The notes under the pieces were generated by a model. That model worked only from the letters and a program-made list of their open reading frames with translations, was not told the DNA's origin and searched no databases. This document shows positions 1-64,000 of a stretch of 64,000 nt of DNA, one piece after another (position 1 is the stretch's first letter; every line of letters begins with the position of its first letter). Location of the stretch: positions 5,498 through 69,497 of the forward strand of contig WRBH01000003.1 in NCBI GenBank assembly GCA_009784665.1. Reading direction: 5' to 3'. A program made the position numbers and the translations under genes. The stretch comes from Bacillota bacterium (lineage in GTDB: Bacteria > Bacillota > Clostridia > Christensenellales > UBA1242).

Positions 1-288
1 ACATTGTCGACTGGTACTTATTCACCCAAGAACCCTTATATCGCAAATTTGCTGCTACCTGTGATGGGGCATCATATGTTGAATGCATTGTCGACAAAGG
101 GTATATTCGTTGGGTTGGGGTCGGCATGTTCTTCCCGAGCTACAAAAAATCGAACAATGCTGGCAATGGGGCTGACCGAGAAACAATCCAAGAACATTAT
201 CCGCGTCAGCTTCGGGCGATACAATACGCTTGACGAGGTCGAGGGGTTCCTGAAAGAACTTGCAAGTTCGCTGGAAGAGTTGTTATAA
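1..288 (+). CDS. cysteine desulfurase (NifS/IscS-like class V aminotransferase), C-terminal fragment; 5' end lies outside the window
   Basis: The frame is open from base 1. The translation has a GLGSACSS active-site Cys loop and an IRVSFGRYNT...EVEGFL tail. Stop TAA at 286-288. Confidence 0.8.
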   Translation, partial: TLSTGTYSPKNPYIANLLLPVMGHHMLNALSTKGIFVGLGSACSSRATKNRTMLAMGLTEKQSKNIIRVSFGRYNTLDEVEGFLKELASSLEELL

Positions 289-289
289 T
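260..289 (+). promoter_or_regulatory. sigma-A type promoter, leaderless start at 295
   Basis: TTGCAA(260-265)-18nt-TATAAT(284-289); ATG 5 nt downstream. Confidence 0.55.
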
Positions 290-294
290 AGACC

Positions 295-672
295 ATGTTT
301 AACAGAAATCAATTTGCGTATGACTCAAAGAGTGGTGACCTAACAATGCATATCCCAAGCCATATGGTATCTCTTGAAATAAACGAGGAGGATTTTGATA
401 ATCCAGGCATCCAACATTATGCAAGCTATCTTATTACCAACTATCCTGCAAACAAGGACAGAATCCTCAGATACATATACAATGACTTGAAGGAGTTTTA
501 TAATTACATCCCTGAGGCGGAATTTGTCCAAAAAGTTGGAAATCCAACAATCAGTATACTAAGTGACAACGACGCCGAATTCGTGTATCTAGAATCGCAA
601 TTGGACGAGCACCTGATAACCCTAGAGGTCACGGGCAACTATGAACTCTCCTATGTAACATGTGATGGCTAG
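295..672 (+). CDS. hypothetical protein (125 aa)
   Basis: Intact ORF with a promoter directly upstream; I recognise no motif. Confidence 0.6.
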   Translation: MFNRNQFAYDSKSGDLTMHIPSHMVSLEINEEDFDNPGIQHYASYLITNYPANKDRILRYIYNDLKEFYNYIPEAEFVQKVGNPTISILSDNDAEFVYLESQLDEHLITLEVTGNYELSYVTCDG

Positions 673-674
673 TA

Positions 675-703
675 TTGACAATTTCTATGGTTTGTGGTAA
701 GAT
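675..703 (+). promoter_or_regulatory. sigma-A type promoter, leaderless start at 709
   Basis: TTGACA(675-680)-17nt-TAAGAT(698-703); ATG 5 nt downstream. Confidence 0.6.
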
Positions 704-708
704 ATTGT

Positions 709-1038
709 ATGACATCACAAGAATGGGGAAATGACTTGGAGGATAAGGTCAGATTCAAGACTAAAGTATTTTTTACTGCAATAAAGCGGTCATTTGACAA
801 AGAGCAGAAATTAGGCAAGCTGAGATACATCAAAAACTATTGCAAAGATGCTCAAGAACTTTTTGAAGTTCTCACATCACAAGTCAAGATGGAAATTGGT
901 AAAGATGGTAGGGAAATATTTCATGCCGACGATAATGGCAAACTGATTATGCGACAACCAAGTCTGTTTGATAAAATGTTGGCTAGAGAGCAAATCGCGA
1001 ATAGAAGGGGAATGGCGAAAGAATTGGGGGAGTATTAA
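709..1038 (+). CDS. hypothetical protein (109 aa)
   Basis: The ORF-track start at 694 (GTG) lies inside the promoter spacer. The first ATG at 709 fits the leaderless spacing. Confidence 0.6.
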   Translation: MTSQEWGNDLEDKVRFKTKVFFTAIKRSFDKEQKLGKLRYIKNYCKDAQELFEVLTSQVKMEIGKDGREIFHADDNGKLIMRQPSLFDKMLAREQIANRRGMAKELGEY

Positions 1039-1090
1039 ATCAGTCAATGAATCATGCCGCCCGCTGCGAAAACCCTGTTGAAGAATTCTC

Positions 1091-1119
1091 TTGACAAGAC
1101 TCAACATGTGCGTTAAAAT
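1091..1119 (+). promoter_or_regulatory. nusA promoter (leadered transcript)
   Basis: TTGACA(1091-1096)-17nt-TAAAAT(1114-1119), followed by a 52-nt leader with SD AGGAGG at 1161-1166. Confidence 0.6.
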
Positions 1120-1171
1120 TGTGGCAATACTAAGGCGGGCGTGGGTCCGCTTTTACTTTGAGGAGGTAAGT

Positions 1172-2242
1172 ATGATGAAGAGTAAAGAATTTTTCGCCGC
1201 ATTGGAACAAATGGCGGGCGAGCGTAACATGACAATCGAGGAAATTATCGCGGACTTTTCCGAGGCTCTAACTATTGGGCTGCGTAAAATGTTCGGCGAA
1301 GGGCGTGGAGTTCGTGTTGAATTGGATCACAAGAAGAACACAATCAAGGTCACCGCATACCGTGTGGTTGTCGACACAGACGATGTCGAGGACTGGGAAC
1401 GCGAAGTATGCTGGTCAGAGGCCAAGGAAATCAAGCCTGACTGTCAACCTGGTGACATTATCGAGGAAGAAGTTAATCTGAAGGACTTAGGTCGTGTTGC
1501 GGCAATTACCATGAAGCAATTTATGAACCAAAAAAACCGCGAGAGGACACGCGAATCTGCGTTGCAAGAAATTAACGCCCGTGCTGACCAAATTATCACC
1601 GCACGAATTACAAGGGCCGACAGGGATAGTTATCATTTGGAAATTCCAGGCAGTTCTATCGAAGGAATTTTGAACACTCGTGGACAAATCCCGGGGCAAG
1701 CACACCGAGTCGGCGAATTTATCAAGGTATATGTAAACCCAACATTTGACGACCGCAGAGGCGAAATTTATGTTACCCGTTCAACACCGCAATTTGTTAA
1801 AGCGTTGTTTGACCTGGAGGTTCCAGAGTTTGGCCGTGGCGAGGTTATCGTCAAGGCAATTGCAAGGGAAGCGGGCTACAGGACAAAATTATGTGTGACC
1901 AGTGAAGTCGAGGGTATTGATCCAATCGGGGCCTGCGTCGGTTCAAAAGGCAGCCGTATTCAAAATGTTCTTGCGGAACTGGGCGGTGAAAAGATAGACC
2001 TTATTCCATGGTCTGATGAACCTCTGGAATTCATCGCTGCGGCCCTAAGCCCATCACCAGTAGTCAGTGTCGAGGCTGTCGAAGGTGAACAGCGTGCTAG
2101 GGTAATCGTTCCAAACGACAAACTGTCCCTAGCCATCGGAAAAGGCGGTATGAATGTGCGTCTTGCGGCGAAACTGACTGGCTGGAAAATTGATGTTCTG
2201 TCTGAAGAAAAAGCCGCGGCAATGGCGGCGGAAAACAGCTAA
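1172..2242 (+). CDS. nusA: transcription termination/antitermination factor NusA
   Basis: Has an S1 domain plus two KH domains (GACVGSKGSRIQ, LAIGKGGMNVRLAAKLTGWKIDV). SD at 1161-1166. The 1091 start in the ORF track falls on the promoter. Confidence 0.95.
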   Translation: MMKSKEFFAALEQMAGERNMTIEEIIADFSEALTIGLRKMFGEGRGVRVELDHKKNTIKVTAYRVVVDTDDVEDWEREVCWSEAKEIKPDCQPGDIIEEEVNLKDLGRVAAITMKQFMNQKNRERTRESALQEINARADQIITARITRADRDSYHLEIPGSSIEGILNTRGQIPGQAHRVGEFIKVYVNPTFDDRRGEIYVTRSTPQFVKALFDLEVPEFGRGEVIVKAIAREAGYRTKLCVTSEVEGIDPIGACVGSKGSRIQNVLAELGGEKIDLIPWSDEPLEFIAAALSPSPVVSVEAVEGEQRARVIVPNDKLSLAIGKGGMNVRLAAKLTGWKIDVLSEEKAAAMAAENS

Positions 2243-3895
2243 CTAAAACGGCAATTCATCCTCTGGTTCTGGATTATAAATCGCTGCGGTTTGATAGCTG
2301 GATTGTTCTTGGGTCGCTTCGGCAATCTTTTGATAAACTTGATTTGCTTTTTCAAAAATTTCTTTTTCTTGGGTATGGTCCTTGAATAATTCATTAACCA
2401 ATTGGTTCAACTCCTCAAAATTATCTCGTCCTATAAATGATGCCAGACTGAATGGGCTGCCATTCAGTACCGCGTCTATTACTTCTTCCCGATAATCGCG
2501 GACAAGAGGGGCCAGAAGTTTTCGGCAGGACTGACCGTACCCAGATATTTTACTATCTGATTTTGTTCGCTCTTTTGGTTCAAGCAAGTATACCCCTTTT
2601 GACATCAGGTACGCCCTAGCCTCCAGTGCAAATGTATCCGTCAATATCTCGTTTAGGATTTCGAACTCTCGTTTTTCCGTATTTATATCGTTATTCTTCG
2701 CATGAAAGATGTCTAATCCAGCACTCCTGTTAAATGTATTAGTAGCAATATGGATAAGCTCGTGCAAGATGGTGAACATCAAATTACCAATAGGCACGAG
2801 CCCAGAAGATAGGGTAAACATCATCAGGGCTGGTTGGGTATTCATCATACAGGTTTTGTTCCTGGAAACATTCTCATATATATTCTTATAAAGTTCTCTA
2901 TTGTTTTCTGGAGTAACGCCAATTTCCTCACACATGGTTATAAAGTCGGGGCGCATACTAATAACCTTTCGCTGATAGTCCTCTCTATAGGATTCACCCA
3001 ATTTATCTATCTTTTCAAATTCTTCTTTTGAAGGGATTATGTCGGAGTATTTCTGCAGCAGTTCCATATGCTCCAAAACCTCTTCCCGTGTTTTTGGACT
3101 TTTGATTCTATTCTCTTCAAGAATTTCCAGCTTTTGTAAAAAATTTCGCTGTAGCCAAATCACAGAACTAACACTGGATGGATCCTGTTCACCTGAATCA
3201 AGGAACTTTTGTATCTTGTCCATCGCGTCCCCGTCAAATCGTTCAAGATCGGTCGAAAAAACACCCGCATGCATTTGCCCGAGTAATATTTCTTTGTTTT
3301 TCTCGGGGCCCATATTGAATAACTTTCTTAACCCGCTGGGCAGCAGAGGGAAAACATCTTGGAAAAATCTTTGATGCAGCCCAGCGTGTATGAAATCTCT
3401 CCGATCTTGTTCTGCAGCGGCGTCATCATGGATGTCGTTAAAATTCTCTCTATATTCAAGTGCCTTTGCATGATATTCATCGCCCAGTTGCTTGAACCAT
3501 TCATTTTTAATTCCTTTCTCATCATCGGGTCGGTTTATGGCCGCATAGTCATACCAAGTGCTTGATCCAAAATTTCCAAAAATTGAGGATATCAAGTCAC
3601 TTGGCTTGCCATGCCATTGGCCTGCATAATCCACCCAATTGGTGTGAAACGATGATGTGTCAAGGCCAATCTTTTCTGCCAGCTCGTACGACATTTCTTG
3701 CAATTTCATATTGTATACCGCGTCTGCATGTTGCTTCAGACCGAGAGGGTCTTGATAGCATGCGGTAACGAAGTTATCCAACTTGTGGCGAATCTGACCT
3801 GCATATTGCTTTCCGAATACCTTCGTCAGGGCCTCTGTCACCGCGGGAGTGCACTCACGGATTTTCTGAGGGGTAATTTCAAGGTCAAAGTCCAT
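2243..3895 (-). CDS. hypothetical protein with HExxH zinc-metallopeptidase-like motif (550 aa)
   Basis: Motif FTILHELIHIATNTF with a downstream EILNEILTD. SD GGAGGTGA lies just upstream of ATG 3895. It overlaps the upstream cistron by 11 nt. Confidence 0.7.
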   Translation of the reverse strand: MDFDLEITPQKIRECTPAVTEALTKVFGKQYAGQIRHKLDNFVTACYQDPLGLKQHADAVYNMKLQEMSYELAEKIGLDTSSFHTNWVDYAGQWHGKPSDLISSIFGNFGSSTWYDYAAINRPDDEKGIKNEWFKQLGDEYHAKALEYRENFNDIHDDAAAEQDRRDFIHAGLHQRFFQDVFPLLPSGLRKLFNMGPEKNKEILLGQMHAGVFSTDLERFDGDAMDKIQKFLDSGEQDPSSVSSVIWLQRNFLQKLEILEENRIKSPKTREEVLEHMELLQKYSDIIPSKEEFEKIDKLGESYREDYQRKVISMRPDFITMCEEIGVTPENNRELYKNIYENVSRNKTCMMNTQPALMMFTLSSGLVPIGNLMFTILHELIHIATNTFNRSAGLDIFHAKNNDINTEKREFEILNEILTDTFALEARAYLMSKGVYLLEPKERTKSDSKISGYGQSCRKLLAPLVRDYREEVIDAVLNGSPFSLASFIGRDNFEELNQLVNELFKDHTQEKEIFEKANQVYQKIAEATQEQSSYQTAAIYNPEPEDELPF

Positions 3896-4223
3896 CGCTC
3901 ACCTCCGAAACAAGTTTGTCAATCTGTGCGGTCAAGACATGAAACCCAGGTGGGTATGTCGCATGTCCTGATACCTCGTGCGATAACATCTGGCCTTCAA
4001 AGATACTAATTTTCCAGCCCTCGCCATCCAATTGTGTGGTGTCCGTATACTCGCCCTTCCATCTTCGCGTTATTGAGATTAAGTGTTGGGCGAACTCCTC
4101 TGCGTATGGTTGTTCCAACGACCACGCTCTACCGTTATATTCCACAAAGCATTCTTCGCCTGTAGCAATACGGAACAGGAAAGTCTGTCCTCGAACACGC
4201 CGTTCCATTCTGAATTCGGTCAT
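3885..4223 (-). CDS. hypothetical protein (112 aa), first cistron of a 2-gene minus-strand operon
   Basis: The start was moved to Met27 (4223), which lies 8 nt downstream of a minus-strand TACACT -10. The longer ORF would run across the divergent promoter. Confidence 0.6.
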   Translation of the reverse strand: MTEFRMERRVRGQTFLFRIATGEECFVEYNGRAWSLEQPYAEEFAQHLISITRRWKGEYTDTTQLDGEGWKISIFEGQMLSHEVSGHATYPPGFHVLTAQIDKLVSEVSDGL

Positions 4224-4224
4224 C

Positions 4225-4254
4225 TTGACAAAGTGTATCACTTTTTGGTATAAT
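4225..4254 (+). promoter_or_regulatory. sigma-A type promoter, leaderless start at 4260
   Basis: TTGACA(4225-4230)-18nt-TATAAT(4249-4254); ATG 5 nt downstream. Confidence 0.65.
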
Positions 4255-4260
4255 CGGCAA
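4232..4260 (-). promoter_or_regulatory. sigma-A type promoter, near-leaderless start at 4223
   Basis: Minus strand TTGCCG(4260-4255)-17nt-TACACT(4237-4232); ATG 8 nt downstream. Confidence 0.5.
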
Positions 4261-5378
4261 TGACGAAAAAATGGGCAATAGGCAGATTGGCGAAAACTCA
4301 TATGATTGATCTAGCCAGTGACAAGTTCGCAAATCTGACTTTGGCACAATTGGGAATTGGTAATATAACACTTGATAATGTCGGGATAGAGGCACCCGAA
4401 GCAAAGAAAAGACTGATCCAATTCTTCGGTGCAAACAAGGCACAGCAGGGGTTGCAAAGTATCCCAGACGACTTGCGTTCGGAGGTTCTGCGGGAAATTG
4501 CAAGAGGTCATGGCAAAAAAACGACAGACATTCCACATTACAGCAGAACGAAAAGACGGAACATAGCAGATTGGACTGACGAGGATACTATCTCATTGCG
4601 TTTAGCCAGGCATGATGTCAACGGAGAAATATCAAACGAGTCGTTGTTTCGTGAATATGACATCATTGACCAAAGATATTTAATCAACAGGGCAGATGTG
4701 GACATATCTTCTACCTTGCACAATCTGTATCACGCGAAACTGGCAACAATGAATAAAGGAACCCTTAGATACCAGGAAAAAGCTGACTTGATACGAATAC
4801 TGGATTTGCTGAAAATTCTTAAAACTTATGACGCATCTGTTTTAATCTCGAATGGTCTTATAAATTTTGCAGACCTAAACATTGATGCGACACATAATTA
4901 CCTAGAGGAAGGTGCAATTTCAAAACGCGATTTCGAGGCAAGAAGCCAATTTTTCACAGACATGAAAGGTGGTATAGGTAGTAAAAGTGACATGCCAAAA
5001 ACATATGAAGATGCCCTGCATAGAGTTGCCTCCATACGACAAGTCGGCGTTACCGATGGGAACAGCGGTGCGGGTTCAATCCTTCTACGATTTGTTAACC
5101 TACTGCCTACTGATATCTCGCATGACCAGGCAATGGAGGAGTCGCGAAAGATAATGAAGTTGATGGAGGCGGGATTTTGGAATAAAAGTAACTTTTCAAT
5201 AGGAAGGGGACCAATAAGATTCGAGGTTGGAAAAGACGACCCCGAGGCAACCCATGCTCTTGGGGCGATGGTCGGGCGTTCTATGGGGGAGCCCAATATA
5301 TCTGATTACCTTGTCAATCCAACATTGGTCCAGCTGCAATCGCAACTCCCTCCTTCTCAAGGCTTGACGATAACTTGA
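4260..5378 (+). CDS. hypothetical protein (372 aa)
   Basis: Long intact ORF that begins exactly at the predicted transcription start; no recognised motif. Confidence 0.7.
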   Translation: MTKKWAIGRLAKTHMIDLASDKFANLTLAQLGIGNITLDNVGIEAPEAKKRLIQFFGANKAQQGLQSIPDDLRSEVLREIARGHGKKTTDIPHYSRTKRRNIADWTDEDTISLRLARHDVNGEISNESLFREYDIIDQRYLINRADVDISSTLHNLYHAKLATMNKGTLRYQEKADLIRILDLLKILKTYDASVLISNGLINFADLNIDATHNYLEEGAISKRDFEARSQFFTDMKGGIGSKSDMPKTYEDALHRVASIRQVGVTDGNSGAGSILLRFVNLLPTDISHDQAMEESRKIMKLMEAGFWNKSNFSIGRGPIRFEVGKDDPEATHALGAMVGRSMGEPNISDYLVNPTLVQLQSQLPPSQGLTIT

Positions 5379-5392
5379 TTTAGAGGGATAAT
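5364..5392 (+). promoter_or_regulatory. sigma-A type promoter for ylxR, very short leader
   Basis: TTGACG(5364-5369)-17nt-GATAAT(5387-5392); ATG 5403 is 10 nt downstream. Confidence 0.5.
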
Positions 5393-5402
5393 AAGTCTGA
5401 TT

Positions 5403-5657
5403 ATGAAAGATCAAAGCAAAGAAAGAATCTGTTGTGTGTGTCGCAAGAAAGACTTGGCATCGACACGAATCAGGGTCGCCCGAATCGACGGGCAGTTTAT
5501 TGTTGACAAGGTCGGCAATGCCAACGGTCGCGGAGCATATGTATGCATTCCATGTGTCCCAGAGGCGGTAAAAAGGAAAGCATTTAACCGGTCGTTCAAG
5601 AGTCCAGTTCCGCAGGAGGTGTATGATTCTCTTCTTGCGTCTTGTTCCTACCAATGA
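5403..5657 (+). CDS. ylxR: YlxR/RnpM family (DUF448) RNA-binding protein
   Basis: RICCVCRKK...RIRVARIDGQFIVD...GRGAYVC motif pattern. It occupies the classical position between nusA and infB. Confidence 0.85.
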   Translation: MKDQSKERICCVCRKKDLASTRIRVARIDGQFIVDKVGNANGRGAYVCIPCVPEAVKRKAFNRSFKSPVPQEVYDSLLASCSYQ

Positions 5658-6387
5658 TGGACGGGTCAAAACGCTTGCGTTTGCCTTCGAACAGCATGCG
5701 TGATTCTGCCAATCGCCACTCTTCCACCTTGATACCTTCAAGGCATAGATAGATTAAATCTTCATACTGCAAAATCATGTCCTCGGGCGAGTTATCGTGA
5801 ACTTTGTTGAAAGAATTCTCGACCATTGCCTCACGAAGCGTCCTAAGCAATTGCGGTAGGTCATGAGGTGTTTCCTGTTCATGTAGATACGCCCCTTCGG
5901 GTTTAGCAATTTCTGGGGCTACTGCATCATGGTGCAATTCTTGGAAGTTTTCGATAAAGGCGACCAGCTTCAAGACCTCTGGGTAGGTAATCCTTTTACC
6001 ATGCGAGTGGACTTGAGTAATCAAGGGGGAATTACTCTTTAGCAAGACTCTCTTTGCGAATGTTCTATTTTCTGGCCCCATGTCAGAGGGATCGATATCG
6101 TGTAGTTTAAGAAAGTCCGAAATACCATGTATGATATCCGTTGGTTCGGTAATATACACAATATGTTGAGTCCCTTCGTATGCCGACACATAAGACTGCC
6201 AACCATTAGGGGTTTCAGTCTTCCACCCGGTATTATATACAAGCCTAGATTGTCCTTCGGGATCCGTAATCACAAATAGCCTCTGGGAGTAAGGGTTTCT
6301 CTCCATGTCGAAGTTAGTTCGTGATGACATATAGCTATTAAAGTCAGCTTTGTTAGCAGGGTGATTTTTGTGCCTATATTTTTTCAC
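5596..6387 (-). CDS. hypothetical protein (about 263 aa)
   Basis: The in-frame GTG at 6387 lies 5 nt downstream of a strong minus-strand promoter. ATG 6330 is an alternative start. The 3' end overlaps the ylxR 3' end by 62 nt. Confidence 0.6.
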   Translation of the reverse strand: MKKYRHKNHPANKADFNSYMSSRTNFDMERNPYSQRLFVITDPEGQSRLVYNTGWKTETPNGWQSYVSAYEGTQHIVYITEPTDIIHGISDFLKLHDIDPSDMGPENRTFAKRVLLKSNSPLITQVHSHGKRITYPEVLKLVAFIENFQELHHDAVAPEIAKPEGAYLHEQETPHDLPQLLRTLREAMVENSFNKVHDNSPEDMILQYEDLIYLCLEGIKVEEWRLAESRMLFEGKRKRFDPSIIGRNKTQEENHTPPAELDS

Positions 6388-6392
6388 TGAAA

Positions 6393-6422
6393 ATTGTACC
6401 ACGACCAGTCTATGGAAGTCAA
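6393..6422 (-). promoter_or_regulatory. sigma-A type promoter, leaderless GTG start at 6387
   Basis: Minus strand TTGACT(6422-6417)-18nt-TACAAT(6398-6393); GTG 5 nt downstream. Confidence 0.5.
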
Positions 6423-6427
6423 GATTG

Positions 6428-7018
6428 TCAAAAATCGAGCGAGTGATCAACACCGTCAATATTGCGGGCAAGTAGCTCGATTGGTTCGACTCTGTGAAAA
6501 TTTGTGATTGCCTCAAATAGGCGCATAGTCAACTCGGCATCCTTTACGCTTTTAGACCAGTCATTACAAACTTTTTCCACAGCCATTGCATTGCAGGCAT
6601 CTCTTAGCGATATCCCGTATTTTGCATGCCACGGCATTTCAGATTTATAGATTTTTTGGACATCAAAGCTGGTTAATTCAACCCTTGGCAACCGATGCCA
6701 CTTGGTCGAGTATTTAAGGAAGTTATAGTCCGACGGAGTGCTGAAGGCGAAATTGATATATGTTGGATCCTCCAGCACTTCGACAACTCGGGGAAAGTTC
6801 CGGAGGAATACAGCAGGGTCAGCGACAAGTTGTAATAATTTTTTCTTTTGTTCTTTGCTGGATGTGTCTCTCAGTCGTTGTGCCAACTCGGGTTTTATAA
6901 GCAGGTCTTGCTTGTCTGTAATCTGGAAATCCGAATTCGTTCTGACGATACCAATTGACGAGGTCAGTGCAGTTCCTTTGTGGTTAAATGCACCTATATC
7001 AAAGAACTGAAACTTCAT
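6428..7018 (-). CDS. hypothetical protein, DEDD (DnaQ-like) exonuclease fold with degenerate catalytic motifs (196 aa)
   Basis: Exo I-like FFDIGAFN (Glu replaced by Gly), Exo II-like FSTPSDYNFL, and Exo III-like SKSVKDAELTMRLF (His replaced by Ser). Confidence 0.55.
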   Translation of the reverse strand: MKFQFFDIGAFNHKGTALTSSIGIVRTNSDFQITDKQDLLIKPELAQRLRDTSSKEQKKKLLQLVADPAVFLRNFPRVVEVLEDPTYINFAFSTPSDYNFLKYSTKWHRLPRVELTSFDVQKIYKSEMPWHAKYGISLRDACNAMAVEKVCNDWSKSVKDAELTMRLFEAITNFHRVEPIELLARNIDGVDHSLDF

Positions 7019-7023
7019 TTAAA

Positions 7024-7053
7024 ATGATATCATAAAACCCTTGCAAAAGTCAA
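7024..7053 (-). promoter_or_regulatory. sigma-A type promoter, leaderless start at 7018
   Basis: Minus strand TTGACT(7053-7048)-18nt-TATCAT(7029-7024); ATG 5 nt downstream. Confidence 0.55.
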
Positions 7054-7069
7054 TGAAATGAAATATAAT
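7041..7069 (+). promoter_or_regulatory. infB promoter, very short leader
   Basis: TTGCAA(7041-7046)-17nt-TATAAT(7064-7069); ATG 7080 is 10 nt downstream with no SD. Confidence 0.55.
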
Positions 7070-7079
7070 AGTTAATTAG

Positions 7080-9683
7080 ATGAGTAAACCGTCGGGAAAG
7101 TTGGATAACATAAAGTCCATTTTGGACACATTGCCTGTTGTAGAGGGTCTTGTTGGCAAGGCTAAATCGCACAGGACAACTCTTGACGGAGTTCTGCACC
7201 AGTTGCGTGAATTCACCAAGAATGTAGCGGCCCAGAGGGAAGAGGCTGTTCGCAAGGCAGAGAAGTCTGCGCAATACGCCGACCTTATAAAGCAAAGAGA
7301 GGCCGAGCGTCAAGCAGCAGAAAAAGCAATCGACCAAAGAACAGAGGTATTCAAGCAGAAAGCCGAGGCCAAAAAGGGCACAAAGAAAGAGCAAGAGAAG
7401 AATGAAGAAGCCAAGAAAGAAGAGGCACTTCCAGTGTTTAATAATTCCTTCAAGGTAACCGCAGCACCAACACCAACGGTTCGCCAGACCAGGACTTGGA
7501 CGCCATCGCAATCTACCGGAGCGTATGGAAGGGGTCTTGGACCAAATACAGGGGCTCGTCCTGGAGAGCGAACATTTATGCCACGAGGTGCAGCAGTTGG
7601 CGGAGCACCAAGGCCATTTGGGGCACGACCGATTGGGGGGGGGGCTCGCCCAGGTGGGGCTATGCGTCAACTCGTTGGTAATGTCCGACCAACCGAGAGG
7701 TTACAGGTCAAGGAAGATACATTCAGCAAGCGTAAAGGTAAAGGACGATTCGATGGCGAGAAATCAAGCGGTATGGACAGGCGTTCCCTATTAAAAAGGG
7801 GAATATTGATTGAGGATGATTTCTTTGACGAGGAAAGGGCACAGACCAGGCGTTTCAGGTTAAAGAAAGCTAAAGATGACGATGGTACAATGCGTCTGCC
7901 TAAAGACGCTACCATCAAGATTACTACTACTGAGCTGACCGTCAAGACCCTATCCGAAAAAATTGGTAAGACCGCATCCGAGATTATTAAGCAGCTGTTT
8001 ATCTTGGGTGAAATGTGTAAGATTACAGATACAATAAGTTTCGAGATGGCAGAACTTGTTTCAAGCGAGTTCGGAATAAAGATTGAATTACACGCGAAAT
8101 CCTTCGAGGAAAAAATGCAAGATGTTCATAGTGCAGCAGAGGATGAAAAAGATCTTATCATCCGTCCTCCTGTTGTCACTATTCTTGGTCATGTTGACCA
8201 TGGTAAGACATCTTTGTTGGACGCCCTAAGAAAAACCAAGGTCACTGCATCCGAAAGTGGTGGAATTACACAACATATCGGTGCCTATCAGGTCAGCGTC
8301 AAGGGCAAGAAAATTACTATGATAGATACCCCAGGTCACGCTGCGTTTGATAAAATGCGAGAGCGTGGGGCAAGGGTCACCGACATTTCGATATTACTTG
8401 TCGCGGGTGATGATGGCGTTATGCCGCAAACCGTCGAGGCGATAAAACACATACAGGCGGCAGGAACACCTATGATAGTTGCCGTCAACAAGATGGACAA
8501 GGCTGAATTCAACCTTGACAGGGTCAAGCAACAATTGTCGGAACACAATGTTATTCCAGAGGACTGGGGTGGTAATGCCATTATCCAGCCAATTTCCGCG
8601 ATGGCGGGAACAAACCTTGACAAGTTGCTTGAAATGATTCTTCTTGTCGCTGAAATGGGGAATTTCCGTGCCAATCCTAACAAAGAGGCTTCTGGTCGAA
8701 TTATTGAAAGTAAGCTTGATAAATTGCGTGGACCTGTCGTTACTGTATTGGTGCAAAGCGGAACTCTGCGGGTGGGCGATACATTGTTGGCTGGAACATC
8801 ACACGGTCGTGTCAAGTTGATGACAGACGAAAATGGCAAGTCCCTTAGAAAGGCATTGCCAAGTACACCTGTGCAAGTCCTTGGCTTCGACACAGTTCCA
8901 AAAGCAGGCGAGCGTGTATATGTCGTTGACGAAAAACTAACCAAGCAAGTTGTTGGCGAGCGTGTTGCAATCGAAAAAGTCAAGCGTACTAAGAAAACAT
9001 CAACAACTGATGCCGAGCATTCATTTGATGTCATGGCGGAGGGCGAGAAAACGCACCTTAATCTTATTGTTAAGGGTGATGTTGCTGGTTCGGTCGAGGC
9101 AATTATTCAAACATTGGGATCCATTACTTCTGACGAGGTATCTGTACATGTTATTCACAGTGGGGTTGGTGCGATTAACGATAACGATGTTCGTCTTGCG
9201 GAAATGTCGGATGCACGACTAATTGCATTCCACACCAAGATAAATGCAACCGCTGCGACAATTGCAAAGAAAGCAAAAGTCCAAATCCATGAATTCAAGA
9301 TTATTTATCAAATCTTCGACTTTGTAACCCTGGAGATGGTCAAGTTGTTCAAGCCAAAGTTCCAAGAGAAATTCCTGGGCAGGGCAGAGGTCTTGCAGTT
9401 GTTCAGGTCCTCGAAGCTGGGAACTATTATCGGGGCAAAGGTTACCGATGGAGTTGTTCAACGCGGAACAACTATACGCCAAATCCGTGGCAAAGAAACG
9501 ATCGGCGACTTCAAGTTGGAATCTATAAACATTCAAAAAGATCAAGTCAAAGAGGTTAAGAAAGGATTTGAATGCGGGATGAAGATTGAATCGTCTTGCC
9601 TCCCACAAGTTGGTGATATACTTGAATGTTACGGTACCGAACAACTTCCAATTATATACAACGGAAAGAAATACGAGTTTTAA
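7080..9683 (+). CDS. infB: translation initiation factor IF-2
   Basis: G domain motifs GHVDHGKTSLLD, DTPGHAAF and NKMD. Low-complexity Gly/Arg/Pro-rich N-terminal region. Confidence 0.97.
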   Translation: MSKPSGKLDNIKSILDTLPVVEGLVGKAKSHRTTLDGVLHQLREFTKNVAAQREEAVRKAEKSAQYADLIKQREAERQAAEKAIDQRTEVFKQKAEAKKGTKKEQEKNEEAKKEEALPVFNNSFKVTAAPTPTVRQTRTWTPSQSTGAYGRGLGPNTGARPGERTFMPRGAAVGGAPRPFGARPIGGGARPGGAMRQLVGNVRPTERLQVKEDTFSKRKGKGRFDGEKSSGMDRRSLLKRGILIEDDFFDEERAQTRRFRLKKAKDDDGTMRLPKDATIKITTTELTVKTLSEKIGKTASEIIKQLFILGEMCKITDTISFEMAELVSSEFGIKIELHAKSFEEKMQDVHSAAEDEKDLIIRPPVVTILGHVDHGKTSLLDALRKTKVTASESGGITQHIGAYQVSVKGKKITMIDTPGHAAFDKMRERGARVTDISILLVAGDDGVMPQTVEAIKHIQAAGTPMIVAVNKMDKAEFNLDRVKQQLSEHNVIPEDWGGNAIIQPISAMAGTNLDKLLEMILLVAEMGNFRANPNKEASGRIIESKLDKLRGPVVTVLVQSGTLRVGDTLLAGTSHGRVKLMTDENGKSLRKALPSTPVQVLGFDTVPKAGERVYVVDEKLTKQVVGERVAIEKVKRTKKTSTTDAEHSFDVMAEGEKTHLNLIVKGDVAGSVEAIIQTLGSITSDEVSVHVIHSGVGAINDNDVRLAEMSDARLIAFHTKINATAATIAKKAKVQIHEFKIIYQIFDFVTLEMVKLFKPKFQEKFLGRAEVLQLFRSSKLGTIIGAKVTDGVVQRGTTIRQIRGKETIGDFKLESINIQKDQVKEVKKGFECGMKIESSCLPQVGDILECYGTEQLPIIYNGKKYEF

Positions 9684-9703
9684 AATGAAAAAGGGGGTGC
9701 AAT

Positions 9704-10039
9704 ATGAGCATTAAACTTCAGAGGACGAACAGTGATATCACAAGAGTATTGCAGGTAGCACTAACGCAAAAGCTGGGTAACCCAGCCCTTGTAAATGTTA
9801 ACATTTTGAATGTCGAGACAGCGGCAGACTTGTCAACTTGTCGAGTGTTTGTCGATATCAGGCATGATAACCCTGCCGAAATTTTGGCACAGCTTGAGAG
9901 CTCTGCGGGGTTCTTGCGTAACGAGATTGCTAATAATGTGAAGATTCGTCGTGCACCTGCAGTTCGCTTTATTCACGATCAGGGCAGGGCGAATGCCGAG
10001 AGGGTCGAGGAACTTTTATCGAAAATTCATTCCGAGTAA
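9704..10039 (+). CDS. rbfA: ribosome-binding factor A
   Basis: 111 aa, immediately after infB. It has an RbfA-like pattern (RVLQVAL...VNILNVETAADLSTCRVFV). SD AGGGGG lies upstream. Confidence 0.85.
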   Translation: MSIKLQRTNSDITRVLQVALTQKLGNPALVNVNILNVETAADLSTCRVFVDIRHDNPAEILAQLESSAGFLRNEIANNVKIRRAPAVRFIHDQGRANAERVEELLSKIHSE

Positions 10040-10044
10040 TTTCA

Positions 10045-10073
10045 TTGACAGGTGATTTTAAATAATATATCAT
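10045..10073 (+). promoter_or_regulatory. sigma-A type promoter, leaderless start at 10080
   Basis: TTGACA(10045-10050)-17nt-TATCAT(10068-10073); ATG 6 nt downstream. Confidence 0.55.
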
Positions 10074-10079
10074 TTCTAT

Positions 10080-10739
10080 ATGAAGAAATTAAAATTGTTT
10101 GGGGTAGGGATAGTTTTGGCGTCCGTCATGATTGTGATGGCTGCTTGTGGTACACCCCCTGGAACAGGTGGTAATAATGGCCCTGTGTTAGGTGATGGTT
10201 TGAATGCGATGAATTTAAGCAATGTTAGACCAAGTAACTCCGATATAGTCGCAATTAATGCGGCGGCTGGTACAGTTACATTCAGTATGGGGGCAGGTGG
10301 TTCAGTTCTTATAGAGCAGACACATACAGCAATCCAGTTTGATTTAGTGACTCAAATGATAAATAATGGTGATTTTGTTGTCTTCTCGGTTGACACCGGA
10401 ACTGCCGAGAATGTGATCGTAGCGTCGGCTTTTGTCGGCGTAAAGATGCATCAAGGAAATTTGTATGTAGCATTTGCATCAAGAGAAGTAAACTTTGGTT
10501 TAGAAGCGATTGGCACATGGGTTCAGGATTCTCGTGTTACTGTTCGCCGTGCTACAAGTTTTAATGGACTTCGTATGACATTTGCTAATAATTACGAAAC
10601 GGTATCGTTTAGGTCCTCGACAATGCATGGTATGGCAATAACTGGCGAGCATGTGACTGGAGCTGTTAATATTCGTTCTTTGTCCGTTGCAAGTACAAGT
10701 TTAGACAGTGTTCAAATTTCGAACATTCGTGTTGCATAA
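10080..10739 (+). CDS. putative lipoprotein (219 aa)
   Basis: Signal peptide ending in the lipobox-like VMAAC-G; the remainder is beta-rich. Confidence 0.7.
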   Translation: MKKLKLFGVGIVLASVMIVMAACGTPPGTGGNNGPVLGDGLNAMNLSNVRPSNSDIVAINAAAGTVTFSMGAGGSVLIEQTHTAIQFDLVTQMINNGDFVVFSVDTGTAENVIVASAFVGVKMHQGNLYVAFASREVNFGLEAIGTWVQDSRVTVRRATSFNGLRMTFANNYETVSFRSSTMHGMAITGEHVTGAVNIRSLSVASTSLDSVQISNIRVA

Positions 10740-10754
10740 AGGTTGGATTAAAAT

Positions 10755-11786
10755 ATGGAAAAAACTAATTTTGGAAATATGCTAACTATGTTACGCTTAG
10801 CCGATACGGTGGCAATTACCATGCACATTCGTCCAGATGGTGACAGTATTGGGACGGCATTGGCTCTGCGCGAAGCTTTAATAAGGATGGGTAAGACAGT
10901 CTATGTATTTAGTGAGGATATAGATATAGTATTTCAGAACAATTTTGCGACAATGAATGGGTTTTCAAAGATATGTCATGCCTCGTCTATTCAGCTGGGG
11001 GCTAGTTCAATATTCTTTACTCATAACACACCATATACCGAAGTGGAGTTGCCAGGGTTTGACTTGCTTGTTGTTGTTGATGCTGGTGAGGTTAATCGCC
11101 TGGGGGATAGTGCAAAGCTCATCGAGGCATCAAAGCGGGTTATTGTATTTGATCATCATTTGAATCCATCTATGCAGTGTGATCTGCTTGTCAATAATCC
11201 AAATAGAGCAAGCTGTGGTGAGATGCTATATGAATTTTTTGCTGCACACAATATTGAGATTACTAAATCTATGGGTGAAGCAATTTACACCGCGGTGTCG
11301 TCTGATACAGGATGTTTCTTATTTCCGAATACGACATGGTATACACATCATGTAGCCTCCGAGCTTATGAAGCTAGATATAGATGTAGCCTCTATCAATT
11401 ATAAGAATTTCCGTGCATACGATCCTCAATCTCTGCAAGGCTTTATGCGTGTTTTGAATGAGATTCAGTTTTTATATGGTGGCAAGGTTACAGTTACTTA
11501 TTTGAGCCATGCACTTATCCAAAAGTATCAGTTCGACCACGAAGAGCGTCATAGGTTTCAAAAATACGCAACGGACGCTAAGGGGGTCAAGGTTTCTATC
11601 TTTGTCCAAGAAAAAGAAAAGGGCGAATTTAACATATCTCTTCGCTCTGTTGGGAATATAAATGTCGCAGAAATTGCCGCAAAGTTTGGGGGTGGTGGAC
11701 ACAGAAATGCTTCTGGTATGTCCGCGAAGGGTAACTATAAAGCAATTATTGCTGACTTGCTGGCGGCGGTCGAGGAAGTAATATGA
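10755..11786 (+). CDS. nrnA: DHH/DHHA1 phosphoesterase, NrnA-like oligoribonuclease/pAp phosphatase
   Basis: Motifs HIRPDGDSIGTALAL, VVVDAG, FDHH and GGGHRNASG. Confidence 0.85.
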   Translation: MEKTNFGNMLTMLRLADTVAITMHIRPDGDSIGTALALREALIRMGKTVYVFSEDIDIVFQNNFATMNGFSKICHASSIQLGASSIFFTHNTPYTEVELPGFDLLVVVDAGEVNRLGDSAKLIEASKRVIVFDHHLNPSMQCDLLVNNPNRASCGEMLYEFFAAHNIEITKSMGEAIYTAVSSDTGCFLFPNTTWYTHHVASELMKLDIDVASINYKNFRAYDPQSLQGFMRVLNEIQFLYGGKVTVTYLSHALIQKYQFDHEERHRFQKYATDAKGVKVSIFVQEKEKGEFNISLRSVGNINVAEIAAKFGGGGHRNASGMSAKGNYKAIIADLLAAVEEVI

Positions 11787-11900
11787 GGTTGCGGGTTGAG
11801 CCAGTATCCCCTGTGGGGGGATTGAAAAATGATTTACGGAATCGTAATCATGAGGGCAAGACTTTTGAAGACTTTTTAGAGAAAGCAGAGGAGGCAAGGG

Positions 11901-12539
11901 ATGAACGGGATTTTGATAGTCAACAAGCCAAAAGGAATATCAAGTTTCCAGTACCTAAAGAAAATCCAACGGAAATTGAACCTGCTTAAGGTTGGGCATC
12001 TTGGAACTCTTGACCCGAATGCATCAGGAGTTTTGGTGTTGCTTGTCGGGCGGGCTACGAAACTTAATCAACAATTATCTCAGGATACAAAAACATACCA
12101 ATCACTGTTCAAATTCGGAGTCGAAACGGATACCTTGGATCCAGAGGGAACAGTTATAGCTACATCAGATATAATTCCATGTATGTCTAGTATAGAAAAT
12201 ACCCTGCCAATCGTCGGTGAAATCGACCTAAGAGTTCCACATTTTTCTGCGGTGCACATTAATGGCGAAAGGGCATATGACCTTGCCAGGCGTGGTATAG
12301 AATTTACACCGCCTACAAAAACCGTTACCATCCACCGGTTTGAGCACCTTGGCGATTTCTGGTTCGAAATCGAATGCTCGACAGGAACCTATGTCAGAAG
12401 CCTTGCCAAGCATTTGGCAAACAAGCTTGGTACAGTTGCCATCGCACAAGAAATTATAAGAACGGCAGTGGGGAAATTCAGGATTGAGAGTGCAAAGACA
12501 TTGGAAGAGATTGAATTGACGGACTTAATAGCGGTATAA
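11901..12539 (+). CDS. truB: tRNA pseudouridine(55) synthase TruB, short form without PUA domain
   Basis: GILIVNKPKGISS and the catalytic GHLGTLDPNASG motif. SD GAGGAGG lies upstream. Only 212 aa. Confidence 0.9.
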   Translation: MNGILIVNKPKGISSFQYLKKIQRKLNLLKVGHLGTLDPNASGVLVLLVGRATKLNQQLSQDTKTYQSLFKFGVETDTLDPEGTVIATSDIIPCMSSIENTLPIVGEIDLRVPHFSAVHINGERAYDLARRGIEFTPPTKTVTIHRFEHLGDFWFEIECSTGTYVRSLAKHLANKLGTVAIAQEIIRTAVGKFRIESAKTLEEIELTDLIAV

Positions 12540-12545
12540 TATAAT
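12516..12545 (+). promoter_or_regulatory. sigma-A type promoter, leaderless start at 12551
   Basis: TTGACG(12516-12521)-18nt-TATAAT(12540-12545); ATG 5 nt downstream. It is embedded in the truB 3' end. Confidence 0.5.
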
Positions 12546-12550
12546 CAGGT

Positions 12551-12973
12551 ATGAAAGTAAAGCAGCTGCTTGCAATATTAGCAATAATGACGGGATTTTA
12601 CCTCGCGGGATTCTCAATCCAAAGTATTGCTGTTGGTCATGGGCTTAATAGCCAGTGGGGGAGTTGGTTTGTGGGGTTTGACAGGTCGCTGATTGTTTTG
12701 AATTACTTGACATTGTTCGCAGGGGTTGCAATTTCGGTATTGGGATGTGTGGTTTTTTGCCTTAAGGGGCGGGGTGTTGGCTCGGTAATTGCGTTACTTG
12801 TTATGGCGGGCTTAGCTTTGATTTTATGTTTCTTGTCAATGATTGTTGGGTATGAAACTGTGATGCGTGAGGGCAATTATGCCCTTGTCGTTGTGGGCCT
12901 TGCTCTTACCACGATAGTGGCACTTGCCGCGGTTCATCTTGGAATCAGGACTGACGAGGAGTGTGCATCATGA
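12551..12973 (+). CDS. small integral membrane protein (4 predicted TM helices)
   Basis: Four hydrophobic stretches in 140 aa. Confidence 0.65.
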   Translation: MKVKQLLAILAIMTGFYLAGFSIQSIAVGHGLNSQWGSWFVGFDRSLIVLNYLTLFAGVAISVLGCVVFCLKGRGVGSVIALLVMAGLALILCFLSMIVGYETVMREGNYALVVVGLALTTIVALAAVHLGIRTDEECAS

Positions 12974-13824
12974 TAAGATTTGGTCCGGCGGGCAATGATT
13001 TGCTTTTTTATGAGAGTGGGTTTAAGAGTTCCCTAGAAGCCCCGAAATGGCTACGGGAGGTCATGGGGCTTTCTGCATTTGAAGTTCAATGGGGTAGGGG
13101 AGTTCGCCTAAGTGAAATAACTGCAAAGAAAATGGCGAAGGAAGCAAAAAAATATGATATTGAAATATCTGCTCATGCTCCATACTATATTAACCTTGCC
13201 AATAATGATGCGTTCGAGAATAACTATCGTTACATTTCAACTTCTCTACAGGCTTTGAAATGGCTGGGGGGAACGCGTCTTGTTGTGCATTTGGCATCAC
13301 AGGGACAGTTATCGCGGGAAGTTGCCCTTGCTAATATCTCCGAGAATTTGAAGAAAATTATGCAGAGGCTGGAACATGATGGGTTCTCGCAGTTCCTGCT
13401 GTGTATAGAAACTATGGGAAAATATCGCCAAATTGGAAATCTAGAGGAGGTCGCCCAACTGTCCAAGGTACATCCTAATATAATCCCATGCGTAGATTTT
13501 GGGCATTTGAATTGCCTTGCCCAGGGCAATTTGGATATACCTTCTGTTATGGAATATTTAGAGCAGGAGATTGGTCTGGATAAATTGAGAAAATTGCACA
13601 TACACTGGTCTGCGATTGAGTTTGGCGAAGCTGGTGAGAAGAGACACACAATCCTAGATGACAAAAAATGGGCGTTCTCGTTCGAGCCTCTCGTGCAAAT
13701 TATAAAAGATAAAAATTTAAGTCCTGTGATTATATGTGAGAGCAGTGGGATTATGGCTCAGGATGCGACGAAATTAATGGATACCTATTATAGAAAACCT
13801 GTGTCGAAACTTGACCGAAAATAG
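12970..13824 (+). CDS. TIM-barrel protein, AP endonuclease family 2 / endonuclease IV-like
   Basis: MIRFGPAGN...SAHAPYYINLAN...VHLAS pattern. ATGA start/stop overlap with the upstream gene. SD GAGGAG. Confidence 0.7.
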   Translation: MIRFGPAGNDLLFYESGFKSSLEAPKWLREVMGLSAFEVQWGRGVRLSEITAKKMAKEAKKYDIEISAHAPYYINLANNDAFENNYRYISTSLQALKWLGGTRLVVHLASQGQLSREVALANISENLKKIMQRLEHDGFSQFLLCIETMGKYRQIGNLEEVAQLSKVHPNIIPCVDFGHLNCLAQGNLDIPSVMEYLEQEIGLDKLRKLHIHWSAIEFGEAGEKRHTILDDKKWAFSFEPLVQIIKDKNLSPVIICESSGIMAQDATKLMDTYYRKPVSKLDRK

Positions 13825-13853
13825 TTGATAAACTTCTTTGTATGTGCTAATAC
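13825..13853 (+). promoter_or_regulatory. promoter of the giant surface-protein gene (leadered)
   Basis: TTGATA(13825-13830)-17nt-TGcTAATAC(-10 at 13848-13853); SD AAGGAGG 13874-13880. Confidence 0.5.
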
Positions 13854-13885
13854 TAACTTGTATAGCTAAATACAAGGAGGGGCAA

Positions 13886-16800
13886 ATGGACAAGAAGAGT
13901 AGAAGACGTGTAGTCGCGGGCGGTATGATGGCCGTTCTGCTTATAGTCGGTCTTGGCCTTTGGGTCATGATTGGTGCTGCATCGACGATTACCCTTGATC
14001 TTGATGGTGGTGCGATGGCGGGACATCCGCAGATAACTCGTACTGGCACAATGGCACAAGGAAATCTGAGGCATACATTTAGGGCCGGCCCGCGTCGTCC
14101 GGTTAATTTGGAAAATATTGTTCCAATAAGGCCAGGTTATGTGTTCCAAGGATGGCTCCTTGACGAGCAGCAGAGAGGCCAGGGTACCGATGCTCATCAA
14201 CCTTCCACTCGTGGGATAACTTCCGCCACGACTTTATATGCAGATTGGTTGCCTGAAGGCTACCTTGCTCGTTTGCATGTAAATGGAATTCATGTACGAA
14301 ATATTGATATCCAAGGTGGTCAGAGTCTGGATGCTATTAACTTCACCCAGAATGCAGGCGAAACAACAGGTTGGGTTATTCCTGACACTGACTACTACAC
14401 TTTCCGTGGCTGGGAATTCAAAGATTTGAATGGAAACAGAGTCACATTGGACAGCACAACTGCAAGAAACCATATGTCTAACTGGGCTTCTAATGCTGTA
14501 TGGAGATTGCGTCACTATGTTTGGAATGACATGACGCAAGAATGGGAATTTGATCTAGGAAACCCACGAAACCAAGATGTCAGCGAAGAACACCCATTCG
14601 ACCCTGCAATTTACGATATGACATTCAATGCAATACTTGAGATGCGTGAAGTTGCATTTATTTTTCACCATGCACCAGGACAAATTGGTGCACATCCTCC
14701 ACTTGTTTATCACATTCCAGGCACTGAGCTAACTACAATGAACACTCTATCTTTGGCGTCAACAAGTGCGGCTACAGGAAATAATCACCTTGGTTGGATT
14801 TTGGATGTTCGTGCTAATGGACTTGTTGAATTGAATGCCGAAGGTGGTATTGCTTCGATTAATCGACTTGGTCACGATGTAGACCAATATGGTGCCGCTG
14901 CGGATAGGGCTCGTCTTGACCAATTCTTGGCAACTGTGTTTAGTCCGCACGAAGTTATCGCGATTGACCCATTGCTGTTCTATCTATCAACTAACCCAGT
15001 CGCAGAATCTCCGCTTCACCGAGCCATCCATTTCCGCCCTGTATTCTTTGGAACTGGCGATGATCCTGACATACGGGGAGCGTCTAGGTATCAGCTGCGA
15101 ATTGCGGATGAAACTGGCTTGGTATCCATGAGAGATATCACAGAATTTACCGCTGGAGATGGTGACTTTATTTCTGCACAATACGCCTATCTGCAAGGTA
15201 ACACAATTAGATTTACTCGCCCTGCCGACCGTAATGGTTGGACATTTAGCCATTTTGAATTCATGAACCCTTCAGGTGGCACAACAATTCACGAAATTGC
15301 TCCAAATACACTAATCACAAGGGATGACCCTCGGTTGCCTGTCGACCGTGGTGTTATATTCATAATGGTTTGGGAGCAAAATGACACACCAGTCGTTACA
15401 TTTGAACACGACTGGACCAGAACAGTAGAAGGTGGGCAAGTTCAAATAAGCGACCGTATCCACCTGATTAACACTCTTGAATTTGAAAACTCAAGATACC
15501 GTCAAGAAGAAATTGACTTCGGTGGGACAAACTTTGAAATAGAAGACATTCCTGTTCAAGTAGGTGACACAATAACTTTGCCTTCCGTTGCAATGTATGC
15601 GGGGGCACATTTGACATTCAGTCACTGGGAAACCGAGGATGGTATCTATGCAGGAAGAACAGGTGACACTTTCCAAGTAGATGAAGCTCTAGTCCTTCGT
15701 GCTATATGGATAGACAATAGAATAGCGTTTGCATTTGACCTGAACGGAGGTCGCAACTTTACACCTGACATGACTCAGATGCGTGGAGGTGCGGGGGCCA
15801 CTGTTTCCATACCAACCCAGATGCCTACCAGATTCGGATATGATTTCCAACACTGGACAGTAGGGAGTGAAGACTATCACCCAACCAATCCAGACCTTAA
15901 TAACACAATTACTGCACAAGCCCGTCGAACTGTATTGGTTGCCCAGTGGGAGCCAATTGATGTCGATCTTACACTTGAATACACATATGCGATCCATGGC
16001 GTAATTCAGCCAACTCGCAGCATTCCGTTAAATGTTGAATTTGACACAGCTGTTCGCTTGCACAGAATTGACACACCAAGCTATAACAGTGTTGCAACCC
16101 TGATAGGCTGGCGTTTTGTGGATAGTCTAACTTCTACTACAACGAATCTGAACATGGACTTCAGTCCAACAGATATTGTTCGAATTGACGAGAGTTTCGC
16201 CTCCCGTGCAACAGGCGATTCCGAAGATGACACCTTGCGTGCTGATGGTATTACCGGGCATGACTTGAAAATTGGACGACTGTTCAATGTCGATTTCTTT
16301 GATAACGATGGAATAGACGGTCGTCGTACCAATACAGACTCTGGATTCCACAGTATTCAAAATATGTTACAATGGCGTTCCAGCGTCCTTGTTGTTGATC
16401 CAAACGAAACAACAGGGTTGCGACCTATCGGAACTCATTTTGAAATCTCAAGAGAGGCTATTCTTAACACTTACCGTGGACACCTTGCACAAGACATAGC
16501 AAATGGTATGTCACACACGAATTGGCTTGAAAACCGCCTAGTTACGCACGAGCTATATGGTGTCCTGTACATGGAGCGAGACGAAATATCCAGTCGCGGT
16601 CTAACTGAGGGCGTTCCGAACTGGATGAACACCTGGAGGAACTTCTGGGATGTCGATAACGGTTCTATTGCACATACGAACCCAGACCCAACACATCCTG
16701 ATTCACTTCGTCGATGGATTTATGCGTTCGACAATGACGGATTTACTCAAGTCCCTGCCCCAACAGGCGAGATGAACCTATACTTGGTATGGAAGCCAAG

Positions 16801-19800
16801 AGCAATTTCTGTCGAGGTTAGAGTTAGTTCAACTGTTACTGAGACATGGACAAGCTATTACCGTGACATGCGAAATGGCACTTCTCTCACAGACCCAACA
16901 TTTGTGGGCCTTCAAAACCTGGCGATGCCAGGTGGATATATGTTCAGTCACTGGCGTGCGACATTTATTTGGGAGAATCCAGTAACAGGGAATGAAATTC
17001 GTCGTATCGAGAACAGAATGATGTTCCCTAATGCTGCATTGCCTGTGTTTGAATCAACTAACTGGCTCTTTGGTCCAGGGAATGCAACGCTTTATACTCC
17101 AGCAGGAGCAGGGGTTAATGCAAGGCCACATTCAGTTACAAGAATTATTCTTGAGCGTGAAATTCAAGAAGAAGACAGTCTTGTTGTTCAGGTAGTTGAC
17201 ATCAACGAATTCGACAATGCTGGTCGTGTTCTGTATGGTGTTGACCAAGACACAACAGCAAATCAAACAGTCTTCAGCAATGCACCAGCAATCAGTGGAT
17301 TCATAAACTTCCGTGTTGATCCACACCTTCGTCGTGTTGCGGCCCAAAACGGTCAGCAAGTTGTTGCATATGTGACAACAATTACAAATGCTGCTGGAAT
17401 ACAAGTAGAGCATTTCTTCGAGGTTGGTCAAAACATATCCATTGTTCAGATAGGTGACACTTTCGGGCATTCGCACACAAACAGGGGTGAGAACACATCT
17501 CTTGTTGCACAAATTAACTCGGATTTAATACCATTCCTTCAATTAAGACCTATTACACAAGTGATGAACTACCGTGTTGTATTAAACTGGCAAGCTCAAG
17601 ACCAGGCCATGAATACAACTGAACACAGTCAACTGATTTACACAGGTGGAAGCGATCCATTCCAAGTTGGAACATTCATCCCTGTTATCGCTAATGCAAC
17701 ATTGGCAACCTTGTACCCTCTAATGAACGGAGGGGCATGGGGGCAGCGATTTGGTTACTTTATGCACACATTTGATTCTGGATTACCAAATATTGGATTC
17801 AGGAATGCAGGAGTAATAACCCCTCAATTCAGGCTTGGACCAACAAATCTGGGATTCCCAGCATTAGGCATAGGGACAGGACTTGATGTGGTAAGAGTAG
17901 AGCGTAACCCAATTACAGGCGAGTATGACACATTAAACCTTTGGGTTAACTGGGCACCGCGTACTGTATTTATAAATTATGTTGGATTCATTCAAGATGA
18001 TGCAACTGGAATTATGACAAGGCATGCCGAGAGAATTCCTGTTTCTCTGTTTGGTCAAACATTCCCACTGGCAACCACTGAAGCTCTAATGAGCCTTGGT
18101 GTTGACATCCGCCACACTGGTTTTAACCACACAGGCTGGAATGTGTTTGAACATGACCAAATGTCGGTATATGACTTTACAACTGTCCACCACAGCTTCT
18201 CTGTGATGGATGGCTCAAATGTGCGTATTCTTGGTACAGGTAACGCAGCTGTCAACCCTGCTAACAGAATTAATAACGCATGGTTTAGAAACTTTGGCGA
18301 CCTACAGGCAATGGAGTTGCATCTGAATGCAACATACACAGGAATAATGTTGCCGGGTATAACACTACAAGTAATTGACCTTGGTCCAACCGAAGATCCA
18401 CTGGCGGATGCAATTAGGGCACAATACGACCCATTGCGACCTGGTGTAGGGGGTGACAACAGATTTGATGTAGCACTTAATGCATGGAATCCTATTTCTC
18501 CGCCAATTGTTATTAACCCAATTACCGATCCAACAGAGCGATTTGGTTGGCAAACTTTCCTCGGTCCACGAGCATTCGGTTCAAACATACCAGTAGATAC
18601 TCGTTCCGAGATGTTCCTTCACGAGGAGCGAATTCCAGGGCCAGGGTGGTCTGAAACCGAAAGGGTAATGAGCTTTTGGCAATATGCACACGAAACCTCG
18701 GCTGATCGTAATCGGGCAACAGTTGTGACCCAAAATGTATTAGGTGTCCCACACAGTTTCATCCAACTTGACGATACATCTCTGTTCTTTGACAGATCAA
18801 GTCCACAATTCAACCAAATCAGACCACAGTTTGCGGGTGGAGTAGTGCTTCGTACTGTCTTCGAAGAAGGTATCTACAGATTATTTGATGTTAACCGTTA
18901 TATTGGTATACAAGGTGGAACTCAATTGGATATCAGGGGAAGTATATCGCACATGCAAAATGGCGAAGGTGATGATTTGTTTGACCTTATTTTGGATGGC
19001 CCAGACGCGATTATTACACAAGCAGATTATACACCTATCATCCCTCAAATAGAGGTGGGGGGCAGTATCTACCGTGCAACATACACCCGTGCTCCGATGG
19101 ATTTATACCAAGCATTCATTTATAATCCAGGAGAAGGTATCGACAACCGATTCGTCCGTTTCGGTTACGAGTTGATTGGTTTTAGGGCAACAACAAACTT
19201 TAATGATATCTCAGGCTTCGCCCATGCGTTCGAGTTTGATGGTGTTGACTATCACTACAGCCCAGTGATGACTCGTGACTACCTCCAGGGTGGCCCGCTG
19301 TTTACGCACGAATATGTAGCATTCAGTTCAAGTCAGCGACCACGACCTGTAATGTTGACTCCAATTTGGAGGGCAATCAATGTCAGATTCGATGTTCTTG
19401 ATAACACATTCAACTTCAACCACGGCCGTCCTATTAATACAGGCTGGACAAATGGTGCGATGAACTCTATTGGTATGACTGTTGGGGCACAGTTCGAAAC
19501 AAATATAAACTTGCCGCTACTGCGTACACCGCTGGACGAGGCAGAACACCATATCGGCTTTGATTGGAGACTTAACAACGGTTCATTCATGGCGGGAAAC
19601 CAGATGGACTGGACTTCATTTGCTGGCTTCCGTATTGGCGGTTCACCAATCACGGTACCTAACTGGAGAGAGTTGTTTGAAAATCCAGACAACTTTGATC
19701 CAATTGCATACAACCCAAGTAACAATGCAACATGGCCCCGAGTTATTTTGAGGCCATTATGGAGGGAAGCGAACCGTGTTACATTTAACTTCCACCTAAT

Positions 19801-22800
19801 TCACAGAGATGCCGAAAGCAACCTTACAACCCCTGACCTTGGAAACCTTCCTATGGACCCAGGTGGCAGAGCAGGTTACTTGGTAATGGCAATGAAGCCA
19901 ACTATGGAGTTTGTTACTCAAATTGGTATAGTTATCACAGCTGCGGAATATGACGCATTTGTAGAGGGGGGCTCCCCACCAAGTGGTCACTGGCGTTATG
20001 TTACCGAAACTGGGATTACAACACCAGGCATGCAGTATGAAACTACACAGTTCCGCCTGCCAACACTAGCAGATTTAGCGAACATGACAGATCTGCCAAT
20101 AGATGTTGACCAAATCGGTCTTAGGTCGTATGGTTGGTTCTTTAACCAAAGCTTGGCTGCAAACTATCGTCTTGGCCAATCAGGCGAGACAATAAGGTTT
20201 ATCAATGGTCTAACGAACTATGTCATGAATGGAACAAACAGGGTTGTCCAACCAAACCAGAATGTGGTCAATGGTGGAGTGACGGCTCAAAATGGTGGCA
20301 TATCACACCTATTCCTTCTGTATGACTATGTTTCTGGTTCGATTCAATTTGACCCTGCTGGAGGTTCGCCAACACCGCCACAGCGTAATAATGTTTTCCA
20401 CAACGAGATAATTAACTTCACCTCTGCAGAAATGGGTGTCCAGCGTACTGGTTGGGTACTTCTAGGCTGGAGGTATATGGGGCACATCTTGGCTGGAACC
20501 ACAGCTACCGTAAACATGGATCCTTGGGGAGAAATGGGTCTTGGTGGTCATCTGCCAGCGGCTGACAGGCCAATATTCAATACCACAAACCCACTAACGG
20601 CCCAGTTCCCAGGTGGGGCTGACGGACATATCCTTAGGATGCAAGCAGTATGGAGCGATCAACCTATAGTGATCACCTTCCGTAACGCGGCAGGTGTCCA
20701 ATACACAGGTGATAATTTCATAAACAGACCGTTGCATAGAGACTTCGTTGTCCGTGCGGGAATTCCATTTATGCAAACCGCCCCTACATTGGAATTACCA
20801 TACAGTAACGATCCACTTCCAGTTCCTACACTTGCGGGTCACACATTTGCTGGTTGGTACAGGAATTCAGCATTGACAATTCCATTATTGTCAACAGACA
20901 TAGCTGTAAACCTTGCCGGATACACATTGTTCGCACGGTTCGTAACGGACAGCTTCCGCTTTCAATTCAACCTAAACACTCCTGACGCCGGGGATGCGGT
21001 AATACCTACTTCAAGACCACAAGGGGCCGAGTCCGGAACCGCGAACAACGGATTCTTGTTCGGGACAACTGTTCCAACCTTATTGCCAATGCTAGAGGAC
21101 ATCAGTAACAACCCTGTAACCGTTGACGGAAATGGTCGTAACTTTATCGGTTGGGCACTTGCTCATGATGACAGAACATTCGTCATGGACCCACGAGGCG
21201 TTGCAACAGGTCTTTCCTCCGTTCGTCTTGGTTCCCAAAACATGTGGGATGCAACAAACAACACATGGGTTGCGGATGTAAACACTGTGTCTCTGACCGC
21301 ACCGCATGATCCGATCAACTCTAACGGTTCGCACACTTATATAATCACCCTATTCGCGGTCTGGTCAGACAGCGAGGTTCACCTTCGCTACTTCGACACA
21401 ATCGGCGGTACCCAAATCGGCGATCCTCAAATTGGATTCTTGTTTGATAGCAGGCTTCCTAGGTATTTTGGTACTAATAGTGATGGATCTCCAGTACAGC
21501 CTGGCCCAATAATCCTGGGAGGGGATAGTGCAAGGACTTGGGGACCAAGTGGTGAAGCACACTTCCAATGGTCTATCTTCCATGATAGCGTTGGGAATAC
21601 TTTCGGACTCATGGTTCGTGATGATGCTCTTCTCCCATCGCGTCCAGGATATAATTTCCTGGGATGGTTGCCTGCCCATCACCAGTTCAGGAATAGCGAA
21701 AACCCTATAGGGCATTTCCCCTCTTGGGCTCCAGGAGTAGGGTCTAATTGGCTACTAGGGAGGGTTTTCTTCCCAGGTGAGATGATGCCAAGTATTGCCG
21801 AAGGATTAGACATGATTGCAGTTTGGGCACCATATACAACTGCGTCTCCTGGGGACTGGAACAATCTTCCTGAAGCCTCAAGACCTGTTGTTTGGGTCAG
21901 TGGAGTGAGGCATTATGTGCCAACCACGCATTTTGCCCCTACGCAAATTCTATCTATTTCATCAACTGCAGTTACACCAACTTTCTTTGCAACCAACCAA
22001 GTTACAACGAATGCAACGCACATAACATTCCCTCGTTCATTAACAGTGTTGGGTAGGGGTAGTATAACTGCAAATAACGCGATTCATATCCATATGCCAA
22101 CATCGCCTATGGTCATTCATCCACTTGCAATTACTTCAACATCACTTGAATGGATTTATGTTAATGACTACTTGGTCGGGGTGGGGAACGAGTCCACAGG
22201 CGGCCATGTGCATAACTTTGTGGTAGGAGAGGTCAGTGAAGATGGATTAGTAATAACAACCAACTTTAGGCGCTATCTCACTCGTCAAGGCCAGCTAGTA
22301 CTCGAATTGAGGGAAGAAAATGGACAGCCAACTAATGAAATCGTATATTTCAGCTTTGAGAATCAGACAACAAAGTACTATTTCCCTTCTCTCGCAACCT
22401 ACTGGTTTGAAGATCGTAATGCTTGGGCTTTCAATACTTCGTTAAGAAGAAGTCAATGGCATCCACCAGGAATCCTTATGACGGCAGGACAGACTAATGA
22501 GTTGATAGGTTTCCCTGGGAATAACACCAGTTTCTCCCATCACAGTTTAGCTCTTTCTGGGGTTACTGCGATTCGAAGCTATGCGATAGCTCTGTATGCT
22601 AATCCTCATCGCGATATCTTTATTGCCCATGCTGTTGGTGGATCTACTTTCCCTGACAATATTCCAATTCCTCAGTGGTCTCCAAAAATTCACAGACATG
22701 CTTTCTATCATACTAATATAGCAAGAATTTCTCTGCAGAATGGTGGAAATCAAGAGGTAGACCCTGCGTTTATAAGCGGATTCAATCCAAATTTACATGA

Positions 22801-25384
22801 TGTAATGTGGGGGCCAGCAAATTCACCGCACCTTGAAGTTCGTACATTCGGTCATTCCTCCACTGGGGTAACGGGTTTATTCCATGTCCCGACTAATACG
22901 CTTGTATATGCACTGAGTCATGGTATAGATAGTGGACGTGGATCCATTCTTATTAACACAGCGGTAAATGCAAATCCGTATTCATTATTCAGGCTGGCTA
23001 TACCATTTGAACCATCAGTCAGCAACGATGGAACTGTAACTGGGATAGCATTCCAATCGACAATTTCAATGGGCACTAGTGATGGGTTGTTCTTTGAGCA
23101 CTTTGGAGTACGCTTACCTAACTGGGTCAATACCATTAGTATTAATGCTAATGAAATCGAGGCCGTTGATTGGAGGTTGTTCCAGGGGATCTTAGGGATT
23201 GGTAGTGGCTTCATCAATGAGGGTATTGGCTTCATCATTTCTGGGACTTCTACAACCAACATTATCAACCCATCCACGGGTCCAGATGGTCAACCATACA
23301 ACCGCTTCCCAATCTTGGTAGAGCCATCTGTACTTGCTTGGTATCGTGCGAACAGTGGTGGGGTGATGTATGTCCAAGGTAACAGCCGATTCATCGGAAG
23401 AGGTGGTCCAAATGGCGAAGGGTTGGAAATCAGATACAACCGTGGTACATCTGATGGGTCGGGTAACCCAACTCCGAATGGTGCAAACCCTGGTATATCA
23501 ACATTAGCTTCCGAGATTCATGTTGTTGATGGCCTGACATTCGGACAAGATCACACTATTATAGACCTACCTTCGCACTTTGCCAGGGACGGATGGGCAT
23601 TCAGTGGCTGGAGGGTTAACCTGACTGCTGCCCAAAACACAGGTCTAACGGCGGCCCAGCGAGCCGCACTTGGTATGAACGCAAACCCTGCATTGCAAAA
23701 CTGGTTCCTATTGCAACCTGGTGATGTTCGTCGCTTAGGTATGATATTTGATGCGAATGCAATCTTTGTTGGCGACTACCTGGTAATGGTTGCGACATGG
23801 ACGCAGGTGTTGGTAAACTTCATGGGAAGGACTGCTGCGGGTGCTGCGACGCCAATTATACCTGACAGGATTCAAATTTATGCTGGATCAGGGGTGTGGG
23901 AGACATCAAATATGAGTGACTCTCGCCTTGGTATCGCGGGAACTCAAATCCGCTTGCCGGGTATAAACCACAGCTTCTCGAACTTTGGTACCCGTGTTGC
24001 TATGGTTGGGTGGATGCAGACTGGGACAAATGCCCCGTTGGCGGGAAACACATGGCAATGGCTACAGGCTAATACTGATACCAGGATACTGCCGGTTGGA
24101 CCAAACGCTGGATTTGGTGGACCTACAACATTTACATTGACAAACTCGGTAACATTTTTCCACGCACTCTACGGTAATGCTTCCCCAAATATAAGTTACA
24201 CAGTTGTAACTGGTAATGTCGCAGGTCAACATGGTTTCACTGCAACAAGGAATACAGCTATCGAGTTTGATACAAATAATAGTATTAACATACCTACAGC
24301 TGCATTTGATTCAGCAACAGGTTTCATGAGACCAGTCACAAGGATTGCTGACAGAGCATTCCTTAACCCTTGGAATCAAAACCCATCAGTAGTATCGGCA
24401 GGTATCAGAATTGGTGAAAATGTTCAAGTTATCGGAGCCTCGGCGTTCCAAATGGTGCCGGCAACTTTTATAACATTCGATTCAGGAGCTGGCAATCCGA
24501 ATTATACGGGATCGTTCCTTGGGACACTTCCTAGTCTGGTTATTGGTGAAGCAGCATTTGCTTATAATACTAGAGTAACAGAAATATGGATAGGGCTAAA
24601 TGTCACTCAAATAGGTGCAAGTGCTTTCCTTGAGAACATCAACTTACATACTATTTGGGGACAAAATTTGACATCGGAGCTGACCAGTATTGGGGCCAGT
24701 GCATTTGAGAGCACTAGGGCGTTAACTAATTTCCATATTCCTGGATCTGTAACGGAGATTGGACGATTCGCATTCGCATTGTCTGGAATTCAGACTTTCA
24801 CAACAGGTCACAGTATGGCATCAACAACATGGCATGGTGTGGGTGCAGCCAGGTATCAATTTGTTGCAATTGGTGGTCACCTGACGCAAAGGTTCTATAA
24901 CGGAAACCACGACTTGTTCGTCTATGCACCAGGCAGGACAGATGCAAACTTCAACATGTCAGCGTTGAGGGGAACACAAAGTGCCGTTGCGTACAGTGTC
25001 AACCGTATCGCACCGTTCGCGTTCGCACATCACAGGCACTTGCAGAGCATCTTCATCCCTGAAACCGCACCAAGAACAGGGGGGATAGCGGGCGACATAA
25101 CAGTAACAGTAGGAGAATCTGCATTCGCTCACATGAACAGATTGGTGAACCTGTTCTTGGCGAATACAAACCCAGCGACATTCCGAACAGTTGGAACCGC
25201 ACAACCATTCAGGCACTTCCCGAATGCGTTGATCAGGATGGTCATACCGCCAGCAAACATTCACACACTTGCTGTTGGTACTCTGCCTGGGACATGGACA
25301 CCGGCAATTGCCGCGACCCTGACCGCATGGCAAGGTCACAACTGGGGTGGATTCATCGTCTCGGCTCAGATCGTTGCAGGTTAG
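13886..25384 (+). CDS. giant surface protein (3832 aa): N-terminal signal-anchor, many Listeria-Bacteroides (Flg_new-type) repeats, BspA-type leucine-rich repeats
   Basis: MDKKSRRRVVAGGMMAVLLIVGLGLWVMIGA anchor. Recurrent ...F/LDxNGG...GYxFxGW...LYAxW modules. C-terminal IGASAF/IGEAAF/IGRFAF LRR_5-like units. There is no LPXTG motif and no C-terminal TM. Confidence 0.9.
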   Translation: MDKKSRRRVVAGGMMAVLLIVGLGLWVMIGAASTITLDLDGGAMAGHPQITRTGTMAQGNLRHTFRAGPRRPVNLENIVPIRPGYVFQGWLLDEQQRGQGTDAHQPSTRGITSATTLYADWLPEGYLARLHVNGIHVRNIDIQGGQSLDAINFTQNAGETTGWVIPDTDYYTFRGWEFKDLNGNRVTLDSTTARNHMSNWASNAVWRLRHYVWNDMTQEWEFDLGNPRNQDVSEEHPFDPAIYDMTFNAILEMREVAFIFHHAPGQIGAHPPLVYHIPGTELTTMNTLSLASTSAATGNNHLGWILDVRANGLVELNAEGGIASINRLGHDVDQYGAAADRARLDQFLATVFSPHEVIAIDPLLFYLSTNPVAESPLHRAIHFRPVFFGTGDDPDIRGASRYQLRIADETGLVSMRDITEFTAGDGDFISAQYAYLQGNTIRFTRPADRNGWTFSHFEFMNPSGGTTIHEIAPNTLITRDDPRLPVDRGVIFIMVWEQNDTPVVTFEHDWTRTVEGGQVQISDRIHLINTLEFENSRYRQEEIDFGGTNFEIEDIPVQVGDTITLPSVAMYAGAHLTFSHWETEDGIYAGRTGDTFQVDEALVLRAIWIDNRIAFAFDLNGGRNFTPDMTQMRGGAGATVSIPTQMPTRFGYDFQHWTVGSEDYHPTNPDLNNTITAQARRTVLVAQWEPIDVDLTLEYTYAIHGVIQPTRSIPLNVEFDTAVRLHRIDTPSYNSVATLIGWRFVDSLTSTTTNLNMDFSPTDIVRIDESFASRATGDSEDDTLRADGITGHDLKIGRLFNVDFFDNDGIDGRRTNTDSGFHSIQNMLQWRSSVLVVDPNETTGLRPIGTHFEISREAILNTYRGHLAQDIANGMSHTNWLENRLVTHELYGVLYMERDEISSRGLTEGVPNWMNTWRNFWDVDNGSIAHTNPDPTHPDSLRRWIYAFDNDGFTQVPAPTGEMNLYLVWKPRAISVEVRVSSTVTETWTSYYRDMRNGTSLTDPTFVGLQNLAMPGGYMFSHWRATFIWENPVTGNEIRRIENRMMFPNAALPVFESTNWLFGPGNATLYTPAGAGVNARPHSVTRIILEREIQEEDSLVVQVVDINEFDNAGRVLYGVDQDTTANQTVFSNAPAISGFINFRVDPHLRRVAAQNGQQVVAYVTTITNAAGIQVEHFFEVGQNISIVQIGDTFGHSHTNRGENTSLVAQINSDLIPFLQLRPITQVMNYRVVLNWQAQDQAMNTTEHSQLIYTGGSDPFQVGTFIPVIANATLATLYPLMNGGAWGQRFGYFMHTFDSGLPNIGFRNAGVITPQFRLGPTNLGFPALGIGTGLDVVRVERNPITGEYDTLNLWVNWAPRTVFINYVGFIQDDATGIMTRHAERIPVSLFGQTFPLATTEALMSLGVDIRHTGFNHTGWNVFEHDQMSVYDFTTVHHSFSVMDGSNVRILGTGNAAVNPANRINNAWFRNFGDLQAMELHLNATYTGIMLPGITLQVIDLGPTEDPLADAIRAQYDPLRPGVGGDNRFDVALNAWNPISPPIVINPITDPTERFGWQTFLGPRAFGSNIPVDTRSEMFLHEERIPGPGWSETERVMSFWQYAHETSADRNRATVVTQNVLGVPHSFIQLDDTSLFFDRSSPQFNQIRPQFAGGVVLRTVFEEGIYRLFDVNRYIGIQGGTQLDIRGSISHMQNGEGDDLFDLILDGPDAIITQADYTPIIPQIEVGGSIYRATYTRAPMDLYQAFIYNPGEGIDNRFVRFGYELIGFRATTNFNDISGFAHAFEFDGVDYHYSPVMTRDYLQGGPLFTHEYVAFSSSQRPRPVMLTPIWRAINVRFDVLDNTFNFNHGRPINTGWTNGAMNSIGMTVGAQFETNINLPLLRTPLDEAEHHIGFDWRLNNGSFMAGNQMDWTSFAGFRIGGSPITVPNWRELFENPDNFDPIAYNPSNNATWPRVILRPLWREANRVTFNFHLIHRDAESNLTTPDLGNLPMDPGGRAGYLVMAMKPTMEFVTQIGIVITAAEYDAFVEGGSPPSGHWRYVTETGITTPGMQYETTQFRLPTLADLANMTDLPIDVDQIGLRSYGWFFNQSLAANYRLGQSGETIRFINGLTNYVMNGTNRVVQPNQNVVNGGVTAQNGGISHLFLLYDYVSGSIQFDPAGGSPTPPQRNNVFHNEIINFTSAEMGVQRTGWVLLGWRYMGHILAGTTATVNMDPWGEMGLGGHLPAADRPIFNTTNPLTAQFPGGADGHILRMQAVWSDQPIVITFRNAAGVQYTGDNFINRPLHRDFVVRAGIPFMQTAPTLELPYSNDPLPVPTLAGHTFAGWYRNSALTIPLLSTDIAVNLAGYTLFARFVTDSFRFQFNLNTPDAGDAVIPTSRPQGAESGTANNGFLFGTTVPTLLPMLEDISNNPVTVDGNGRNFIGWALAHDDRTFVMDPRGVATGLSSVRLGSQNMWDATNNTWVADVNTVSLTAPHDPINSNGSHTYIITLFAVWSDSEVHLRYFDTIGGTQIGDPQIGFLFDSRLPRYFGTNSDGSPVQPGPIILGGDSARTWGPSGEAHFQWSIFHDSVGNTFGLMVRDDALLPSRPGYNFLGWLPAHHQFRNSENPIGHFPSWAPGVGSNWLLGRVFFPGEMMPSIAEGLDMIAVWAPYTTASPGDWNNLPEASRPVVWVSGVRHYVPTTHFAPTQILSISSTAVTPTFFATNQVTTNATHITFPRSLTVLGRGSITANNAIHIHMPTSPMVIHPLAITSTSLEWIYVNDYLVGVGNESTGGHVHNFVVGEVSEDGLVITTNFRRYLTRQGQLVLELREENGQPTNEIVYFSFENQTTKYYFPSLATYWFEDRNAWAFNTSLRRSQWHPPGILMTAGQTNELIGFPGNNTSFSHHSLALSGVTAIRSYAIALYANPHRDIFIAHAVGGSTFPDNIPIPQWSPKIHRHAFYHTNIARISLQNGGNQEVDPAFISGFNPNLHDVMWGPANSPHLEVRTFGHSSTGVTGLFHVPTNTLVYALSHGIDSGRGSILINTAVNANPYSLFRLAIPFEPSVSNDGTVTGIAFQSTISMGTSDGLFFEHFGVRLPNWVNTISINANEIEAVDWRLFQGILGIGSGFINEGIGFIISGTSTTNIINPSTGPDGQPYNRFPILVEPSVLAWYRANSGGVMYVQGNSRFIGRGGPNGEGLEIRYNRGTSDGSGNPTPNGANPGISTLASEIHVVDGLTFGQDHTIIDLPSHFARDGWAFSGWRVNLTAAQNTGLTAAQRAALGMNANPALQNWFLLQPGDVRRLGMIFDANAIFVGDYLVMVATWTQVLVNFMGRTAAGAATPIIPDRIQIYAGSGVWETSNMSDSRLGIAGTQIRLPGINHSFSNFGTRVAMVGWMQTGTNAPLAGNTWQWLQANTDTRILPVGPNAGFGGPTTFTLTNSVTFFHALYGNASPNISYTVVTGNVAGQHGFTATRNTAIEFDTNNSINIPTAAFDSATGFMRPVTRIADRAFLNPWNQNPSVVSAGIRIGENVQVIGASAFQMVPATFITFDSGAGNPNYTGSFLGTLPSLVIGEAAFAYNTRVTEIWIGLNVTQIGASAFLENINLHTIWGQNLTSELTSIGASAFESTRALTNFHIPGSVTEIGRFAFALSGIQTFTTGHSMASTTWHGVGAARYQFVAIGGHLTQRFYNGNHDLFVYAPGRTDANFNMSALRGTQSAVAYSVNRIAPFAFAHHRHLQSIFIPETAPRTGGIAGDITVTVGESAFAHMNRLVNLFLANTNPATFRTVGTAQPFRHFPNALIRMVIPPANIHTLAVGTLPGTWTPAIAATLTAWQGHNWGGFIVSAQIVAG

Positions 25385-25863
25385 TTCTGGATGAAATAAA
25401 CGAGGGCTCTTCCGTATTGTTTGACCAGCACAGGTTGGTCAAAGGATATGGGAGAGCTTTTGTCTGTCTCATATACAATTAAATCTGCCTTTGGGAGGTC
25501 AACTTTCATACCATATGGAGGATCAATAAAGGCAATATCAATATGGCGACCAGCCTCGGCAAGGTGTTGAATTAAAGGGCGATAGTCCAGCTGATGTATT
25601 TCGGCATCAGGGGCATTTTTGCGTATGATAGCGACCGCCTCAGGGCGTACATCATTTGCTATGACTTGTTTTGCTCCGCGACTTATGGCCTCGGCGGCGA
25701 ATGCACCCGATCCGCTGAACAAGTCCAGAACTGTTGCCCCTTTTATCTTATCGCCTATTATGTTAAAGATATTTTCTCGAACCCTATCTGTTGTTGGGCG
25801 GGTTAGCTCGTCAGATATGTACTCAAGCTTCTTACCTCTGAACCGACCACCGATAATTCTCAT
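25381..25863 (-). CDS. rsmD: 16S rRNA (guanine966-N2)-methyltransferase RsmD
   Basis: MRIIGGRFRGKKL start, LDLFSGSGAFAAEA SAM-binding loop and FIDPPYG motif. Start set at 25863 by the extended -10 spacing. Confidence 0.88.
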   Translation of the reverse strand: MRIIGGRFRGKKLEYISDELTRPTTDRVRENIFNIIGDKIKGATVLDLFSGSGAFAAEAISRGAKQVIANDVRPEAVAIIRKNAPDAEIHQLDYRPLIQHLAEAGRHIDIAFIDPPYGMKVDLPKADLIVYETDKSSPISFDQPVLVKQYGRALVYFIQN

Positions 25864-25868
25864 AACAT

Positions 25869-25877
25869 ATTGTAGCA
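25869..25877 (-). promoter_or_regulatory. extended -10 promoter, leaderless rsmD start at 25863
   Basis: Minus strand TGcTACAAT; ATG 5 nt downstream; no good -35. Confidence 0.4.
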
Positions 25878-26518
25878 TGATTATTGGTGTTTTTGATTCA
25901 GGAATTGGTGGATTAACTGTCCTTAAAGAGCTCAAGGCTTTAATGCACGAGCATCAATATATTTACATAGGAGACTCGGAAAGAGCACCTTATGGTGATT
26001 TACCAAAGAAGACAATAGTCAGATATTCAAAGGAAATAACGAGAAAATTGCTTAAACAGCGGGTTGATTTGATTGTTGTCGCATGTAATACTGTTTCAGC
26101 TATAGCTCTTGACGAACTACAGAAGATAAGCCCAGTTCCAGTAATTGGGGTGATAGAACCTACTAAGGAATACCTAGAGCTTAGTGGATTAAAAAAAGTA
26201 GGCCTAGCCGCGACAACCGCAACGGTGAGCAGTAAGGTTTACCCATCAGTTATCAGCGTAGCATGCCCCGAATTCGTACCTCTGATTGAGGCAAGAAACT
26301 TTGGATGGGATCTAGATATGGCAGTTAGAAAAAGGTTTAGTCAATTCTTTGGCAAGAATTTAGAGGCGATTATTTTAGGTTGTACACATTATCCACTGAT
26401 TCAGGAGAAACTAGAGCAATTTCTGAAAACTTCAGGTGAAAGAATTCAACTTATCGACCCTGCAATTCATACGGCAAGATATATAAGGGCGGCAATAGCA
26501 ACTGCAAAGGCGGTATGA
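25877..26518 (+). CDS. murI: glutamate racemase (short, 213 aa)
   Basis: VFDSGIGGLTV plus the catalytic Cys motifs VACNT and GCTHYP. The ORF-track extension back to 25619 is antisense to rsmD. Confidence 0.88.
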   Translation: MIIGVFDSGIGGLTVLKELKALMHEHQYIYIGDSERAPYGDLPKKTIVRYSKEITRKLLKQRVDLIVVACNTVSAIALDELQKISPVPVIGVIEPTKEYLELSGLKKVGLAATTATVSSKVYPSVISVACPEFVPLIEARNFGWDLDMAVRKRFSQFFGKNLEAIILGCTHYPLIQEKLEQFLKTSGERIQLIDPAIHTARYIRAAIATAKAV

Positions 26519-27354
26519 GTAAGCTTATACAATAAATAGAATCTTAGGGTCATACCAAATCTTTTGAAAAACAGCAATCCTTGCAATCCAATACAAATTC
26601 CGCTAAAGCACAAAATGGCGGTTACTGCAACGATTTGACTCAATCCGCTAACACTGAATTGTTGTAGCTTAAATACTCCTGCGGTCATCTCCAGCGTACT
26701 GGAAACCAGGATATCAAGGATTGAGGGGAGATTAAACAAGCTATCTACTTGACTACCCACTATGAAAAAAATTACAATCAAGCCACCTACCAGTAAAATT
26801 GACTGTACTGCGGAATGTAATGAATTTGAAAATGATTGCGAAAAGGATTCACCATCATCTTCATTGTGACTAAAGCTCGTCAATCGCTGCTGATTGCCTG
26901 GTTCTTGTAATATTCTTCTAAAGATGAATCCATTTAAGAGGGCCGCGAGGATAATTGACGCGAATACTATTATTCCTAGTTTCAGAGAAGAGAATAGAGA
27001 AATGCCGACAGTTGCAATAATAAAGATAGGTGAAGGAAAGGATGTGTAGGTTGATAGATGGTGAGCTTTTATCTTTGTTATCTGGTTGCGTTCGTACAGT
27101 TCGGCTATCATCCGTGCAGAGGTTGGGAATCCGCCTAAGAGACTAAAGGTAAATATTTGCCAAGGTTTGCGGACGCCACTGTGAACGGCTAGGGAAGTTA
27201 TAAAAAAGAAGGGAAAGAGCACGGGTAATACAGAGTTAGAAAATAGAAGCAACCCTCGCTTAGACGAATCGACAAAGCTTGCGATGTCATGAAAAGCTAG
27301 GATAGTGAATCCTAGACAAAATAAAAGCAACGAAAATCGCGTGACACGAGCCAT
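26467..27354 (-). CDS. polytopic membrane protein, YlbJ-like (nucleoside-recognition/sporulation membrane protein family)
   Basis: GLLLFSNSVLPVLFPFFFITS motif and multiple TM helices. Its position next to rsmD matches B. subtilis ylbH-ylbJ. Start at Met20 (27354). Confidence 0.6.
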   Translation of the reverse strand: MARVTRFSLLLFCLGFTILAFHDIASFVDSSKRGLLLFSNSVLPVLFPFFFITSLAVHSGVRKPWQIFTFSLLGGFPTSARMIAELYERNQITKIKAHHLSTYTSFPSPIFIIATVGISLFSSLKLGIIVFASIILAALLNGFIFRRILQEPGNQQRLTSFSHNEDDGESFSQSFSNSLHSAVQSILLVGGLIVIFFIVGSQVDSLFNLPSILDILVSSTLEMTAGVFKLQQFSVSGLSQIVAVTAILCFSGICIGLQGLLFFKRFGMTLRFYLLYKLTHTAFAVAIAALIYLAV

Positions 27355-27369
27355 TTCTATTTGTATACT
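27341..27369 (+). promoter_or_regulatory. sigma-A type promoter, leaderless start at 27375
   Basis: GTGACA(27341-27346)-17nt-TGTATACT(-10 at 27364-27369); ATG 5 nt downstream. Confidence 0.55.
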
Positions 27370-27389
27370 CTTACATGATGAAATATCAA
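27362..27389 (-). promoter_or_regulatory. sigma-A type promoter, leaderless start at 27354
   Basis: Minus strand TTGATA(27389-27384)-16nt-TATACA(27367-27362); ATG 7 nt downstream. The -10 overlaps the plus-strand -10. Confidence 0.5.
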
Positions 27390-28166
27390 TTAAAGACTGA
27401 AGAGTTTCCAATCTTGGAATACGATGGTGTGTCGCCTCCTATCGTAAATCCCCATGAATACAATTCGTTCGTTGAAACCCAGCGAGGCATCAAGCGGTGC
27501 CTGATTACCTATTTCACGGATGTAGTGGAAGCCCTCGAGCGGGACATGAAAATTAATCAAGTTGTACGAATCCGTATGGAAGGTTACAGACCAAGACTTT
27601 ATCACATGCAGGTGGGGAACGAAACCATCTATGTTTTACCGATTCCAGTTGGGGCTCCTCAGGCCGCCAGAATGCTGGAGGTTTTAAATGCCCGTGGTGT
27701 GAAAAAATTCATGGTATGCGGGGGTGCGGGAACTCTTGATGATAAAAAGACTGGCGAGAAAGTGCTAGTGCCGATTTCCGCAGTGCGGGACGAGGGAACA
27801 TCATATCATTACATGCCTCCATCTCGCACCGTTGAGATGAATCCATTTGTGCAAGGCGTTATTACAAAAACCCTTATAGAGGAGAAGGTGGACTACTTAC
27901 CTGTTAAAACTTGGACAACCGACGCAATTTTCAGGGAAACGGAAGGTTTGGTGGCTCTGCGAAAATCCGAGGGCTGCGATGTTGTGGAAATGGAGTGCAG
28001 TGCATTCTTTGCCGTTTCCCAGCATCTTGGCTTGAAAACAGGGCAACTTTTGTATGCCGCGGATTACTTGTCAACAGAAGGTTGGAATTATCGTGACTGG
28101 CACTCTCGCACGGATAAAAGGCGTCAGTTGGTTGACCTAGCGGTAAAATGCTTAATGAAATTATAA
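27375..28166 (+). CDS. nucleoside phosphorylase (PNP_UDP_1 family, uridine/purine phosphorylase-like)
   Basis: VCGGAGTL and VEMECSAFFAV motifs; 263 aa. Confidence 0.75.
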   Translation: MMKYQLKTEEFPILEYDGVSPPIVNPHEYNSFVETQRGIKRCLITYFTDVVEALERDMKINQVVRIRMEGYRPRLYHMQVGNETIYVLPIPVGAPQAARMLEVLNARGVKKFMVCGGAGTLDDKKTGEKVLVPISAVRDEGTSYHYMPPSRTVEMNPFVQGVITKTLIEEKVDYLPVKTWTTDAIFRETEGLVALRKSEGCDVVEMECSAFFAVSQHLGLKTGQLLYAADYLSTEGWNYRDWHSRTDKRRQLVDLAVKCLMKL

Positions 28167-29675
28167 TTAATCTTGATTATACCAATCTGGCGGTGTATGA
28201 AGACGGTAGGTAATGTCTGGACCATTTGAGTATCGAATTCTAAGGCCCTTTTGGTAATTATTTCCCAGGAACGAGTTCTCAACAAGCTCGGATGCTATCA
28301 ATTCCAGAACTTCCCAAATATTTTGTTCCAGTACGCCAACTGTGGTTGGGCTTCCGTCTAACGACGAGATCGTCTCGTTGGAAATACTCAATGCATTCAT
28401 CATAGATTCAAACGCATATGTAACATAGTTAATCGCAGTGGAATGCGGCCTTTGCACAAAATCAACTTGCTCGGTAGAACGGGTTTGATAGTCTGGGTCA
28501 TCCAAGGTTACCTCGTGTCCAGTAAATGATAGTGCGGATATCCTGTGGCCTAGGATATCTTGACCAAATGTGCCTCTTCCTACAACCTCTGGCTGGCTAC
28601 CAAAACCAAAGTGAGTTGTAAATACGGACAGGTCGCCTTCTCGTAATCTTAGGTATTGAACAAGCCCTGTATCGACTATGCCGTTGTAGCGGGCAGACAT
28701 TTCTTGTTGAACAAGCAATATCGAAACATTATCTGCATCTGAATAATCTATGTGAGTGAATCGCCTTGAATGGCCAGTTAAACGAATGCCGTCAATGTCT
28801 TTACCCCAAGGAACGATATGCAGGCTTCCATCAGGATCAAAATTAGGGTCATTGGCTCCGTCTGTATCAACTACATAGGGGGCTGTGATGATCTCATATC
28901 TTGTAAAGCTTTTATCGCGAATATTTCGAAGGAATTGGTGCCCTACAATGTGAACGGTATTATAAACATTAAAGAATTCAACAATCTCTGCTTCGACTAC
29001 CTCGATACCTTGTTCGTTATAGAAGTAATTGATTACCATGACGGAGTGAGCCATAATAGGCCAGTTGGCCCTATACCCCGAAACGCCCGTTCCACCTGGG
29101 TATCCAGTAGGCCTGTCTGGGTTCATTATCCCATGACCTGCTTGACGATTCCAAACCCAAGGTTGAAAGCCCATTCGTTGAACTATCGTAATTTTGTCCG
29201 TTTCCTCATCAATGGTCATGAAGAATTCACCGTCGGCCAAGCTGCGTGGAATATGTGCAAAGTCCTCAGGGTTACCTTGACGATTTGTGCCGCGATAGCG
29301 GAACCAACTGTCGAATACGCCGACATTTTCTGTCATGTAGATAACTATATCGCGAACATCATGAATATGGAATGTACCTTGATATGGGTGCCACAGAGAG
29401 CCTATATCCCCGATTAGTCTATTATATTCCTCGATTGTCATGCCTACATTCTGACCTAGTGGCGTTATGCCATCTCCCTCTGCTACTACTTCGGTTGCGA
29501 CAAGCTTTTCTGCATCTGGCAAGTACTGGGCACCCATTGCCCGTTGCCTAACGACACTTGCCAGTTCCCAATTTGGGCTGATTCTCGTTGGCCTAAAAGT
29601 AAAGTATAGACCTGTTGCAATACCACCAACTACCATCACACTCGCTACTACTATTGCGATTATTTTTTTGCTCAT
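28167..29675 (-). CDS. membrane-anchored extracytoplasmic hypothetical protein (502 aa)
   Basis: N-terminal MSKKIIAIVVASVMVVGGIATGLYF anchor. Start set at 29675 by promoter spacing. Confidence 0.7.
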   Translation of the reverse strand: MSKKIIAIVVASVMVVGGIATGLYFTFRPTRISPNWELASVVRQRAMGAQYLPDAEKLVATEVVAEGDGITPLGQNVGMTIEEYNRLIGDIGSLWHPYQGTFHIHDVRDIVIYMTENVGVFDSWFRYRGTNRQGNPEDFAHIPRSLADGEFFMTIDEETDKITIVQRMGFQPWVWNRQAGHGIMNPDRPTGYPGGTGVSGYRANWPIMAHSVMVINYFYNEQGIEVVEAEIVEFFNVYNTVHIVGHQFLRNIRDKSFTRYEIITAPYVVDTDGANDPNFDPDGSLHIVPWGKDIDGIRLTGHSRRFTHIDYSDADNVSILLVQQEMSARYNGIVDTGLVQYLRLREGDLSVFTTHFGFGSQPEVVGRGTFGQDILGHRISALSFTGHEVTLDDPDYQTRSTEQVDFVQRPHSTAINYVTYAFESMMNALSISNETISSLDGSPTTVGVLEQNIWEVLELIASELVENSFLGNNYQKGLRIRYSNGPDITYRLHTPPDWYNQD

Positions 29676-29680
29676 ACAAT

Positions 29681-29709
29681 AGTGTAAACAAATAGACAAA
29701 ATTTAGCAA
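29681..29709 (-). promoter_or_regulatory. sigma-A type promoter, leaderless start at 29675
   Basis: Minus strand TTGCTA(29709-29704)-17nt-TACACT(29686-29681); ATG 5 nt downstream. Confidence 0.55.
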
Positions 29710-29721
29710 ACAATATATACT
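29693..29721 (+). promoter_or_regulatory. dnaG-sigA operon promoter
   Basis: TAGACA(29693-29698)-17nt-TATACT(29716-29721); in-frame ATGs lie 2 nt (29724) and 8 nt (29730) downstream. Confidence 0.5.
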
Positions 29722-29723
29722 TA

Positions 29724-31445
29724 ATGCCAATGCAAAAAGCAGGTTTTTTCCCGCGAGAGTTTCTGGATGAATTAAAGATTGCCAGCAACATTATAACCGT
29801 TGCATCGCGGTATATGCCTCTGCGTGCACGCGGGAGGCAGCATTGGGGTCTTTGCCCATTTCATCACGAAAAAACGCCGTCATTTGCTATTAACGAGCAA
29901 CAACAATATTTCAAATGTTTTGGCTGTGGAGAATCAGGAAATGTTATAACATTGGTGAGGCAACTGGAAAGCGTTGATTTTAACGAGGCGGTAGAACTTT
30001 TGGCCAAGTGGGCAAACATCACAATTCCAACGGCAAAAATAGACCCAGAGTACTTGGTTAAACGAAAAAAGAAAGAACGAACCCTTGATGTGCTGGAAGA
30101 GGCACGAAAATTCTATTATACTAACCTTGGTAAGGATGCTCGTGCATATTTGAATAATCGTGGCATCACGGACGAACTTATCGAGAAATTCAGCCTGGGT
30201 GAATCAAACACTTGGGAAGGAGTTTTAGATCATCTAAAGAAAAGAGGATTTACCGAACCTGAAATAATTGATGCTGGCGTTGCGTCGAAATCGGAAAGAG
30301 GTAAGGTGTATGACGCAATGGCGGAAAGGATCACCTTTCCAATATTTGACATCTTCGGAAACTGCATAGGGTTTACTGGTCGAACATTATCAAACGAGAA
30401 GTCCGTAGCCAAGTACCGTAATACAGCCCAGACAGCAGTATTTGACAAAAGCAGTATCGTGTACGGAGTTGATGTTCTAAAGAGGGAAAAGCGATCTGGC
30501 GGGGACATGGCGGGCCTGATCGTAGTTGAGGGCAATGTAGATGTTATAAGTCTGGTTGGTGCAGGATTCACAAATACTCTAGCCAGCATGGGAACAGCAT
30601 TGACGCAATTCCACGCAAGAATTTTTAGCAGGTTTAGTCCTAACATTTATCTATGTTTTGACGGTGATGATTCGGGTCAAAAGGCAGCTTTGCGTGCTGT
30701 TGACATCTTGGCAGGAGAGGGGTTGAATGTTCGTGTGATCGAACTGCCCAAAGATACTGATCCAGATTCATTCGTAACAAAGAACGGAAAAGACGCCTTC
30801 GAGAAATTGGTGCGTAATGCCAAGCCATACATCGATTTTAAGCTAGATTACCTAGAGAAAATTTCGAACCTTGATGATAATATCGGCAAAGCGGAATACC
30901 TTAAGAGGGCTGGGACAATTTTATCCACACTTGGAAATACACCCGAGGTAGAGTTATATTTGGCTAAGGTTTCTAAGTTAAGTGGTGTCTCCATTGACGG
31001 GGTCAAGAGGACGCTAGGCTCGGCTCCTGACAAACAGTTGCATGTTGCCAGGCCTGAAGTAAAACTATCTAACAATGCCGAGAGAATGGTTATTGCCACC
31101 TTCCTTAACGGGATAGAGAAAATAACTGATATTAATTTACAATTTAGTACTAGACTTTATGCCGAGCTTTATGGTATAATGTCCGATTGTAGAGAATGGA
31201 GATTAGGAAACCTTGAACTAGATGATTTCGCCGAGGAAGATAGGAAAACAATTATCGAGATTCTGGAACTGACTCATGATGAGCTTAAGAGAAACTTTCC
31301 AAACGCATTCAAGCAAATGAAAAAGAGTCACGCAAGCAAAAGAATAACCGAATTGCAAAGACTATACGATGCCACAGATGACCTAAAAGTTAGAGCAGAA
31401 TATTCCAAAGAGATAGCAAAGATATTAAAGGAGAAGCATGCTTAA
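29724..31445 (+). CDS. dnaG: DNA primase
   Basis: Zinc finger [14 protein letters not shown]...[26 protein letters not shown] and [11 protein letters not shown]. The start may instead be 29730. Confidence 0.95.
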
Positions 31446-32916
31446 AATACTAGGAAAAAAGAGAGCACCTGCACCTGCCGAGGTCGTGCCACCGCCGCCA
31501 CCACCCCCGCCAGTTAAGAAGGCGGCGGAGTTAACAAAGCGCACTAGCAAAGCGAGCCAGAAACCTACCCCTGCAAAGAAAATCGGAGAAAAGAAACCAG
31601 TTGCAAAAGAAGAAACTGTCAAGAAGCCAGTAAAAAAAACAACATCAGCAGCAGCGAAGGGCAAGAGCGGAACAAGTCAAAAATCAGGGGAGAAAAAGTC
31701 AAATGCTAAAGAGCCAGTTGAAAAGAAACCTCTCGAGAAGAAGCCAGTAGAGAAAAAGTCAGCAGAAAAGAAAGCAAAGCCAGTTAAGGTGATAGAAACT
31801 TCACCGCCACCGCCAGTAGTTGAACCATCTCCTGTAATAACAGAGGATGCAGCATCAGTTTATTCCAAGCCAGAGATTGAGATATTGCTGCGTCGTGTTG
31901 TCGATAACGCCAAAGTCAAAGGGGTTGTTGACGAGGACAAGATATTTATTGGATTCGCCGAAGCTGGGGCAACACCTGAAGATTTGAATATTATCCGAGA
32001 AGCCATTAAGGCAGAAGGTATCAAGATTAAGGCCGCCGAGCCAACTAAAACCGACGATGCCGCCGTTGCAAAAATGATTGCTCAGGCATCGGTGGATGAC
32101 CTTGTTAAAAGTTACCTACTTGAAATAGGAAAAGTCCCTCTGCTGACCAGCGAAGAGGAAATAGAAATCGCAAAGAAGATAAGCGAAGGCTGTGAAGAAT
32201 CCAAGATGAAACTGAATCAAGCCAACCTGCGTCTGGTAGTTCATATTGCAAAGCGATACACAAACAGGACGAACTTGCACTTTCAAGATCTTATTCAAGA
32301 GGGGAACATTGGCCTGATGCGTGCGGTTGAAAAGTTTGACTGGCGAAAGGGGTTCAGATTCTCGACATACGCAACTTGGTGGATTCGCCAATCCATTACA
32401 AGAGCTATTGCCGACCAAGGTCGTCCGATTCGTCTGCCTGTCCACATGGTGGAAACAATTAACAGGTTGCTGAAAACCGTCCGAATGTTGCAACAGGAAT
32501 TGGGTAGAGAGCCAACGACAGAAGAATTGGCACTTGCCCTGAATATCACCCCTGAAAAGATTGAGGAAATTAGAAGACACAGTCAAGAGACCAGAAGTCT
32601 CAACGACCCCTTGGGGGACGAGGGCGATGGTTCCGTTATCGATACCGTCGCTGACATAACAATCGATGACCCATCGGCAAAGGCTCAGGCAATGATGTTG
32701 CGTGACCAGTTATTGTCCGTTATAAACACTCTAACCCCGCGTGAACAAAAAGTTACGCGTCTGAGATACGGAATTGATGATGGGCGCCCACGAACTCTTG
32801 AAGAGGTTGGTAAAATTTTCGGGGTTACTCGTGAGCGTATCCGTCAAATCGAGGCCAAAGCGTTAAGGAAACTTCGTAATCCGATGAGGACAAGGAATTT
32901 GAAAGATTTCGTTTAG
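31438..32916 (+). CDS. sigA: primary RNA polymerase sigma factor SigA/RpoD with Lys/Pro-rich N-terminal extension
   Basis: Region 2 [19 protein letters not shown]; region 4.2 [36 protein letters not shown]. 8-nt overlap with dnaG. Confidence 0.95.
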
Positions 32917-32929
32917 GAGTAGTGCGATT

Positions 32930-33391
32930 ATGAAACAAGACAAACTGCAATTAAAAGAATATAATGTCTTCCCGACAAGGGAAGTATTACAGAGTATTTT
33001 AGGAGACAGTTACCCCGCGTATGAGGCATTTCAAGAATCATTAGTGGACTTTAAAATTGAACAAGATTGGCAATGGTACAAGCCATACAAGGCATGGTTT
33101 GCAAGAGGGCAGTATCGGTGGATATCTCCACGAGGGGTCAGCAAGGAAAAAACAATATACTGGGTACACTTTTTTGATGGGTATTTTGTTATAGCGGTTT
33201 GGTTCAAGGATAAAAACCGTATGGAAATATTGAACACTAATGTATCCGAGGACACAAAGAAATTAATACGCGAAACAGGTACGATGGGCAAATTACCAAC
33301 ATTCCCAGTGCAATTCGAGGTGCGTAACTCCAAACCACTCACGGATATTTACACCTTGATTCGATGGAAAAAGGATCTTGAAATTGTCTAA
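32930..33391 (+). CDS. hypothetical protein, possibly DUF3788-like (153 aa)
   Basis: SD AGGAG lies upstream. The family assignment is from memory of overall pattern only. Confidence 0.55.
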   Translation: MKQDKLQLKEYNVFPTREVLQSILGDSYPAYEAFQESLVDFKIEQDWQWYKPYKAWFARGQYRWISPRGVSKEKTIYWVHFFDGYFVIAVWFKDKNRMEILNTNVSEDTKKLIRETGTMGKLPTFPVQFEVRNSKPLTDIYTLIRWKKDLEIV

Positions 33392-33921
33392 TTTAAGAAC
33401 GCATTAATATTTTCTCTTATATATTTAACTACTATTTCCTCTCGCTCTTTGTCGGCGTCATAATATCCTGCGTCAAGTGCGTTTAGTGGATTGTCATTGT
33501 AGGAGTCCGAGAAAGCTTGCATATCCGCGTCGAGGTCACCTGTTCGTTTTGCGATTTTTTCTTCTGCCATCATCTTTCCGTATATATCATTTGCCTCCTT
33601 AACCATTTCGGCAATACCATGAAGTCCAACATCTTGGTGAGCCTTTACATAATCAATGCCAAGGTTAGCATAGCCGTTATAGAAGAATTGGTTAAACCCG
33701 CCGTTGTTAACCTGGGCGTCCAGCATAAATATAGCAAGAAAGTTTTGGCAAGCGATAGGAGCCTTTTTAAATTCATCAGAATTACCAAAAGCATCGTATT
33801 TCTCCGTAAGGGCGATACATGCATCAACAAGATCGTAATACGGCAACTCGGCAAGTTCGGCCGCCGATAGTTTACGATATTCCTCTTGTTTCTTTTTTAA
33901 TTCTTCCCAAAAGTTTTCCAT
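33388..33921 (-). CDS. DUF4375 / DMP19-like (DNA-mimic protein family) protein
   Basis: LDAQVNNGGFNQFFYNG signature; 177 aa. Confidence 0.65.
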   Translation of the reverse strand: MENFWEELKKKQEEYRKLSAAELAELPYYDLVDACIALTEKYDAFGNSDEFKKAPIACQNFLAIFMLDAQVNNGGFNQFFYNGYANLGIDYVKAHQDVGLHGIAEMVKEANDIYGKMMAEEKIAKRTGDLDADMQAFSDSYNDNPLNALDAGYYDADKEREEIVVKYIRENINAFLN

Positions 33922-33950
33922 ATGACATTATAGCAGTTGTGGTATATACT
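33922..33950 (+). promoter_or_regulatory. sigma-A type promoter for the DNA ligase gene, very short leader
   Basis: aTGACA(33922-33927)-17nt-TATACT(33945-33950); ATG 33960 is 9 nt downstream. Confidence 0.5.
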
Positions 33951-33955
33951 TGCAA
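33927..33955 (-). promoter_or_regulatory. sigma-A type promoter, leaderless start at 33921
   Basis: Minus strand TTGCAA(33955-33950)-17nt-TATAAT(33932-33927); ATG 5 nt downstream. Confidence 0.6.
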
Positions 33956-33959
33956 TACA

Positions 33960-35246
33960 ATGATAGAGAATCTTTCTGAGTTGGTAAAAAAGCTGGCCTC
34001 GACTTCGGGGCGTCTGGAGAAGGAGAAGTTCCTTGCCGAATATAAAGGCGACGAGGATGTCAGATTTTATCTTTGGTTTTTGTATAATCCATATATTGTC
34101 ACAGGTATCAGTTCAAAGAAGTTATCAAAAAATCCTACGGAAAAACCTGTGCAAATAGATTCTTTGAGAGGCTTGTTGGAATACTTTTCAAAGAATAACA
34201 CAGGCAGAGATATCGATGTTGCGACCCTGCATGCTTACGCCGAAGGATCCGAGTATAAAGAACTGATTTATGCTCTTGTAAAAAAAGACTTGAAACTTGG
34301 TGTACAGGAAAAAACCCTTAACAAAGTATTTGGCGAGGACTTCATTCCTGTCCTTAATGTGATGTTGGCAGAGAGTTTTTGGGAGCATCAATCGTATCTC
34401 GAGGGCAAGGAGTTCGTTGTCAGTTTAAAAATTGATGGGGTGCGGGCGTTACTGATGTTCAGTGAGGGTAATCCCATATTCTTTACACGGCAGGGTAGGG
34501 TCATTGAAAGCCTAGTGGAATTGGATATTGATGTGATGAAATTGAACCAAGATCATGTATATGATGGCGAGTTGTTACTGGAAGGAGCGGAAGGTAATGT
34601 CGCCGATATTTACAGGGCAACGGTTAGGGTCACGGCATCCGATGACGAAAAACGGGGATTGAGTTTTAACATATTTGACCGCGTTCTTAAATCCGATTTC
34701 GTGACAGGCAGGTCAAACCAACCGTGCCTAGAGAGAAAAACGCAGCTAAAGGAAGAATTGGAAAGGGTAGGCAGTCCATGGTTAAAATTCGTTCCAATGC
34801 TGTATGTGGGAAAAGATTTGAAAGAAGTGGATCTGTTACTGGACAAATATGTCGACGCTGGCGAGGAAGGTATAATGGTTTCACCTGCCGATTCACCGTA
34901 CGAGTGCAAGCGGACAAAGAACTTGCTTAAGGTTAAAAAATTCCACACAGCAGATGTTTTGGTTGTTTCTGCTGAAGAGGGAACAGGGGCAAACAAAGGC
35001 AAGTTGGGAGCAGTACATGTGAAATTCCTAGGGCCCGACGGCAAAGAGTACACCTGCAAGGTTGGCAGCGGTTTCAAACAGGACGAGCGTGAATTGTATT
35101 GGAAAGACCAGTCCCTAATTATCGGCAAGATTATTGAAATCGGATATTTCGAATTAAGCCGTAATCAGAACAATGATGATTACTCTTTACGATTCCCTAC
35201 ATTCAAACATGTCCGCGAGGACAAGACGGAAATCAGTATGCACTAG
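33960..35246 (+). CDS. ATP-dependent DNA ligase (428 aa)
   Basis: Motif I SLKIDGVRA, III VYDGELLL, IIIa FNIFD, IV EEGIMVS, V LLKVKKF, VI RFPTFKHVREDK. The ORF-track start at 33819 is antisense to the neighbouring gene. Confidence 0.88.
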   Translation: MIENLSELVKKLASTSGRLEKEKFLAEYKGDEDVRFYLWFLYNPYIVTGISSKKLSKNPTEKPVQIDSLRGLLEYFSKNNTGRDIDVATLHAYAEGSEYKELIYALVKKDLKLGVQEKTLNKVFGEDFIPVLNVMLAESFWEHQSYLEGKEFVVSLKIDGVRALLMFSEGNPIFFTRQGRVIESLVELDIDVMKLNQDHVYDGELLLEGAEGNVADIYRATVRVTASDDEKRGLSFNIFDRVLKSDFVTGRSNQPCLERKTQLKEELERVGSPWLKFVPMLYVGKDLKEVDLLLDKYVDAGEEGIMVSPADSPYECKRTKNLLKVKKFHTADVLVVSAEEGTGANKGKLGAVHVKFLGPDGKEYTCKVGSGFKQDERELYWKDQSLIIGKIIEIGYFELSRNQNNDDYSLRFPTFKHVREDKTEISMH

Positions 35247-35934
35247 AGCGGTCAATGAATGGTTGCCGCGACTGAAACTTGCGGCTGGTTTTTCCAAATA
35301 TGAATGGCGTGGTTCTGACCAGTTTTATCTGGGGGCTCTCAAGCAACTTCTGGAACCGCTTTTCGGCATTCATGTCTGATGTGACGATTGCGTACTGGTC
35401 CTCGCCAATTGTGGTGAACAACTTTGCAACATTCATGTAATTCACAACAAAGTCATCACACGAATTTAATCCCTTAGGCATCTGCCAAACATTTGTATTG
35501 TCGTGTCGATATATTGAAAGAGGTGTATTAAATTTGTGACCGTCTTGCCTCATGAACTCTGCCCTTGTACTACAAAATTCATTGAAAGCAATAAGGTCTG
35601 TTGTGTTTACTGTGAATCCATATTTGTCTTTGTAGACTTTCTCATTCTTGTGCCAGATGGTGTCATCTAGGAAGTTTTGTTTTTCTTGGTCGTCATCGCA
35701 CTGGAAATAATTTTTCCCATAAGATTCCTCAATGGCATTCAAAAGGCATCTTGTCATGTATGCCCAAATCTCTCTCGTTGCACTTGCATGGCAGACGGAA
35801 GTCTTACCTTCGAGATATATGCCACCGTGTTTTCGCGGAAGACTGATAACTCCGCCCTGAAATAACTCACGAAAATTTTCGCTGGCATCTTCAGGCAAGT
35901 GGCCAAGTAGCATCTGCTTGTACATCTCATTCAT
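35233..35934 (-). CDS. hypothetical protein (233 aa)
   Basis: Intact ORF beginning 5 nt after a minus-strand -10. 14-nt 3' overlap with the ligase gene. Confidence 0.65.
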   Translation of the reverse strand: MNEMYKQMLLGHLPEDASENFRELFQGGVISLPRKHGGIYLEGKTSVCHASATREIWAYMTRCLLNAIEESYGKNYFQCDDDQEKQNFLDDTIWHKNEKVYKDKYGFTVNTTDLIAFNEFCSTRAEFMRQDGHKFNTPLSIYRHDNTNVWQMPKGLNSCDDFVVNYMNVAKLFTTIGEDQYAIVTSDMNAEKRFQKLLESPQIKLVRTTPFIFGKTSRKFQSRQPFIDRSSAY

Positions 35935-35939
35935 GAACT

Positions 35940-35968
35940 ATATTACCACGGAAACTGGTGCTTGTAAA
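35940..35968 (-). promoter_or_regulatory. sigma-A type promoter, leaderless start at 35934
   Basis: Minus strand TTTACA(35968-35963)-17nt-TAATAT(35945-35940); ATG 5 nt downstream. Confidence 0.5.
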
Positions 35969-35989
35969 TGGTGGTGTATATGATAAGAT
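35962..35989 (+). promoter_or_regulatory. sigma-A type promoter, leaderless start at 35995
   Basis: TTGTAA(35962-35967)-16nt-TAAGAT(35984-35989); ATG 5 nt downstream. Confidence 0.5.
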
Positions 35990-35994
35990 GGATT

Positions 35995-37197
35995 ATGATG
36001 CACCAAAGGCGGAACACAATAGCCCTATTTATCCGTGCGGCATGCTTTGCGGTGATGCTTGTGTTTGTTAATGTCTTTTTGGTCGCACAGGTTTTTGTGT
36101 TGAGTGGCGAGAGCTTTACCGCCGTAACTATGTTCTTTATGATTAGTGCTTGTGCGAACTTTGTGTTCTTTGCAATTGCGGTCAAGTTATGCAAAAGATT
36201 CAAGGCGGCACGAATTGCTCAGGTCGCGGCGGGATTGGCATGTTCGTTTGTCTTACTTGTCGTTTTGTGGTCGGATGGGTTACAGGATTTTTATCTGTTG
36301 TTTGGGGCGTTGTGGGGGATGGCGACGGGAATGCACTTTGCAACAGGACAGTTCTTGACATCCCGCAGCTTCGGCCGCGAAAAAGTACATTCCATAATGA
36401 TTTGGTATTTCAGTATCGGAGCGATTGTCAGCGTCCTGTTCCCATTTACATTCGGTCTAATAATTGATTTAGGCAGCCTCGTAATAACCGCTATAATAGT
36501 TCTGGTCATTGGGATAATCCAAGCAACCGCAACCTTTTTCATAGTAGGTAAAGAAGACACAAACAAGCGACTACGATTGGTGCAATATTTTCGGGCATTG
36601 CGTAAGGAAAAGTTTCATCGAGCCACATGGAACCTGTGGATTGTGGTAGTTCTGTCAGGCTTTGTTAATGTGATTACCTTGGCGGTGACTGTGATGGTTA
36701 TTATGGTCTTTGAAACTAACATTAACTTGGGGGCATTGACCAGTGCATTTGCATTAGGGGCGATTTTGGTGCTGCTGGGATACAAATATCTTGGTCGACG
36801 GGTTAAGGTTGCCTTGCTAGTTTTGTGCATGGTTGTGCCGTTGCTAGGGACTGTTCCGTTGTTATTTGATATCAGCCTTGTAACCGTTGCTATTTTCCAA
36901 GGAGTGTTCGTTATCCTCAGTAAAATCATCATAACCGAGGAAAAGGCAACAAAAATCAGTGCGGTCAAATACTGGGGTGGGGAAGAATTCTTGTTGGAGA
37001 GCAATCTCTTTTACGCAGCAGGTCATTGGGTCGGAAAAATGATCGCGGGGTCGATGTTACTGCTTGTTGGTATATTTAATGCACCTCCTATTGCTGTGGC
37101 GACTATTCTGCTTGTTTTGATGGTGGTTTATTCCTTGCATGCATTGGGGCTTGTCCTTTGGAAGCGAAAATATAGCAATCTTGACAAAACGGGCTGA
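35995..37197 (+). CDS. polytopic membrane protein, MFS-transporter-like (about 12 TM)
   Basis: Roughly twelve hydrophobic helices with a central basic loop (KEDTNKRLRLVQYFRALRKEKFHR). Start moved to ATG 35995. Confidence 0.6.
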   Translation: MMHQRRNTIALFIRAACFAVMLVFVNVFLVAQVFVLSGESFTAVTMFFMISACANFVFFAIAVKLCKRFKAARIAQVAAGLACSFVLLVVLWSDGLQDFYLLFGALWGMATGMHFATGQFLTSRSFGREKVHSIMIWYFSIGAIVSVLFPFTFGLIIDLGSLVITAIIVLVIGIIQATATFFIVGKEDTNKRLRLVQYFRALRKEKFHRATWNLWIVVVLSGFVNVITLAVTVMVIMVFETNINLGALTSAFALGAILVLLGYKYLGRRVKVALLVLCMVVPLLGTVPLLFDISLVTVAIFQGVFVILSKIIITEEKATKISAVKYWGGEEFLLESNLFYAAGHWVGKMIAGSMLLLVGIFNAPPIAVATILLVLMVVYSLHALGLVLWKRKYSNLDKTG

Positions 37198-37209
37198 ATT
37201 TGCTAGAAT
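37181..37209 (+). promoter_or_regulatory. sigma-A type promoter, leaderless start at 37215
   Basis: TTGACA(37181-37186)-17nt-TAGAAT(37204-37209); ATG 5 nt downstream. The -35 lies inside the 3' end of the upstream gene. Confidence 0.6.
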
Positions 37210-37214
37210 GTATG

Positions 37215-37913
37215 ATGGGCAACAACAAGGGAAACGGAAATCGCCTATCTCAATTCAAGCCTGAGGGTTATATCGACCTCAGGGAAAACGGAATTGCCGA
37301 TAATGGCCCAAAGGAAAACGGATCCAAGTTCGTTGAAACTTTTCTAAATAGGCCGCTTGAAGACTTGGGCAAAGTCATCAGTATCGATGAATTCCTCGCC
37401 GACGACCCTGTGATTCCTGTGACTCATATAGGTGTAATGAATTTTAATACGAATCAGGAAATCCACAGAAGACTTGCTATCATGCAAATAGGTAAACCTC
37501 CAGAACACTATGAAAGCTTTAAAGAGTGGATTCATAAGGTGCTAGTACTCTTCAACTCCCAGGCTGTTGAAATGAATATGGATGAATACCGCAGCTATTA
37601 TTCAAGTGGATGGGGCTTTTATTCAGGTACAAGGAATGATTGGTATGGAAAAGCGGATATTGAATCGCTGAGCAGGCGTCCTGCAAAAGGATTGTTGAAT
37701 AAAGAGGAGAGGTACGCATCGGGAAAATTACGGAAATCTCATAATAAAAAAAACACAGATACCATTCATTTCAGCGAGCTGTTGCCACTGGCCCAGCGTT
37801 ACAGCAAAGAAACTCCTTTTGCTGTTCGGCAAAGTGAACCAAAAGAAAAAAAGGAAGCAGTGGAATACACTCCGTCAAACGCCGATGCTATTGTGGACAG
37901 GCTATTTAATTGA
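37215..37913 (+). CDS. hypothetical protein (232 aa)
   Basis: Intact ORF; no recognised motif. Confidence 0.6.
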   Translation: MGNNKGNGNRLSQFKPEGYIDLRENGIADNGPKENGSKFVETFLNRPLEDLGKVISIDEFLADDPVIPVTHIGVMNFNTNQEIHRRLAIMQIGKPPEHYESFKEWIHKVLVLFNSQAVEMNMDEYRSYYSSGWGFYSGTRNDWYGKADIESLSRRPAKGLLNKEERYASGKLRKSHNKKNTDTIHFSELLPLAQRYSKETPFAVRQSEPKEKKEAVEYTPSNADAIVDRLFN

Positions 37914-37915
37914 AC

Positions 37916-37944
37916 TTGACCAAGCTATAGAAATGTTGTATAAT
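37916..37944 (+). promoter_or_regulatory. sigma-A type promoter, leaderless start at 37950
   Basis: TTGACC(37916-37921)-17nt-TATAAT(37939-37944); ATG 5 nt downstream. Confidence 0.65.
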
Positions 37945-37949
37945 AAGAA

Positions 37950-38711
37950 ATGGATTTCAACCTCGACGCGGCCAAATCCGATACCATTAAGGCAAAGCAC
38001 TTTCTTTCTAAGGGTGGGCGTTTTCGAGCTCTTTTGTTATTAGGCCGAGGCGAACATGGAGAAGTTCGGTCTTTTGAGGATTGTGCAGTTAAAGTGATCC
38101 GTGGGTCAGATTCCGATCGGGACGCGAAGATATTGATGAAACGCAGTGAAGACGGTATCAAGCAGGGGTTAAAATTTGCCCCTGTTTTGGATACTGGCTT
38201 CTTTGATAATCTTTATACTTTTTCGCCAAGGCTTTATGGAGTTCAATTATCGGATTGGTTCAGGGTATGCCAGACACCATTGAAGTTACTTGAAGAGCTC
38301 ACCACCGTAATGGACATAGGGAAGGAAGGCATAGCAAGTTTCTTCGAGGAAAGCATAAAACTGCACGAAATAGGAATAAGGCCAGACTTTATTAGAAGGA
38401 GTAATCTTATAATTACCAAAAATCAAGAGAGCAAGAAACAAAGCATCAGCGTCGTAGATTTCCATGATTGCAGGGAAATTCGTGAACTAGACCCTTGGAA
38501 AAAACAAGTCATTCTGGAAGAAGCAACTGAAATGTTACTAGGGGATACCTTGTTTGCAGGTAATGCACATATGGACGAGAAAACGGATGAGGTATATAGA
38601 AAATTATTAGAAGATGTTAGGGAAGTATTAACTCAAATCCAACATAATTCTTATGCTCTTCGGCGTGTGGACTACATGGAAGGGCGGGACTATCTGAAAG
38701 GAAATGATTAA
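37950..38711 (+). CDS. small atypical protein-kinase-like protein (253 aa)
   Basis: Gly-loop-like LGRGEHGEV, VAIK-like CAVKVI, catalytic-loop-like IRPDFIRRSNLII, and DFG-like VVDFHD. Confidence 0.5.
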   Translation: MDFNLDAAKSDTIKAKHFLSKGGRFRALLLLGRGEHGEVRSFEDCAVKVIRGSDSDRDAKILMKRSEDGIKQGLKFAPVLDTGFFDNLYTFSPRLYGVQLSDWFRVCQTPLKLLEELTTVMDIGKEGIASFFEESIKLHEIGIRPDFIRRSNLIITKNQESKKQSISVVDFHDCREIRELDPWKKQVILEEATEMLLGDTLFAGNAHMDEKTDEVYRKLLEDVREVLTQIQHNSYALRRVDYMEGRDYLKGND

Positions 38712-39412
38712 GCTTTGTAGATAATTTTACCACATTCTTCACAAACGACATACCCGTCTTTTGTAATAGTGTGAATTCGGGAAAGAGGCATTTCGAACAT
38801 GCATGCTCCACATTGGTTTCCAACGATAGGCACGACTATATTAACGGGTTTTAAAGATTTAACCTGACTGCGAGCCTTTGTGTATCGCTCTAGTAATTTG
38901 CCATCAACCGCTTTGCCTAGGGTTGCCAGTTCCTTGTCGATTGCTTTGACCTTAGGCTCCAGGTCAGCCTGGGCCTTTTCATATTGCGGGGTATAGCCAG
39001 CAACCAGCTTTTGTGCCTTCATAATTTTTTGTTTTTCGTCCTCGAACTGTTTTGATTTTGTGTTAATTTTTTTTGTAGTTTCGTCTAACTGTCTCTCGTA
39101 GCCTGCGATTTTGCCACTGAGTGTTCCCATATATGAAATGGCACTGTTGATCTCGTCCTCGGATTGTTTGGAAAAGTCCGTTGCTGACATTTGGTCGGCA
39201 CGGGTCAACAATTCGGACAAGTTCTTACGAATGGTGTCCACAGAGGAAACCAAGGATTTGGCATCGTTATCCAGTGACAAAACAGAGGATTTTGCCGCCT
39301 CTAGGTCTTTTGATGCCGCGTCGATTTCGCGTTTGACCTTACCACTCTCCAAGGACTCGAGGAGTTTTAGCTTCTCTTTTTCTTTCTCTTGATACGCCAG
39401 AATTTCTTTCAT
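38708..39412 (-). CDS. coiled-coil protein with C-terminal C4 zinc ribbon (COG1579 / zf-RING_7 type)
   Basis: Long coiled coil followed by NQCGACMFEM...VCEECGKIIY. Confidence 0.75.
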   Translation of the reverse strand: MKEILAYQEKEKEKLKLLESLESGKVKREIDAASKDLEAAKSSVLSLDNDAKSLVSSVDTIRKNLSELLTRADQMSATDFSKQSEDEINSAISYMGTLSGKIAGYERQLDETTKKINTKSKQFEDEKQKIMKAQKLVAGYTPQYEKAQADLEPKVKAIDKELATLGKAVDGKLLERYTKARSQVKSLKPVNIVVPIVGNQCGACMFEMPLSRIHTITKDGYVVCEECGKIIYKA

Positions 39413-39418
39413 AAGAAC

Positions 39419-39447
39419 ACTATATCACACAATCCAATATCTATCAA
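39419..39447 (-). promoter_or_regulatory. sigma-A type promoter, leaderless start at 39412
   Basis: Minus strand TTGATA(39447-39442)-17nt-TATAGT(39424-39419); ATG 6 nt downstream. Confidence 0.55.
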
Positions 39448-39952
39448 GAACTTTGCCATCGAATTCGGCATCGCCGTCGTGGATTGCGTTAAACTTTTTT
39501 ATAACTCCTGCCGAGGCGATGTTGTCCTTAAGGCAAGTAATTCGAATCTGGTGAATTCCCAGTTTCTTGCATTCGTCAATTCCCAGTTGTAACATCTGGG
39601 TGGCATAACCCTTGCGGCGTTCATCTGGGGCAACGGAATAACCTATATGTCCGCCTATGCGTTCTAAGTGTGGGGTCAAGGAATGACGAATCGCAAATGT
39701 CCCGACCACCTTGTTGTCCGATTTCCTTATGGCAATAAATTGTGTTGCGGGAACGAACCCTTCGGGCAAATTCCGTCCTGCTTGGTGGTCTTCGCACTCG
39801 GTCAACCATTCGTCAAATGACATATCGGACAGACTGCCTGCCCCGTGAATTCCAACACCCGAAATAGTGGATAATTCGGCGATAAATTTTCGTTTGTAAT
39901 CCTCGACTTGTTCGCGGTGGTGTTGCGCAGGCAATATCAATTCAAGTTCCAT
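39425..39952 (-). CDS. GNAT family N-acetyltransferase
   Basis: Acetyl-CoA motif DERRKGYATQMLQLG; 175 aa. Confidence 0.8.
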   Translation of the reverse strand: MELELILPAQHHREQVEDYKRKFIAELSTISGVGIHGAGSLSDMSFDEWLTECEDHQAGRNLPEGFVPATQFIAIRKSDNKVVGTFAIRHSLTPHLERIGGHIGYSVAPDERRKGYATQMLQLGIDECKKLGIHQIRITCLKDNIASAGVIKKFNAIHDGDAEFDGKVLDRYWIV

Positions 39953-39958
39953 GTCACA

Positions 39959-39986
39959 AGTTTACTCCTTTGAAGGTTTTTGTCAA
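39959..39986 (-). promoter_or_regulatory. sigma-A type promoter, leaderless start at 39952
   Basis: Minus strand TTGACA(39986-39981)-16nt-TAAACT(39964-39959); ATG 6 nt downstream. Confidence 0.45.
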
Positions 39987-40060
39987 GTAAGGGGGGGAAG
40001 GTGTAGCACATAGGTTTAAAGATTTAAATGGAGGAGTGACAAGATTCAATGTGTTGTTGA

Positions 40061-40660
40061 TTATCTCATTTTTTCGTTGTATGTTTCAGGCGACATCTTG
40101 AATGCCTCTTCTTTTAGGATTTCGTCGATGCCATGAAGGGCGACTTGCGGGTCTATGTCCCTAATTCTTTCGCGGATAATTGTTTGCAGCTTTTCGATTT
40201 GTTTGTAGTTCATTTTTTCTGGGAAGCCATTCCTCGAGAGCTGTTGCTTGTTATACGAACCAAGAATCTCATTATCATATCCTCGATGGTGATGCACCTC
40301 ATTGGCTCCAGCAAGTGAAATTTCTCCATCGTTGTCCATTTCGCATGTAACTTGATCGTTTAAAAATGCCGTGGTCACCCAAGACAGATTCCCGTCTGGA
40401 ACAATTCTGTATTTCGATGGAGTGGACTTTAATTGCTTGATTGCAAAATATGCCCGTTCAGGAATAACCTCTGTTTTCTCTTCTCTACGACCTGATTCAT
40501 AGCTGCTGATTTTAACACTTGTCCCAGGAGAAACATGAAGGTCACCATACAGCATGCTGGTATCGTACTTCTTTAGAGTATTTGCGAATTGTTTCAGATT
40601 GCTCTTCAGCTCGTCTGCCAAGTCCTCGACGAACTCGGCTATTGAATCAAATGGTTCCAT
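40061..40660 (-). CDS. hypothetical protein (199 aa)
   Basis: Start moved to Met37 (40660), 5 nt downstream of a TACAAT -10. The longer ORF would overlap the rpoZ start. Confidence 0.6.
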   Translation of the reverse strand: MEPFDSIAEFVEDLADELKSNLKQFANTLKKYDTSMLYGDLHVSPGTSVKISSYESGRREEKTEVIPERAYFAIKQLKSTPSKYRIVPDGNLSWVTTAFLNDQVTCEMDNDGEISLAGANEVHHHRGYDNEILGSYNKQQLSRNGFPEKMNYKQIEKLQTIIRERIRDIDPQVALHGIDEILKEEAFKMSPETYNEKMR

Positions 40661-40665
40661 GCCAA

Positions 40666-40694
40666 ATTGTAACACAGCAAAAACCATTTGGCAA
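40666..40694 (-). promoter_or_regulatory. sigma-A type promoter, leaderless start at 40660
   Basis: Minus strand TTGCCA(40694-40689)-17nt-TACAAT(40671-40666); ATG 5 nt downstream. Confidence 0.6.
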
Positions 40695-40716
40695 GTTTTT
40701 TGATTCAGGGTATAAT
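40688..40716 (+). promoter_or_regulatory. rpoZ-priA promoter, leaderless start at 40722
   Basis: TTGGCA(40688-40693)-17nt-TATAAT(40711-40716); ATG 5 nt downstream. Confidence 0.6.
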
Positions 40717-40721
40717 GATGT

Positions 40722-40922
40722 ATGTTATACCCAAAAATTGATGTAGCCATAGGCGAAATCGGCGACAAGTACAGTGCCGTAATCGTCGCAGCCCGCCGTG
40801 GTCGCGATGTGTTGGCGACCCTGCCGGCCGAGTTGGCGAGATTAAAGATGAGCGAGCTGTCTTATGCCCTAAAGGAAATCAACGAAGGCCGCATTACGGT
40901 CATCCGAGGTGCCGTTGCCTAG
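40722..40922 (+). CDS. rpoZ: DNA-directed RNA polymerase subunit omega
   Basis: 66 aa with the DKYSAVIVAARRGRDV core. It sits directly upstream of priA, as in Bacillus. Confidence 0.8.
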   Translation: MLYPKIDVAIGEIGDKYSAVIVAARRGRDVLATLPAELARLKMSELSYALKEINEGRITVIRGAVA

Positions 40923-42886
40923 TGAGATATGCCGAAATTATCCTAGACGAGGTTCACAACGAAGATAGAACCTGGACTTATTCAATTCCTGAAAATTTAC
41001 AAGTGCACGAGGGCAGCAGAGTCTTCGTGCCTTTTGGATTTCGGAAGAAAATCGTCGAGGGGTTTGTTATCAAGATAAAAGACAGTTGTGATTATGACCC
41101 ATCAAAAATCAAATCTGTCGAAAAATCCCCTGATAAATTTATCGCACTAAAGCCCGAAGTTTTGGCAATAGCCCCCCTGATTTGTGACAAGTTCAAGTTA
41201 CGCCTCATTGATGTCTTGCGTTTGTTTGTCCCCGCCACAGTCCGCAGTCGCAAGCGGGAGAGGATTGCCGCGAACAAGGAGCTTAGGGCATTAGATATTA
41301 AAAATAAAGATATAGTCCTTACAAAAGAGCAACAGTCTGCAGTCTCTGAAATTCTTGGCAGTAAAAAAACCTTTGTCCTGCATGGAGTAACGGGCAGTGG
41401 AAAGACAGAAGTGTATATGCGTGTAATCGCAGAAGTTTTGAAACAAGGCAAGAGTGCGATAATGTTGGTTCCTGAAATTGGATTGACCCCGCAGATGCTT
41501 GGAAATTTCCGAATGCGATTTGGTGATTCAGTCGCGATGATTCATTCGGGGTTAAGCCAGACAGAACGATACGACCAATGGATATCTTTGCACAAGGGCG
41601 AGAAGAAAATAGTAATCGGGGCCCGCAGTGCCGTTTTTGCCCCTCTTGAAAACATAGGGGTCGTTATAATTGACGAGGAACATGATACAAGCTATTTCGC
41701 CGAATCAAACCCTAGATTTCATACGCACGATATCGCACGGATGCGATGTGATTTTAATGAGGCTCCTTTGGTTCTTGGGTCGGCAACACCATCTGTCGAG
41801 ACAATACATTCGGGATATAAGGTCTTGGAATTAAAGAATCGGGTTAACAACCTATGTATGCCGAATATCAAAATCGTTGACATGATTGCCGAGATACGCG
41901 GCGGACATGGTGGTGTGATATCCAGGGATTTGTTGGCGGCGTTAAAGGACGCAATAAATGCCAAGAAATCCGCAATGATTTTCTTGAACCGCAGAGGCTT
42001 CTCAAGCTATGTCGGATGCCTTGATTGCGGTTGGATAGCCAAGTGCGAGAGCTGTGATGTCAGTTTGGTCTGGCACAAATTAGATGGTCAATTGAAATGC
42101 CATTATTGTTCAGCAAGATATTCAAGGGCGACCAAGTGTCAGGAATGTTCATCGGGTTTATTGCGTTATGGTCAAATAGGGACTCAGAAATTGGTCGAGG
42201 AAATCCAATCCATATTGCCCACCATCACGGTGTTTAGGCTTGACACGGATAATGCTAAAGAGTCTTTGAATATTCTGCAAGAATTTGGTTCAACACCAGG
42301 GTCGATCCTGGTGGGAACGCAGATGATTGCAAAGGGACATGATTTCCCGTCTGTTGCGGTGGTGGGGATTGTTGACGCGGACAATGCATTGCACTTTTCG
42401 GATTATAGAGCGGGCGAGAGGACTTTTGCCCTGATAACCCAAGTTGCGGGCAGGGCAGGGCGTGCGGGTGACGGTCAAGTATTTCTGCAGACCTACAAGC
42501 CAAGGCACTATGTGTATAATCTAGTCGCCCAGTACAAGTACAAGGAATTTCTTGAGAAAGAGTTAAACGCACGCGAGGTCACCCAATTCCCACCCTTTAC
42601 AACAATCATTAGGGTTTTAATAACAGGAGAGGACGAGGCCACAATTTGCAAGTATCTACAGCCCTTGATGAAAAAGCTGCGGGTACGGGAAAAGGACATG
42701 GTGTTCCTCGGTGCTATGAAGTCCCCACTGGGAAAGTTGCAGAACAAATATAGATATCAAATCTTGTTGAGGTTTACACGAAAGAAAGAGAAGGATCTGA
42801 TAGACTGGGTACACCAGGTCGTTAAATCAGAGCCCGCCAAAAATCTGCATGTGTTCCTAGAGATTAACCCACAAAGTCTGAGTTAA
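40922..42886 (+). CDS. priA: primosomal protein N' (replication restart helicase PriA)
   Basis: Walker A GVTGSGKTEVY, DEEHD, and Cys-rich zinc region CLDCGWIAKCESCD...CHYC. GTG start overlaps the rpoZ stop. Confidence 0.95.
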   Translation: MRYAEIILDEVHNEDRTWTYSIPENLQVHEGSRVFVPFGFRKKIVEGFVIKIKDSCDYDPSKIKSVEKSPDKFIALKPEVLAIAPLICDKFKLRLIDVLRLFVPATVRSRKRERIAANKELRALDIKNKDIVLTKEQQSAVSEILGSKKTFVLHGVTGSGKTEVYMRVIAEVLKQGKSAIMLVPEIGLTPQMLGNFRMRFGDSVAMIHSGLSQTERYDQWISLHKGEKKIVIGARSAVFAPLENIGVVIIDEEHDTSYFAESNPRFHTHDIARMRCDFNEAPLVLGSATPSVETIHSGYKVLELKNRVNNLCMPNIKIVDMIAEIRGGHGGVISRDLLAALKDAINAKKSAMIFLNRRGFSSYVGCLDCGWIAKCESCDVSLVWHKLDGQLKCHYCSARYSRATKCQECSSGLLRYGQIGTQKLVEEIQSILPTITVFRLDTDNAKESLNILQEFGSTPGSILVGTQMIAKGHDFPSVAVVGIVDADNALHFSDYRAGERTFALITQVAGRAGRAGDGQVFLQTYKPRHYVYNLVAQYKYKEFLEKELNAREVTQFPPFTTIIRVLITGEDEATICKYLQPLMKKLRVREKDMVFLGAMKSPLGKLQNKYRYQILLRFTRKKEKDLIDWVHQVVKSEPAKNLHVFLEINPQSLS

Positions 42887-42899
42887 GGAGATATAAAAA

Positions 42900-43457
42900 A
42901 TGACAACGATTTATTTTATAAGGCATGCAGAAGCAGTTAGAGGTTTCAAACCAAACAGACTAAGGCCTTTGACTGAAAAAGGGCAAAAGGATTGTCACTG
43001 GGTGACGGAATTTTTACAAGACAAGCAAGTTGATGTGATAGTTTCTAGCCCTTATAAAAGGGCGGTTGACACTGTGTCTGGATTCGCCAAATCCATGGGT
43101 TTTGAAATAGAATTAGACGAAGATTTCCGCGAGCGTGAAAAGGGCTCACTGACTGGGGACTATATGGAATTCGCAATGAGACAATGGGGCGATTTCTTAT
43201 ACAAACTAAATGGTGGGGAGAGTTTGGCGGAAACGCAACAGCGAAACATTACAGCCCTGCAAAGAGTGTTAGAGAGACATAAGAGTAAAAATATTGTTAT
43301 AGGCACACATGGGCAAGCACTTGGCACCATTATAAATTACTTTGACGAATCATTTGGCTTTGAGCAAAAGTTAGCCATTGGGAACCCTCATATTGTTAAA
43401 ATGATTTTCGATGGGGACAGCCTTATAAGTTTCATTGACATAGGCTCTGGGTTATAG
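42900..43457 (+). CDS. histidine phosphatase family protein (phosphoglycerate-mutase-like)
   Basis: IYFIRHAEA catalytic RH motif and a later GTHGQAL His motif. SD AAGGAG. Confidence 0.8.
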   Translation: MTTIYFIRHAEAVRGFKPNRLRPLTEKGQKDCHWVTEFLQDKQVDVIVSSPYKRAVDTVSGFAKSMGFEIELDEDFREREKGSLTGDYMEFAMRQWGDFLYKLNGGESLAETQQRNITALQRVLERHKSKNIVIGTHGQALGTIINYFDESFGFEQKLAIGNPHIVKMIFDGDSLISFIDIGSGL

Positions 43458-43463
43458 CATAAT
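43435..43463 (+). promoter_or_regulatory. def-fmt promoter, near-leaderless
   Basis: TTGACA(43435-43440)-17nt-CATAAT(43458-43463); ATG 43472 is 8 nt downstream. Confidence 0.5.
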
Positions 43464-43471
43464 AGGTATGT

Positions 43472-43918
43472 ATGGCCTTACTTAATATAATCCAAGTGCC
43501 GGATGAGATTTTGTACAAAACCTCTAAACCCGTCGAGAGGTTCGATGGTCGTTTATGGCAACTTTTGGATGATATGCGACAAACCTTGAAAAAAAGTGGG
43601 GGGGCGGGCCTGGCCGCCGTGCAGGTCGGATACTTGATGCGAATGTGTCTGGTATGGCTGGAAAAAGATAGTTATCTAGAGTTAATTAATCCAGAGATTT
43701 TAGGTGCGAAAAGAGAGAAGAAAGGTGCTGAAGGATGCCTGAGTATCCCCGATATAACTGTGCGTGTTAAACGATTCCAAGAATTACGCGTCCGTGCCCA
43801 AGACAGGAACGGCCAATGGTTTGAGATGGATTTAAAGGGCCTGCCTGCCATTTGTACCCAGCACGAGATTGACCACATGAATGGAATCCTGATAACGGAT
43901 CACGAGGAGGGCAGATGA
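43472..43918 (+). CDS. def: peptide deformylase
   Basis: Motifs GAGLAAVQVG, EGCLSIP and QHEIDHMNG. Confidence 0.95.
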   Translation: MALLNIIQVPDEILYKTSKPVERFDGRLWQLLDDMRQTLKKSGGAGLAAVQVGYLMRMCLVWLEKDSYLELINPEILGAKREKKGAEGCLSIPDITVRVKRFQELRVRAQDRNGQWFEMDLKGLPAICTQHEIDHMNGILITDHEEGR

Positions 43919-44775
43919 AAATAGCATTTTTGGGAACACCCGGGTTCGCAGTACCCAGTCTTGAGGCTTTGTTGAAGAGCAGACATGAAATAGTTTGCAT
44001 AGTATCGCAACCCGACAAGCCAATAGGCAGGGGAGGTAAGGTTCAGTTCAGCCCAGTTAAGGAGTTTGCTTTAAAACATAGTATCCCGATTTTGCAGCCC
44101 GAGAGGATTTCAAAAGAGGTCGAAATTTTGGACAAATATAGGCCAGATATCCTTGTTACCTGTGCGTTTGGCCAGATGTTGCGACAAAATGTTTTGGATT
44201 ATGCCCCTTATGGTGTTATAAATGTGCACGGCAGTTTACTTCCCAAATATCGTGGTGCTTCACCAATTCAATGGGCGATTATCAACGGTGATACGGAAAC
44301 TGGTGTAACAATTATGAGAACAGATATGGGTATGGACACAGGCGACATGATTTTATGGGAGAGTATACCCATTAATTCAGACGAAACAAGCGGCGACCTG
44401 TTTCCACGAATGGCTCAACTTGGGGCGAAATTGCTTGTCAAGACTTTGGATAAAATACAAGGGAGTACTGCGAGATTTATCAAACAGGATGATGCCCTTG
44501 CAACGCCAGCTCCGATGCTGAGACGAGAGCACGGACTTATTGATTGGAGCAAGCCTGCACATGAAATCGTAAATCTTATCAGGGGTTTGAACCCTTGGCC
44601 GTCGGCGTATTTCGAGTTAGATGGGGAACAAATAAAGGTTCACAAAGCAAGAGTGGCGGATGGAAGGGTAGAATTGCTTGAGGTTCAAGCCCCAAACAGC
44701 AAACGCATGCGAGGAGTTGACTTTTGCAATGGGAAAAGGATACAATATAAACATGATAATTTCACCTTCGCTTAA
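43915..44775 (+). CDS. fmt: methionyl-tRNA formyltransferase
   Basis: KIAFLGTPGFAVPSL and HGSLLPKYRGASPIQWAIING. ATGA overlap with def. Confidence 0.95.
   Translation: MKIAFLGTPGFAVPSLEALLKSRHEIVCIVSQPDKPIGRGGKVQFSPVKEFALKHSIPILQPERISKEVEILDKYRPDILVTCAFGQMLRQNVLDYAPYGVINVHGSLLPKYRGASPIQWAIINGDTETGVTIMRTDMGMDTGDMILWESIPINSDETSGDLFPRMAQLGAKLLVKTLDKIQGSTARFIKQDDALATPAPMLRREHGLIDWSKPAHEIVNLIRGLNPWPSAYFELDGEQIKVHKARVADGRVELLEVQAPNSKRMRGVDFCNGKRIQYKHDNFTFA
44717..44746 (+). promoter_or_regulatory. sigma-A type promoter inside the fmt 3' end, leaderless start at 44753
   Basis: TTGACT(44717-44722)-18nt-TACAAT(44741-44746); ATG 6 nt downstream. Confidence 0.55.
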
Positions 44776-45322
44776 TCCAGCCTCGATGGCAGGCGACCTT
44801 GAGGGATATCTGGGCTGGCTTAATGGTTTGAAAATCCCTGATATTTCAATCCATGTTGATGTTATGAGGGAAGACTTTGCGGGTACAAACTACATGACGG
44901 ATGAAGAATATTTATATGTTATGAAAAACTGTCAGTTGCCGATGGATTTGCACCTGATGACACATGACACGGATTTCTTCTTAAAAAATGCGTCTCCATT
45001 GGTTCAAACAATCATAACACTAGACGAAATGATAAATCTTCCAAATTATGTGACGACAAAATTCCAGACAATCAACCCTATCTTGGTCATGAGTGTCGAG
45101 GCAGGGGCAAGTGGCAAACCCAGCGACATTCCAAAAGCTCTACGGAAGGTCAAGAAGCTGGCGGGCAAGAAACTTATTCTAGATGGTGGAATTAATGTCG
45201 AGAACATTGGAACAGTCAGGGATGCGGGTATTCACACCGCGGTTGTTGGGGCGGCACTTTACAACGCCCCTAACAGAGAGGAGTATCTGAAAAATTTGCT
45301 TGCCAAGGCGAGAGAGTTGTGA
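44753..45322 (+). CDS. ribulose-phosphate 3-epimerase family protein (divergent, 189 aa)
   Basis: ISPSL...HVDVM...DLHLM...MSVEAGASGKP...DGGI pattern. The canonical MDG.FVPN motif is replaced by MREDFAGTN. Confidence 0.6.
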   Translation: MIISPSLNPASMAGDLEGYLGWLNGLKIPDISIHVDVMREDFAGTNYMTDEEYLYVMKNCQLPMDLHLMTHDTDFFLKNASPLVQTIITLDEMINLPNYVTTKFQTINPILVMSVEAGASGKPSDIPKALRKVKKLAGKKLILDGGINVENIGTVRDAGIHTAVVGAALYNAPNREEYLKNLLAKAREL

Positions 45323-45328
45323 TATACT
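45300..45328 (+). promoter_or_regulatory. rpmB promoter (leadered)
   Basis: TTGCCA(45300-45305)-17nt-TATACT(45323-45328); SD GGAGG 45340-45344. Confidence 0.5.
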
Positions 45329-45351
45329 TCGGGGTTAATGGAGGTTCGGTC

Positions 45352-45540
45352 ATGAGCAGAACATGTGATTTATGTATGAAAGGCAAAATGCGGGGAAACA
45401 CCGTTAGTCACTCTAACAGGAAAGCCCCAAGGCACTACAAGCCTAACTTGCAAAAGGAAACGGTAGAGATAAGTGGTAACAGCCATCACCTTTTAATTTG
45501 CACAAAGTGCAAGCGTACGATTGCCAAAAACGCAGGGTGA
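45352..45540 (+). CDS. rpmB: 50S ribosomal protein L28
   Basis: MSRTCDLCMKGKMRGNTVSHSNRKAPRHYKPNLQ, 62 aa. Confidence 0.92.
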   Translation: MSRTCDLCMKGKMRGNTVSHSNRKAPRHYKPNLQKETVEISGNSHHLLICTKCKRTIAKNAG

Positions 45541-45541
45541 T

Positions 45542-46048
45542 TTACAGGCGGAGTCTGTAAATCCAGCGGCTTCCAAGCACTCTTTCAACATAAGCGTTAG
45601 TAGCAGGATATGGTGAAGTTTCCAGGGTCGTCAGGCCCTTTTCTTTAAGCCATCCTGCAACTTTGCCCTCACCGGCATTATAGGCAATAAGCACAGTTCG
45701 CAAATCCCCAAACCTGTCGAACAAATACCGCAAATATTTTGTCCCCAGCCTGATGTTTGTCTCAGGGTCGGTCAAATCTATATCGTTGCTTTGGGCAATC
45801 CATCTGGCGGTCGAGGGCATAAGTTGCATCAATCCAACTGCACCTTTACTACTGATGACATTGTGCCTGAAACCGCTTTCTGCCCTGATGATTGATGCAA
45901 TAAGGTCGGGTTCAATATCGAATTCGGTGCTGGCACTTTTTATAGCGTCCTGGTGTTTCAGGGGATACGCCGCTAAGATTATCGCAAATCCCATTCCGAA
46001 AAGAAAGCAAATTGTCAGTATTACAACAATAGTCGCTTTCCACCACAT
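45542..46048 (-). CDS. lytic transglycosylase (SLT domain) with N-terminal membrane anchor
   Basis: ESGFRHNVISSKGAVGLMQLMPSTA. Start set at Met30 (46048), just after the dinB stop. Confidence 0.8.
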   Translation of the reverse strand: MWWKATIVVILTICFLFGMGFAIILAAYPLKHQDAIKSASTEFDIEPDLIASIIRAESGFRHNVISSKGAVGLMQLMPSTARWIAQSNDIDLTDPETNIRLGTKYLRYLFDRFGDLRTVLIAYNAGEGKVAGWLKEKGLTTLETSPYPATNAYVERVLGSRWIYRLRL

Positions 46049-46052
46049 GGTC

Positions 46053-47219
46053 CTAGTATATGCTGCCAACGCCTGTTCCAAACGCGATTGCATCAGTTCC
46101 ATGCTTTTTTCGCAACTCGTCGAACAGCTCATCAAATTTTTCGGATTTTTTATCTGCGAACATGTCTATCTGCTCTCGGGCTCCATCTGAAAGATTTGAT
46201 ACAGAAACCCGCAAGCTTCGTACAGGCCAGATATCGAATTTTTTAAATATTTCAAGGGCAGTTGTTGTGATAATCGGTGCATGAGAAGTTGCTAGGGCAA
46301 TTGTTGCCTGGGCTCCGTGCCAGCGAAGATTTGAATCCCGAATACCAAGGTTAACAGTTGTGCCCTTGACGCCCTTTCGTCGCATGCGGGTTGCGACCTC
46401 TTCGGCTAGGTTATAGATAACCTTTTCGACATCTTTGATATTTGTTAAATCACGGGACAAAGTAGTCCCATTCCCAACACTCTTTACATCATCGACAGTA
46501 TGAAAATCCTCGACCGGTTCGTCACATTCACCTCGTGCCGCCAAGATGATTCTTTCGGCACTGATACCTATATGTGTCTTCAGAACCTCAATATCAAAAG
46601 CTGCCAATTCGCCAATAGTCTTGACACCTAACTTTGCCAAAAGTCGTGCGGTCTTTCGGCCAACAAACAACATCTCGTTAACGGGCAACGGCCATACTAA
46701 CTGTTTATAGTTGTTTTTACTGATAACCGTCACAGCATCAGGCTTCTTTATATCCGAACCAAGTTTCGCAAAAGTTTTATTCCACGACACCCCAACAGAT
46801 ATAGTCAAACCCAGCTCATCCTTGATTATTTGCCTCAGTCGGTCTGCAATGATCGCTCCATCGCCAAACAGCTTTTCAGAGGCCGTTACATCCAGCCAGC
46901 ATTCGTCCTGACCAAAACTCTCGACCTTGTCAGTAAAGCGATAATAAATCTCACGAACCAGTTTTGCATATTTCGAGTACTCCCTGTGTTGTGGTATAAC
47001 AATCTGGATGTCGGGACACTTATTTTTTGCCATCCACACTGTGTCGCCTGTCCTTATACCAGCCGCTTTTGCTGTTTCGCATTTAGCCAAGACTATACCT
47101 TTTCGCTCTTTGGGGTCCCCGCAAACCGCCAGAGGCCTACCCAACAGGGATGGGTTTAAAACCCTCTCCACAGAGGCGAAAAAATTATTTAGGTCACAAT
47201 GCAAAATTACTCGTTCCAC
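46053..47219 (-). CDS. dinB: DNA polymerase IV (Y-family)
   Basis: ILHCDLNNFFASVE, QDECWLDVT, and the little-finger region. GTG start. Confidence 0.93.
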   Translation of the reverse strand: MERVILHCDLNNFFASVERVLNPSLLGRPLAVCGDPKERKGIVLAKCETAKAAGIRTGDTVWMAKNKCPDIQIVIPQHREYSKYAKLVREIYYRFTDKVESFGQDECWLDVTASEKLFGDGAIIADRLRQIIKDELGLTISVGVSWNKTFAKLGSDIKKPDAVTVISKNNYKQLVWPLPVNEMLFVGRKTARLLAKLGVKTIGELAAFDIEVLKTHIGISAERIILAARGECDEPVEDFHTVDDVKSVGNGTTLSRDLTNIKDVEKVIYNLAEEVATRMRRKGVKGTTVNLGIRDSNLRWHGAQATIALATSHAPIITTTALEIFKKFDIWPVRSLRVSVSNLSDGAREQIDMFADKKSEKFDELFDELRKKHGTDAIAFGTGVGSIY

Positions 47220-47222
47220 CGC

Positions 47223-47252
47223 TTGACTAGTATAGCACGCTTGTAGTATAAT
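47223..47252 (+). promoter_or_regulatory. tRNA-Tyr promoter
   Basis: TTGACT(47223-47228)-18nt-TATAAT(47247-47252); 44 nt upstream of the mature 5' end. Confidence 0.6.
47229..47237 (-). promoter_or_regulatory. extended -10 promoter for dinB
   Basis: Minus strand TGcTATACT; GTG 47219 is 9 nt downstream. Confidence 0.35.
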
Positions 47253-47296
47253 ACTTTATACAAAGGGAGTATGCTTAAGAGCGGTCACACAAATAT

Positions 47297-47382
47297 GGGT
47301 GGTTGCCAGAGCGGCCAATTGGAGCAGTCTGTAAAACTGTCGGCGAGAGCCTACGGTGGTTCGAATCCATCACCACCCACCA
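47297..47382 (+). tRNA. tRNA-Tyr (anticodon GTA), class II with long variable arm, CCA encoded
   Basis: The acceptor stem GGGTGGT pairs with ACCACCC. Anticodon loop CTGTAAA and T-loop GGTTCGAATCC. It is near-identical in layout to E. coli tRNA-Tyr. Confidence 0.95.
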
Positions 47383-47412
47383 CCACTTAAGGCATTGCAC
47401 CCTTCATACATG

Positions 47413-47441
47413 ACGAACCTGAATTCAGGTTCGTTTTTTTT
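47413..47441 (+). terminator. rho-independent terminator after tRNA-Tyr
   Basis: 9-bp stem ACGAACCTG/CAGGTTCGT, loop AATT, followed by a T8 run. Confidence 0.85.
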
Positions 47442-47450
47442 CGACCAGTA

Positions 47451-47480
47451 TTGAAAAGAGAATGTCCGCCGTGATATACT
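47451..47480 (+). promoter_or_regulatory. sigma-A type promoter, leaderless start at 47486
   Basis: TTGAAA(47451-47456)-18nt-TATACT(47475-47480); ATG 5 nt downstream. Confidence 0.55.
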
Positions 47481-47485
47481 GCTGT

Positions 47486-47953
47486 ATGGAACTATCTATC
47501 CAGCAGGAATATTACAGGGAATTCTCAGAGTTTTTTGAGAGATACAAAGACCGAATTCGGCTCAACCCCGATGATTCTTATATTTCGTTCGATTATGATG
47601 ATGAACTAGGTTGGCATACGGATACTTTCCTAACCCCCAGAGAGTTTGATGAACTTAGCAAAGCAAAGACTCTGAAAGAACTTTTTGGAGTTAACCATAA
47701 GATTTATTACTACCACGATGGACAAATAAGGTCAGAATTTGAAACATTAGAAAATAAATACTTCGGCATTTTCGGGCACGACTGGGGGGTTCGCCATGAA
47801 TTGTCTAATTCTTTGATACAACACAACGCCACAAAAGTGAGGATAAAAGATTCTAGTTGGGATGAATATGTTAAAAATTCTCCCAACAAATATTTTGACG
47901 ACAACACTTACAATGAGATTACTTACCCAAAATCTTCACTTTGTGTGCCGTGA
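47486..47953 (+). CDS. hypothetical protein (155 aa)
   Basis: Start moved from 47462 to Met9 by promoter spacing; no recognised motif. Confidence 0.6.
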   Translation: MELSIQQEYYREFSEFFERYKDRIRLNPDDSYISFDYDDELGWHTDTFLTPREFDELSKAKTLKELFGVNHKIYYYHDGQIRSEFETLENKYFGIFGHDWGVRHELSNSLIQHNATKVRIKDSSWDEYVKNSPNKYFDDNTYNEITYPKSSLCVP

Positions 47954-48078
47954 TTATTGTATAGCTATGGGCATTAACTGTAACAATTGATTCCCCAGCA
48001 TTGACATACCAATTTTTGCCCTTGCTTTCAATATCGTTAGATTGCAGGATTTTATTTTTACAGTATTCTGATTGGGCA

Positions 48079-48107
48079 TTGACATTTCCCATGAATTAGT
48101 ATAGAAT
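48079..48107 (+). promoter_or_regulatory. sigma-A type promoter (leadered)
   Basis: TTGACA(48079-48084)-17nt-TAGAAT(48102-48107); SD AAGGAGG 48118-48124. Confidence 0.6.
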
Positions 48108-48131
48108 AATCCTATCGAAGGAGGTACTAAA

Positions 48132-48419
48132 ATGTCAAATATTTACACAGGTGGCCCAGTCGACAGGAACGCTCTAAATCCAAGAGGGTATTGGAAAGAA
48201 GAAGAGAACATCAACTATACATGGGAATTGCTTGATAGCGGTGAACTTGTTGGTCACACAAAACAACAGTTAGAGGAACTTGTCAGTACGCTTGATGAAG
48301 CAACACTGTTCGCAGGTGCTTTGCGTTGCCTGATTTATTGGTATGATGCAGAAAATGTCCAGGAAAAATTATTCCCAAAAATAGAAGCACAATCAGAGCA
48401 ATCGGGCATTTCTTTTTGA
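48132..48419 (+). CDS. hypothetical protein (95 aa)
   Basis: Strong SD and promoter; no recognised motif. Confidence 0.65.
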   Translation: MSNIYTGGPVDRNALNPRGYWKEEENINYTWELLDSGELVGHTKQQLEELVSTLDEATLFAGALRCLIYWYDAENVQEKLFPKIEAQSEQSGISF

Positions 48420-48528
48420 AAAGATTTATTCATCTCTATGTTGAATTTTGTCACAAAAGAGATGAATCTGAAAATTTTAATGTTAAACTGCCTCGTCTTG
48501 AATGTGTCGACAAAACAAGACAAGAAGT

Positions 48529-48558
48529 TTGACAATTTAATATAAAGAGCGATATGAT
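48529..48558 (+). promoter_or_regulatory. comM-dprA promoter, leaderless start at 48564
   Basis: TTGACA(48529-48534)-18nt-TATGAT(48553-48558); ATG 5 nt downstream. Confidence 0.55.
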
Positions 48559-48563
48559 ATCTC

Positions 48564-50108
48564 ATGCTGTCAAAAGTTAAGAGTTTCGGCGTGGGCGGAA
48601 TCAATGGCTATGTTGTTGATGTCGAGGTTGATATCTCGCCGGGGTTGCCGCGGTATTTGCTTGTGGGGCTGCCCGATGCCTCAGTCAAGGAGAGTCGCGA
48701 AAGGGTAGACAGTGCCATCCGCAACAGCATGTTCGAATTCCCAAACAGCAAAGTGATTATAAACCTCGCCCCTGCCGATACGCGAAAAGAAGGTTCGCTA
48801 TATGATCTGCCAATTGCAATCGGAGTTTTGCAAAGCCTGGGCGAGATAAAGGACGAGGAAAAGGCAGGCGAGTTCGCATTCGTGGGCGAGTTGGGTCTAG
48901 ACGGCGAAATTCGTCGTGTTAATGGTATCCTCCCAATATTAATGTCTGCCAAGGAATGTGGCATTAAGAAAGTTATTATTCCAAAAGAAAACGAACCCGA
49001 GGCGTCCTTTGTACACGGCGTAACGGTATTCACGGCAAAAAACTTGCGAGAGATTGTGGATGCCTTAAATGGCGAGGAAGGTGCAACTCTGACTCGTGTG
49101 AATAAGAAATCCTTTGACGAGGCAAAGAGGGAAGATGCTCACACCGTCGATATCAAATTCGTTCGTGGGCAATATACCGCCAAGCGGGCTCTAGAGATTG
49201 CTTCGGCGGGCGGACATAATATCTTATTGATTGGCCCTCCGGGATCGGGCAAGACGATGCTGGCGAAATGCTTTCCGACGATTTTACCTGATTTAACTTT
49301 CGAGGAGAGTCTAGAAGTTTCAAAAATCCACAGCGTCGCGGGAACGCTTGACCCCAAGCGGGGCATGATAACCACACGACCTTTCCGTACTCCGCATCAT
49401 ACAGCCTCTGTTGTCGCATTGGCGGGAGGTGGAAAATTCAGCCGCCCCGGCGAGATTTCCCTGGCACATCATGGCGTGTTGTTTTTGGACGAAATGCCCG
49501 AATATCCACGGAATTCGTTGGAGATGCTGCGACAGCCCTTGGAGGACAACACCATAACAATCGCTCGTTCGCATGCAACGGTGCAATATCCTGCGTCATT
49601 TACCTTAATCGCGTCTATGAATCCGTGTCCGTGTGGGAATTATGGCTCGCGGACCCAGAAATGCTCGTGCCGCAGAACAGAGGTCAGTAAATACTTGGCA
49701 AAGCTAAGTGGCCCCCTTATGGACCGAATCGACATGCACATCGAGGTCGACAGCGTAACATACGATGACCTATCACAAAAAGGCATAGGGGAATCCAGTG
49801 CCGAGGTTAAAATTCGTACCAGCTCCGCTCGCACGGCACAGTTGAACCGATTTAAGGACAGTCAGAATTTTTCCAATGCTAAAATGACGGAAATTGATAT
49901 CAAAAAACATTGTGCCCTTGACCCCGCGTCGGAGGCTATCTTGAAAAATGCATTTGAAAAGCTGAAGCTATCCGCCCGTGCATATTCCCGAATCCTACGG
50001 GTTGCCCGCACTATTGCAGATCTAGAGGGCGAGGAAAATATCAACGCCGATCACATCACCGAGGCGGTGGGGTATCGTTCGCTTGATCGCAAGTACGGAG
50101 GTAACTGA
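48564..50108 (+). CDS. comM: YifB/ComM family Mg-chelatase-like AAA+ ATPase
   Basis: Lon-protease-like N-terminal domain, Walker A GPPGSGKTMLAK, and LFLDEMPEY. Confidence 0.93.
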   Translation: MLSKVKSFGVGGINGYVVDVEVDISPGLPRYLLVGLPDASVKESRERVDSAIRNSMFEFPNSKVIINLAPADTRKEGSLYDLPIAIGVLQSLGEIKDEEKAGEFAFVGELGLDGEIRRVNGILPILMSAKECGIKKVIIPKENEPEASFVHGVTVFTAKNLREIVDALNGEEGATLTRVNKKSFDEAKREDAHTVDIKFVRGQYTAKRALEIASAGGHNILLIGPPGSGKTMLAKCFPTILPDLTFEESLEVSKIHSVAGTLDPKRGMITTRPFRTPHHTASVVALAGGGKFSRPGEISLAHHGVLFLDEMPEYPRNSLEMLRQPLEDNTITIARSHATVQYPASFTLIASMNPCPCGNYGSRTQKCSCRRTEVSKYLAKLSGPLMDRIDMHIEVDSVTYDDLSQKGIGESSAEVKIRTSSARTAQLNRFKDSQNFSNAKMTEIDIKKHCALDPASEAILKNAFEKLKLSARAYSRILRVARTIADLEGEENINADHITEAVGYRSLDRKYGGN

Positions 50109-51112
50109 TGGAATATTCAATCGACGAAAAAATCTGCATAGCCATGTCCCGGACCGAGGATGTCAAGTACCGTAACAAGTTGCGGGACACGATGAATTTA
50201 GATTTAGTTGATGACAAGGCGGAGTTAGAGAGCTTTATACGCAATTGCACAGAGCAGGGCATTGTAATTGTAACAATGAAAAGTGAACGATACCCAAAAA
50301 GTTTGTTAAATTTGGAAGCCCCACCAATTGTTCTATATTGCAAGGGAAATCTTGGTTTACTGGAAAAACCCGCCGTTGCGATTGTCGGAACCCGCGACTG
50401 TACTCGGTATGGTCAAGATGTGGCAACTCGTTTTGCTAAAGAATTCGCAGGCAGAGGATTGGTTGTAGTATCAGGCCTTGCCGATGGTATTGACGCTGCG
50501 GCTCATCTGGGGGCGGGTATTGAAAATACCATAGGAGTGCTAGGGAATGGGTTGAATGTATTTTATCCAAAGGGTAACACAAAATTGCAAAAGGATATGT
50601 TTCAAAAGGGACTGGTAATTTCCGAGTACCTGCCAAACACGCCTGTCGCCAGGTATAACTTTCCGTGGCGAAATCGAATTGTTGCGGGATTATCCCAAGC
50701 TCTTCTTATCGTCGAGGCAGACATCAAAAGTGGAACTATGATTACCAAGGACTGGGCACTAGATTTGGGCCTTGATGTGTATTCCGTACCTGGGCCGATT
50801 TATTCGACGGCCTCGCGTGGGACCAACCATATGATTAAGGAAGGTGGGTTAATAGCAACCAGTCCCGATGATGTCCTGGCAACCTTTGGGGCGTTCGAGA
50901 AAAGTAAAGAGGCCGAGGCAACCTACATCCAATTATCATTCGAGGAAAAGATGGTTATCGATATGTTGCGGCGGGGCGAGCAGCACTTTGATGACATAGT
51001 GACCGAGTTAAATCTAAAGCCCTCGAAATGTGTAACTCTGCTAACAAACATGGAGATTCGCGGACTTATAGATAAATTACCAGGAAATTTCTTTGCATTC
51101 AACCAACAGTAG
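50108..51112 (+). CDS. dprA: DNA-processing protein DprA/Smf
   Basis: IVGTRDCTRYG and SGLADGIDAAAH, with a C-terminal winged-helix-like tail. ATGA overlap with comM. Confidence 0.92.
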   Translation: MEYSIDEKICIAMSRTEDVKYRNKLRDTMNLDLVDDKAELESFIRNCTEQGIVIVTMKSERYPKSLLNLEAPPIVLYCKGNLGLLEKPAVAIVGTRDCTRYGQDVATRFAKEFAGRGLVVVSGLADGIDAAAHLGAGIENTIGVLGNGLNVFYPKGNTKLQKDMFQKGLVISEYLPNTPVARYNFPWRNRIVAGLSQALLIVEADIKSGTMITKDWALDLGLDVYSVPGPIYSTASRGTNHMIKEGGLIATSPDDVLATFGAFEKSKEAEATYIQLSFEEKMVIDMLRRGEQHFDDIVTELNLKPSKCVTLLTNMEIRGLIDKLPGNFFAFNQQ

Positions 51113-51143
51113 AGGATTTCTACCTCTGGTAGAGGATTTTTAC

Positions 51144-51172
51144 TTGAAATTGATATAGCTATGGGCTAGAAT
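51144..51172 (+). promoter_or_regulatory. sigma-A type promoter (leadered)
   Basis: TTGAAA(51144-51149)-17nt-TAGAAT(51167-51172); SD AAGGAGG lies before ATG 51198. Confidence 0.6.
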
Positions 51173-51197
51173 CGGGATATAAAAGGAGGCATTCATT

Positions 51198-52022
51198 ATG
51201 AATGAAATCGAAATCGGAGGAAAGATAGCACAAGGCAGGAAGGAAAAGGGGTTGTCCCAGTCCCAGTTCGCGGAAATGTTAAACATCAGCCCCCAAGCGG
51301 TCAGTAAGTGGGAACGAGGCGAGAGCCTGCCTGACATCATCATGCTGGGTAAAATTGCGAATGTGATTGGGATGGACTTGAACCATTTTGCTTCTCTTGC
51401 CAAGGAAGAAAAGCAGGGCAAGGTAAAGAACATGTCCTACTCTGGATGGAAAGATGCAGACTTTTCTGGTTTGAAGAACCTGCATGAAAAAATGTCATGT
51501 TCAAATATCCAGCGCTGTAAATTCGTGGGTGCAGACCTGTCGGGAATTACATTTCGTGCAAACAATATGAAGGATAATGATTTTACGGATGCTCTTATCA
51601 GTGGCGGCAAGTTTTCGATGGCAAACCTGACTGGAAACAATTTCAAAGGCACAGACCTCAGTGAAATCATGGTGACTAAATCAAATTTCGGGCGAAATGA
51701 TTTCCATAACGCAAACTTTCGCAACGCTAAAATCAAGGTCAGCAAGTTTGAAGAAAACGATATGATAGGGGCAATTCTGGATGGTATTGAATTCGACAAA
51801 AGTGTTGTCAAGAGGATAATTTTCAGCGGTTCCATGGAAAACTGTTCATTTGTTCATAATGTTTTTAAAAAGGTCGAATTCGCGGATGTAATATTCAGGA
51901 ACTTATTCTTCAAGGGTTCGGCAAAAGGGATAACCTTTACAAATTGTATGGCGGACAAGGCATCTTACGCGTTCCTCCAGGCATCTGGTGCCAACATGAC
52001 AGGGATAGAAATTTTGGCTTGA
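51198..52022 (+). CDS. XRE-type HTH domain fused to a pentapeptide-repeat domain
   Basis: N-terminal KGLSQSQFAEMLNISPQAVSKWERG. The C-terminal part, about 190 aa, is made of A(D/N)LxG/F-type pentapeptide repeats (GADLSGITFRANNMKDNDFTDALISGGKFSMANLTGNNFKGTDLSE...). Confidence 0.8.
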   Translation: MNEIEIGGKIAQGRKEKGLSQSQFAEMLNISPQAVSKWERGESLPDIIMLGKIANVIGMDLNHFASLAKEEKQGKVKNMSYSGWKDADFSGLKNLHEKMSCSNIQRCKFVGADLSGITFRANNMKDNDFTDALISGGKFSMANLTGNNFKGTDLSEIMVTKSNFGRNDFHNANFRNAKIKVSKFEENDMIGAILDGIEFDKSVVKRIIFSGSMENCSFVHNVFKKVEFADVIFRNLFFKGSAKGITFTNCMADKASYAFLQASGANMTGIEILA

Positions 52023-52048
52023 CATGATTCGCCACGCAAGTGTATTCT
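52019..52048 (+). promoter_or_regulatory. topA promoter, leaderless start at 52055
   Basis: TTGACA(52019-52024)-18nt-TATTCT(52043-52048); ATG 6 nt downstream. The -35 overlaps the upstream stop codon. Confidence 0.5.
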
Positions 52049-52054
52049 GGGCGT

Positions 52055-54121
52055 ATGACCTTAGTCATCATAGAAGGTATCGGAAAAAAAGATACAATTA
52101 AAAAGTATCTAGGCAGCGGGTACGATGTCCTGGCCACTGGCGGACATTTTCGTGACCTGCCTAAAAGTGTCCTGGCGGTGGATGTTGATAACGGCTATAC
52201 GCCTAAGTATTCAATTCCGCGGGACAAGAACGAAACGGTGAAAAAGATAAAGGACAAAGCAGCCAAAGCAAAATCAGTCCTAATCGCAACTGACCCAGAC
52301 CGCGAAGGCGAGGCAATAGGTTTCCATGTTGCACATATCTTGGGCCTGGATCCGTCGTTGGAGAACCGAATAGCGTTCAACGAGATTACAAAAAAAGCGG
52401 TCCAAGAAGCTTTGCAAAACCCTAGAACCTTGGACATGGACTTGTTCCAAGCTCAACAGGCACGGCGGGTTCTGGACAGGCTTGTTGGATACAAATTGTC
52501 ACCCGTAGTTTCAAAAAAGATTAAGAAAAGCAAGCTAAGTGCCGGACGCGTCCAAAGTGTTACCTTAAAGCTGGTTGTTTTGCGGGAACGCGAAATTTTG
52601 GCATTTGTGCCAGAGGAATACTGGGATTTCTTTTCCCATTTGGAAAAAGATTCCGTTAAATTCAGGGCAACGCTGCACAGCGGCCTTGATGGTAAAAAGA
52701 TTAAACTTACTAACAAAGACGAAGTAGATGCCGTTGTCAAAGCGGTGGACAAGGCAAAATACGAAGTAGTAAATGTCAAGAAATCCATCACGAAATCCAA
52801 CGCCCCGCCCCCATATACAACATCCAGCATGCAACAAGATGCCTTAAACAAAGCAGGAATGTCCCTGAAGCGTTGTGGAATGGCAGCACAAGCCCTGTAC
52901 GAGGGTGTAGAACTGGGCGAACATGGGAAAACAGCATTGGTTACCTATATCCGTACAGACAGCTTCAGAGTATCTCCAGAAGCCCAGCACGAAGCGAAGG
53001 CTTGGATACTGGAAAAGTATGGTGCTGACTATGCACCAGAGACCTTTAATTTCTACAAGTCAAAAAAGTCTGCTCAAGACGCTCACGAGGCCATTCGCCC
53101 GACTAATATACACTTGACGCCCGAATCCGTGTCTAAATATTTGGCCCCTGACCAGGCAAAGCTATACCGATTAATCTATAACAGATTCCTTGCCTCGCAA
53201 ATGACCCAAGCAACATATGATTCTGTCTCGGTTGATATTGCCGCAGGAGGATATGGGTTTAGGGCTACAGGGCGTGTTCCGATTTTCTTGGGTTGGACGG
53301 TTCTGTACCAGCAAAAGGAAAAATCCTCCGATGAAGAGGGCGAAGAAAAGGAAGAGTTCGTAAAATTGCCAAACCTGGAAGTCGGAGATACCCCAGAATT
53401 CTTGAAATTAGAGTTCACTCAAAAATTCACCAAGCCGCCCGCCCGATATACCGAGGCAACCCTGGTCAAAGCAATGGAGGAGGCAGGCATTGGTCGCCCG
53501 GCAACATACAATCCAATAATCCAAAACATCGCGAATCGATACTACACTGAAAAAGAAGGTAAATCAATCAAGCCAACTGAACTAGGGTTTGCGGTTGTTG
53601 ACCTGTTGGACAAGTATTTCAAAGACATTATGAATATCGAGTTCACAGCAGGCCTAGAGGAGAAACTAGACGATATTGCATACGAGGGATTGGATTGGGT
53701 CAAGGTCATCGACGAGTTCTATCAACCATTTACCAAAGACATAGAAACCGCTATGGCTGGTGAGGATAATATTACAATCGCACAAGAGGTTTCCGATATC
53801 GAATGTGAAAAGTGTGGGAAGCTCCTTGTCGTTCGAATTGGACGCTTTGGCAAGTTTTATGCATGTCCCGGATTCCCTGCGTGCCGAAATATCAAGCCAT
53901 ATGAAAAGCCCCTGTTTAACTGTCCAAAATGCACGACGGGTGCGATTTATAAAAAAAAGTCAAAGAAGGGCAGAATGTTCTATGGCTGTGGGGCTTACCC
54001 AAATTGTGACTTTGTAACCTGGGATGAACCAACGGGTAAACTGTGTGATAAATGTAAAAGTCCAATAGTCACCGATCCAAAGAGCAAGCAAGTTAAGTGC
54101 AGCAGCAAGGAGTGTACCTGA
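52055..54121 (+). CDS. topA: DNA topoisomerase I
   Basis: TOPRIM MTLVIIEG...DPDREGEAIGFH, active-site Tyr region LVTYIRTDS, and three C-terminal Cys4 zinc ribbons. Confidence 0.96.
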   Translation: MTLVIIEGIGKKDTIKKYLGSGYDVLATGGHFRDLPKSVLAVDVDNGYTPKYSIPRDKNETVKKIKDKAAKAKSVLIATDPDREGEAIGFHVAHILGLDPSLENRIAFNEITKKAVQEALQNPRTLDMDLFQAQQARRVLDRLVGYKLSPVVSKKIKKSKLSAGRVQSVTLKLVVLREREILAFVPEEYWDFFSHLEKDSVKFRATLHSGLDGKKIKLTNKDEVDAVVKAVDKAKYEVVNVKKSITKSNAPPPYTTSSMQQDALNKAGMSLKRCGMAAQALYEGVELGEHGKTALVTYIRTDSFRVSPEAQHEAKAWILEKYGADYAPETFNFYKSKKSAQDAHEAIRPTNIHLTPESVSKYLAPDQAKLYRLIYNRFLASQMTQATYDSVSVDIAAGGYGFRATGRVPIFLGWTVLYQQKEKSSDEEGEEKEEFVKLPNLEVGDTPEFLKLEFTQKFTKPPARYTEATLVKAMEEAGIGRPATYNPIIQNIANRYYTEKEGKSIKPTELGFAVVDLLDKYFKDIMNIEFTAGLEEKLDDIAYEGLDWVKVIDEFYQPFTKDIETAMAGEDNITIAQEVSDIECEKCGKLLVVRIGRFGKFYACPGFPACRNIKPYEKPLFNCPKCTTGAIYKKKSKKGRMFYGCGAYPNCDFVTWDEPTGKLCDKCKSPIVTDPKSKQVKCSSKECT

Positions 54122-54133
54122 ACATGGGTACTA

Positions 54134-54162
54134 TTGACCTCTAGTAAAGCTTGTGGTATCTT
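54134..54162 (+). promoter_or_regulatory. sigma-A type promoter, leaderless start at 54168
   Basis: TTGACC(54134-54139)-17nt-TATCTT(54157-54162); ATG 5 nt downstream. Confidence 0.5.
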
Positions 54163-54167
54163 ATGTG

Positions 54168-54920
54168 ATGACTAGGGCTGTTGAACAAGTGGGATTTGCT
54201 CCAACACATCGGTGCAATTTAAAATGTAAGCACTGCTATCTGGGTCCTTCTGAAAATGTTAATATGGACCCAGATATACCTTTAGTAACCATGGAGTATT
54301 TTAATGATATCAGTCATATTGGGTTTTACGGTGCCGAGTCCCAGTTTAATCCCCAAGCACCACTAGATATTAAAAAGGCGGCCTTGACTTATGATAGGAA
54401 GTTTAAAGGGGTTGGCCTAGTGTCGAATTTAACTTTTTTGAACTATGATTTTTGGGACACAGTGGAGGAGCTAGGTGCTCTTGCAACAAGTGATGGGTAC
54501 AAAGTTCATGTAAGAGTATCAAATGATGCAGAGCACAATAGGGCGATGAGGGCCATCGGTATATACAAACAGCAGGTTTATGATAATATTCGCCTTTTGC
54601 AGGATAGATACCCCTCAATCTATGTTGAATTAGAAGATTGGACCAAGAACAGCCCAGTGATTAATTCAGGTAATGCAACCGCGTTAATCGAGCAAGGATT
54701 GGCTGAGCAGATTGATGAATCTGAGCTAGAAAAGATGGCGATACAACGATGCATGCAAAGAATGCCAGGACATTATATAATGAAGAGGAAATTAAACTTT
54801 TTCCGAACAGATGCAAAGGGCAATGTTCATGATAAATATGTCGACCACATAACGGGGGACAAAGTGAACTTTGGGAATGTCTTACAGACACCAATACCTG
54901 AAATATTATTAAGCTTGTGA
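54168..54920 (+). CDS. radical SAM-like protein (250 aa)
   Basis: CNLKCKHC (CxxxCxxC) cluster motif near the N-terminus. The C-terminal FGNVLQTPIPEIL resembles the end of SPASM/twitch domains but lacks the Cys cluster. Confidence 0.6.
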   Translation: MTRAVEQVGFAPTHRCNLKCKHCYLGPSENVNMDPDIPLVTMEYFNDISHIGFYGAESQFNPQAPLDIKKAALTYDRKFKGVGLVSNLTFLNYDFWDTVEELGALATSDGYKVHVRVSNDAEHNRAMRAIGIYKQQVYDNIRLLQDRYPSIYVELEDWTKNSPVINSGNATALIEQGLAEQIDESELEKMAIQRCMQRMPGHYIMKRKLNFFRTDAKGNVHDKYVDHITGDKVNFGNVLQTPIPEILLSL

Positions 54921-56045
54921 CCGATCCGCCAATTCTTTTATCAGGTCGGCTTGACCGCCGATGCCATAGTACATGTTTTGACTTAGGTGACGCATTTGTT
55001 CCAGTTCGACATCCATATGATTGAATTGGTAAACACCAAGGTAATTAGTCCAACTTTTTAGTTTCGGTATGATCTTCTCATCGAGATGCTTTATATAACC
55101 CTGCAGGGCTTGAGGGTGTTCGCTTTTGAAATATGCGATATCCGCTTTTAACTGGGTATTTATGTGCTCGATGTCCTCCGGCTCGAAATCAGTTCTGAAG
55201 AATGGTGTTTGCTCGCCGACTACGATTCGGGAGGTATCGTCTGGTCCAACCAGCAATGTACTTATTTTATTTCCCGACATGCCAACTAATGCACGGTTGA
55301 GGTTGTCACGAAGCAGGGATTCGTGATACTTTTTCGGCATTGCGTTTATCAATAGCTGGGTATTTTCAGGTTTGACAGTACCTTTCTCGATGGCGGATTC
55401 CAGGTCTTTGTCAATTTCTTCTTCTTTTATGTCCGCAACCAATTGAAGATATTCAAGGAGCGTCTTGTATTTCAAACGGTACTCCATCGGGAAGAGGTTT
55501 ACATATTTCTTGATTCTTTTATCTATAACGGAATTGTCTGTACTGTACTTGTATTTGTACATTACAATCTCGGTCACGGGGACGGGCAAGATGTTTGATA
55601 TTGTTGCGTTTGATAATGTATGTTCAATGGAGGCATTTGGATGACCAAATGATACAAGCTTGCCATTGATGTGATAAATTTCAGGGTTCATTTGGTCTTT
55701 GTATTCTTCACCCATTACAAAATTTTTGTGGAAAGTGCCTCGTAAACCCAGGAAAGAGTCTATCGTCTTTTTTAGGTTACTTGGTCTAAATTGCCACTCC
55801 TTGGCTTCATCCAAAACTGGATGGGGCATTTGGGTGCGGCGGTATTTCTTCATTATGGCTTGTTGTCGCCTGAATTCCTCGATTTGTGCTTCGGCTTTTG
55901 CAACATCTTCCTCAGTCAGGATTTCGTTTGGGTTACCAAGTTCCTCTAGGACAAGCTCCTTTGAAAAAGCATCGCCCTCGATTATAACGAATTCAGATTT
56001 GACTGCCTCAGATTCAATGGCCTTGCCATCATTGCCAAATTTCAT
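54909..56045 (-). CDS. hypothetical protein (378 aa)
   Basis: Start moved to Met6 (56045), 5 nt downstream of a TGcTATACT -10. 12-nt 3' overlap with the radical SAM gene. Confidence 0.65.
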   Translation of the reverse strand: MKFGNDGKAIESEAVKSEFVIIEGDAFSKELVLEELGNPNEILTEEDVAKAEAQIEEFRRQQAIMKKYRRTQMPHPVLDEAKEWQFRPSNLKKTIDSFLGLRGTFHKNFVMGEEYKDQMNPEIYHINGKLVSFGHPNASIEHTLSNATISNILPVPVTEIVMYKYKYSTDNSVIDKRIKKYVNLFPMEYRLKYKTLLEYLQLVADIKEEEIDKDLESAIEKGTVKPENTQLLINAMPKKYHESLLRDNLNRALVGMSGNKISTLLVGPDDTSRIVVGEQTPFFRTDFEPEDIEHINTQLKADIAYFKSEHPQALQGYIKHLDEKIIPKLKSWTNYLGVYQFNHMDVELEQMRHLSQNMYYGIGGQADLIKELADRSQA

Positions 56046-56050
56046 GGCGA

Positions 56051-56080
56051 AGTATAGCATAGCGGAATGCCAACTGTCAA
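56051..56080 (-). promoter_or_regulatory. sigma-A type promoter, leaderless start at 56045
   Basis: Minus strand TTGACA(56080-56075)-18nt-TATACT(56056-56051); ATG 5 nt downstream. Confidence 0.6.
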
Positions 56081-56090
56081 TATTGGCCCC

Positions 56091-56624
56091 CTATACCACC
56101 TCTAATGTGATACTCGAATTGGTAAATACGCAGATGTCACCAGCAATCTTTAACGCTTGCTCGGCGATTTGCTTAGCATCCATTTTGGTATTCGCAGCCA
56201 ATGCCTTTGCGGCGGCTAGGGCATAGTTACCCCCCGAACCAATTGCGGCTATACCTTTTTCAGGCTCGATGACATTACCATCTCCTGAGATAATGAGGAG
56301 TTTTTCTTTGTCTGCCACTAACATCATAGCTTCAAGGTTTCGTAAATATCTATCACCCCGCCAAGACTGTGCCAGCTCAACGGCAGAGCGAAGAAGGTTG
56401 CCAGAAAACTTTTGCAACATTTCCTCGAACCTAGCAGACAAAGTAAAAGCATCCGCAACAGAACCTGCGAATCCTACGACAACTTTATCATTATACATTC
56501 GCCGAACTTTGACAGCGTTGTTTTTTAATACTATGGATTGCCCCATGGTAACTTGACCATCACCTGCAATGACGGTTTGGTTACCTTGTTTGACTGCTAC
56601 TATTGTTGTTGCGTGCATGTTCAT
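56091..56624 (-). CDS. hslV: ATP-dependent protease subunit HslV (CodW-like)
   Basis: [14 protein letters not shown]-terminus (Thr nucleophile after a short propeptide), GDGQVTMG and GSGGNYA. Confidence 0.93.
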
Positions 56625-56630
56625 CTAATG

Positions 56631-56659
56631 ATTATTCACCAAAAAACTGAATAAGTCAA
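56631..56659 (-). promoter_or_regulatory. hslV promoter, leaderless start at 56624
   Basis: Minus strand TTGACT(56659-56654)-17nt-AATAAT(56636-56631); ATG 6 nt downstream. Confidence 0.5.
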
Positions 56660-56692
56660 GTAAAATTCTGGGGTAGGGCATAGGGTCTGTGC

Positions 56693-58459
56693 TTAGCCAA
56701 CTGCTTCAGGAAGGTCAACAGGGAGCTTCGGCTTGCCTTTTGGCTTGGTTGCTTTATCATTCTTTTTAGCTTGCTTGTCTACCAACTTAGCCATCTTGGC
56801 GGCGTCTTTGGTGATGAGGGCTTTGATCTCGTCGTCGGAGAGTTTGTCTTTGATTGTACTGTGGTATGCAATTACCATTGCATCATAGAGATTTTCGAAC
56901 CCTAGGTCTGCCCATTGTGGAAATGCCTCCTCAAATGCAGAACGGGTTTCTGCCATTGCTAAGTGGTCGGTCATGTTCTCGCGGGTTGTATGGGTAAATA
57001 TATGGGCAAAGTTTGCGTCTTTTAACAGGAAGCTATGCGATACCAAGACAAGCAAATTTTCAAAATTCTCTTTGTATTTATAGTCGTTAACAAAGTCCTT
57101 CTTGTGCGATTGCATGTACAAGATATATAGTTTTTCCGAGATTCGAACAAATGATGTGCCTTCCTCGATAAGAGAGGTGAACATTGGCATCAGCTGTGGA
57201 TGGCTCATGAAACGCTCGACATCAACAAGAAGCTCGTTGAATTTATAAAACTTATCACCTGTTGTTACCATGGTGTGTGTAACGCTTTGTGTCCCGTCCG
57301 GCTTTTTCGATACGACAAGACGGTTATACGGACTAATTCCGAATTTATCTTTATAGCTATCACGATTCATCATGAAGCACGCGGCGGTCTCGGTGAAGTA
57401 CTTGCGGATTTTTGCCAAGATGTTTTCGCGACTGAGGATTTTTTTCTTTTCGTCAGCTTTTTCTTTTCGCTTTGCTTGTGCAAGTAAAAGATTCGCCCGC
57501 TTTTGCTTTTCAATTTCTTCTGCCCGATTTCTGGCTTCTTCCAGCTCGGCAATTTTAGCCAGAAGCTCTGCATGCTCTTCGTCACTGTGCGTTCCGATTA
57601 GGCCTTCTGTCTTTTTTTTTTCTGCCTGTAACTCTTCCAACTCTTTTTCAATAGCCTTTTTGTGTTCTTCCAGTTCAGCAACCGCGGCTTCACTTATTTC
57701 TTCGTCAAGAAACGCGTCTTCTTGAACAGATACAGGTTCAGGTTGCGGCTCTGGTTCAGGTTGGGGTGGGGGAGTCTCCTCGACAACCACAACAACTGGC
57801 TCTGGTTCTGGAACGAATGTTGGCTCTTCTACTATTGGTGTGTCTTGCAGTGGCTGGATATTTTCTTGTTCTGTCGCGTAGTAGTTGTTGACAATGATTG
57901 ATGGGCCAGTATCTTCTTCTTTGTACTTGTTCAGGTTTTTATCATAAATAATGTTGATACGACGATTGTCGACTGGGCGGCTACGCTCGAATAATATCAG
58001 CAAGAAGTAAACAATCAAATAAATCGCGGCGGGAATTGCACACAATAATCCAAGGGTAAGCAGGGCATCAGCAACTTCAAAGGAATTCTCAAACGCAAGG
58101 AATACAATCATGGCCAGTAACATCATGAACAGTCCGAATAATTCAATTGCAATCATTGCATTAATAATTCGGGCACCTTTCATAACTCGCACGAAACTGC
58201 CAACAAACCAGAATGCTATAAGGAATCCAATGAACGAAACTATAATCAAGATTCCAAGCCATGCCCAGAAAGTTAATCCCCAAAAGAATAATCCAAGCAT
58301 GAATAACAATGGTCCAAGTATCGAGGCACATATAATCCCTACTTTGTACCAAGTTTCATTTATTGAATCACGCATTCTTCCAGACCGCTTTTCTACAACC
58401 AAAGCAATCAAGAACATAACAGTCAGCACCACCCCTATCCCAAAAAGTATCGGACCCAT
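56693..58459 (-). CDS. membrane protein with N-terminal TM bundle, Pro-rich linker, Glu/Lys coiled coil and unknown C-terminal domain (588 aa)
   Basis: About six TM helices, then PPPQPEPEPQPEP, then an EELQAEKKKTEG...coiled coil. SD AGGGGG lies upstream. Confidence 0.7.
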   Translation of the reverse strand: MGPILFGIGVVLTVMFLIALVVEKRSGRMRDSINETWYKVGIICASILGPLLFMLGLFFWGLTFWAWLGILIIVSFIGFLIAFWFVGSFVRVMKGARIINAMIAIELFGLFMMLLAMIVFLAFENSFEVADALLTLGLLCAIPAAIYLIVYFLLILFERSRPVDNRRINIIYDKNLNKYKEEDTGPSIIVNNYYATEQENIQPLQDTPIVEEPTFVPEPEPVVVVVEETPPPQPEPEPQPEPVSVQEDAFLDEEISEAAVAELEEHKKAIEKELEELQAEKKKTEGLIGTHSDEEHAELLAKIAELEEARNRAEEIEKQKRANLLLAQAKRKEKADEKKKILSRENILAKIRKYFTETAACFMMNRDSYKDKFGISPYNRLVVSKKPDGTQSVTHTMVTTGDKFYKFNELLVDVERFMSHPQLMPMFTSLIEEGTSFVRISEKLYILYMQSHKKDFVNDYKYKENFENLLVLVSHSFLLKDANFAHIFTHTTRENMTDHLAMAETRSAFEEAFPQWADLGFENLYDAMVIAYHSTIKDKLSDDEIKALITKDAAKMAKLVDKQAKKNDKATKPKGKPKLPVDLPEAVG

Positions 58460-58546
58460 ATTACAACCCCCTTTGTAATTATTACATTATACTCAATAAT
58501 AATAAATAAAAATGCGTTTGTCTAATGATTTTTTACATAAATTCGT

Positions 58547-58576
58547 TTGACATTGGAGACAATAAGTTGGGACAAT
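58547..58576 (+). promoter_or_regulatory. sigma-A type promoter, leaderless start at 58582
   Basis: TTGACA(58547-58552)-18nt-GACAAT(58571-58576); ATG 5 nt downstream. Confidence 0.45.
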
Positions 58577-58581
58577 TAACT

Positions 58582-61437
58582 ATGAATTCAGGCAAATTTC
58601 GATTATTTAGCTTAATTTTCGCAGGTGTCTTCGTTTTCTGTGCCGTTGTTGCTGGGATCGTGATTGCAACGCCAGAGCAGCGTGCCGAGGCAAGCGTAGT
58701 ACAGACATTTACTCTAAACCATCCTGCTGGTGGAACACTTACAGTCAACAGGACGATAGGTGGAAATACGCCTCATGCATTTACCCGATCTGGTAACACT
58801 ATTACTGCTACTGGAACTTCTCGCTTTTATGTTAACAGGACTGGCAACAATTGGACATCTTCGAATATTGCAAACAATTTGTCTACGGTTGCTGTATCAG
58901 GTGATTTTGATTTGGAGGCCAGGTACAGATTCCATGATGATAGATTTAATGTAGTTGGTCGTCGTAACAGGTGGACTGGACAATGGCAAAATGTTGTAAG
59001 GACTCAGAATGACACTATAAGTTTATCCACTTATAATGTTGCTGGTCATGTCAGGTGGCGTCGTACAGATACCAATCAAGAAGCAAACAGCACATCGCAA
59101 ACAGGAGCATGGCATTCAAATAGGACATTTAGTGTCCCTTGGTCAGGAAATTGGACCACCATGTCAGTAACACGAAGCCTAGGAAGTAATGGAGGACAAC
59201 TGGGTACCGTTGTGGTTGTCAGCCCAGTAGTGACAAATCGAACAATGACCTTCCATCTTAACCCAACAAGTGGCGGAGGAAGCATGACAGTCGCTGGAAC
59301 AAATGCCACTCATGGCAGTACTCGTACTATGGCACAAGGAACCGCTCACTCCATTGTCGCCAATGCTGCGGCAGGGTGGCAATTTTCTAACTGGCAAGTC
59401 ATTGCTGGAACAGCAACAATTACTAATGTTAATGCCGCCAGCACGACATTAACCATTGCGGCGTCTAATGCGACAATCAGGGCAAACTTCACGCAAATTC
59501 AGCGGACCATGACATTTCAATTGAACCCAGCCAGTGGAAGTGGAACGATGACGGTTGCGGGGACAAACGCAACACATAACAGCAGTCGTACTTTGACCCA
59601 AGGAACGAACCACGCAATTGTAGCCAAACCCGCATTCGGATGGAGCTTCTCGCATTGGGATGTTGCTGCTGGCTCGGCAACGATTGCAAACGCATCTGTC
59701 GCCAGCACGACATTTACGGTTGGGGCTGGAAATGCAACTATCAGGGCGAATTTCTCGCAACAAACACATACTGTCAACTTTTTTACAAATCCTGTAAGTG
59801 GCGGTGGGACATTTACACTGGGTGGAACTGCCGCAGCCCATGGTGGTTCTAGGGCCCTAGTGCAGGGCACTGTTCACAATTTGGTTGCAACTGCCGCAAC
59901 ACATTGGACATTCTCGCATTGGACAGTTTCGGGAGTAGGTTCTTCTATTGCTAATGTGAATGCCGCCAGCACAACATTTACCTTGGGTACAGCTACCGCT
60001 AGTATAACCGCACATTTCCGCGTCAACTTTGGAACACCACCGCCACCTCCTGAACCCGCCCCCGAAAATTGGGAGTTTGGATGGAATATACTTCGACTGC
60101 ATTTTGGCTCGGGTAACGCAGCATCAAATCCATTACCAGGATTTGATGTGAACGAAAACAGTCCAACTGCAACCAGGTTCTTTGACCCAACCAATGCGGC
60201 ATCCCGTAATTTACCAACGGCTGCCCAAATGAACGCGTGGGCGACGACGCAACCTGGGTTGGAAGATAGGGCATTCATAGGTTGGTATACTAACAGTAAT
60301 TTTGAAACTGCTGAAGGGAAGCGGGTATCTCAGATTCCTGTGGGAATGACAGGAGTTATCAGATATTATGCAAGGTGGGAGGATGGACGAGCTATATTCC
60401 GTATCGCCTCCGGAGGGGCTCACGGCCAGGCTATCCGTAATAATGGCGAGTTACTAGGATGGGGATTCAATCCTGCCTCAGGGATTAATTCATCCATATC
60501 TGGAACTCCTTTTGTGACCAGGATTGGTACAGCAAATAATTGGGCACAGATTTCTGCATTTGGCGATCATACTCTTGCAATAACCACAAATGGTGAACTT
60601 TGGGCCTGGGGCAATAATGGCACTGGTCAATTAGGCGATGGAACAACAGGGCTTCGCCATACACCTATGCGAATTGGTACAAGAACTGACTGGGTGCAAA
60701 TTGCGGGTGGAATGCATCAAAGTTTTGCTATAACCGCCAGCGGTGAGTTGTGGGCGTGGGGACAAAATAATCACGGTCAGCTTGGTGATGGAACAACAAT
60801 TGATCGTCATTCGCCGGTACGAATTGGCACAAGAACTGACTGGGCATATGTTTCGTCTGGTGGGTCAGGTTTTAACTTCAGTAGTCGGACTATGGCGATA
60901 ACCAGAGGAGGAGAGCTTTGGTCTTGGGGCGGTGATAGCTGGGTACCAGGTGGTATTCCAGTGCGGATTGGTACTGCAAGCAACTGGGCACGCGTTTCAG
61001 TGGGTACACAGCATCAGATGGCATTGACAACGAATGGCGAGTTATGGGCTTGGGGTGTTAATCAATTTGGGCAACTCGGCGATGGAACAACAACAAATCA
61101 ACCTGTTCCAGTTAGAATTGGAATACGAACAGATTGGGCTCATATTTCTGCAGGTGGAATTAGCTCGCATGCTATAACCACTGGTGGCGAACTCTGGGCT
61201 TGGGGGCAAAACAGTAACGGTCGACTTGGCGATGGGACGACAACGGACAGTCATACCCCTATCAGAATTGGGACACGAACAGATTGGCTCCAAGTCGAGG
61301 GAAGTCAAACCCATCACACTCTTGCTATAACCAGAAGTGGATATTTGTTTGCTTGGGGGGGAAGTAACCTAGGACAGTTGGGACTTGGTTCCCCTAATAA
61401 TCAGACTATCTTGACTCCAACACGGGTTAATACCTGA
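58582..61437 (+). CDS. secreted or anchored protein: 3 tandem InlB-B-repeat-like Ig domains, poly-Pro linker, one Listeria-Bacteroides repeat, 7-blade RCC1-type beta-propeller
   Basis: Signal-anchor MNSGKFRLFSLIFAGVFVFCAVVAGIVIA. Three 88-aa repeats ending in ATIRANF. RCC1 blades are recurring GELWAWG.N..GQLGDGTT units. Confidence 0.88.
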   Translation: MNSGKFRLFSLIFAGVFVFCAVVAGIVIATPEQRAEASVVQTFTLNHPAGGTLTVNRTIGGNTPHAFTRSGNTITATGTSRFYVNRTGNNWTSSNIANNLSTVAVSGDFDLEARYRFHDDRFNVVGRRNRWTGQWQNVVRTQNDTISLSTYNVAGHVRWRRTDTNQEANSTSQTGAWHSNRTFSVPWSGNWTTMSVTRSLGSNGGQLGTVVVVSPVVTNRTMTFHLNPTSGGGSMTVAGTNATHGSTRTMAQGTAHSIVANAAAGWQFSNWQVIAGTATITNVNAASTTLTIAASNATIRANFTQIQRTMTFQLNPASGSGTMTVAGTNATHNSSRTLTQGTNHAIVAKPAFGWSFSHWDVAAGSATIANASVASTTFTVGAGNATIRANFSQQTHTVNFFTNPVSGGGTFTLGGTAAAHGGSRALVQGTVHNLVATAATHWTFSHWTVSGVGSSIANVNAASTTFTLGTATASITAHFRVNFGTPPPPPEPAPENWEFGWNILRLHFGSGNAASNPLPGFDVNENSPTATRFFDPTNAASRNLPTAAQMNAWATTQPGLEDRAFIGWYTNSNFETAEGKRVSQIPVGMTGVIRYYARWEDGRAIFRIASGGAHGQAIRNNGELLGWGFNPASGINSSISGTPFVTRIGTANNWAQISAFGDHTLAITTNGELWAWGNNGTGQLGDGTTGLRHTPMRIGTRTDWVQIAGGMHQSFAITASGELWAWGQNNHGQLGDGTTIDRHSPVRIGTRTDWAYVSSGGSGFNFSSRTMAITRGGELWSWGGDSWVPGGIPVRIGTASNWARVSVGTQHQMALTTNGELWAWGVNQFGQLGDGTTTNQPVPVRIGIRTDWAHISAGGISSHAITTGGELWAWGQNSNGRLGDGTTTDSHTPIRIGTRTDWLQVEGSQTHHTLAITRSGYLFAWGGSNLGQLGLGSPNNQTILTPTRVNT
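59239..60030 (+). repeat. 3 x 264-bp in-frame tandem repeat (88-aa domain repeats) inside the RCC1-protein gene
   Basis: Repeat units start at 59239, 59503 and 59767 (RTMTFHLNP / RTMTFQLNP / HTVNFFTNP). The copies have diverged. Confidence 0.85.
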
Positions 61438-61445
61438 AGATAAGG

Positions 61446-62765
61446 TTACAATACATATTTCCGCAGGTCCGTCAGGCGAATAATCTGCGACTGGTTGTCT
61501 GTTATGAATTTTTTGTCAACCTTAAGGGTGTGTGGCTCCTTTCCATCTGCGTTAAAGGCAATATCTTCCAAAAGGATTTCCATGATGTTGGAAAGACGCC
61601 TTGCTCCGATATTTTCTTGGGTTTCGTTTTCTTGCTCTGCTAATTCGGCGATGAGTTTTAGGGCAGTTGCATCAAAAGATAGGCTTACTTTGTCAACGGC
61701 AAGTAGCTCGCTGTATTGCTTGATGAGTGAGTTTTCGGTTTGAGTTAAAATTTTATAGAAGTCATCTTTACCTAAGTTTTGTAATTCAACCCGAATAGGG
61801 AAGCGTCCTTGCAGCTCAGGGATCAGGTCTTGAACACGACTGATGTGGAATGCTCCAGCAGCAATGAACAGGATATAATCTGTCTTTATAGGGCCGTGCT
61901 TGGTTTGTATTGTCGAACCCTCCACGATAGGAAGTATATCCCTTTGCACACCTTCACGGCTGACTTCGGGACCGCTGCCGCCACCACCCTTACTTGCAAT
62001 TTTGTCAATTTCATCAATGAAGATAATTCCGTGTTGTTCGGCTCTTGTAATTGCTTCTTGTTGCAGAGCTTCATTGTCTATCAGTTTATCCATCTCTTCA
62101 TTAAGCATTTCTTTACGGGCTACATGGACAGTTACTTGGCGTTTTTTTGTTTTCTTTGGCAGAACATCACCGAAGATGCTACCTATATCCATACCCATCA
62201 TTTGAAAGTCCATTCCTCCTGGGATGTTTATATTTTTAATAGCAGACTGGGTTATGTCCATCTCGATTAGAAAGTCTTCCAGCTTGCCGTCTTTAAGTTC
62301 GAATTCACATTGTGCTCGTAAAACTTCTATAGGCACCTCGGTTGCGGTTTGTTTCTTAGCAGCAATTATTTTTTCGAGTATACGCTTTTCGACTTCGGTT
62401 TTTGCTTTTTCCTCGACCTCTACGCGTTTTTCGTCTCGTACAAGGCGTATAGAGACCTCTACAAGGTCACGAACCATGCTCTCGACATCTCGGCCTACAT
62501 AGCCGACCTCTGTGTATTTGGTCGCCTCTACCTTGATAAAAGGGGCCCCAACTAATTTCGCCAAACGCCTGGCTATTTCGGTTTTGCCGACGCCTGTTGG
62601 TCCTTTCATTATGATATTCTTTGGTGTTATCTCGTCTCGCACTTCGGCAGGTAATTGGGCACGGCGGTATCTGTTACGCAGTGCAACTGCAACAGCACGC
62701 TTTGCAGCGTGCTGTCCGATTATATATCTGTCAAGTTGAGCTACTATCTGTTTTGGTGTAAGCAT
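61446..62765 (-). CDS. hslU: ATP-dependent protease ATPase subunit HslU
   Basis: MLTPKQIVAQLD N-terminus, Walker A GPTGVGKTEIARRLA and Walker B IIFIDEIDK. Start at ATG 62765 (the ORF-track TTG is at 62771). Confidence 0.96.
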   Translation of the reverse strand: MLTPKQIVAQLDRYIIGQHAAKRAVAVALRNRYRRAQLPAEVRDEITPKNIIMKGPTGVGKTEIARRLAKLVGAPFIKVEATKYTEVGYVGRDVESMVRDLVEVSIRLVRDEKRVEVEEKAKTEVEKRILEKIIAAKKQTATEVPIEVLRAQCEFELKDGKLEDFLIEMDITQSAIKNINIPGGMDFQMMGMDIGSIFGDVLPKKTKKRQVTVHVARKEMLNEEMDKLIDNEALQQEAITRAEQHGIIFIDEIDKIASKGGGGSGPEVSREGVQRDILPIVEGSTIQTKHGPIKTDYILFIAAGAFHISRVQDLIPELQGRFPIRVELQNLGKDDFYKILTQTENSLIKQYSELLAVDKVSLSFDATALKLIAELAEQENETQENIGARRLSNIMEILLEDIAFNADGKEPHTLKVDKKFITDNQSQIIRLTDLRKYVL

Positions 62766-62771
62766 AGGCAA

Positions 62772-62800
62772 AGTATAGCCTTAACACAATACTTTGTCTA
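62772..62800 (-). promoter_or_regulatory. hslU promoter, leaderless start at 62765
   Basis: Minus strand TAGACA(62800-62795)-17nt-TATACT(62777-62772); ATG 6 nt downstream. The -35 overlaps the upstream stop codon. Confidence 0.55.
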
Positions 62801-64000
62801 GTTCTTTTTCTTCATAGCATCTTTGACATCTTGATCGGTGACGGTTCCAGATTTTCCTTCACGAAGGTCTTTTATGAAGTCGTTTCCGAATCTTTGCTTT
62901 TGTTGCTGGGCCGCGACAAGTTCAGCTTTGATTGTTGCATATTTCTTTCTCGAGCTGAGTACATACAGAAGAACCGCAATCAACAGAAGAGGAATCAAGA
63001 TAGCAGGCAACAAGATAGCAATAAGTATTCCTGTAGCCATTGCGAATGTGATTTCACTATTTAGATCAAGTTGATGTTCTGTGAGCCACGCATTATCAAA
63101 TGTAATTGTCACAACATCACCAGTTCTTGTAACATTAAGGCTGTCGTCTGCAACAAGGTCGGATATACGCACTCCATTGATTGTCCAACTGGAAATTCTT
63201 CGGCCGCTTGGAACTACTGCTGTTACAGTGAATTCTTGGTTCATCCCTAGAGTAGTCCTGTTTACAGTAATTTCATCATCTAGGTCAGGGTTCAAAGTAA
63301 ATTGCTGTGCTTGGAACCTTATTGTAATATCACGAGGGTTCTGCAAGTTGCTTAGCGTAATAACTTGACCGTTAATTTCAGTGGCGTGTACATTCAGGAA
63401 AGGTCTGTCGGCCAGAAGTTGAAAGTGCTGGGCCGGGGATGCTGCTATTGTGACGGTCGATCCAACATCAACGGTAATTGTGTTGACATCTCCACCATTA
63501 ATTGTGAAAGATCCCATGTCGACTTGAGCTTCTGGAATTGTTACAGTGACAGTAACTTGACGAATAAAGCGTGCGGAAATGACAAGATCATTCATGACGC
63601 TAAGGTGATTATCAAGGAATGTTTCGGTGATGTTAGTGGCACTGTCAAATGGGACAAGCACATCAGCAGTATTCCTGAAGAAGAATCCAGCAAACCTGTG
63701 TCCAGCAGGAGCTGTAGGTTGAACTGCAGACAGAATGTTACCCAAATTAACTTGTGTAACCACACTTCCTCCTACAGTTGCCTCAAGAACAGGCTCGAAT
63801 ATTCCTGGAACATTTGGTAAGCGGGCACCATTGGCGTCCACAGTTTCAAATCTAACTGCGAACGATCTGTTAACGAACGAGGCAGTAACAGTTCGTGGAG
63901 ACATTACAGTTATAAACGCAGTTGTAGGACCATCCATTTCTGCAGATGAAACATCAAAGCCATTGAACATGAACATACGATTAGCATGTGCCTCGATTCT
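62798..64000 (-). CDS. surface protein with InlB-B-repeat-like domains and a C-terminal TM anchor; N-terminus probably outside the window
   Basis: The frame stays open from 63976 to the window edge, and there is no signal peptide at Met 63976. C-terminal GILIAILLPAILIPLLLIAVLLYVL helix plus a basic tail. Confidence 0.75.
   Translation of the reverse strand, partial: RIEAHANRMFMFNGFDVSSAEMDGPTTAFITVMSPRTVTASFVNRSFAVRFETVDANGARLPNVPGIFEPVLEATVGGSVVTQVNLGNILSAVQPTAPAGHRFAGFFFRNTADVLVPFDSATNITETFLDNHLSVMNDLVISARFIRQVTVTVTIPEAQVDMGSFTINGGDVNTITVDVGSTVTIAASPAQHFQLLADRPFLNVHATEINGQVITLSNLQNPRDITIRFQAQQFTLNPDLDDEITVNRTTLGMNQEFTVTAVVPSGRRISSWTINGVRISDLVADDSLNVTRTGDVVTITFDNAWLTEHQLDLNSEITFAMATGILIAILLPAILIPLLLIAVLLYVLSSRKKYATIKAELVAAQQQKQRFGNDFIKDLREGKSGTVTDQDVKDAMKKKN

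Follow-up and report, generated by a model that had tools for sequence, protein, structure and literature searches.

The closest described systems are found in Deinococcus-Thermus, where a −10 motif lies next to approximately 30–46% of the ORFs (PMC12340547, PMC3160421); in D. deserti, 60% of the mRNAs are leaderless and 47% begin exactly at the start codon (PMC4007540). Actinobacteria (Mycobacterium, Streptomyces) and GeneMarkS-2 group C combine a Pribnow box for first genes with an RBS elsewhere, and group C genomes typically have 25–50% leaderless transcripts (PMC6028130). Among Firmicutes, 3.4% of the genomes fall into group C (PMC6028130); the mean share of leaderless genes is 4.2% and the highest 16.6% (PMC3160421). 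These surveys agree with the initial annotation, which had called leaderless mRNAs rare in Bacillota, although precedents exist in Lactococcus-Streptococcus, Oenococcus-Leuconostoc and Mycoplasma, with 2.4–16.6% of genes (PMC3160421). A literature search combining leaderless with Christensenell* found nothing relevant.

The window analyzed here (the whole 64-kb stretch of DNA; ~15 kb of flanks completed the sample) stems from an uncultured termite-gut MAG near the Christensenellaceae "Gut cluster 13", whose genomes measure ~1.1–1.3 Mb. Its gene content had been described as Bacillota-like, and the window indeed belongs to Clostridia, close to Christensenellaceae. As in Deinococcus-Thermus (D. 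deserti, D. radiodurans, T. thermophilus), −10 boxes adjoin ORFs that have no Shine-Dalgarno (SD) site, while SD sites occur elsewhere; the leaderless majority comes there from transcriptomes and is predicted here from sequence, and the present host differs in being a member of Clostridia with 44% GC. The Pribnow box at first genes and the RBS elsewhere are shared with Actinobacteria and group C. In contrast to the high-GC groups, in which only TANNNT is seen (PMC3160421), the promoters have a full near-consensus −35, often a TGn, and a modal gap of 5 nt before the start codon. The low-/mid-GC Bacillota background and the TATAAT-type box with a strong TG extension resemble the Lactococcus-Streptococcus, Oenococcus-Leuconostoc and Mycoplasma cases. 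The leaderless mechanism itself is already known, but its extent is unusual for Bacillota.

Promoters and SD sites at the gene starts of the window

We classified 56 gene starts, 30 of which (54%) had a strong promoter ending 5–10 nt upstream; seven further starts had a weaker leaderless-type promoter, bringing the share to 66%, in a class (Clostridia, Christensenellaceae-related) different from that of the earlier Firmicutes cases. Among the 30 strong starts, the gap was 5 nt in 18, 6 nt in seven and 8–10 nt in five, and the spacer 17 nt in 18, 18 nt in 11 and 16 nt in one. TGn was present in 14, most promoters had at most two mismatches in 12 to the sigma-70/sigma-A consensus, 29 genes started with ATG and one with GTG, and 27 lacked any SD match of at least 5 nt. 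All 16 plus-strand −35/−10/start triplets of the initial annotation were recovered at their coordinates (spacers 16–18 nt, gaps 5–6 nt), as were the four starts for which it gave gaps of 8–10 nt (7080, 5403, 43472, 33960). From its 14 minus-strand starts, ten were strong (6387, 7018, 33921, 35934, 39412, 39952, 40660, 56045, 56624, 62765), whereas four were weaker (4223, 25863, 29675, 27354). The murI and dinB genes are additional weaker candidates absent from that annotation. The predicted units, given as −35, spacer, −10, gap and start codon, are as follows.

260..297 (+), 125-aa hypothetical protein, leaderless: TTGCAA-18-TGnTATAAT-5-ATG
675..711 (+), DUF4897 protein, leaderless: TTGACA-17-TGnTAAGAT-5-ATG; NCBI start identical
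4221..4260 (-), moderate leaderless candidate, ATG 4223: TTGCCG-17-TGnTACACT-8-ATG; NCBI has GTG 4241, 6 codons upstream
4225..4262 (+), leaderless unit: TTGACA-18-TGnTATAAT-5-ATG, consensus 12/12; NCBI start identical
5364..5405 (+), ylxR, near-leaderless: TTGACG-17-GATAAT-10-ATG; NCBI start identical
6385..6422 (-), leaderless unit, sole strong GTG start: TTGACT-18-TGnTACAAT-5-GTG; NCBI start identical
7016..7053 (-), leaderless unit: TTGACT-18-TGnTATCAT-5-ATG
7041..7082 (+), infB (IF-2), near-leaderless: TTGCAA-17-TATAAT-10-ATG; NCBI start identical
10045..10082 (+), lipoprotein-like, leaderless: TTGACA-17-TATCAT-6-ATG
12516..12553 (+), leaderless unit: TTGACG-18-TATAAT-5-ATG; truB ends 11 nt before the start and the promoter lies mostly within the truB 3' end
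25861..25897 (-), rsmD, moderate leaderless candidate: TGnTACAAT-5-ATG, no good −35; NCBI start identical
25866..25879 (+), murI (glutamate racemase), weak candidate, ATG 25877: CATATT-5-ATG; the weak −10 overlaps the rsmD −10 on the minus strand
27341..27377 (+), phosphorylase family, leaderless: GTGACA-17-TATACT-5-ATG
27352..27389 (-), weak leaderless candidate, start 27354: best −10 TATACA or TACAAA, no canonical TANNNT at this start; NCBI start identical
29673..29709 (-), moderate leaderless candidate: TTGCTA-17-TACACT-5-ATG; NCBI start identical
29693..29732 (+), dnaG, near-leaderless, ATG 29730: TAGACA-17-TATACT-8-ATG; NCBI protein 571 aa
33919..33955 (-), DMP19-like protein, leaderless: TTGCAA-17-TGnTATAAT-5-ATG
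33922..33962 (+), ATP-dependent-ligase-like gene, near-leaderless: ATGACA-17-TATACT-9-ATG; NCBI start identical
35932..35968 (-), leaderless unit: TTTACA-17-TGnTAATAT-5-ATG
35962..35997 (+), MFS transporter, moderate candidate: TTGTAA-16-TGnTAAGAT-5-ATG; start absent from public annotations
37181..37217 (+), leaderless unit: TTGACA-17-TGnTAGAAT-5-ATG; NCBI start identical
37916..37952 (+), leaderless unit: TTGACC-17-TATAAT-5-ATG
39410..39447 (-), leaderless unit: TTGATA-17-TGnTATAGT-6-ATG
39950..39986 (-), GNAT acetyltransferase, leaderless: TTGACA-16-TAAACT-6-ATG; NCBI start identical; an AAAGGAG overlaps the −10 region
40658..40694 (-), leaderless unit: TTGCCA-17-TGnTACAAT-5-ATG; NCBI start identical
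40688..40724 (+), rpoZ, leaderless: TTGGCA-17-TATAAT-5-ATG; NCBI start identical; profile from residue 1
43435..43474 (+), def, near-leaderless: TTGACA-17-CATAAT-8-ATG; NCBI start identical; profile from residue 1
44717..44755 (+), rpe-like, leaderless candidate: TTGACT-18-TACAAT-6-ATG; start absent from public annotations; promoter entirely within the fmt 3' end
47217..47237 (-), dinB, moderate candidate, GTG 47219: TGcTATACT-9-GTG
47451..47488 (+), leaderless unit: TTGAAA-18-TGnTATACT-5-ATG; NCBI start identical
48529..48566 (+), comM/yifB, leaderless: TTGACA-18-TATGAT-5-ATG; N-terminus aligns with orthologs
52019..52057 (+), topA, leaderless: TTGACA-18-TATTCT-6-ATG
54134..54170 (+), radical SAM protein, leaderless: TTGACC-17-TGnTATCTT-5-ATG; NCBI start identical
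56043..56080 (-), leaderless unit: TTGACA-18-TGnTATACT-5-ATG; NCBI start identical; ENA/Logan call +5 aa
56622..56659 (-), hslV, leaderless: TTGACT-17-AATAAT-6-ATG; NCBI start identical
58547..58584 (+), 951-aa protein, leaderless: TTGACA-18-TGnGACAAT-5-ATG; NCBI start identical
62763..62800 (-), hslU, leaderless: TAGACA-17-TATACT-6-ATG; NCBI start identical

For dnaG, ATG 29730 is more likely the start than ATG 29724, whose gap would be only 2 nt; the 571-aa NCBI protein fits 29730.

A gene-blind scan for near-consensus TTGACA/16–18/TATAAT promoters found 51 sites in the window, compared to 17.3 ± 4.2 in 100 dinucleotide shuffles, and an ATG stood exactly 5 or 6 nt past the −10 box at 22 of these 51 sites, with 0.70 expected (shuffle maximum 4); the highest ranks of a second, independent promoter scan were the same sites. 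The positional enrichment of TANNNT, proposed with the initial annotation as a check, was computed for the starts of the window: of the 51 classified starts, 26 had the motif beginning at position −11 or −12, vs. 3% expected from all 2364 ATGs of the window (p = 4e−26). An adjacent promoter and an SD site were mutually exclusive (Fisher p = 1e−5). The 34 leaderless candidates often had an extended −10 (T at −14 in 25, G at −13 in 20), a pyrimidine at −1 (23/34) and an A at +1 (33/34). The leaderless-type pattern is confirmed and greatly exceeds what chance would give.

A GGAGG-type SD at a spacing of 4–12 nt and without an adjacent promoter was present in 17 genes, and the SD-bearing starts listed by the initial annotation were correct on re-inspection. 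Two kinds of start coexist, in line with its claim of two initiation modes: GGAGG-type SDs are found at internal cistrons and at seven first genes with a leader, the latter having 23–52 nt between the −10 box and the ATG (including nusA and rpmB).

1091..1174 (+), nusA, leadered first gene: TTGACA-17-TAAAAT, 52 nt to ATG, SD AGGAGGT
3893..3915 (-), internal cistron: SD GGAGGTG, 11-nt overlap with upstream gene
9684..9706 (+), rbfA, internal cistron: SD AAAGGGGG
10735..10757 (+), nrnA-like, internal cistron: weak SD AAAGG
11822..11903 (+), truB: SD AGGAGG, weak possible promoter 49 nt upstream
12950..12972 (+), internal cistron: SD AGGAG, 4-nt overlap with upstream gene
13825..13888 (+), giant gene (3832 aa), leadered: TTGATA-18-AATACT, 31 nt to ATG, SD AAGGAGG
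31418..31440 (+), internal cistron: SD AAAGGAG
32910..32932 (+), internal cistron: SD AGGAG
40902..40924 (+), priA, GTG start, abuts rpoZ: SD GAGGTG
42880..42902 (+), internal cistron: SD AAGGAG
43895..43917 (+), fmt, internal cistron: SD AGGAGG
45300..45354 (+), rpmB, leadered: TTGCCA-17-TGnTATACT, 23 nt to ATG, SD GGAGGT
48079..48134 (+), leadered gene: TTGACA-17-TAGAAT, 24 nt to ATG, SD AAGGAGG
50088..50110 (+), dprA, internal cistron: SD GGAGGT
51144..51200 (+), HTH gene, leadered: TTGAAA-17-TAGAAT, 25 nt to ATG, SD AAAGGAG
58457..58524 (-), leadered gene: TAGACA-17-TATTAT, 36 nt to ATG, SD-like AAAGG(GGG)

Just beyond the window, rpsP is also an SD-led first gene with a short leader.

With 30 strong and seven weaker leaderless promoters vs. 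seven leadered ones, ~80% of the genes having a recognizable promoter of their own in this one 64-kb window are of the leaderless type, which is above the group C range of 25–50% and, as a predicted level of leaderless expression, equal to or above Deinococcus. Four features of group C were found in the window, i.e., a −10 box at fixed distance, no SD there, SDs elsewhere and a substantial leaderless share, but the box-to-start distance is mostly 5–6 nt, compared to 6–8 nt in M. tuberculosis (GeneMarkS-2). AUG is almost exclusive among the strong leaderless starts (29/30), in contrast to mycobacteria, where GUG starts are common.

Expression model and competing readings

Most genes of this genome are very probably expressed from their own housekeeping promoter with a −10 box abutting the ATG, as leaderless mRNAs, and the rest are SD-led. 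Each gene of the first kind would have a sigma-A/sigma-70-type promoter (TTGACA, 17–18 nt, often TGn, TATAAT) whose −10 box is mostly 5 nt, at times 6 and rarely 8–10 nt away from the ATG, placing the transcription start at or near the A of the start codon, so that the predicted transcript would have no 5' UTR (0–4 nt at most) and no SD site. If these transcripts behave like those of mycobacteria and Deinococcus and like model mRNAs in E. coli, translation would begin by direct binding of 70S or 30S-IF2-fMet-tRNA to the 5'-terminal AUG, while a canonical GGAGG SD would serve the other genes, namely the closely coupled internal cistrons and a smaller part of the first genes. The geometry supports the leaderless reading of the initial annotation, as it fits a 5' UTR of at most 0–4 nt and SDs are absent there. 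A point against it is that, at a gap of 5 nt, the A of the ATG is the 6th base past the −10 box. E. coli RNA polymerase prefers to start at the 7th–8th base after the box; with this preference, the start would fall on the second or third base of the ATG (T or G) and the AUG would be truncated.

The proposal that position decides the mode was partly right: internal cistrons are SD-led, but ~15 co-directional leaderless-type genes lie −23 to 46 nt behind the stop codon of the preceding gene and have their own promoter inside its 3' end. Leaderless promoters interrupt units that form operons in relatives and are not simply markers of operon heads. Protein from such close genes might instead come mostly from read-through polycistronic mRNA, by re-initiation or 70S scanning without SD, the abutting promoters being real but supplementary or regulatory. 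The short distances are compatible with this, in relatives these genes sit in operons coupled by SDs, and intrinsic terminators are not enriched in the window, with terminator-like hairpins at the level of shuffles (13 vs. 12.2 and 25 vs. 17.6). We nevertheless regard it as unlikely, since the SDs present in orthologs were lost from these genes, truly coupled genes in the window retain strong SDs, divergent genes without any upstream transcript share the same architecture, and the exact 5–6 nt gap would be unexplained unless the promoter must place the AUG at the 5' end. Under the leaderless model, the co-directional genes probably occur on read-through mRNAs as well, in which their AUGs would be internal and without SD.

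The start codons themselves agree with NCBI/PGAP at 23 of the 27 looked up exactly (22 of 26 leaderless candidates and nusA), an agreement that is not fully independent because PGAP uses GeneMarkS-2+, which models promoter-adjacent starts. For 11 of the genes checked, the Prodigal-type calls of JGI, ENA and Logan place the start elsewhere than at the promoter-adjacent ATG, some being longer and some shorter. This disagreement, together with the many hypothetical products whose N-termini are uncheckable, would suit true starts at downstream SD-led in-frame codons, with the promoter-adjacent ATG merely lying in a short 5' UTR. Such a scenario is hardly credible, as only 3 of 35 leaderless candidates have a later in-frame start codon preceded by an SD-like sequence of at least 5 nt (all three weak), the differing Prodigal-type starts do not lie on SD sites, and conserved proteins align from their beginning: TopA, HslV, HslU and ComM with orthologs from residue 1–5, and RpoZ, Def, HslV, HslU and TopA with NCBIfam profiles from the first positions. 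HslV aligned from residue 1 in eight relatives, and the TopA N-terminus M-x-LVIIEGIGKK was conserved across the relatives inspected. It is also very improbable that the pattern is a peculiarity of this 64-kb region or an artefact of AT-rich intergenic composition and no genome-wide default. The data come from one window and the share in the 10-kb left flank is lower (2/7 genes leaderless-looking), but composition is excluded by the dinucleotide shuffles and by how ATGs are spread over other gaps, the window consists of ordinary housekeeping genes with no island, and eight unlinked loci from related genomes show the signature again.

Relatives and divergent gene pairs

In relatives down to 58% TopA identity the leaderless signature is weaker, covering 13–38% of genes with an ATG peak at gap 5–7, and it is almost absent from a more distant Clostridiales MAG (52% TopA identity) and from unrelated Clostridia and other control loci. 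Orthologs alternate between the leaderless and the SD-led state: comM (L019, L021, L026) and hslU (L019) are leaderless in relatives too, topA is SD-led and adjoins dprA in relatives, and hslV-hslU are contiguous in L025, whereas they have separate promoters in the window genome. New promoters would have split the ancestral units dprA-topA and hslV-hslU. As part of the favored model, the trait is very probably shared by a Christensenellaceae-related clade, with its strongest development in this genome.

Leaderless-dominant expression would thereby reach a mid-GC lineage of Clostridia, while surveys depict Firmicutes as almost purely SD-led. Close relatives with the same genes in either state offer paired natural SD-to-leaderless conversions, as well as natural examples of new promoters fragmenting operons. 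The 11 differing Prodigal-type starts imply that MAG catalogues of this clade likely contain systematic errors in protein N-termini, signal peptides and intergenic features. More tentatively, this reduced-genome termite-gut lineage may have taken leaderless use further than any bacterium described, with ~55–65% of genes and ~80% of transcription units leaderless, sigma-A promoters embedded in upstream 3' ends, ancestral operons dissolved into one-gene units, interleaved or bidirectional promoters shared by divergent genes, and orthologs switching mode among genomes only 60–80% identical; if so, this clade, with its cultivable Christensenella relatives, would offer a natural setting for the study of initiation-mode switching.

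Divergent leaderless pairs are 13–61 nt apart, which leaves no room for another promoter or leader. In the pairs 27354/27375 and 25863/25877, the opposite-strand −10 boxes overlap, one box per pair being non-canonical, and the predicted transcription starts are separated by 21 and 14 bp. Bidirectional promoters with −10 symmetry have divergent starts 7–25 bp apart, most commonly 18 bp (Warman et al., bioRxiv 10.1101/2020.01.31.928960). Judged by sequence, both pairs fall in this range, although at distances other than the commonest one, and they differ from those promoters in that both predicted transcripts would be leaderless, so that the start codons themselves are 14–21 bp apart.

Promoters placed at start codons

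We scanned the window for promoters without regard to genes, allowing at most 2 total mismatches to TTGACA, a -35/-10 spacer of 16–18 nt and TATAAT, and insisting on both the A and the last T of the -10 hexamer. The scan returned 51 sites, versus 17.3 ± 4.2 in 100 dinucleotide-preserving shuffles. At 22 of them an ATG lay exactly 5 or 6 nt past the -10 box (0.70 in the shuffles, maximum 4), while every other gap between 0 and 30 nt accounted for 0–4 ATGs, and a composition artefact was ruled out by the shuffles together with this distribution. The same promoter sites took the top ranks in a separate consensus scan. The plus-strand promoters listed in the initial annotation (TTGACA-like and TATAAT-like boxes, spacers of 16–18 nt, ATG at a gap of 5–6 nt) were correct in every coordinate, as were the gaps of the four cases assigned 8–10 nt. 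The positional -10 enrichment that it had anticipated was present among the starts of the window: TANNNT began at -11 in 20/51 classified starts and at -12 in 6/51, against an expectation of ~3% derived from the window's 2364 ATGs taken together (p = 4e-26 for -11/-12). Regarding the extended -10 motif (TGn), 34 candidates had T at -14 in 25 cases and G at -13 in 20, and no clear difference between the leaderless and Shine-Dalgarno (SD) classes was seen at bases +4 and -1.

Gene starts with readable upstream sequence (n = 56) were then classified, a strong leaderless candidate being one with a promoter of score at least 2.5 that ends 5–10 nt before the start. Thirty starts qualified, with gaps of 5 nt (n = 18), 6 nt (n = 7) or 8–10 nt (n = 5) and spacers of 17 nt (n = 18), 18 nt (n = 11) or 16 nt (n = 1); TGn was present in 14 and ATG was the start codon in 29. 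Seven further candidates were weaker (4223, 25863, 25877 (murI), 27354, 29675, 35995, and 47219 (dinB)), 17 genes were SD-led (GGAGG-type SD, 5 nt or longer, without adjacent promoter), and two starts fell clearly into neither class. An adjacent promoter and an SD excluded each other (Fisher p = 1e-5). The leaderless-type share was thus 54% of the window's genes for strong candidates and 66% for all candidates. Seven SD-led genes headed their units, with a promoter 23–52 nt upstream: nusA, truB (weak), the 3832-aa gene, rpmB, 48132, 51198, and 58459. As ~80% of the genes with their own promoter were of leaderless type, calling this mode the default is fair for the window, and infB, topA, dnaG, def, and rpoZ are among the leaderless set. 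The 3832-aa gene is a giant SD-led ORF with a short leader and a hydrophobic N-terminal segment (13886-25384, plus strand), and in L001, the locus of the relative Lab288P1_bin80, the same neighbouring genes are followed by a homolog of 31% identity.

One strong promoter is an orphan as to protein genes because a tRNA gene lies downstream of it:

47223-47252, plus strand: orphan strong promoter, TTGACT-18-TATAAT, 11/12 matches
47297-47382, plus strand: tRNA-Tyr(GTA) gene, predicted by ARAGORN
47412-47435, plus strand: terminator 3' of tRNA-Tyr(GTA), 10-bp hairpin and T-run

An Rfam scan of the window at gathering thresholds gave zero entries and missed this tRNA as well.

Correctness of the start codons

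Since the starts in the initial annotation had been picked by the promoter rule itself, they had to be checked by other means. NCBIfam profiles of RpoZ, Def, HslV, HslU, and TopA matched from the first residues, and the TopA N-terminus M-x-LVIIEGIGKK was common to the window and four directly inspected relatives. TopA and HslV aligned from residue 1 with eight relatives each, ComM and HslU from residue 1–5 with theirs, and the alignments of all four proteins landed on the start codon of the relative. Scanning ten leaderless-type proteins against Pfam told little about most N-termini, as the proteins were hypothetical or the matches internal. By exact look-up, the window's proteins belong to a metagenome-assembled genome at NCBI (MCL2586849-MCL2586903, locus tags FWE31_, contig of 76.6 kb), and its sequence is also found on an ENA contig of 132 kb. 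Of 27 starts compared in this way, 23 were equal to those of NCBI, and 22 of these 23 are leaderless candidates; the agreement is only partly independent because such starts are modelled by GeneMarkS-2+, on which PGAP relies. The other four differed: NCBI uses GTG 4241 instead of 4223 and ATG 29730 instead of 29724 (a better promoter fit, the gap being 8), while 35995 and 44753 occur in none of the annotations compared. The true starts could alternatively lie downstream and be SD-led, but an in-frame start with an SD-like site was found downstream in only 3/35 candidates, all three sites being weak, and this possibility was ruled out. Prodigal-type calls in JGI/IMG, ENA or Logan differed from those of NCBI in 11 genes looked up, the differing starts (e.g., 6387, 25863, 29675, 37215, 40660, 47486, 56045, 58582) being of leaderless type throughout, which is the practical consequence for annotation.

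Overlapping genes and divergent pairs

About 15 co-directional leaderless-type genes start -23 to 46 nt after the preceding stop codon, and their promoters therefore lie within the 3' end of the upstream gene. Examples are:

284-289: -10 box TATAAT enclosing the upstream gene's stop codon TAA (286-288)
12535-12545: promoter within the upstream 3' coding end, one of several such sites
44717-44775: rpe-like gene (start 44753) overlapping fmt by 23 nt, the whole promoter within fmt

The initial annotation had tied the mode of initiation to operon position; SD-led and leaderless starts do coexist, but these ~15 closely trailing genes have leaderless promoters of their own, so that operon position determines the mode only in part. 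Promoters cut across what are operons in relatives. Terminator-like hairpins were not commoner in the window than in shuffles.

The distances of divergent leaderless pairs, measured start to start, form discrete classes:

61–62 bp (7018/7080, 35934/35995, 40660/40722): -35 boxes back-to-back or overlapping
37–39 bp (4223/4260, 33921/33960): promoters fully interleaved
21 and 14 bp (27354/27375 and 25863/25877): overlapping -10 boxes

The two promoters of a divergent pair probably cannot hold RNA polymerase simultaneously. Judging by its layout, the 21/14-bp class would fit the bidirectional promoters of Warman et al., in which divergent starts are 7–25 bp apart (bioRxiv 10.1101/2020.01.31.928960). 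The murI gene (glutamate racemase, MIIGVFDSGIGG; plus strand, ATG 25877), is missing from the initial list; only 13 nt separate its start from that of rsmD (25863), which runs divergently, and the -10 boxes of the two genes overlap on opposite strands (25863-25879). The 428-aa protein encoded at 33960-35246 (plus strand), hypothetical in the NCBI annotation, matched ATP-dependent DNA ligase families only below cut-offs (best E-value 2e-29).

Known leaderless systems, lineage and relatives

Sigma-70-type promoters initiate transcription 6–8 nt past the -10 box, and initiation at that distance would give mRNAs beginning at the AUG or within 4 nt of it. A caveat is that, with the modal 5-nt gap, the A of the ATG is the 6th base past the -10 box, one short of the optimum of E. 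coli RNA polymerase. That transcripts would nevertheless contain the whole AUG is suggested by the exactness of the spacing and by the fact that these ATGs are genuine N-termini. Gaps are 6–7 nt in documented Streptomyces leaderless examples (PMC3160421, Table 1) and 6–8 nt in M. tuberculosis (PMC6028130), in comparison with the modal 5 nt of the window. Translation of leaderless mRNAs without an SD is known from Deinococcus and mycobacteria (PMC4007540, PMC3898074, PMC4633059) and from E. coli model mRNAs (PMC9031893). Group C, the GeneMarkS-2 class of leaderless-rich genomes, holds 90% of Actinobacteria, 97% of Deinococcus-Thermus and only 3.4% of Firmicutes genomes, the last being 36 genomes (PMC6028130); judged by its sequence, the window shows the same phenomenon. 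Leaderless genes in Firmicutes average 4.2% (maximum 16.6%) and are concentrated in Lactococcus-Streptococcus, Oenococcus-Leuconostoc, and Mycoplasma, as compared with 36–46% in Deinococcus-Thermus (PMC3160421). The window's share of candidates, 54–66%, equals or exceeds the highest values seen in bacteria. The initial observation is confirmed, and its reading as leaderless initiation is supported; this would be an extreme case of a known phenomenon and not a new mechanism. Dominance at this level is not known to have been described in this class, and a search of the paper library that combined leaderless with Christensenell* brought up nothing of relevance; the main value of the finding is comparative and practical.

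The window has a GC content of 44%. By NusA, its closest species representative is WRBO01000014 (MAG Lab288P1_bin80, 70% identity), which its authors assigned to Christensenellaceae "Gut cluster 13" from the soil-feeding termite Labiotermes labralis, with an assembly of 1.12 Mb at 86.6% estimated completeness and 0% contamination (PMC7024585 supplement). TopA homologs range from 82% down to 52% identity, and several at 58–67% carry the name Christensenellaceae bacterium. The "Bacillota-like" gene content noted initially was thus rightly placed, NusA and TopA homologs pointing to Clostridia near Christensenellaceae. A PriA scan of metagenome contigs yielded relatives at ≤ 37% identity only, useless for close comparison. 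The size and completeness of the Lab288P1_bin80 assembly suggest that the lineage has undergone strong genome reduction; its genome is probably small, and the disappearance of leaders and operons may be connected with this reduction.

The promoter scan used on the window was also run on the 17–22 kb that surround topA in each of eight relatives, followed by classification of the called gene starts.

Leaderless-type sites in the window and in the topA loci of relatives (locus; TopA identity; sites per 10 kb; leaderless-type genes)
Window; 100%; 3.75; 30/56 (strong)
L019; 78%; 1.8; 4/23
L026; 73%; 0.9; 3/23
L020; 72%; 0.6; 2/13
L021; 69%; 2.7; 6/19
L022 (Christensenellaceae MAG); 63%; 4.1; 8/21
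L023; 61%; 0.9; 3/18
L024; 58%; 0.5; 3/15
L025; 52%; 0.45; 0/19

Sixteen unrelated loci (L002-L011, L013-L018; other Clostridia and a Ruminococcus MAG included) had 0 to ~1 site per 10 kb. A stringent scan of 12 kb of L001, the NusA-nearest reference genome, looked negative because this stretch is one tight SD-coupled nusA-infB operon; both of its independent gene heads look promoter-adjacent. On the left flank of the window (L027, 10 kb outside the initial view), 2/7 genes were promoter-adjacent, the gap being 7 in either case, and rpsP and two others were SD-led. The called start of the M64 peptidase/LRR lipoprotein gene there (1180-1290) has TTGACAtagTTGACC immediately before the ATG, and a second ATG is followed by AAGGAGGGG; both this start and its promoter are doubtful.

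Among these genomes, the initiation state of orthologs switches between leaderless and SD-led. The leaderless state holds for comM in the window, L019 and L021, and probably in L026; for hslV in the window, L022 and L024, with SD-led starts elsewhere; for hslU in the window and L019; and for topA in the window only, possibly also in L024, with SD-led starts in the other relatives, mostly directly behind dprA. The hslV gene of L026 carries a promoter of this kind too, but 17 nt with an SD lie between it and the ATG, and a small deletion or insertion would therefore be enough to switch the state. In the window (56091-62765), hslV and hslU lie ~5 kb apart, each with its own leaderless promoter and with two large genes of unknown function between them; in L025, a distant relative, the two genes adjoin each other, and their separation varies in relatives too.
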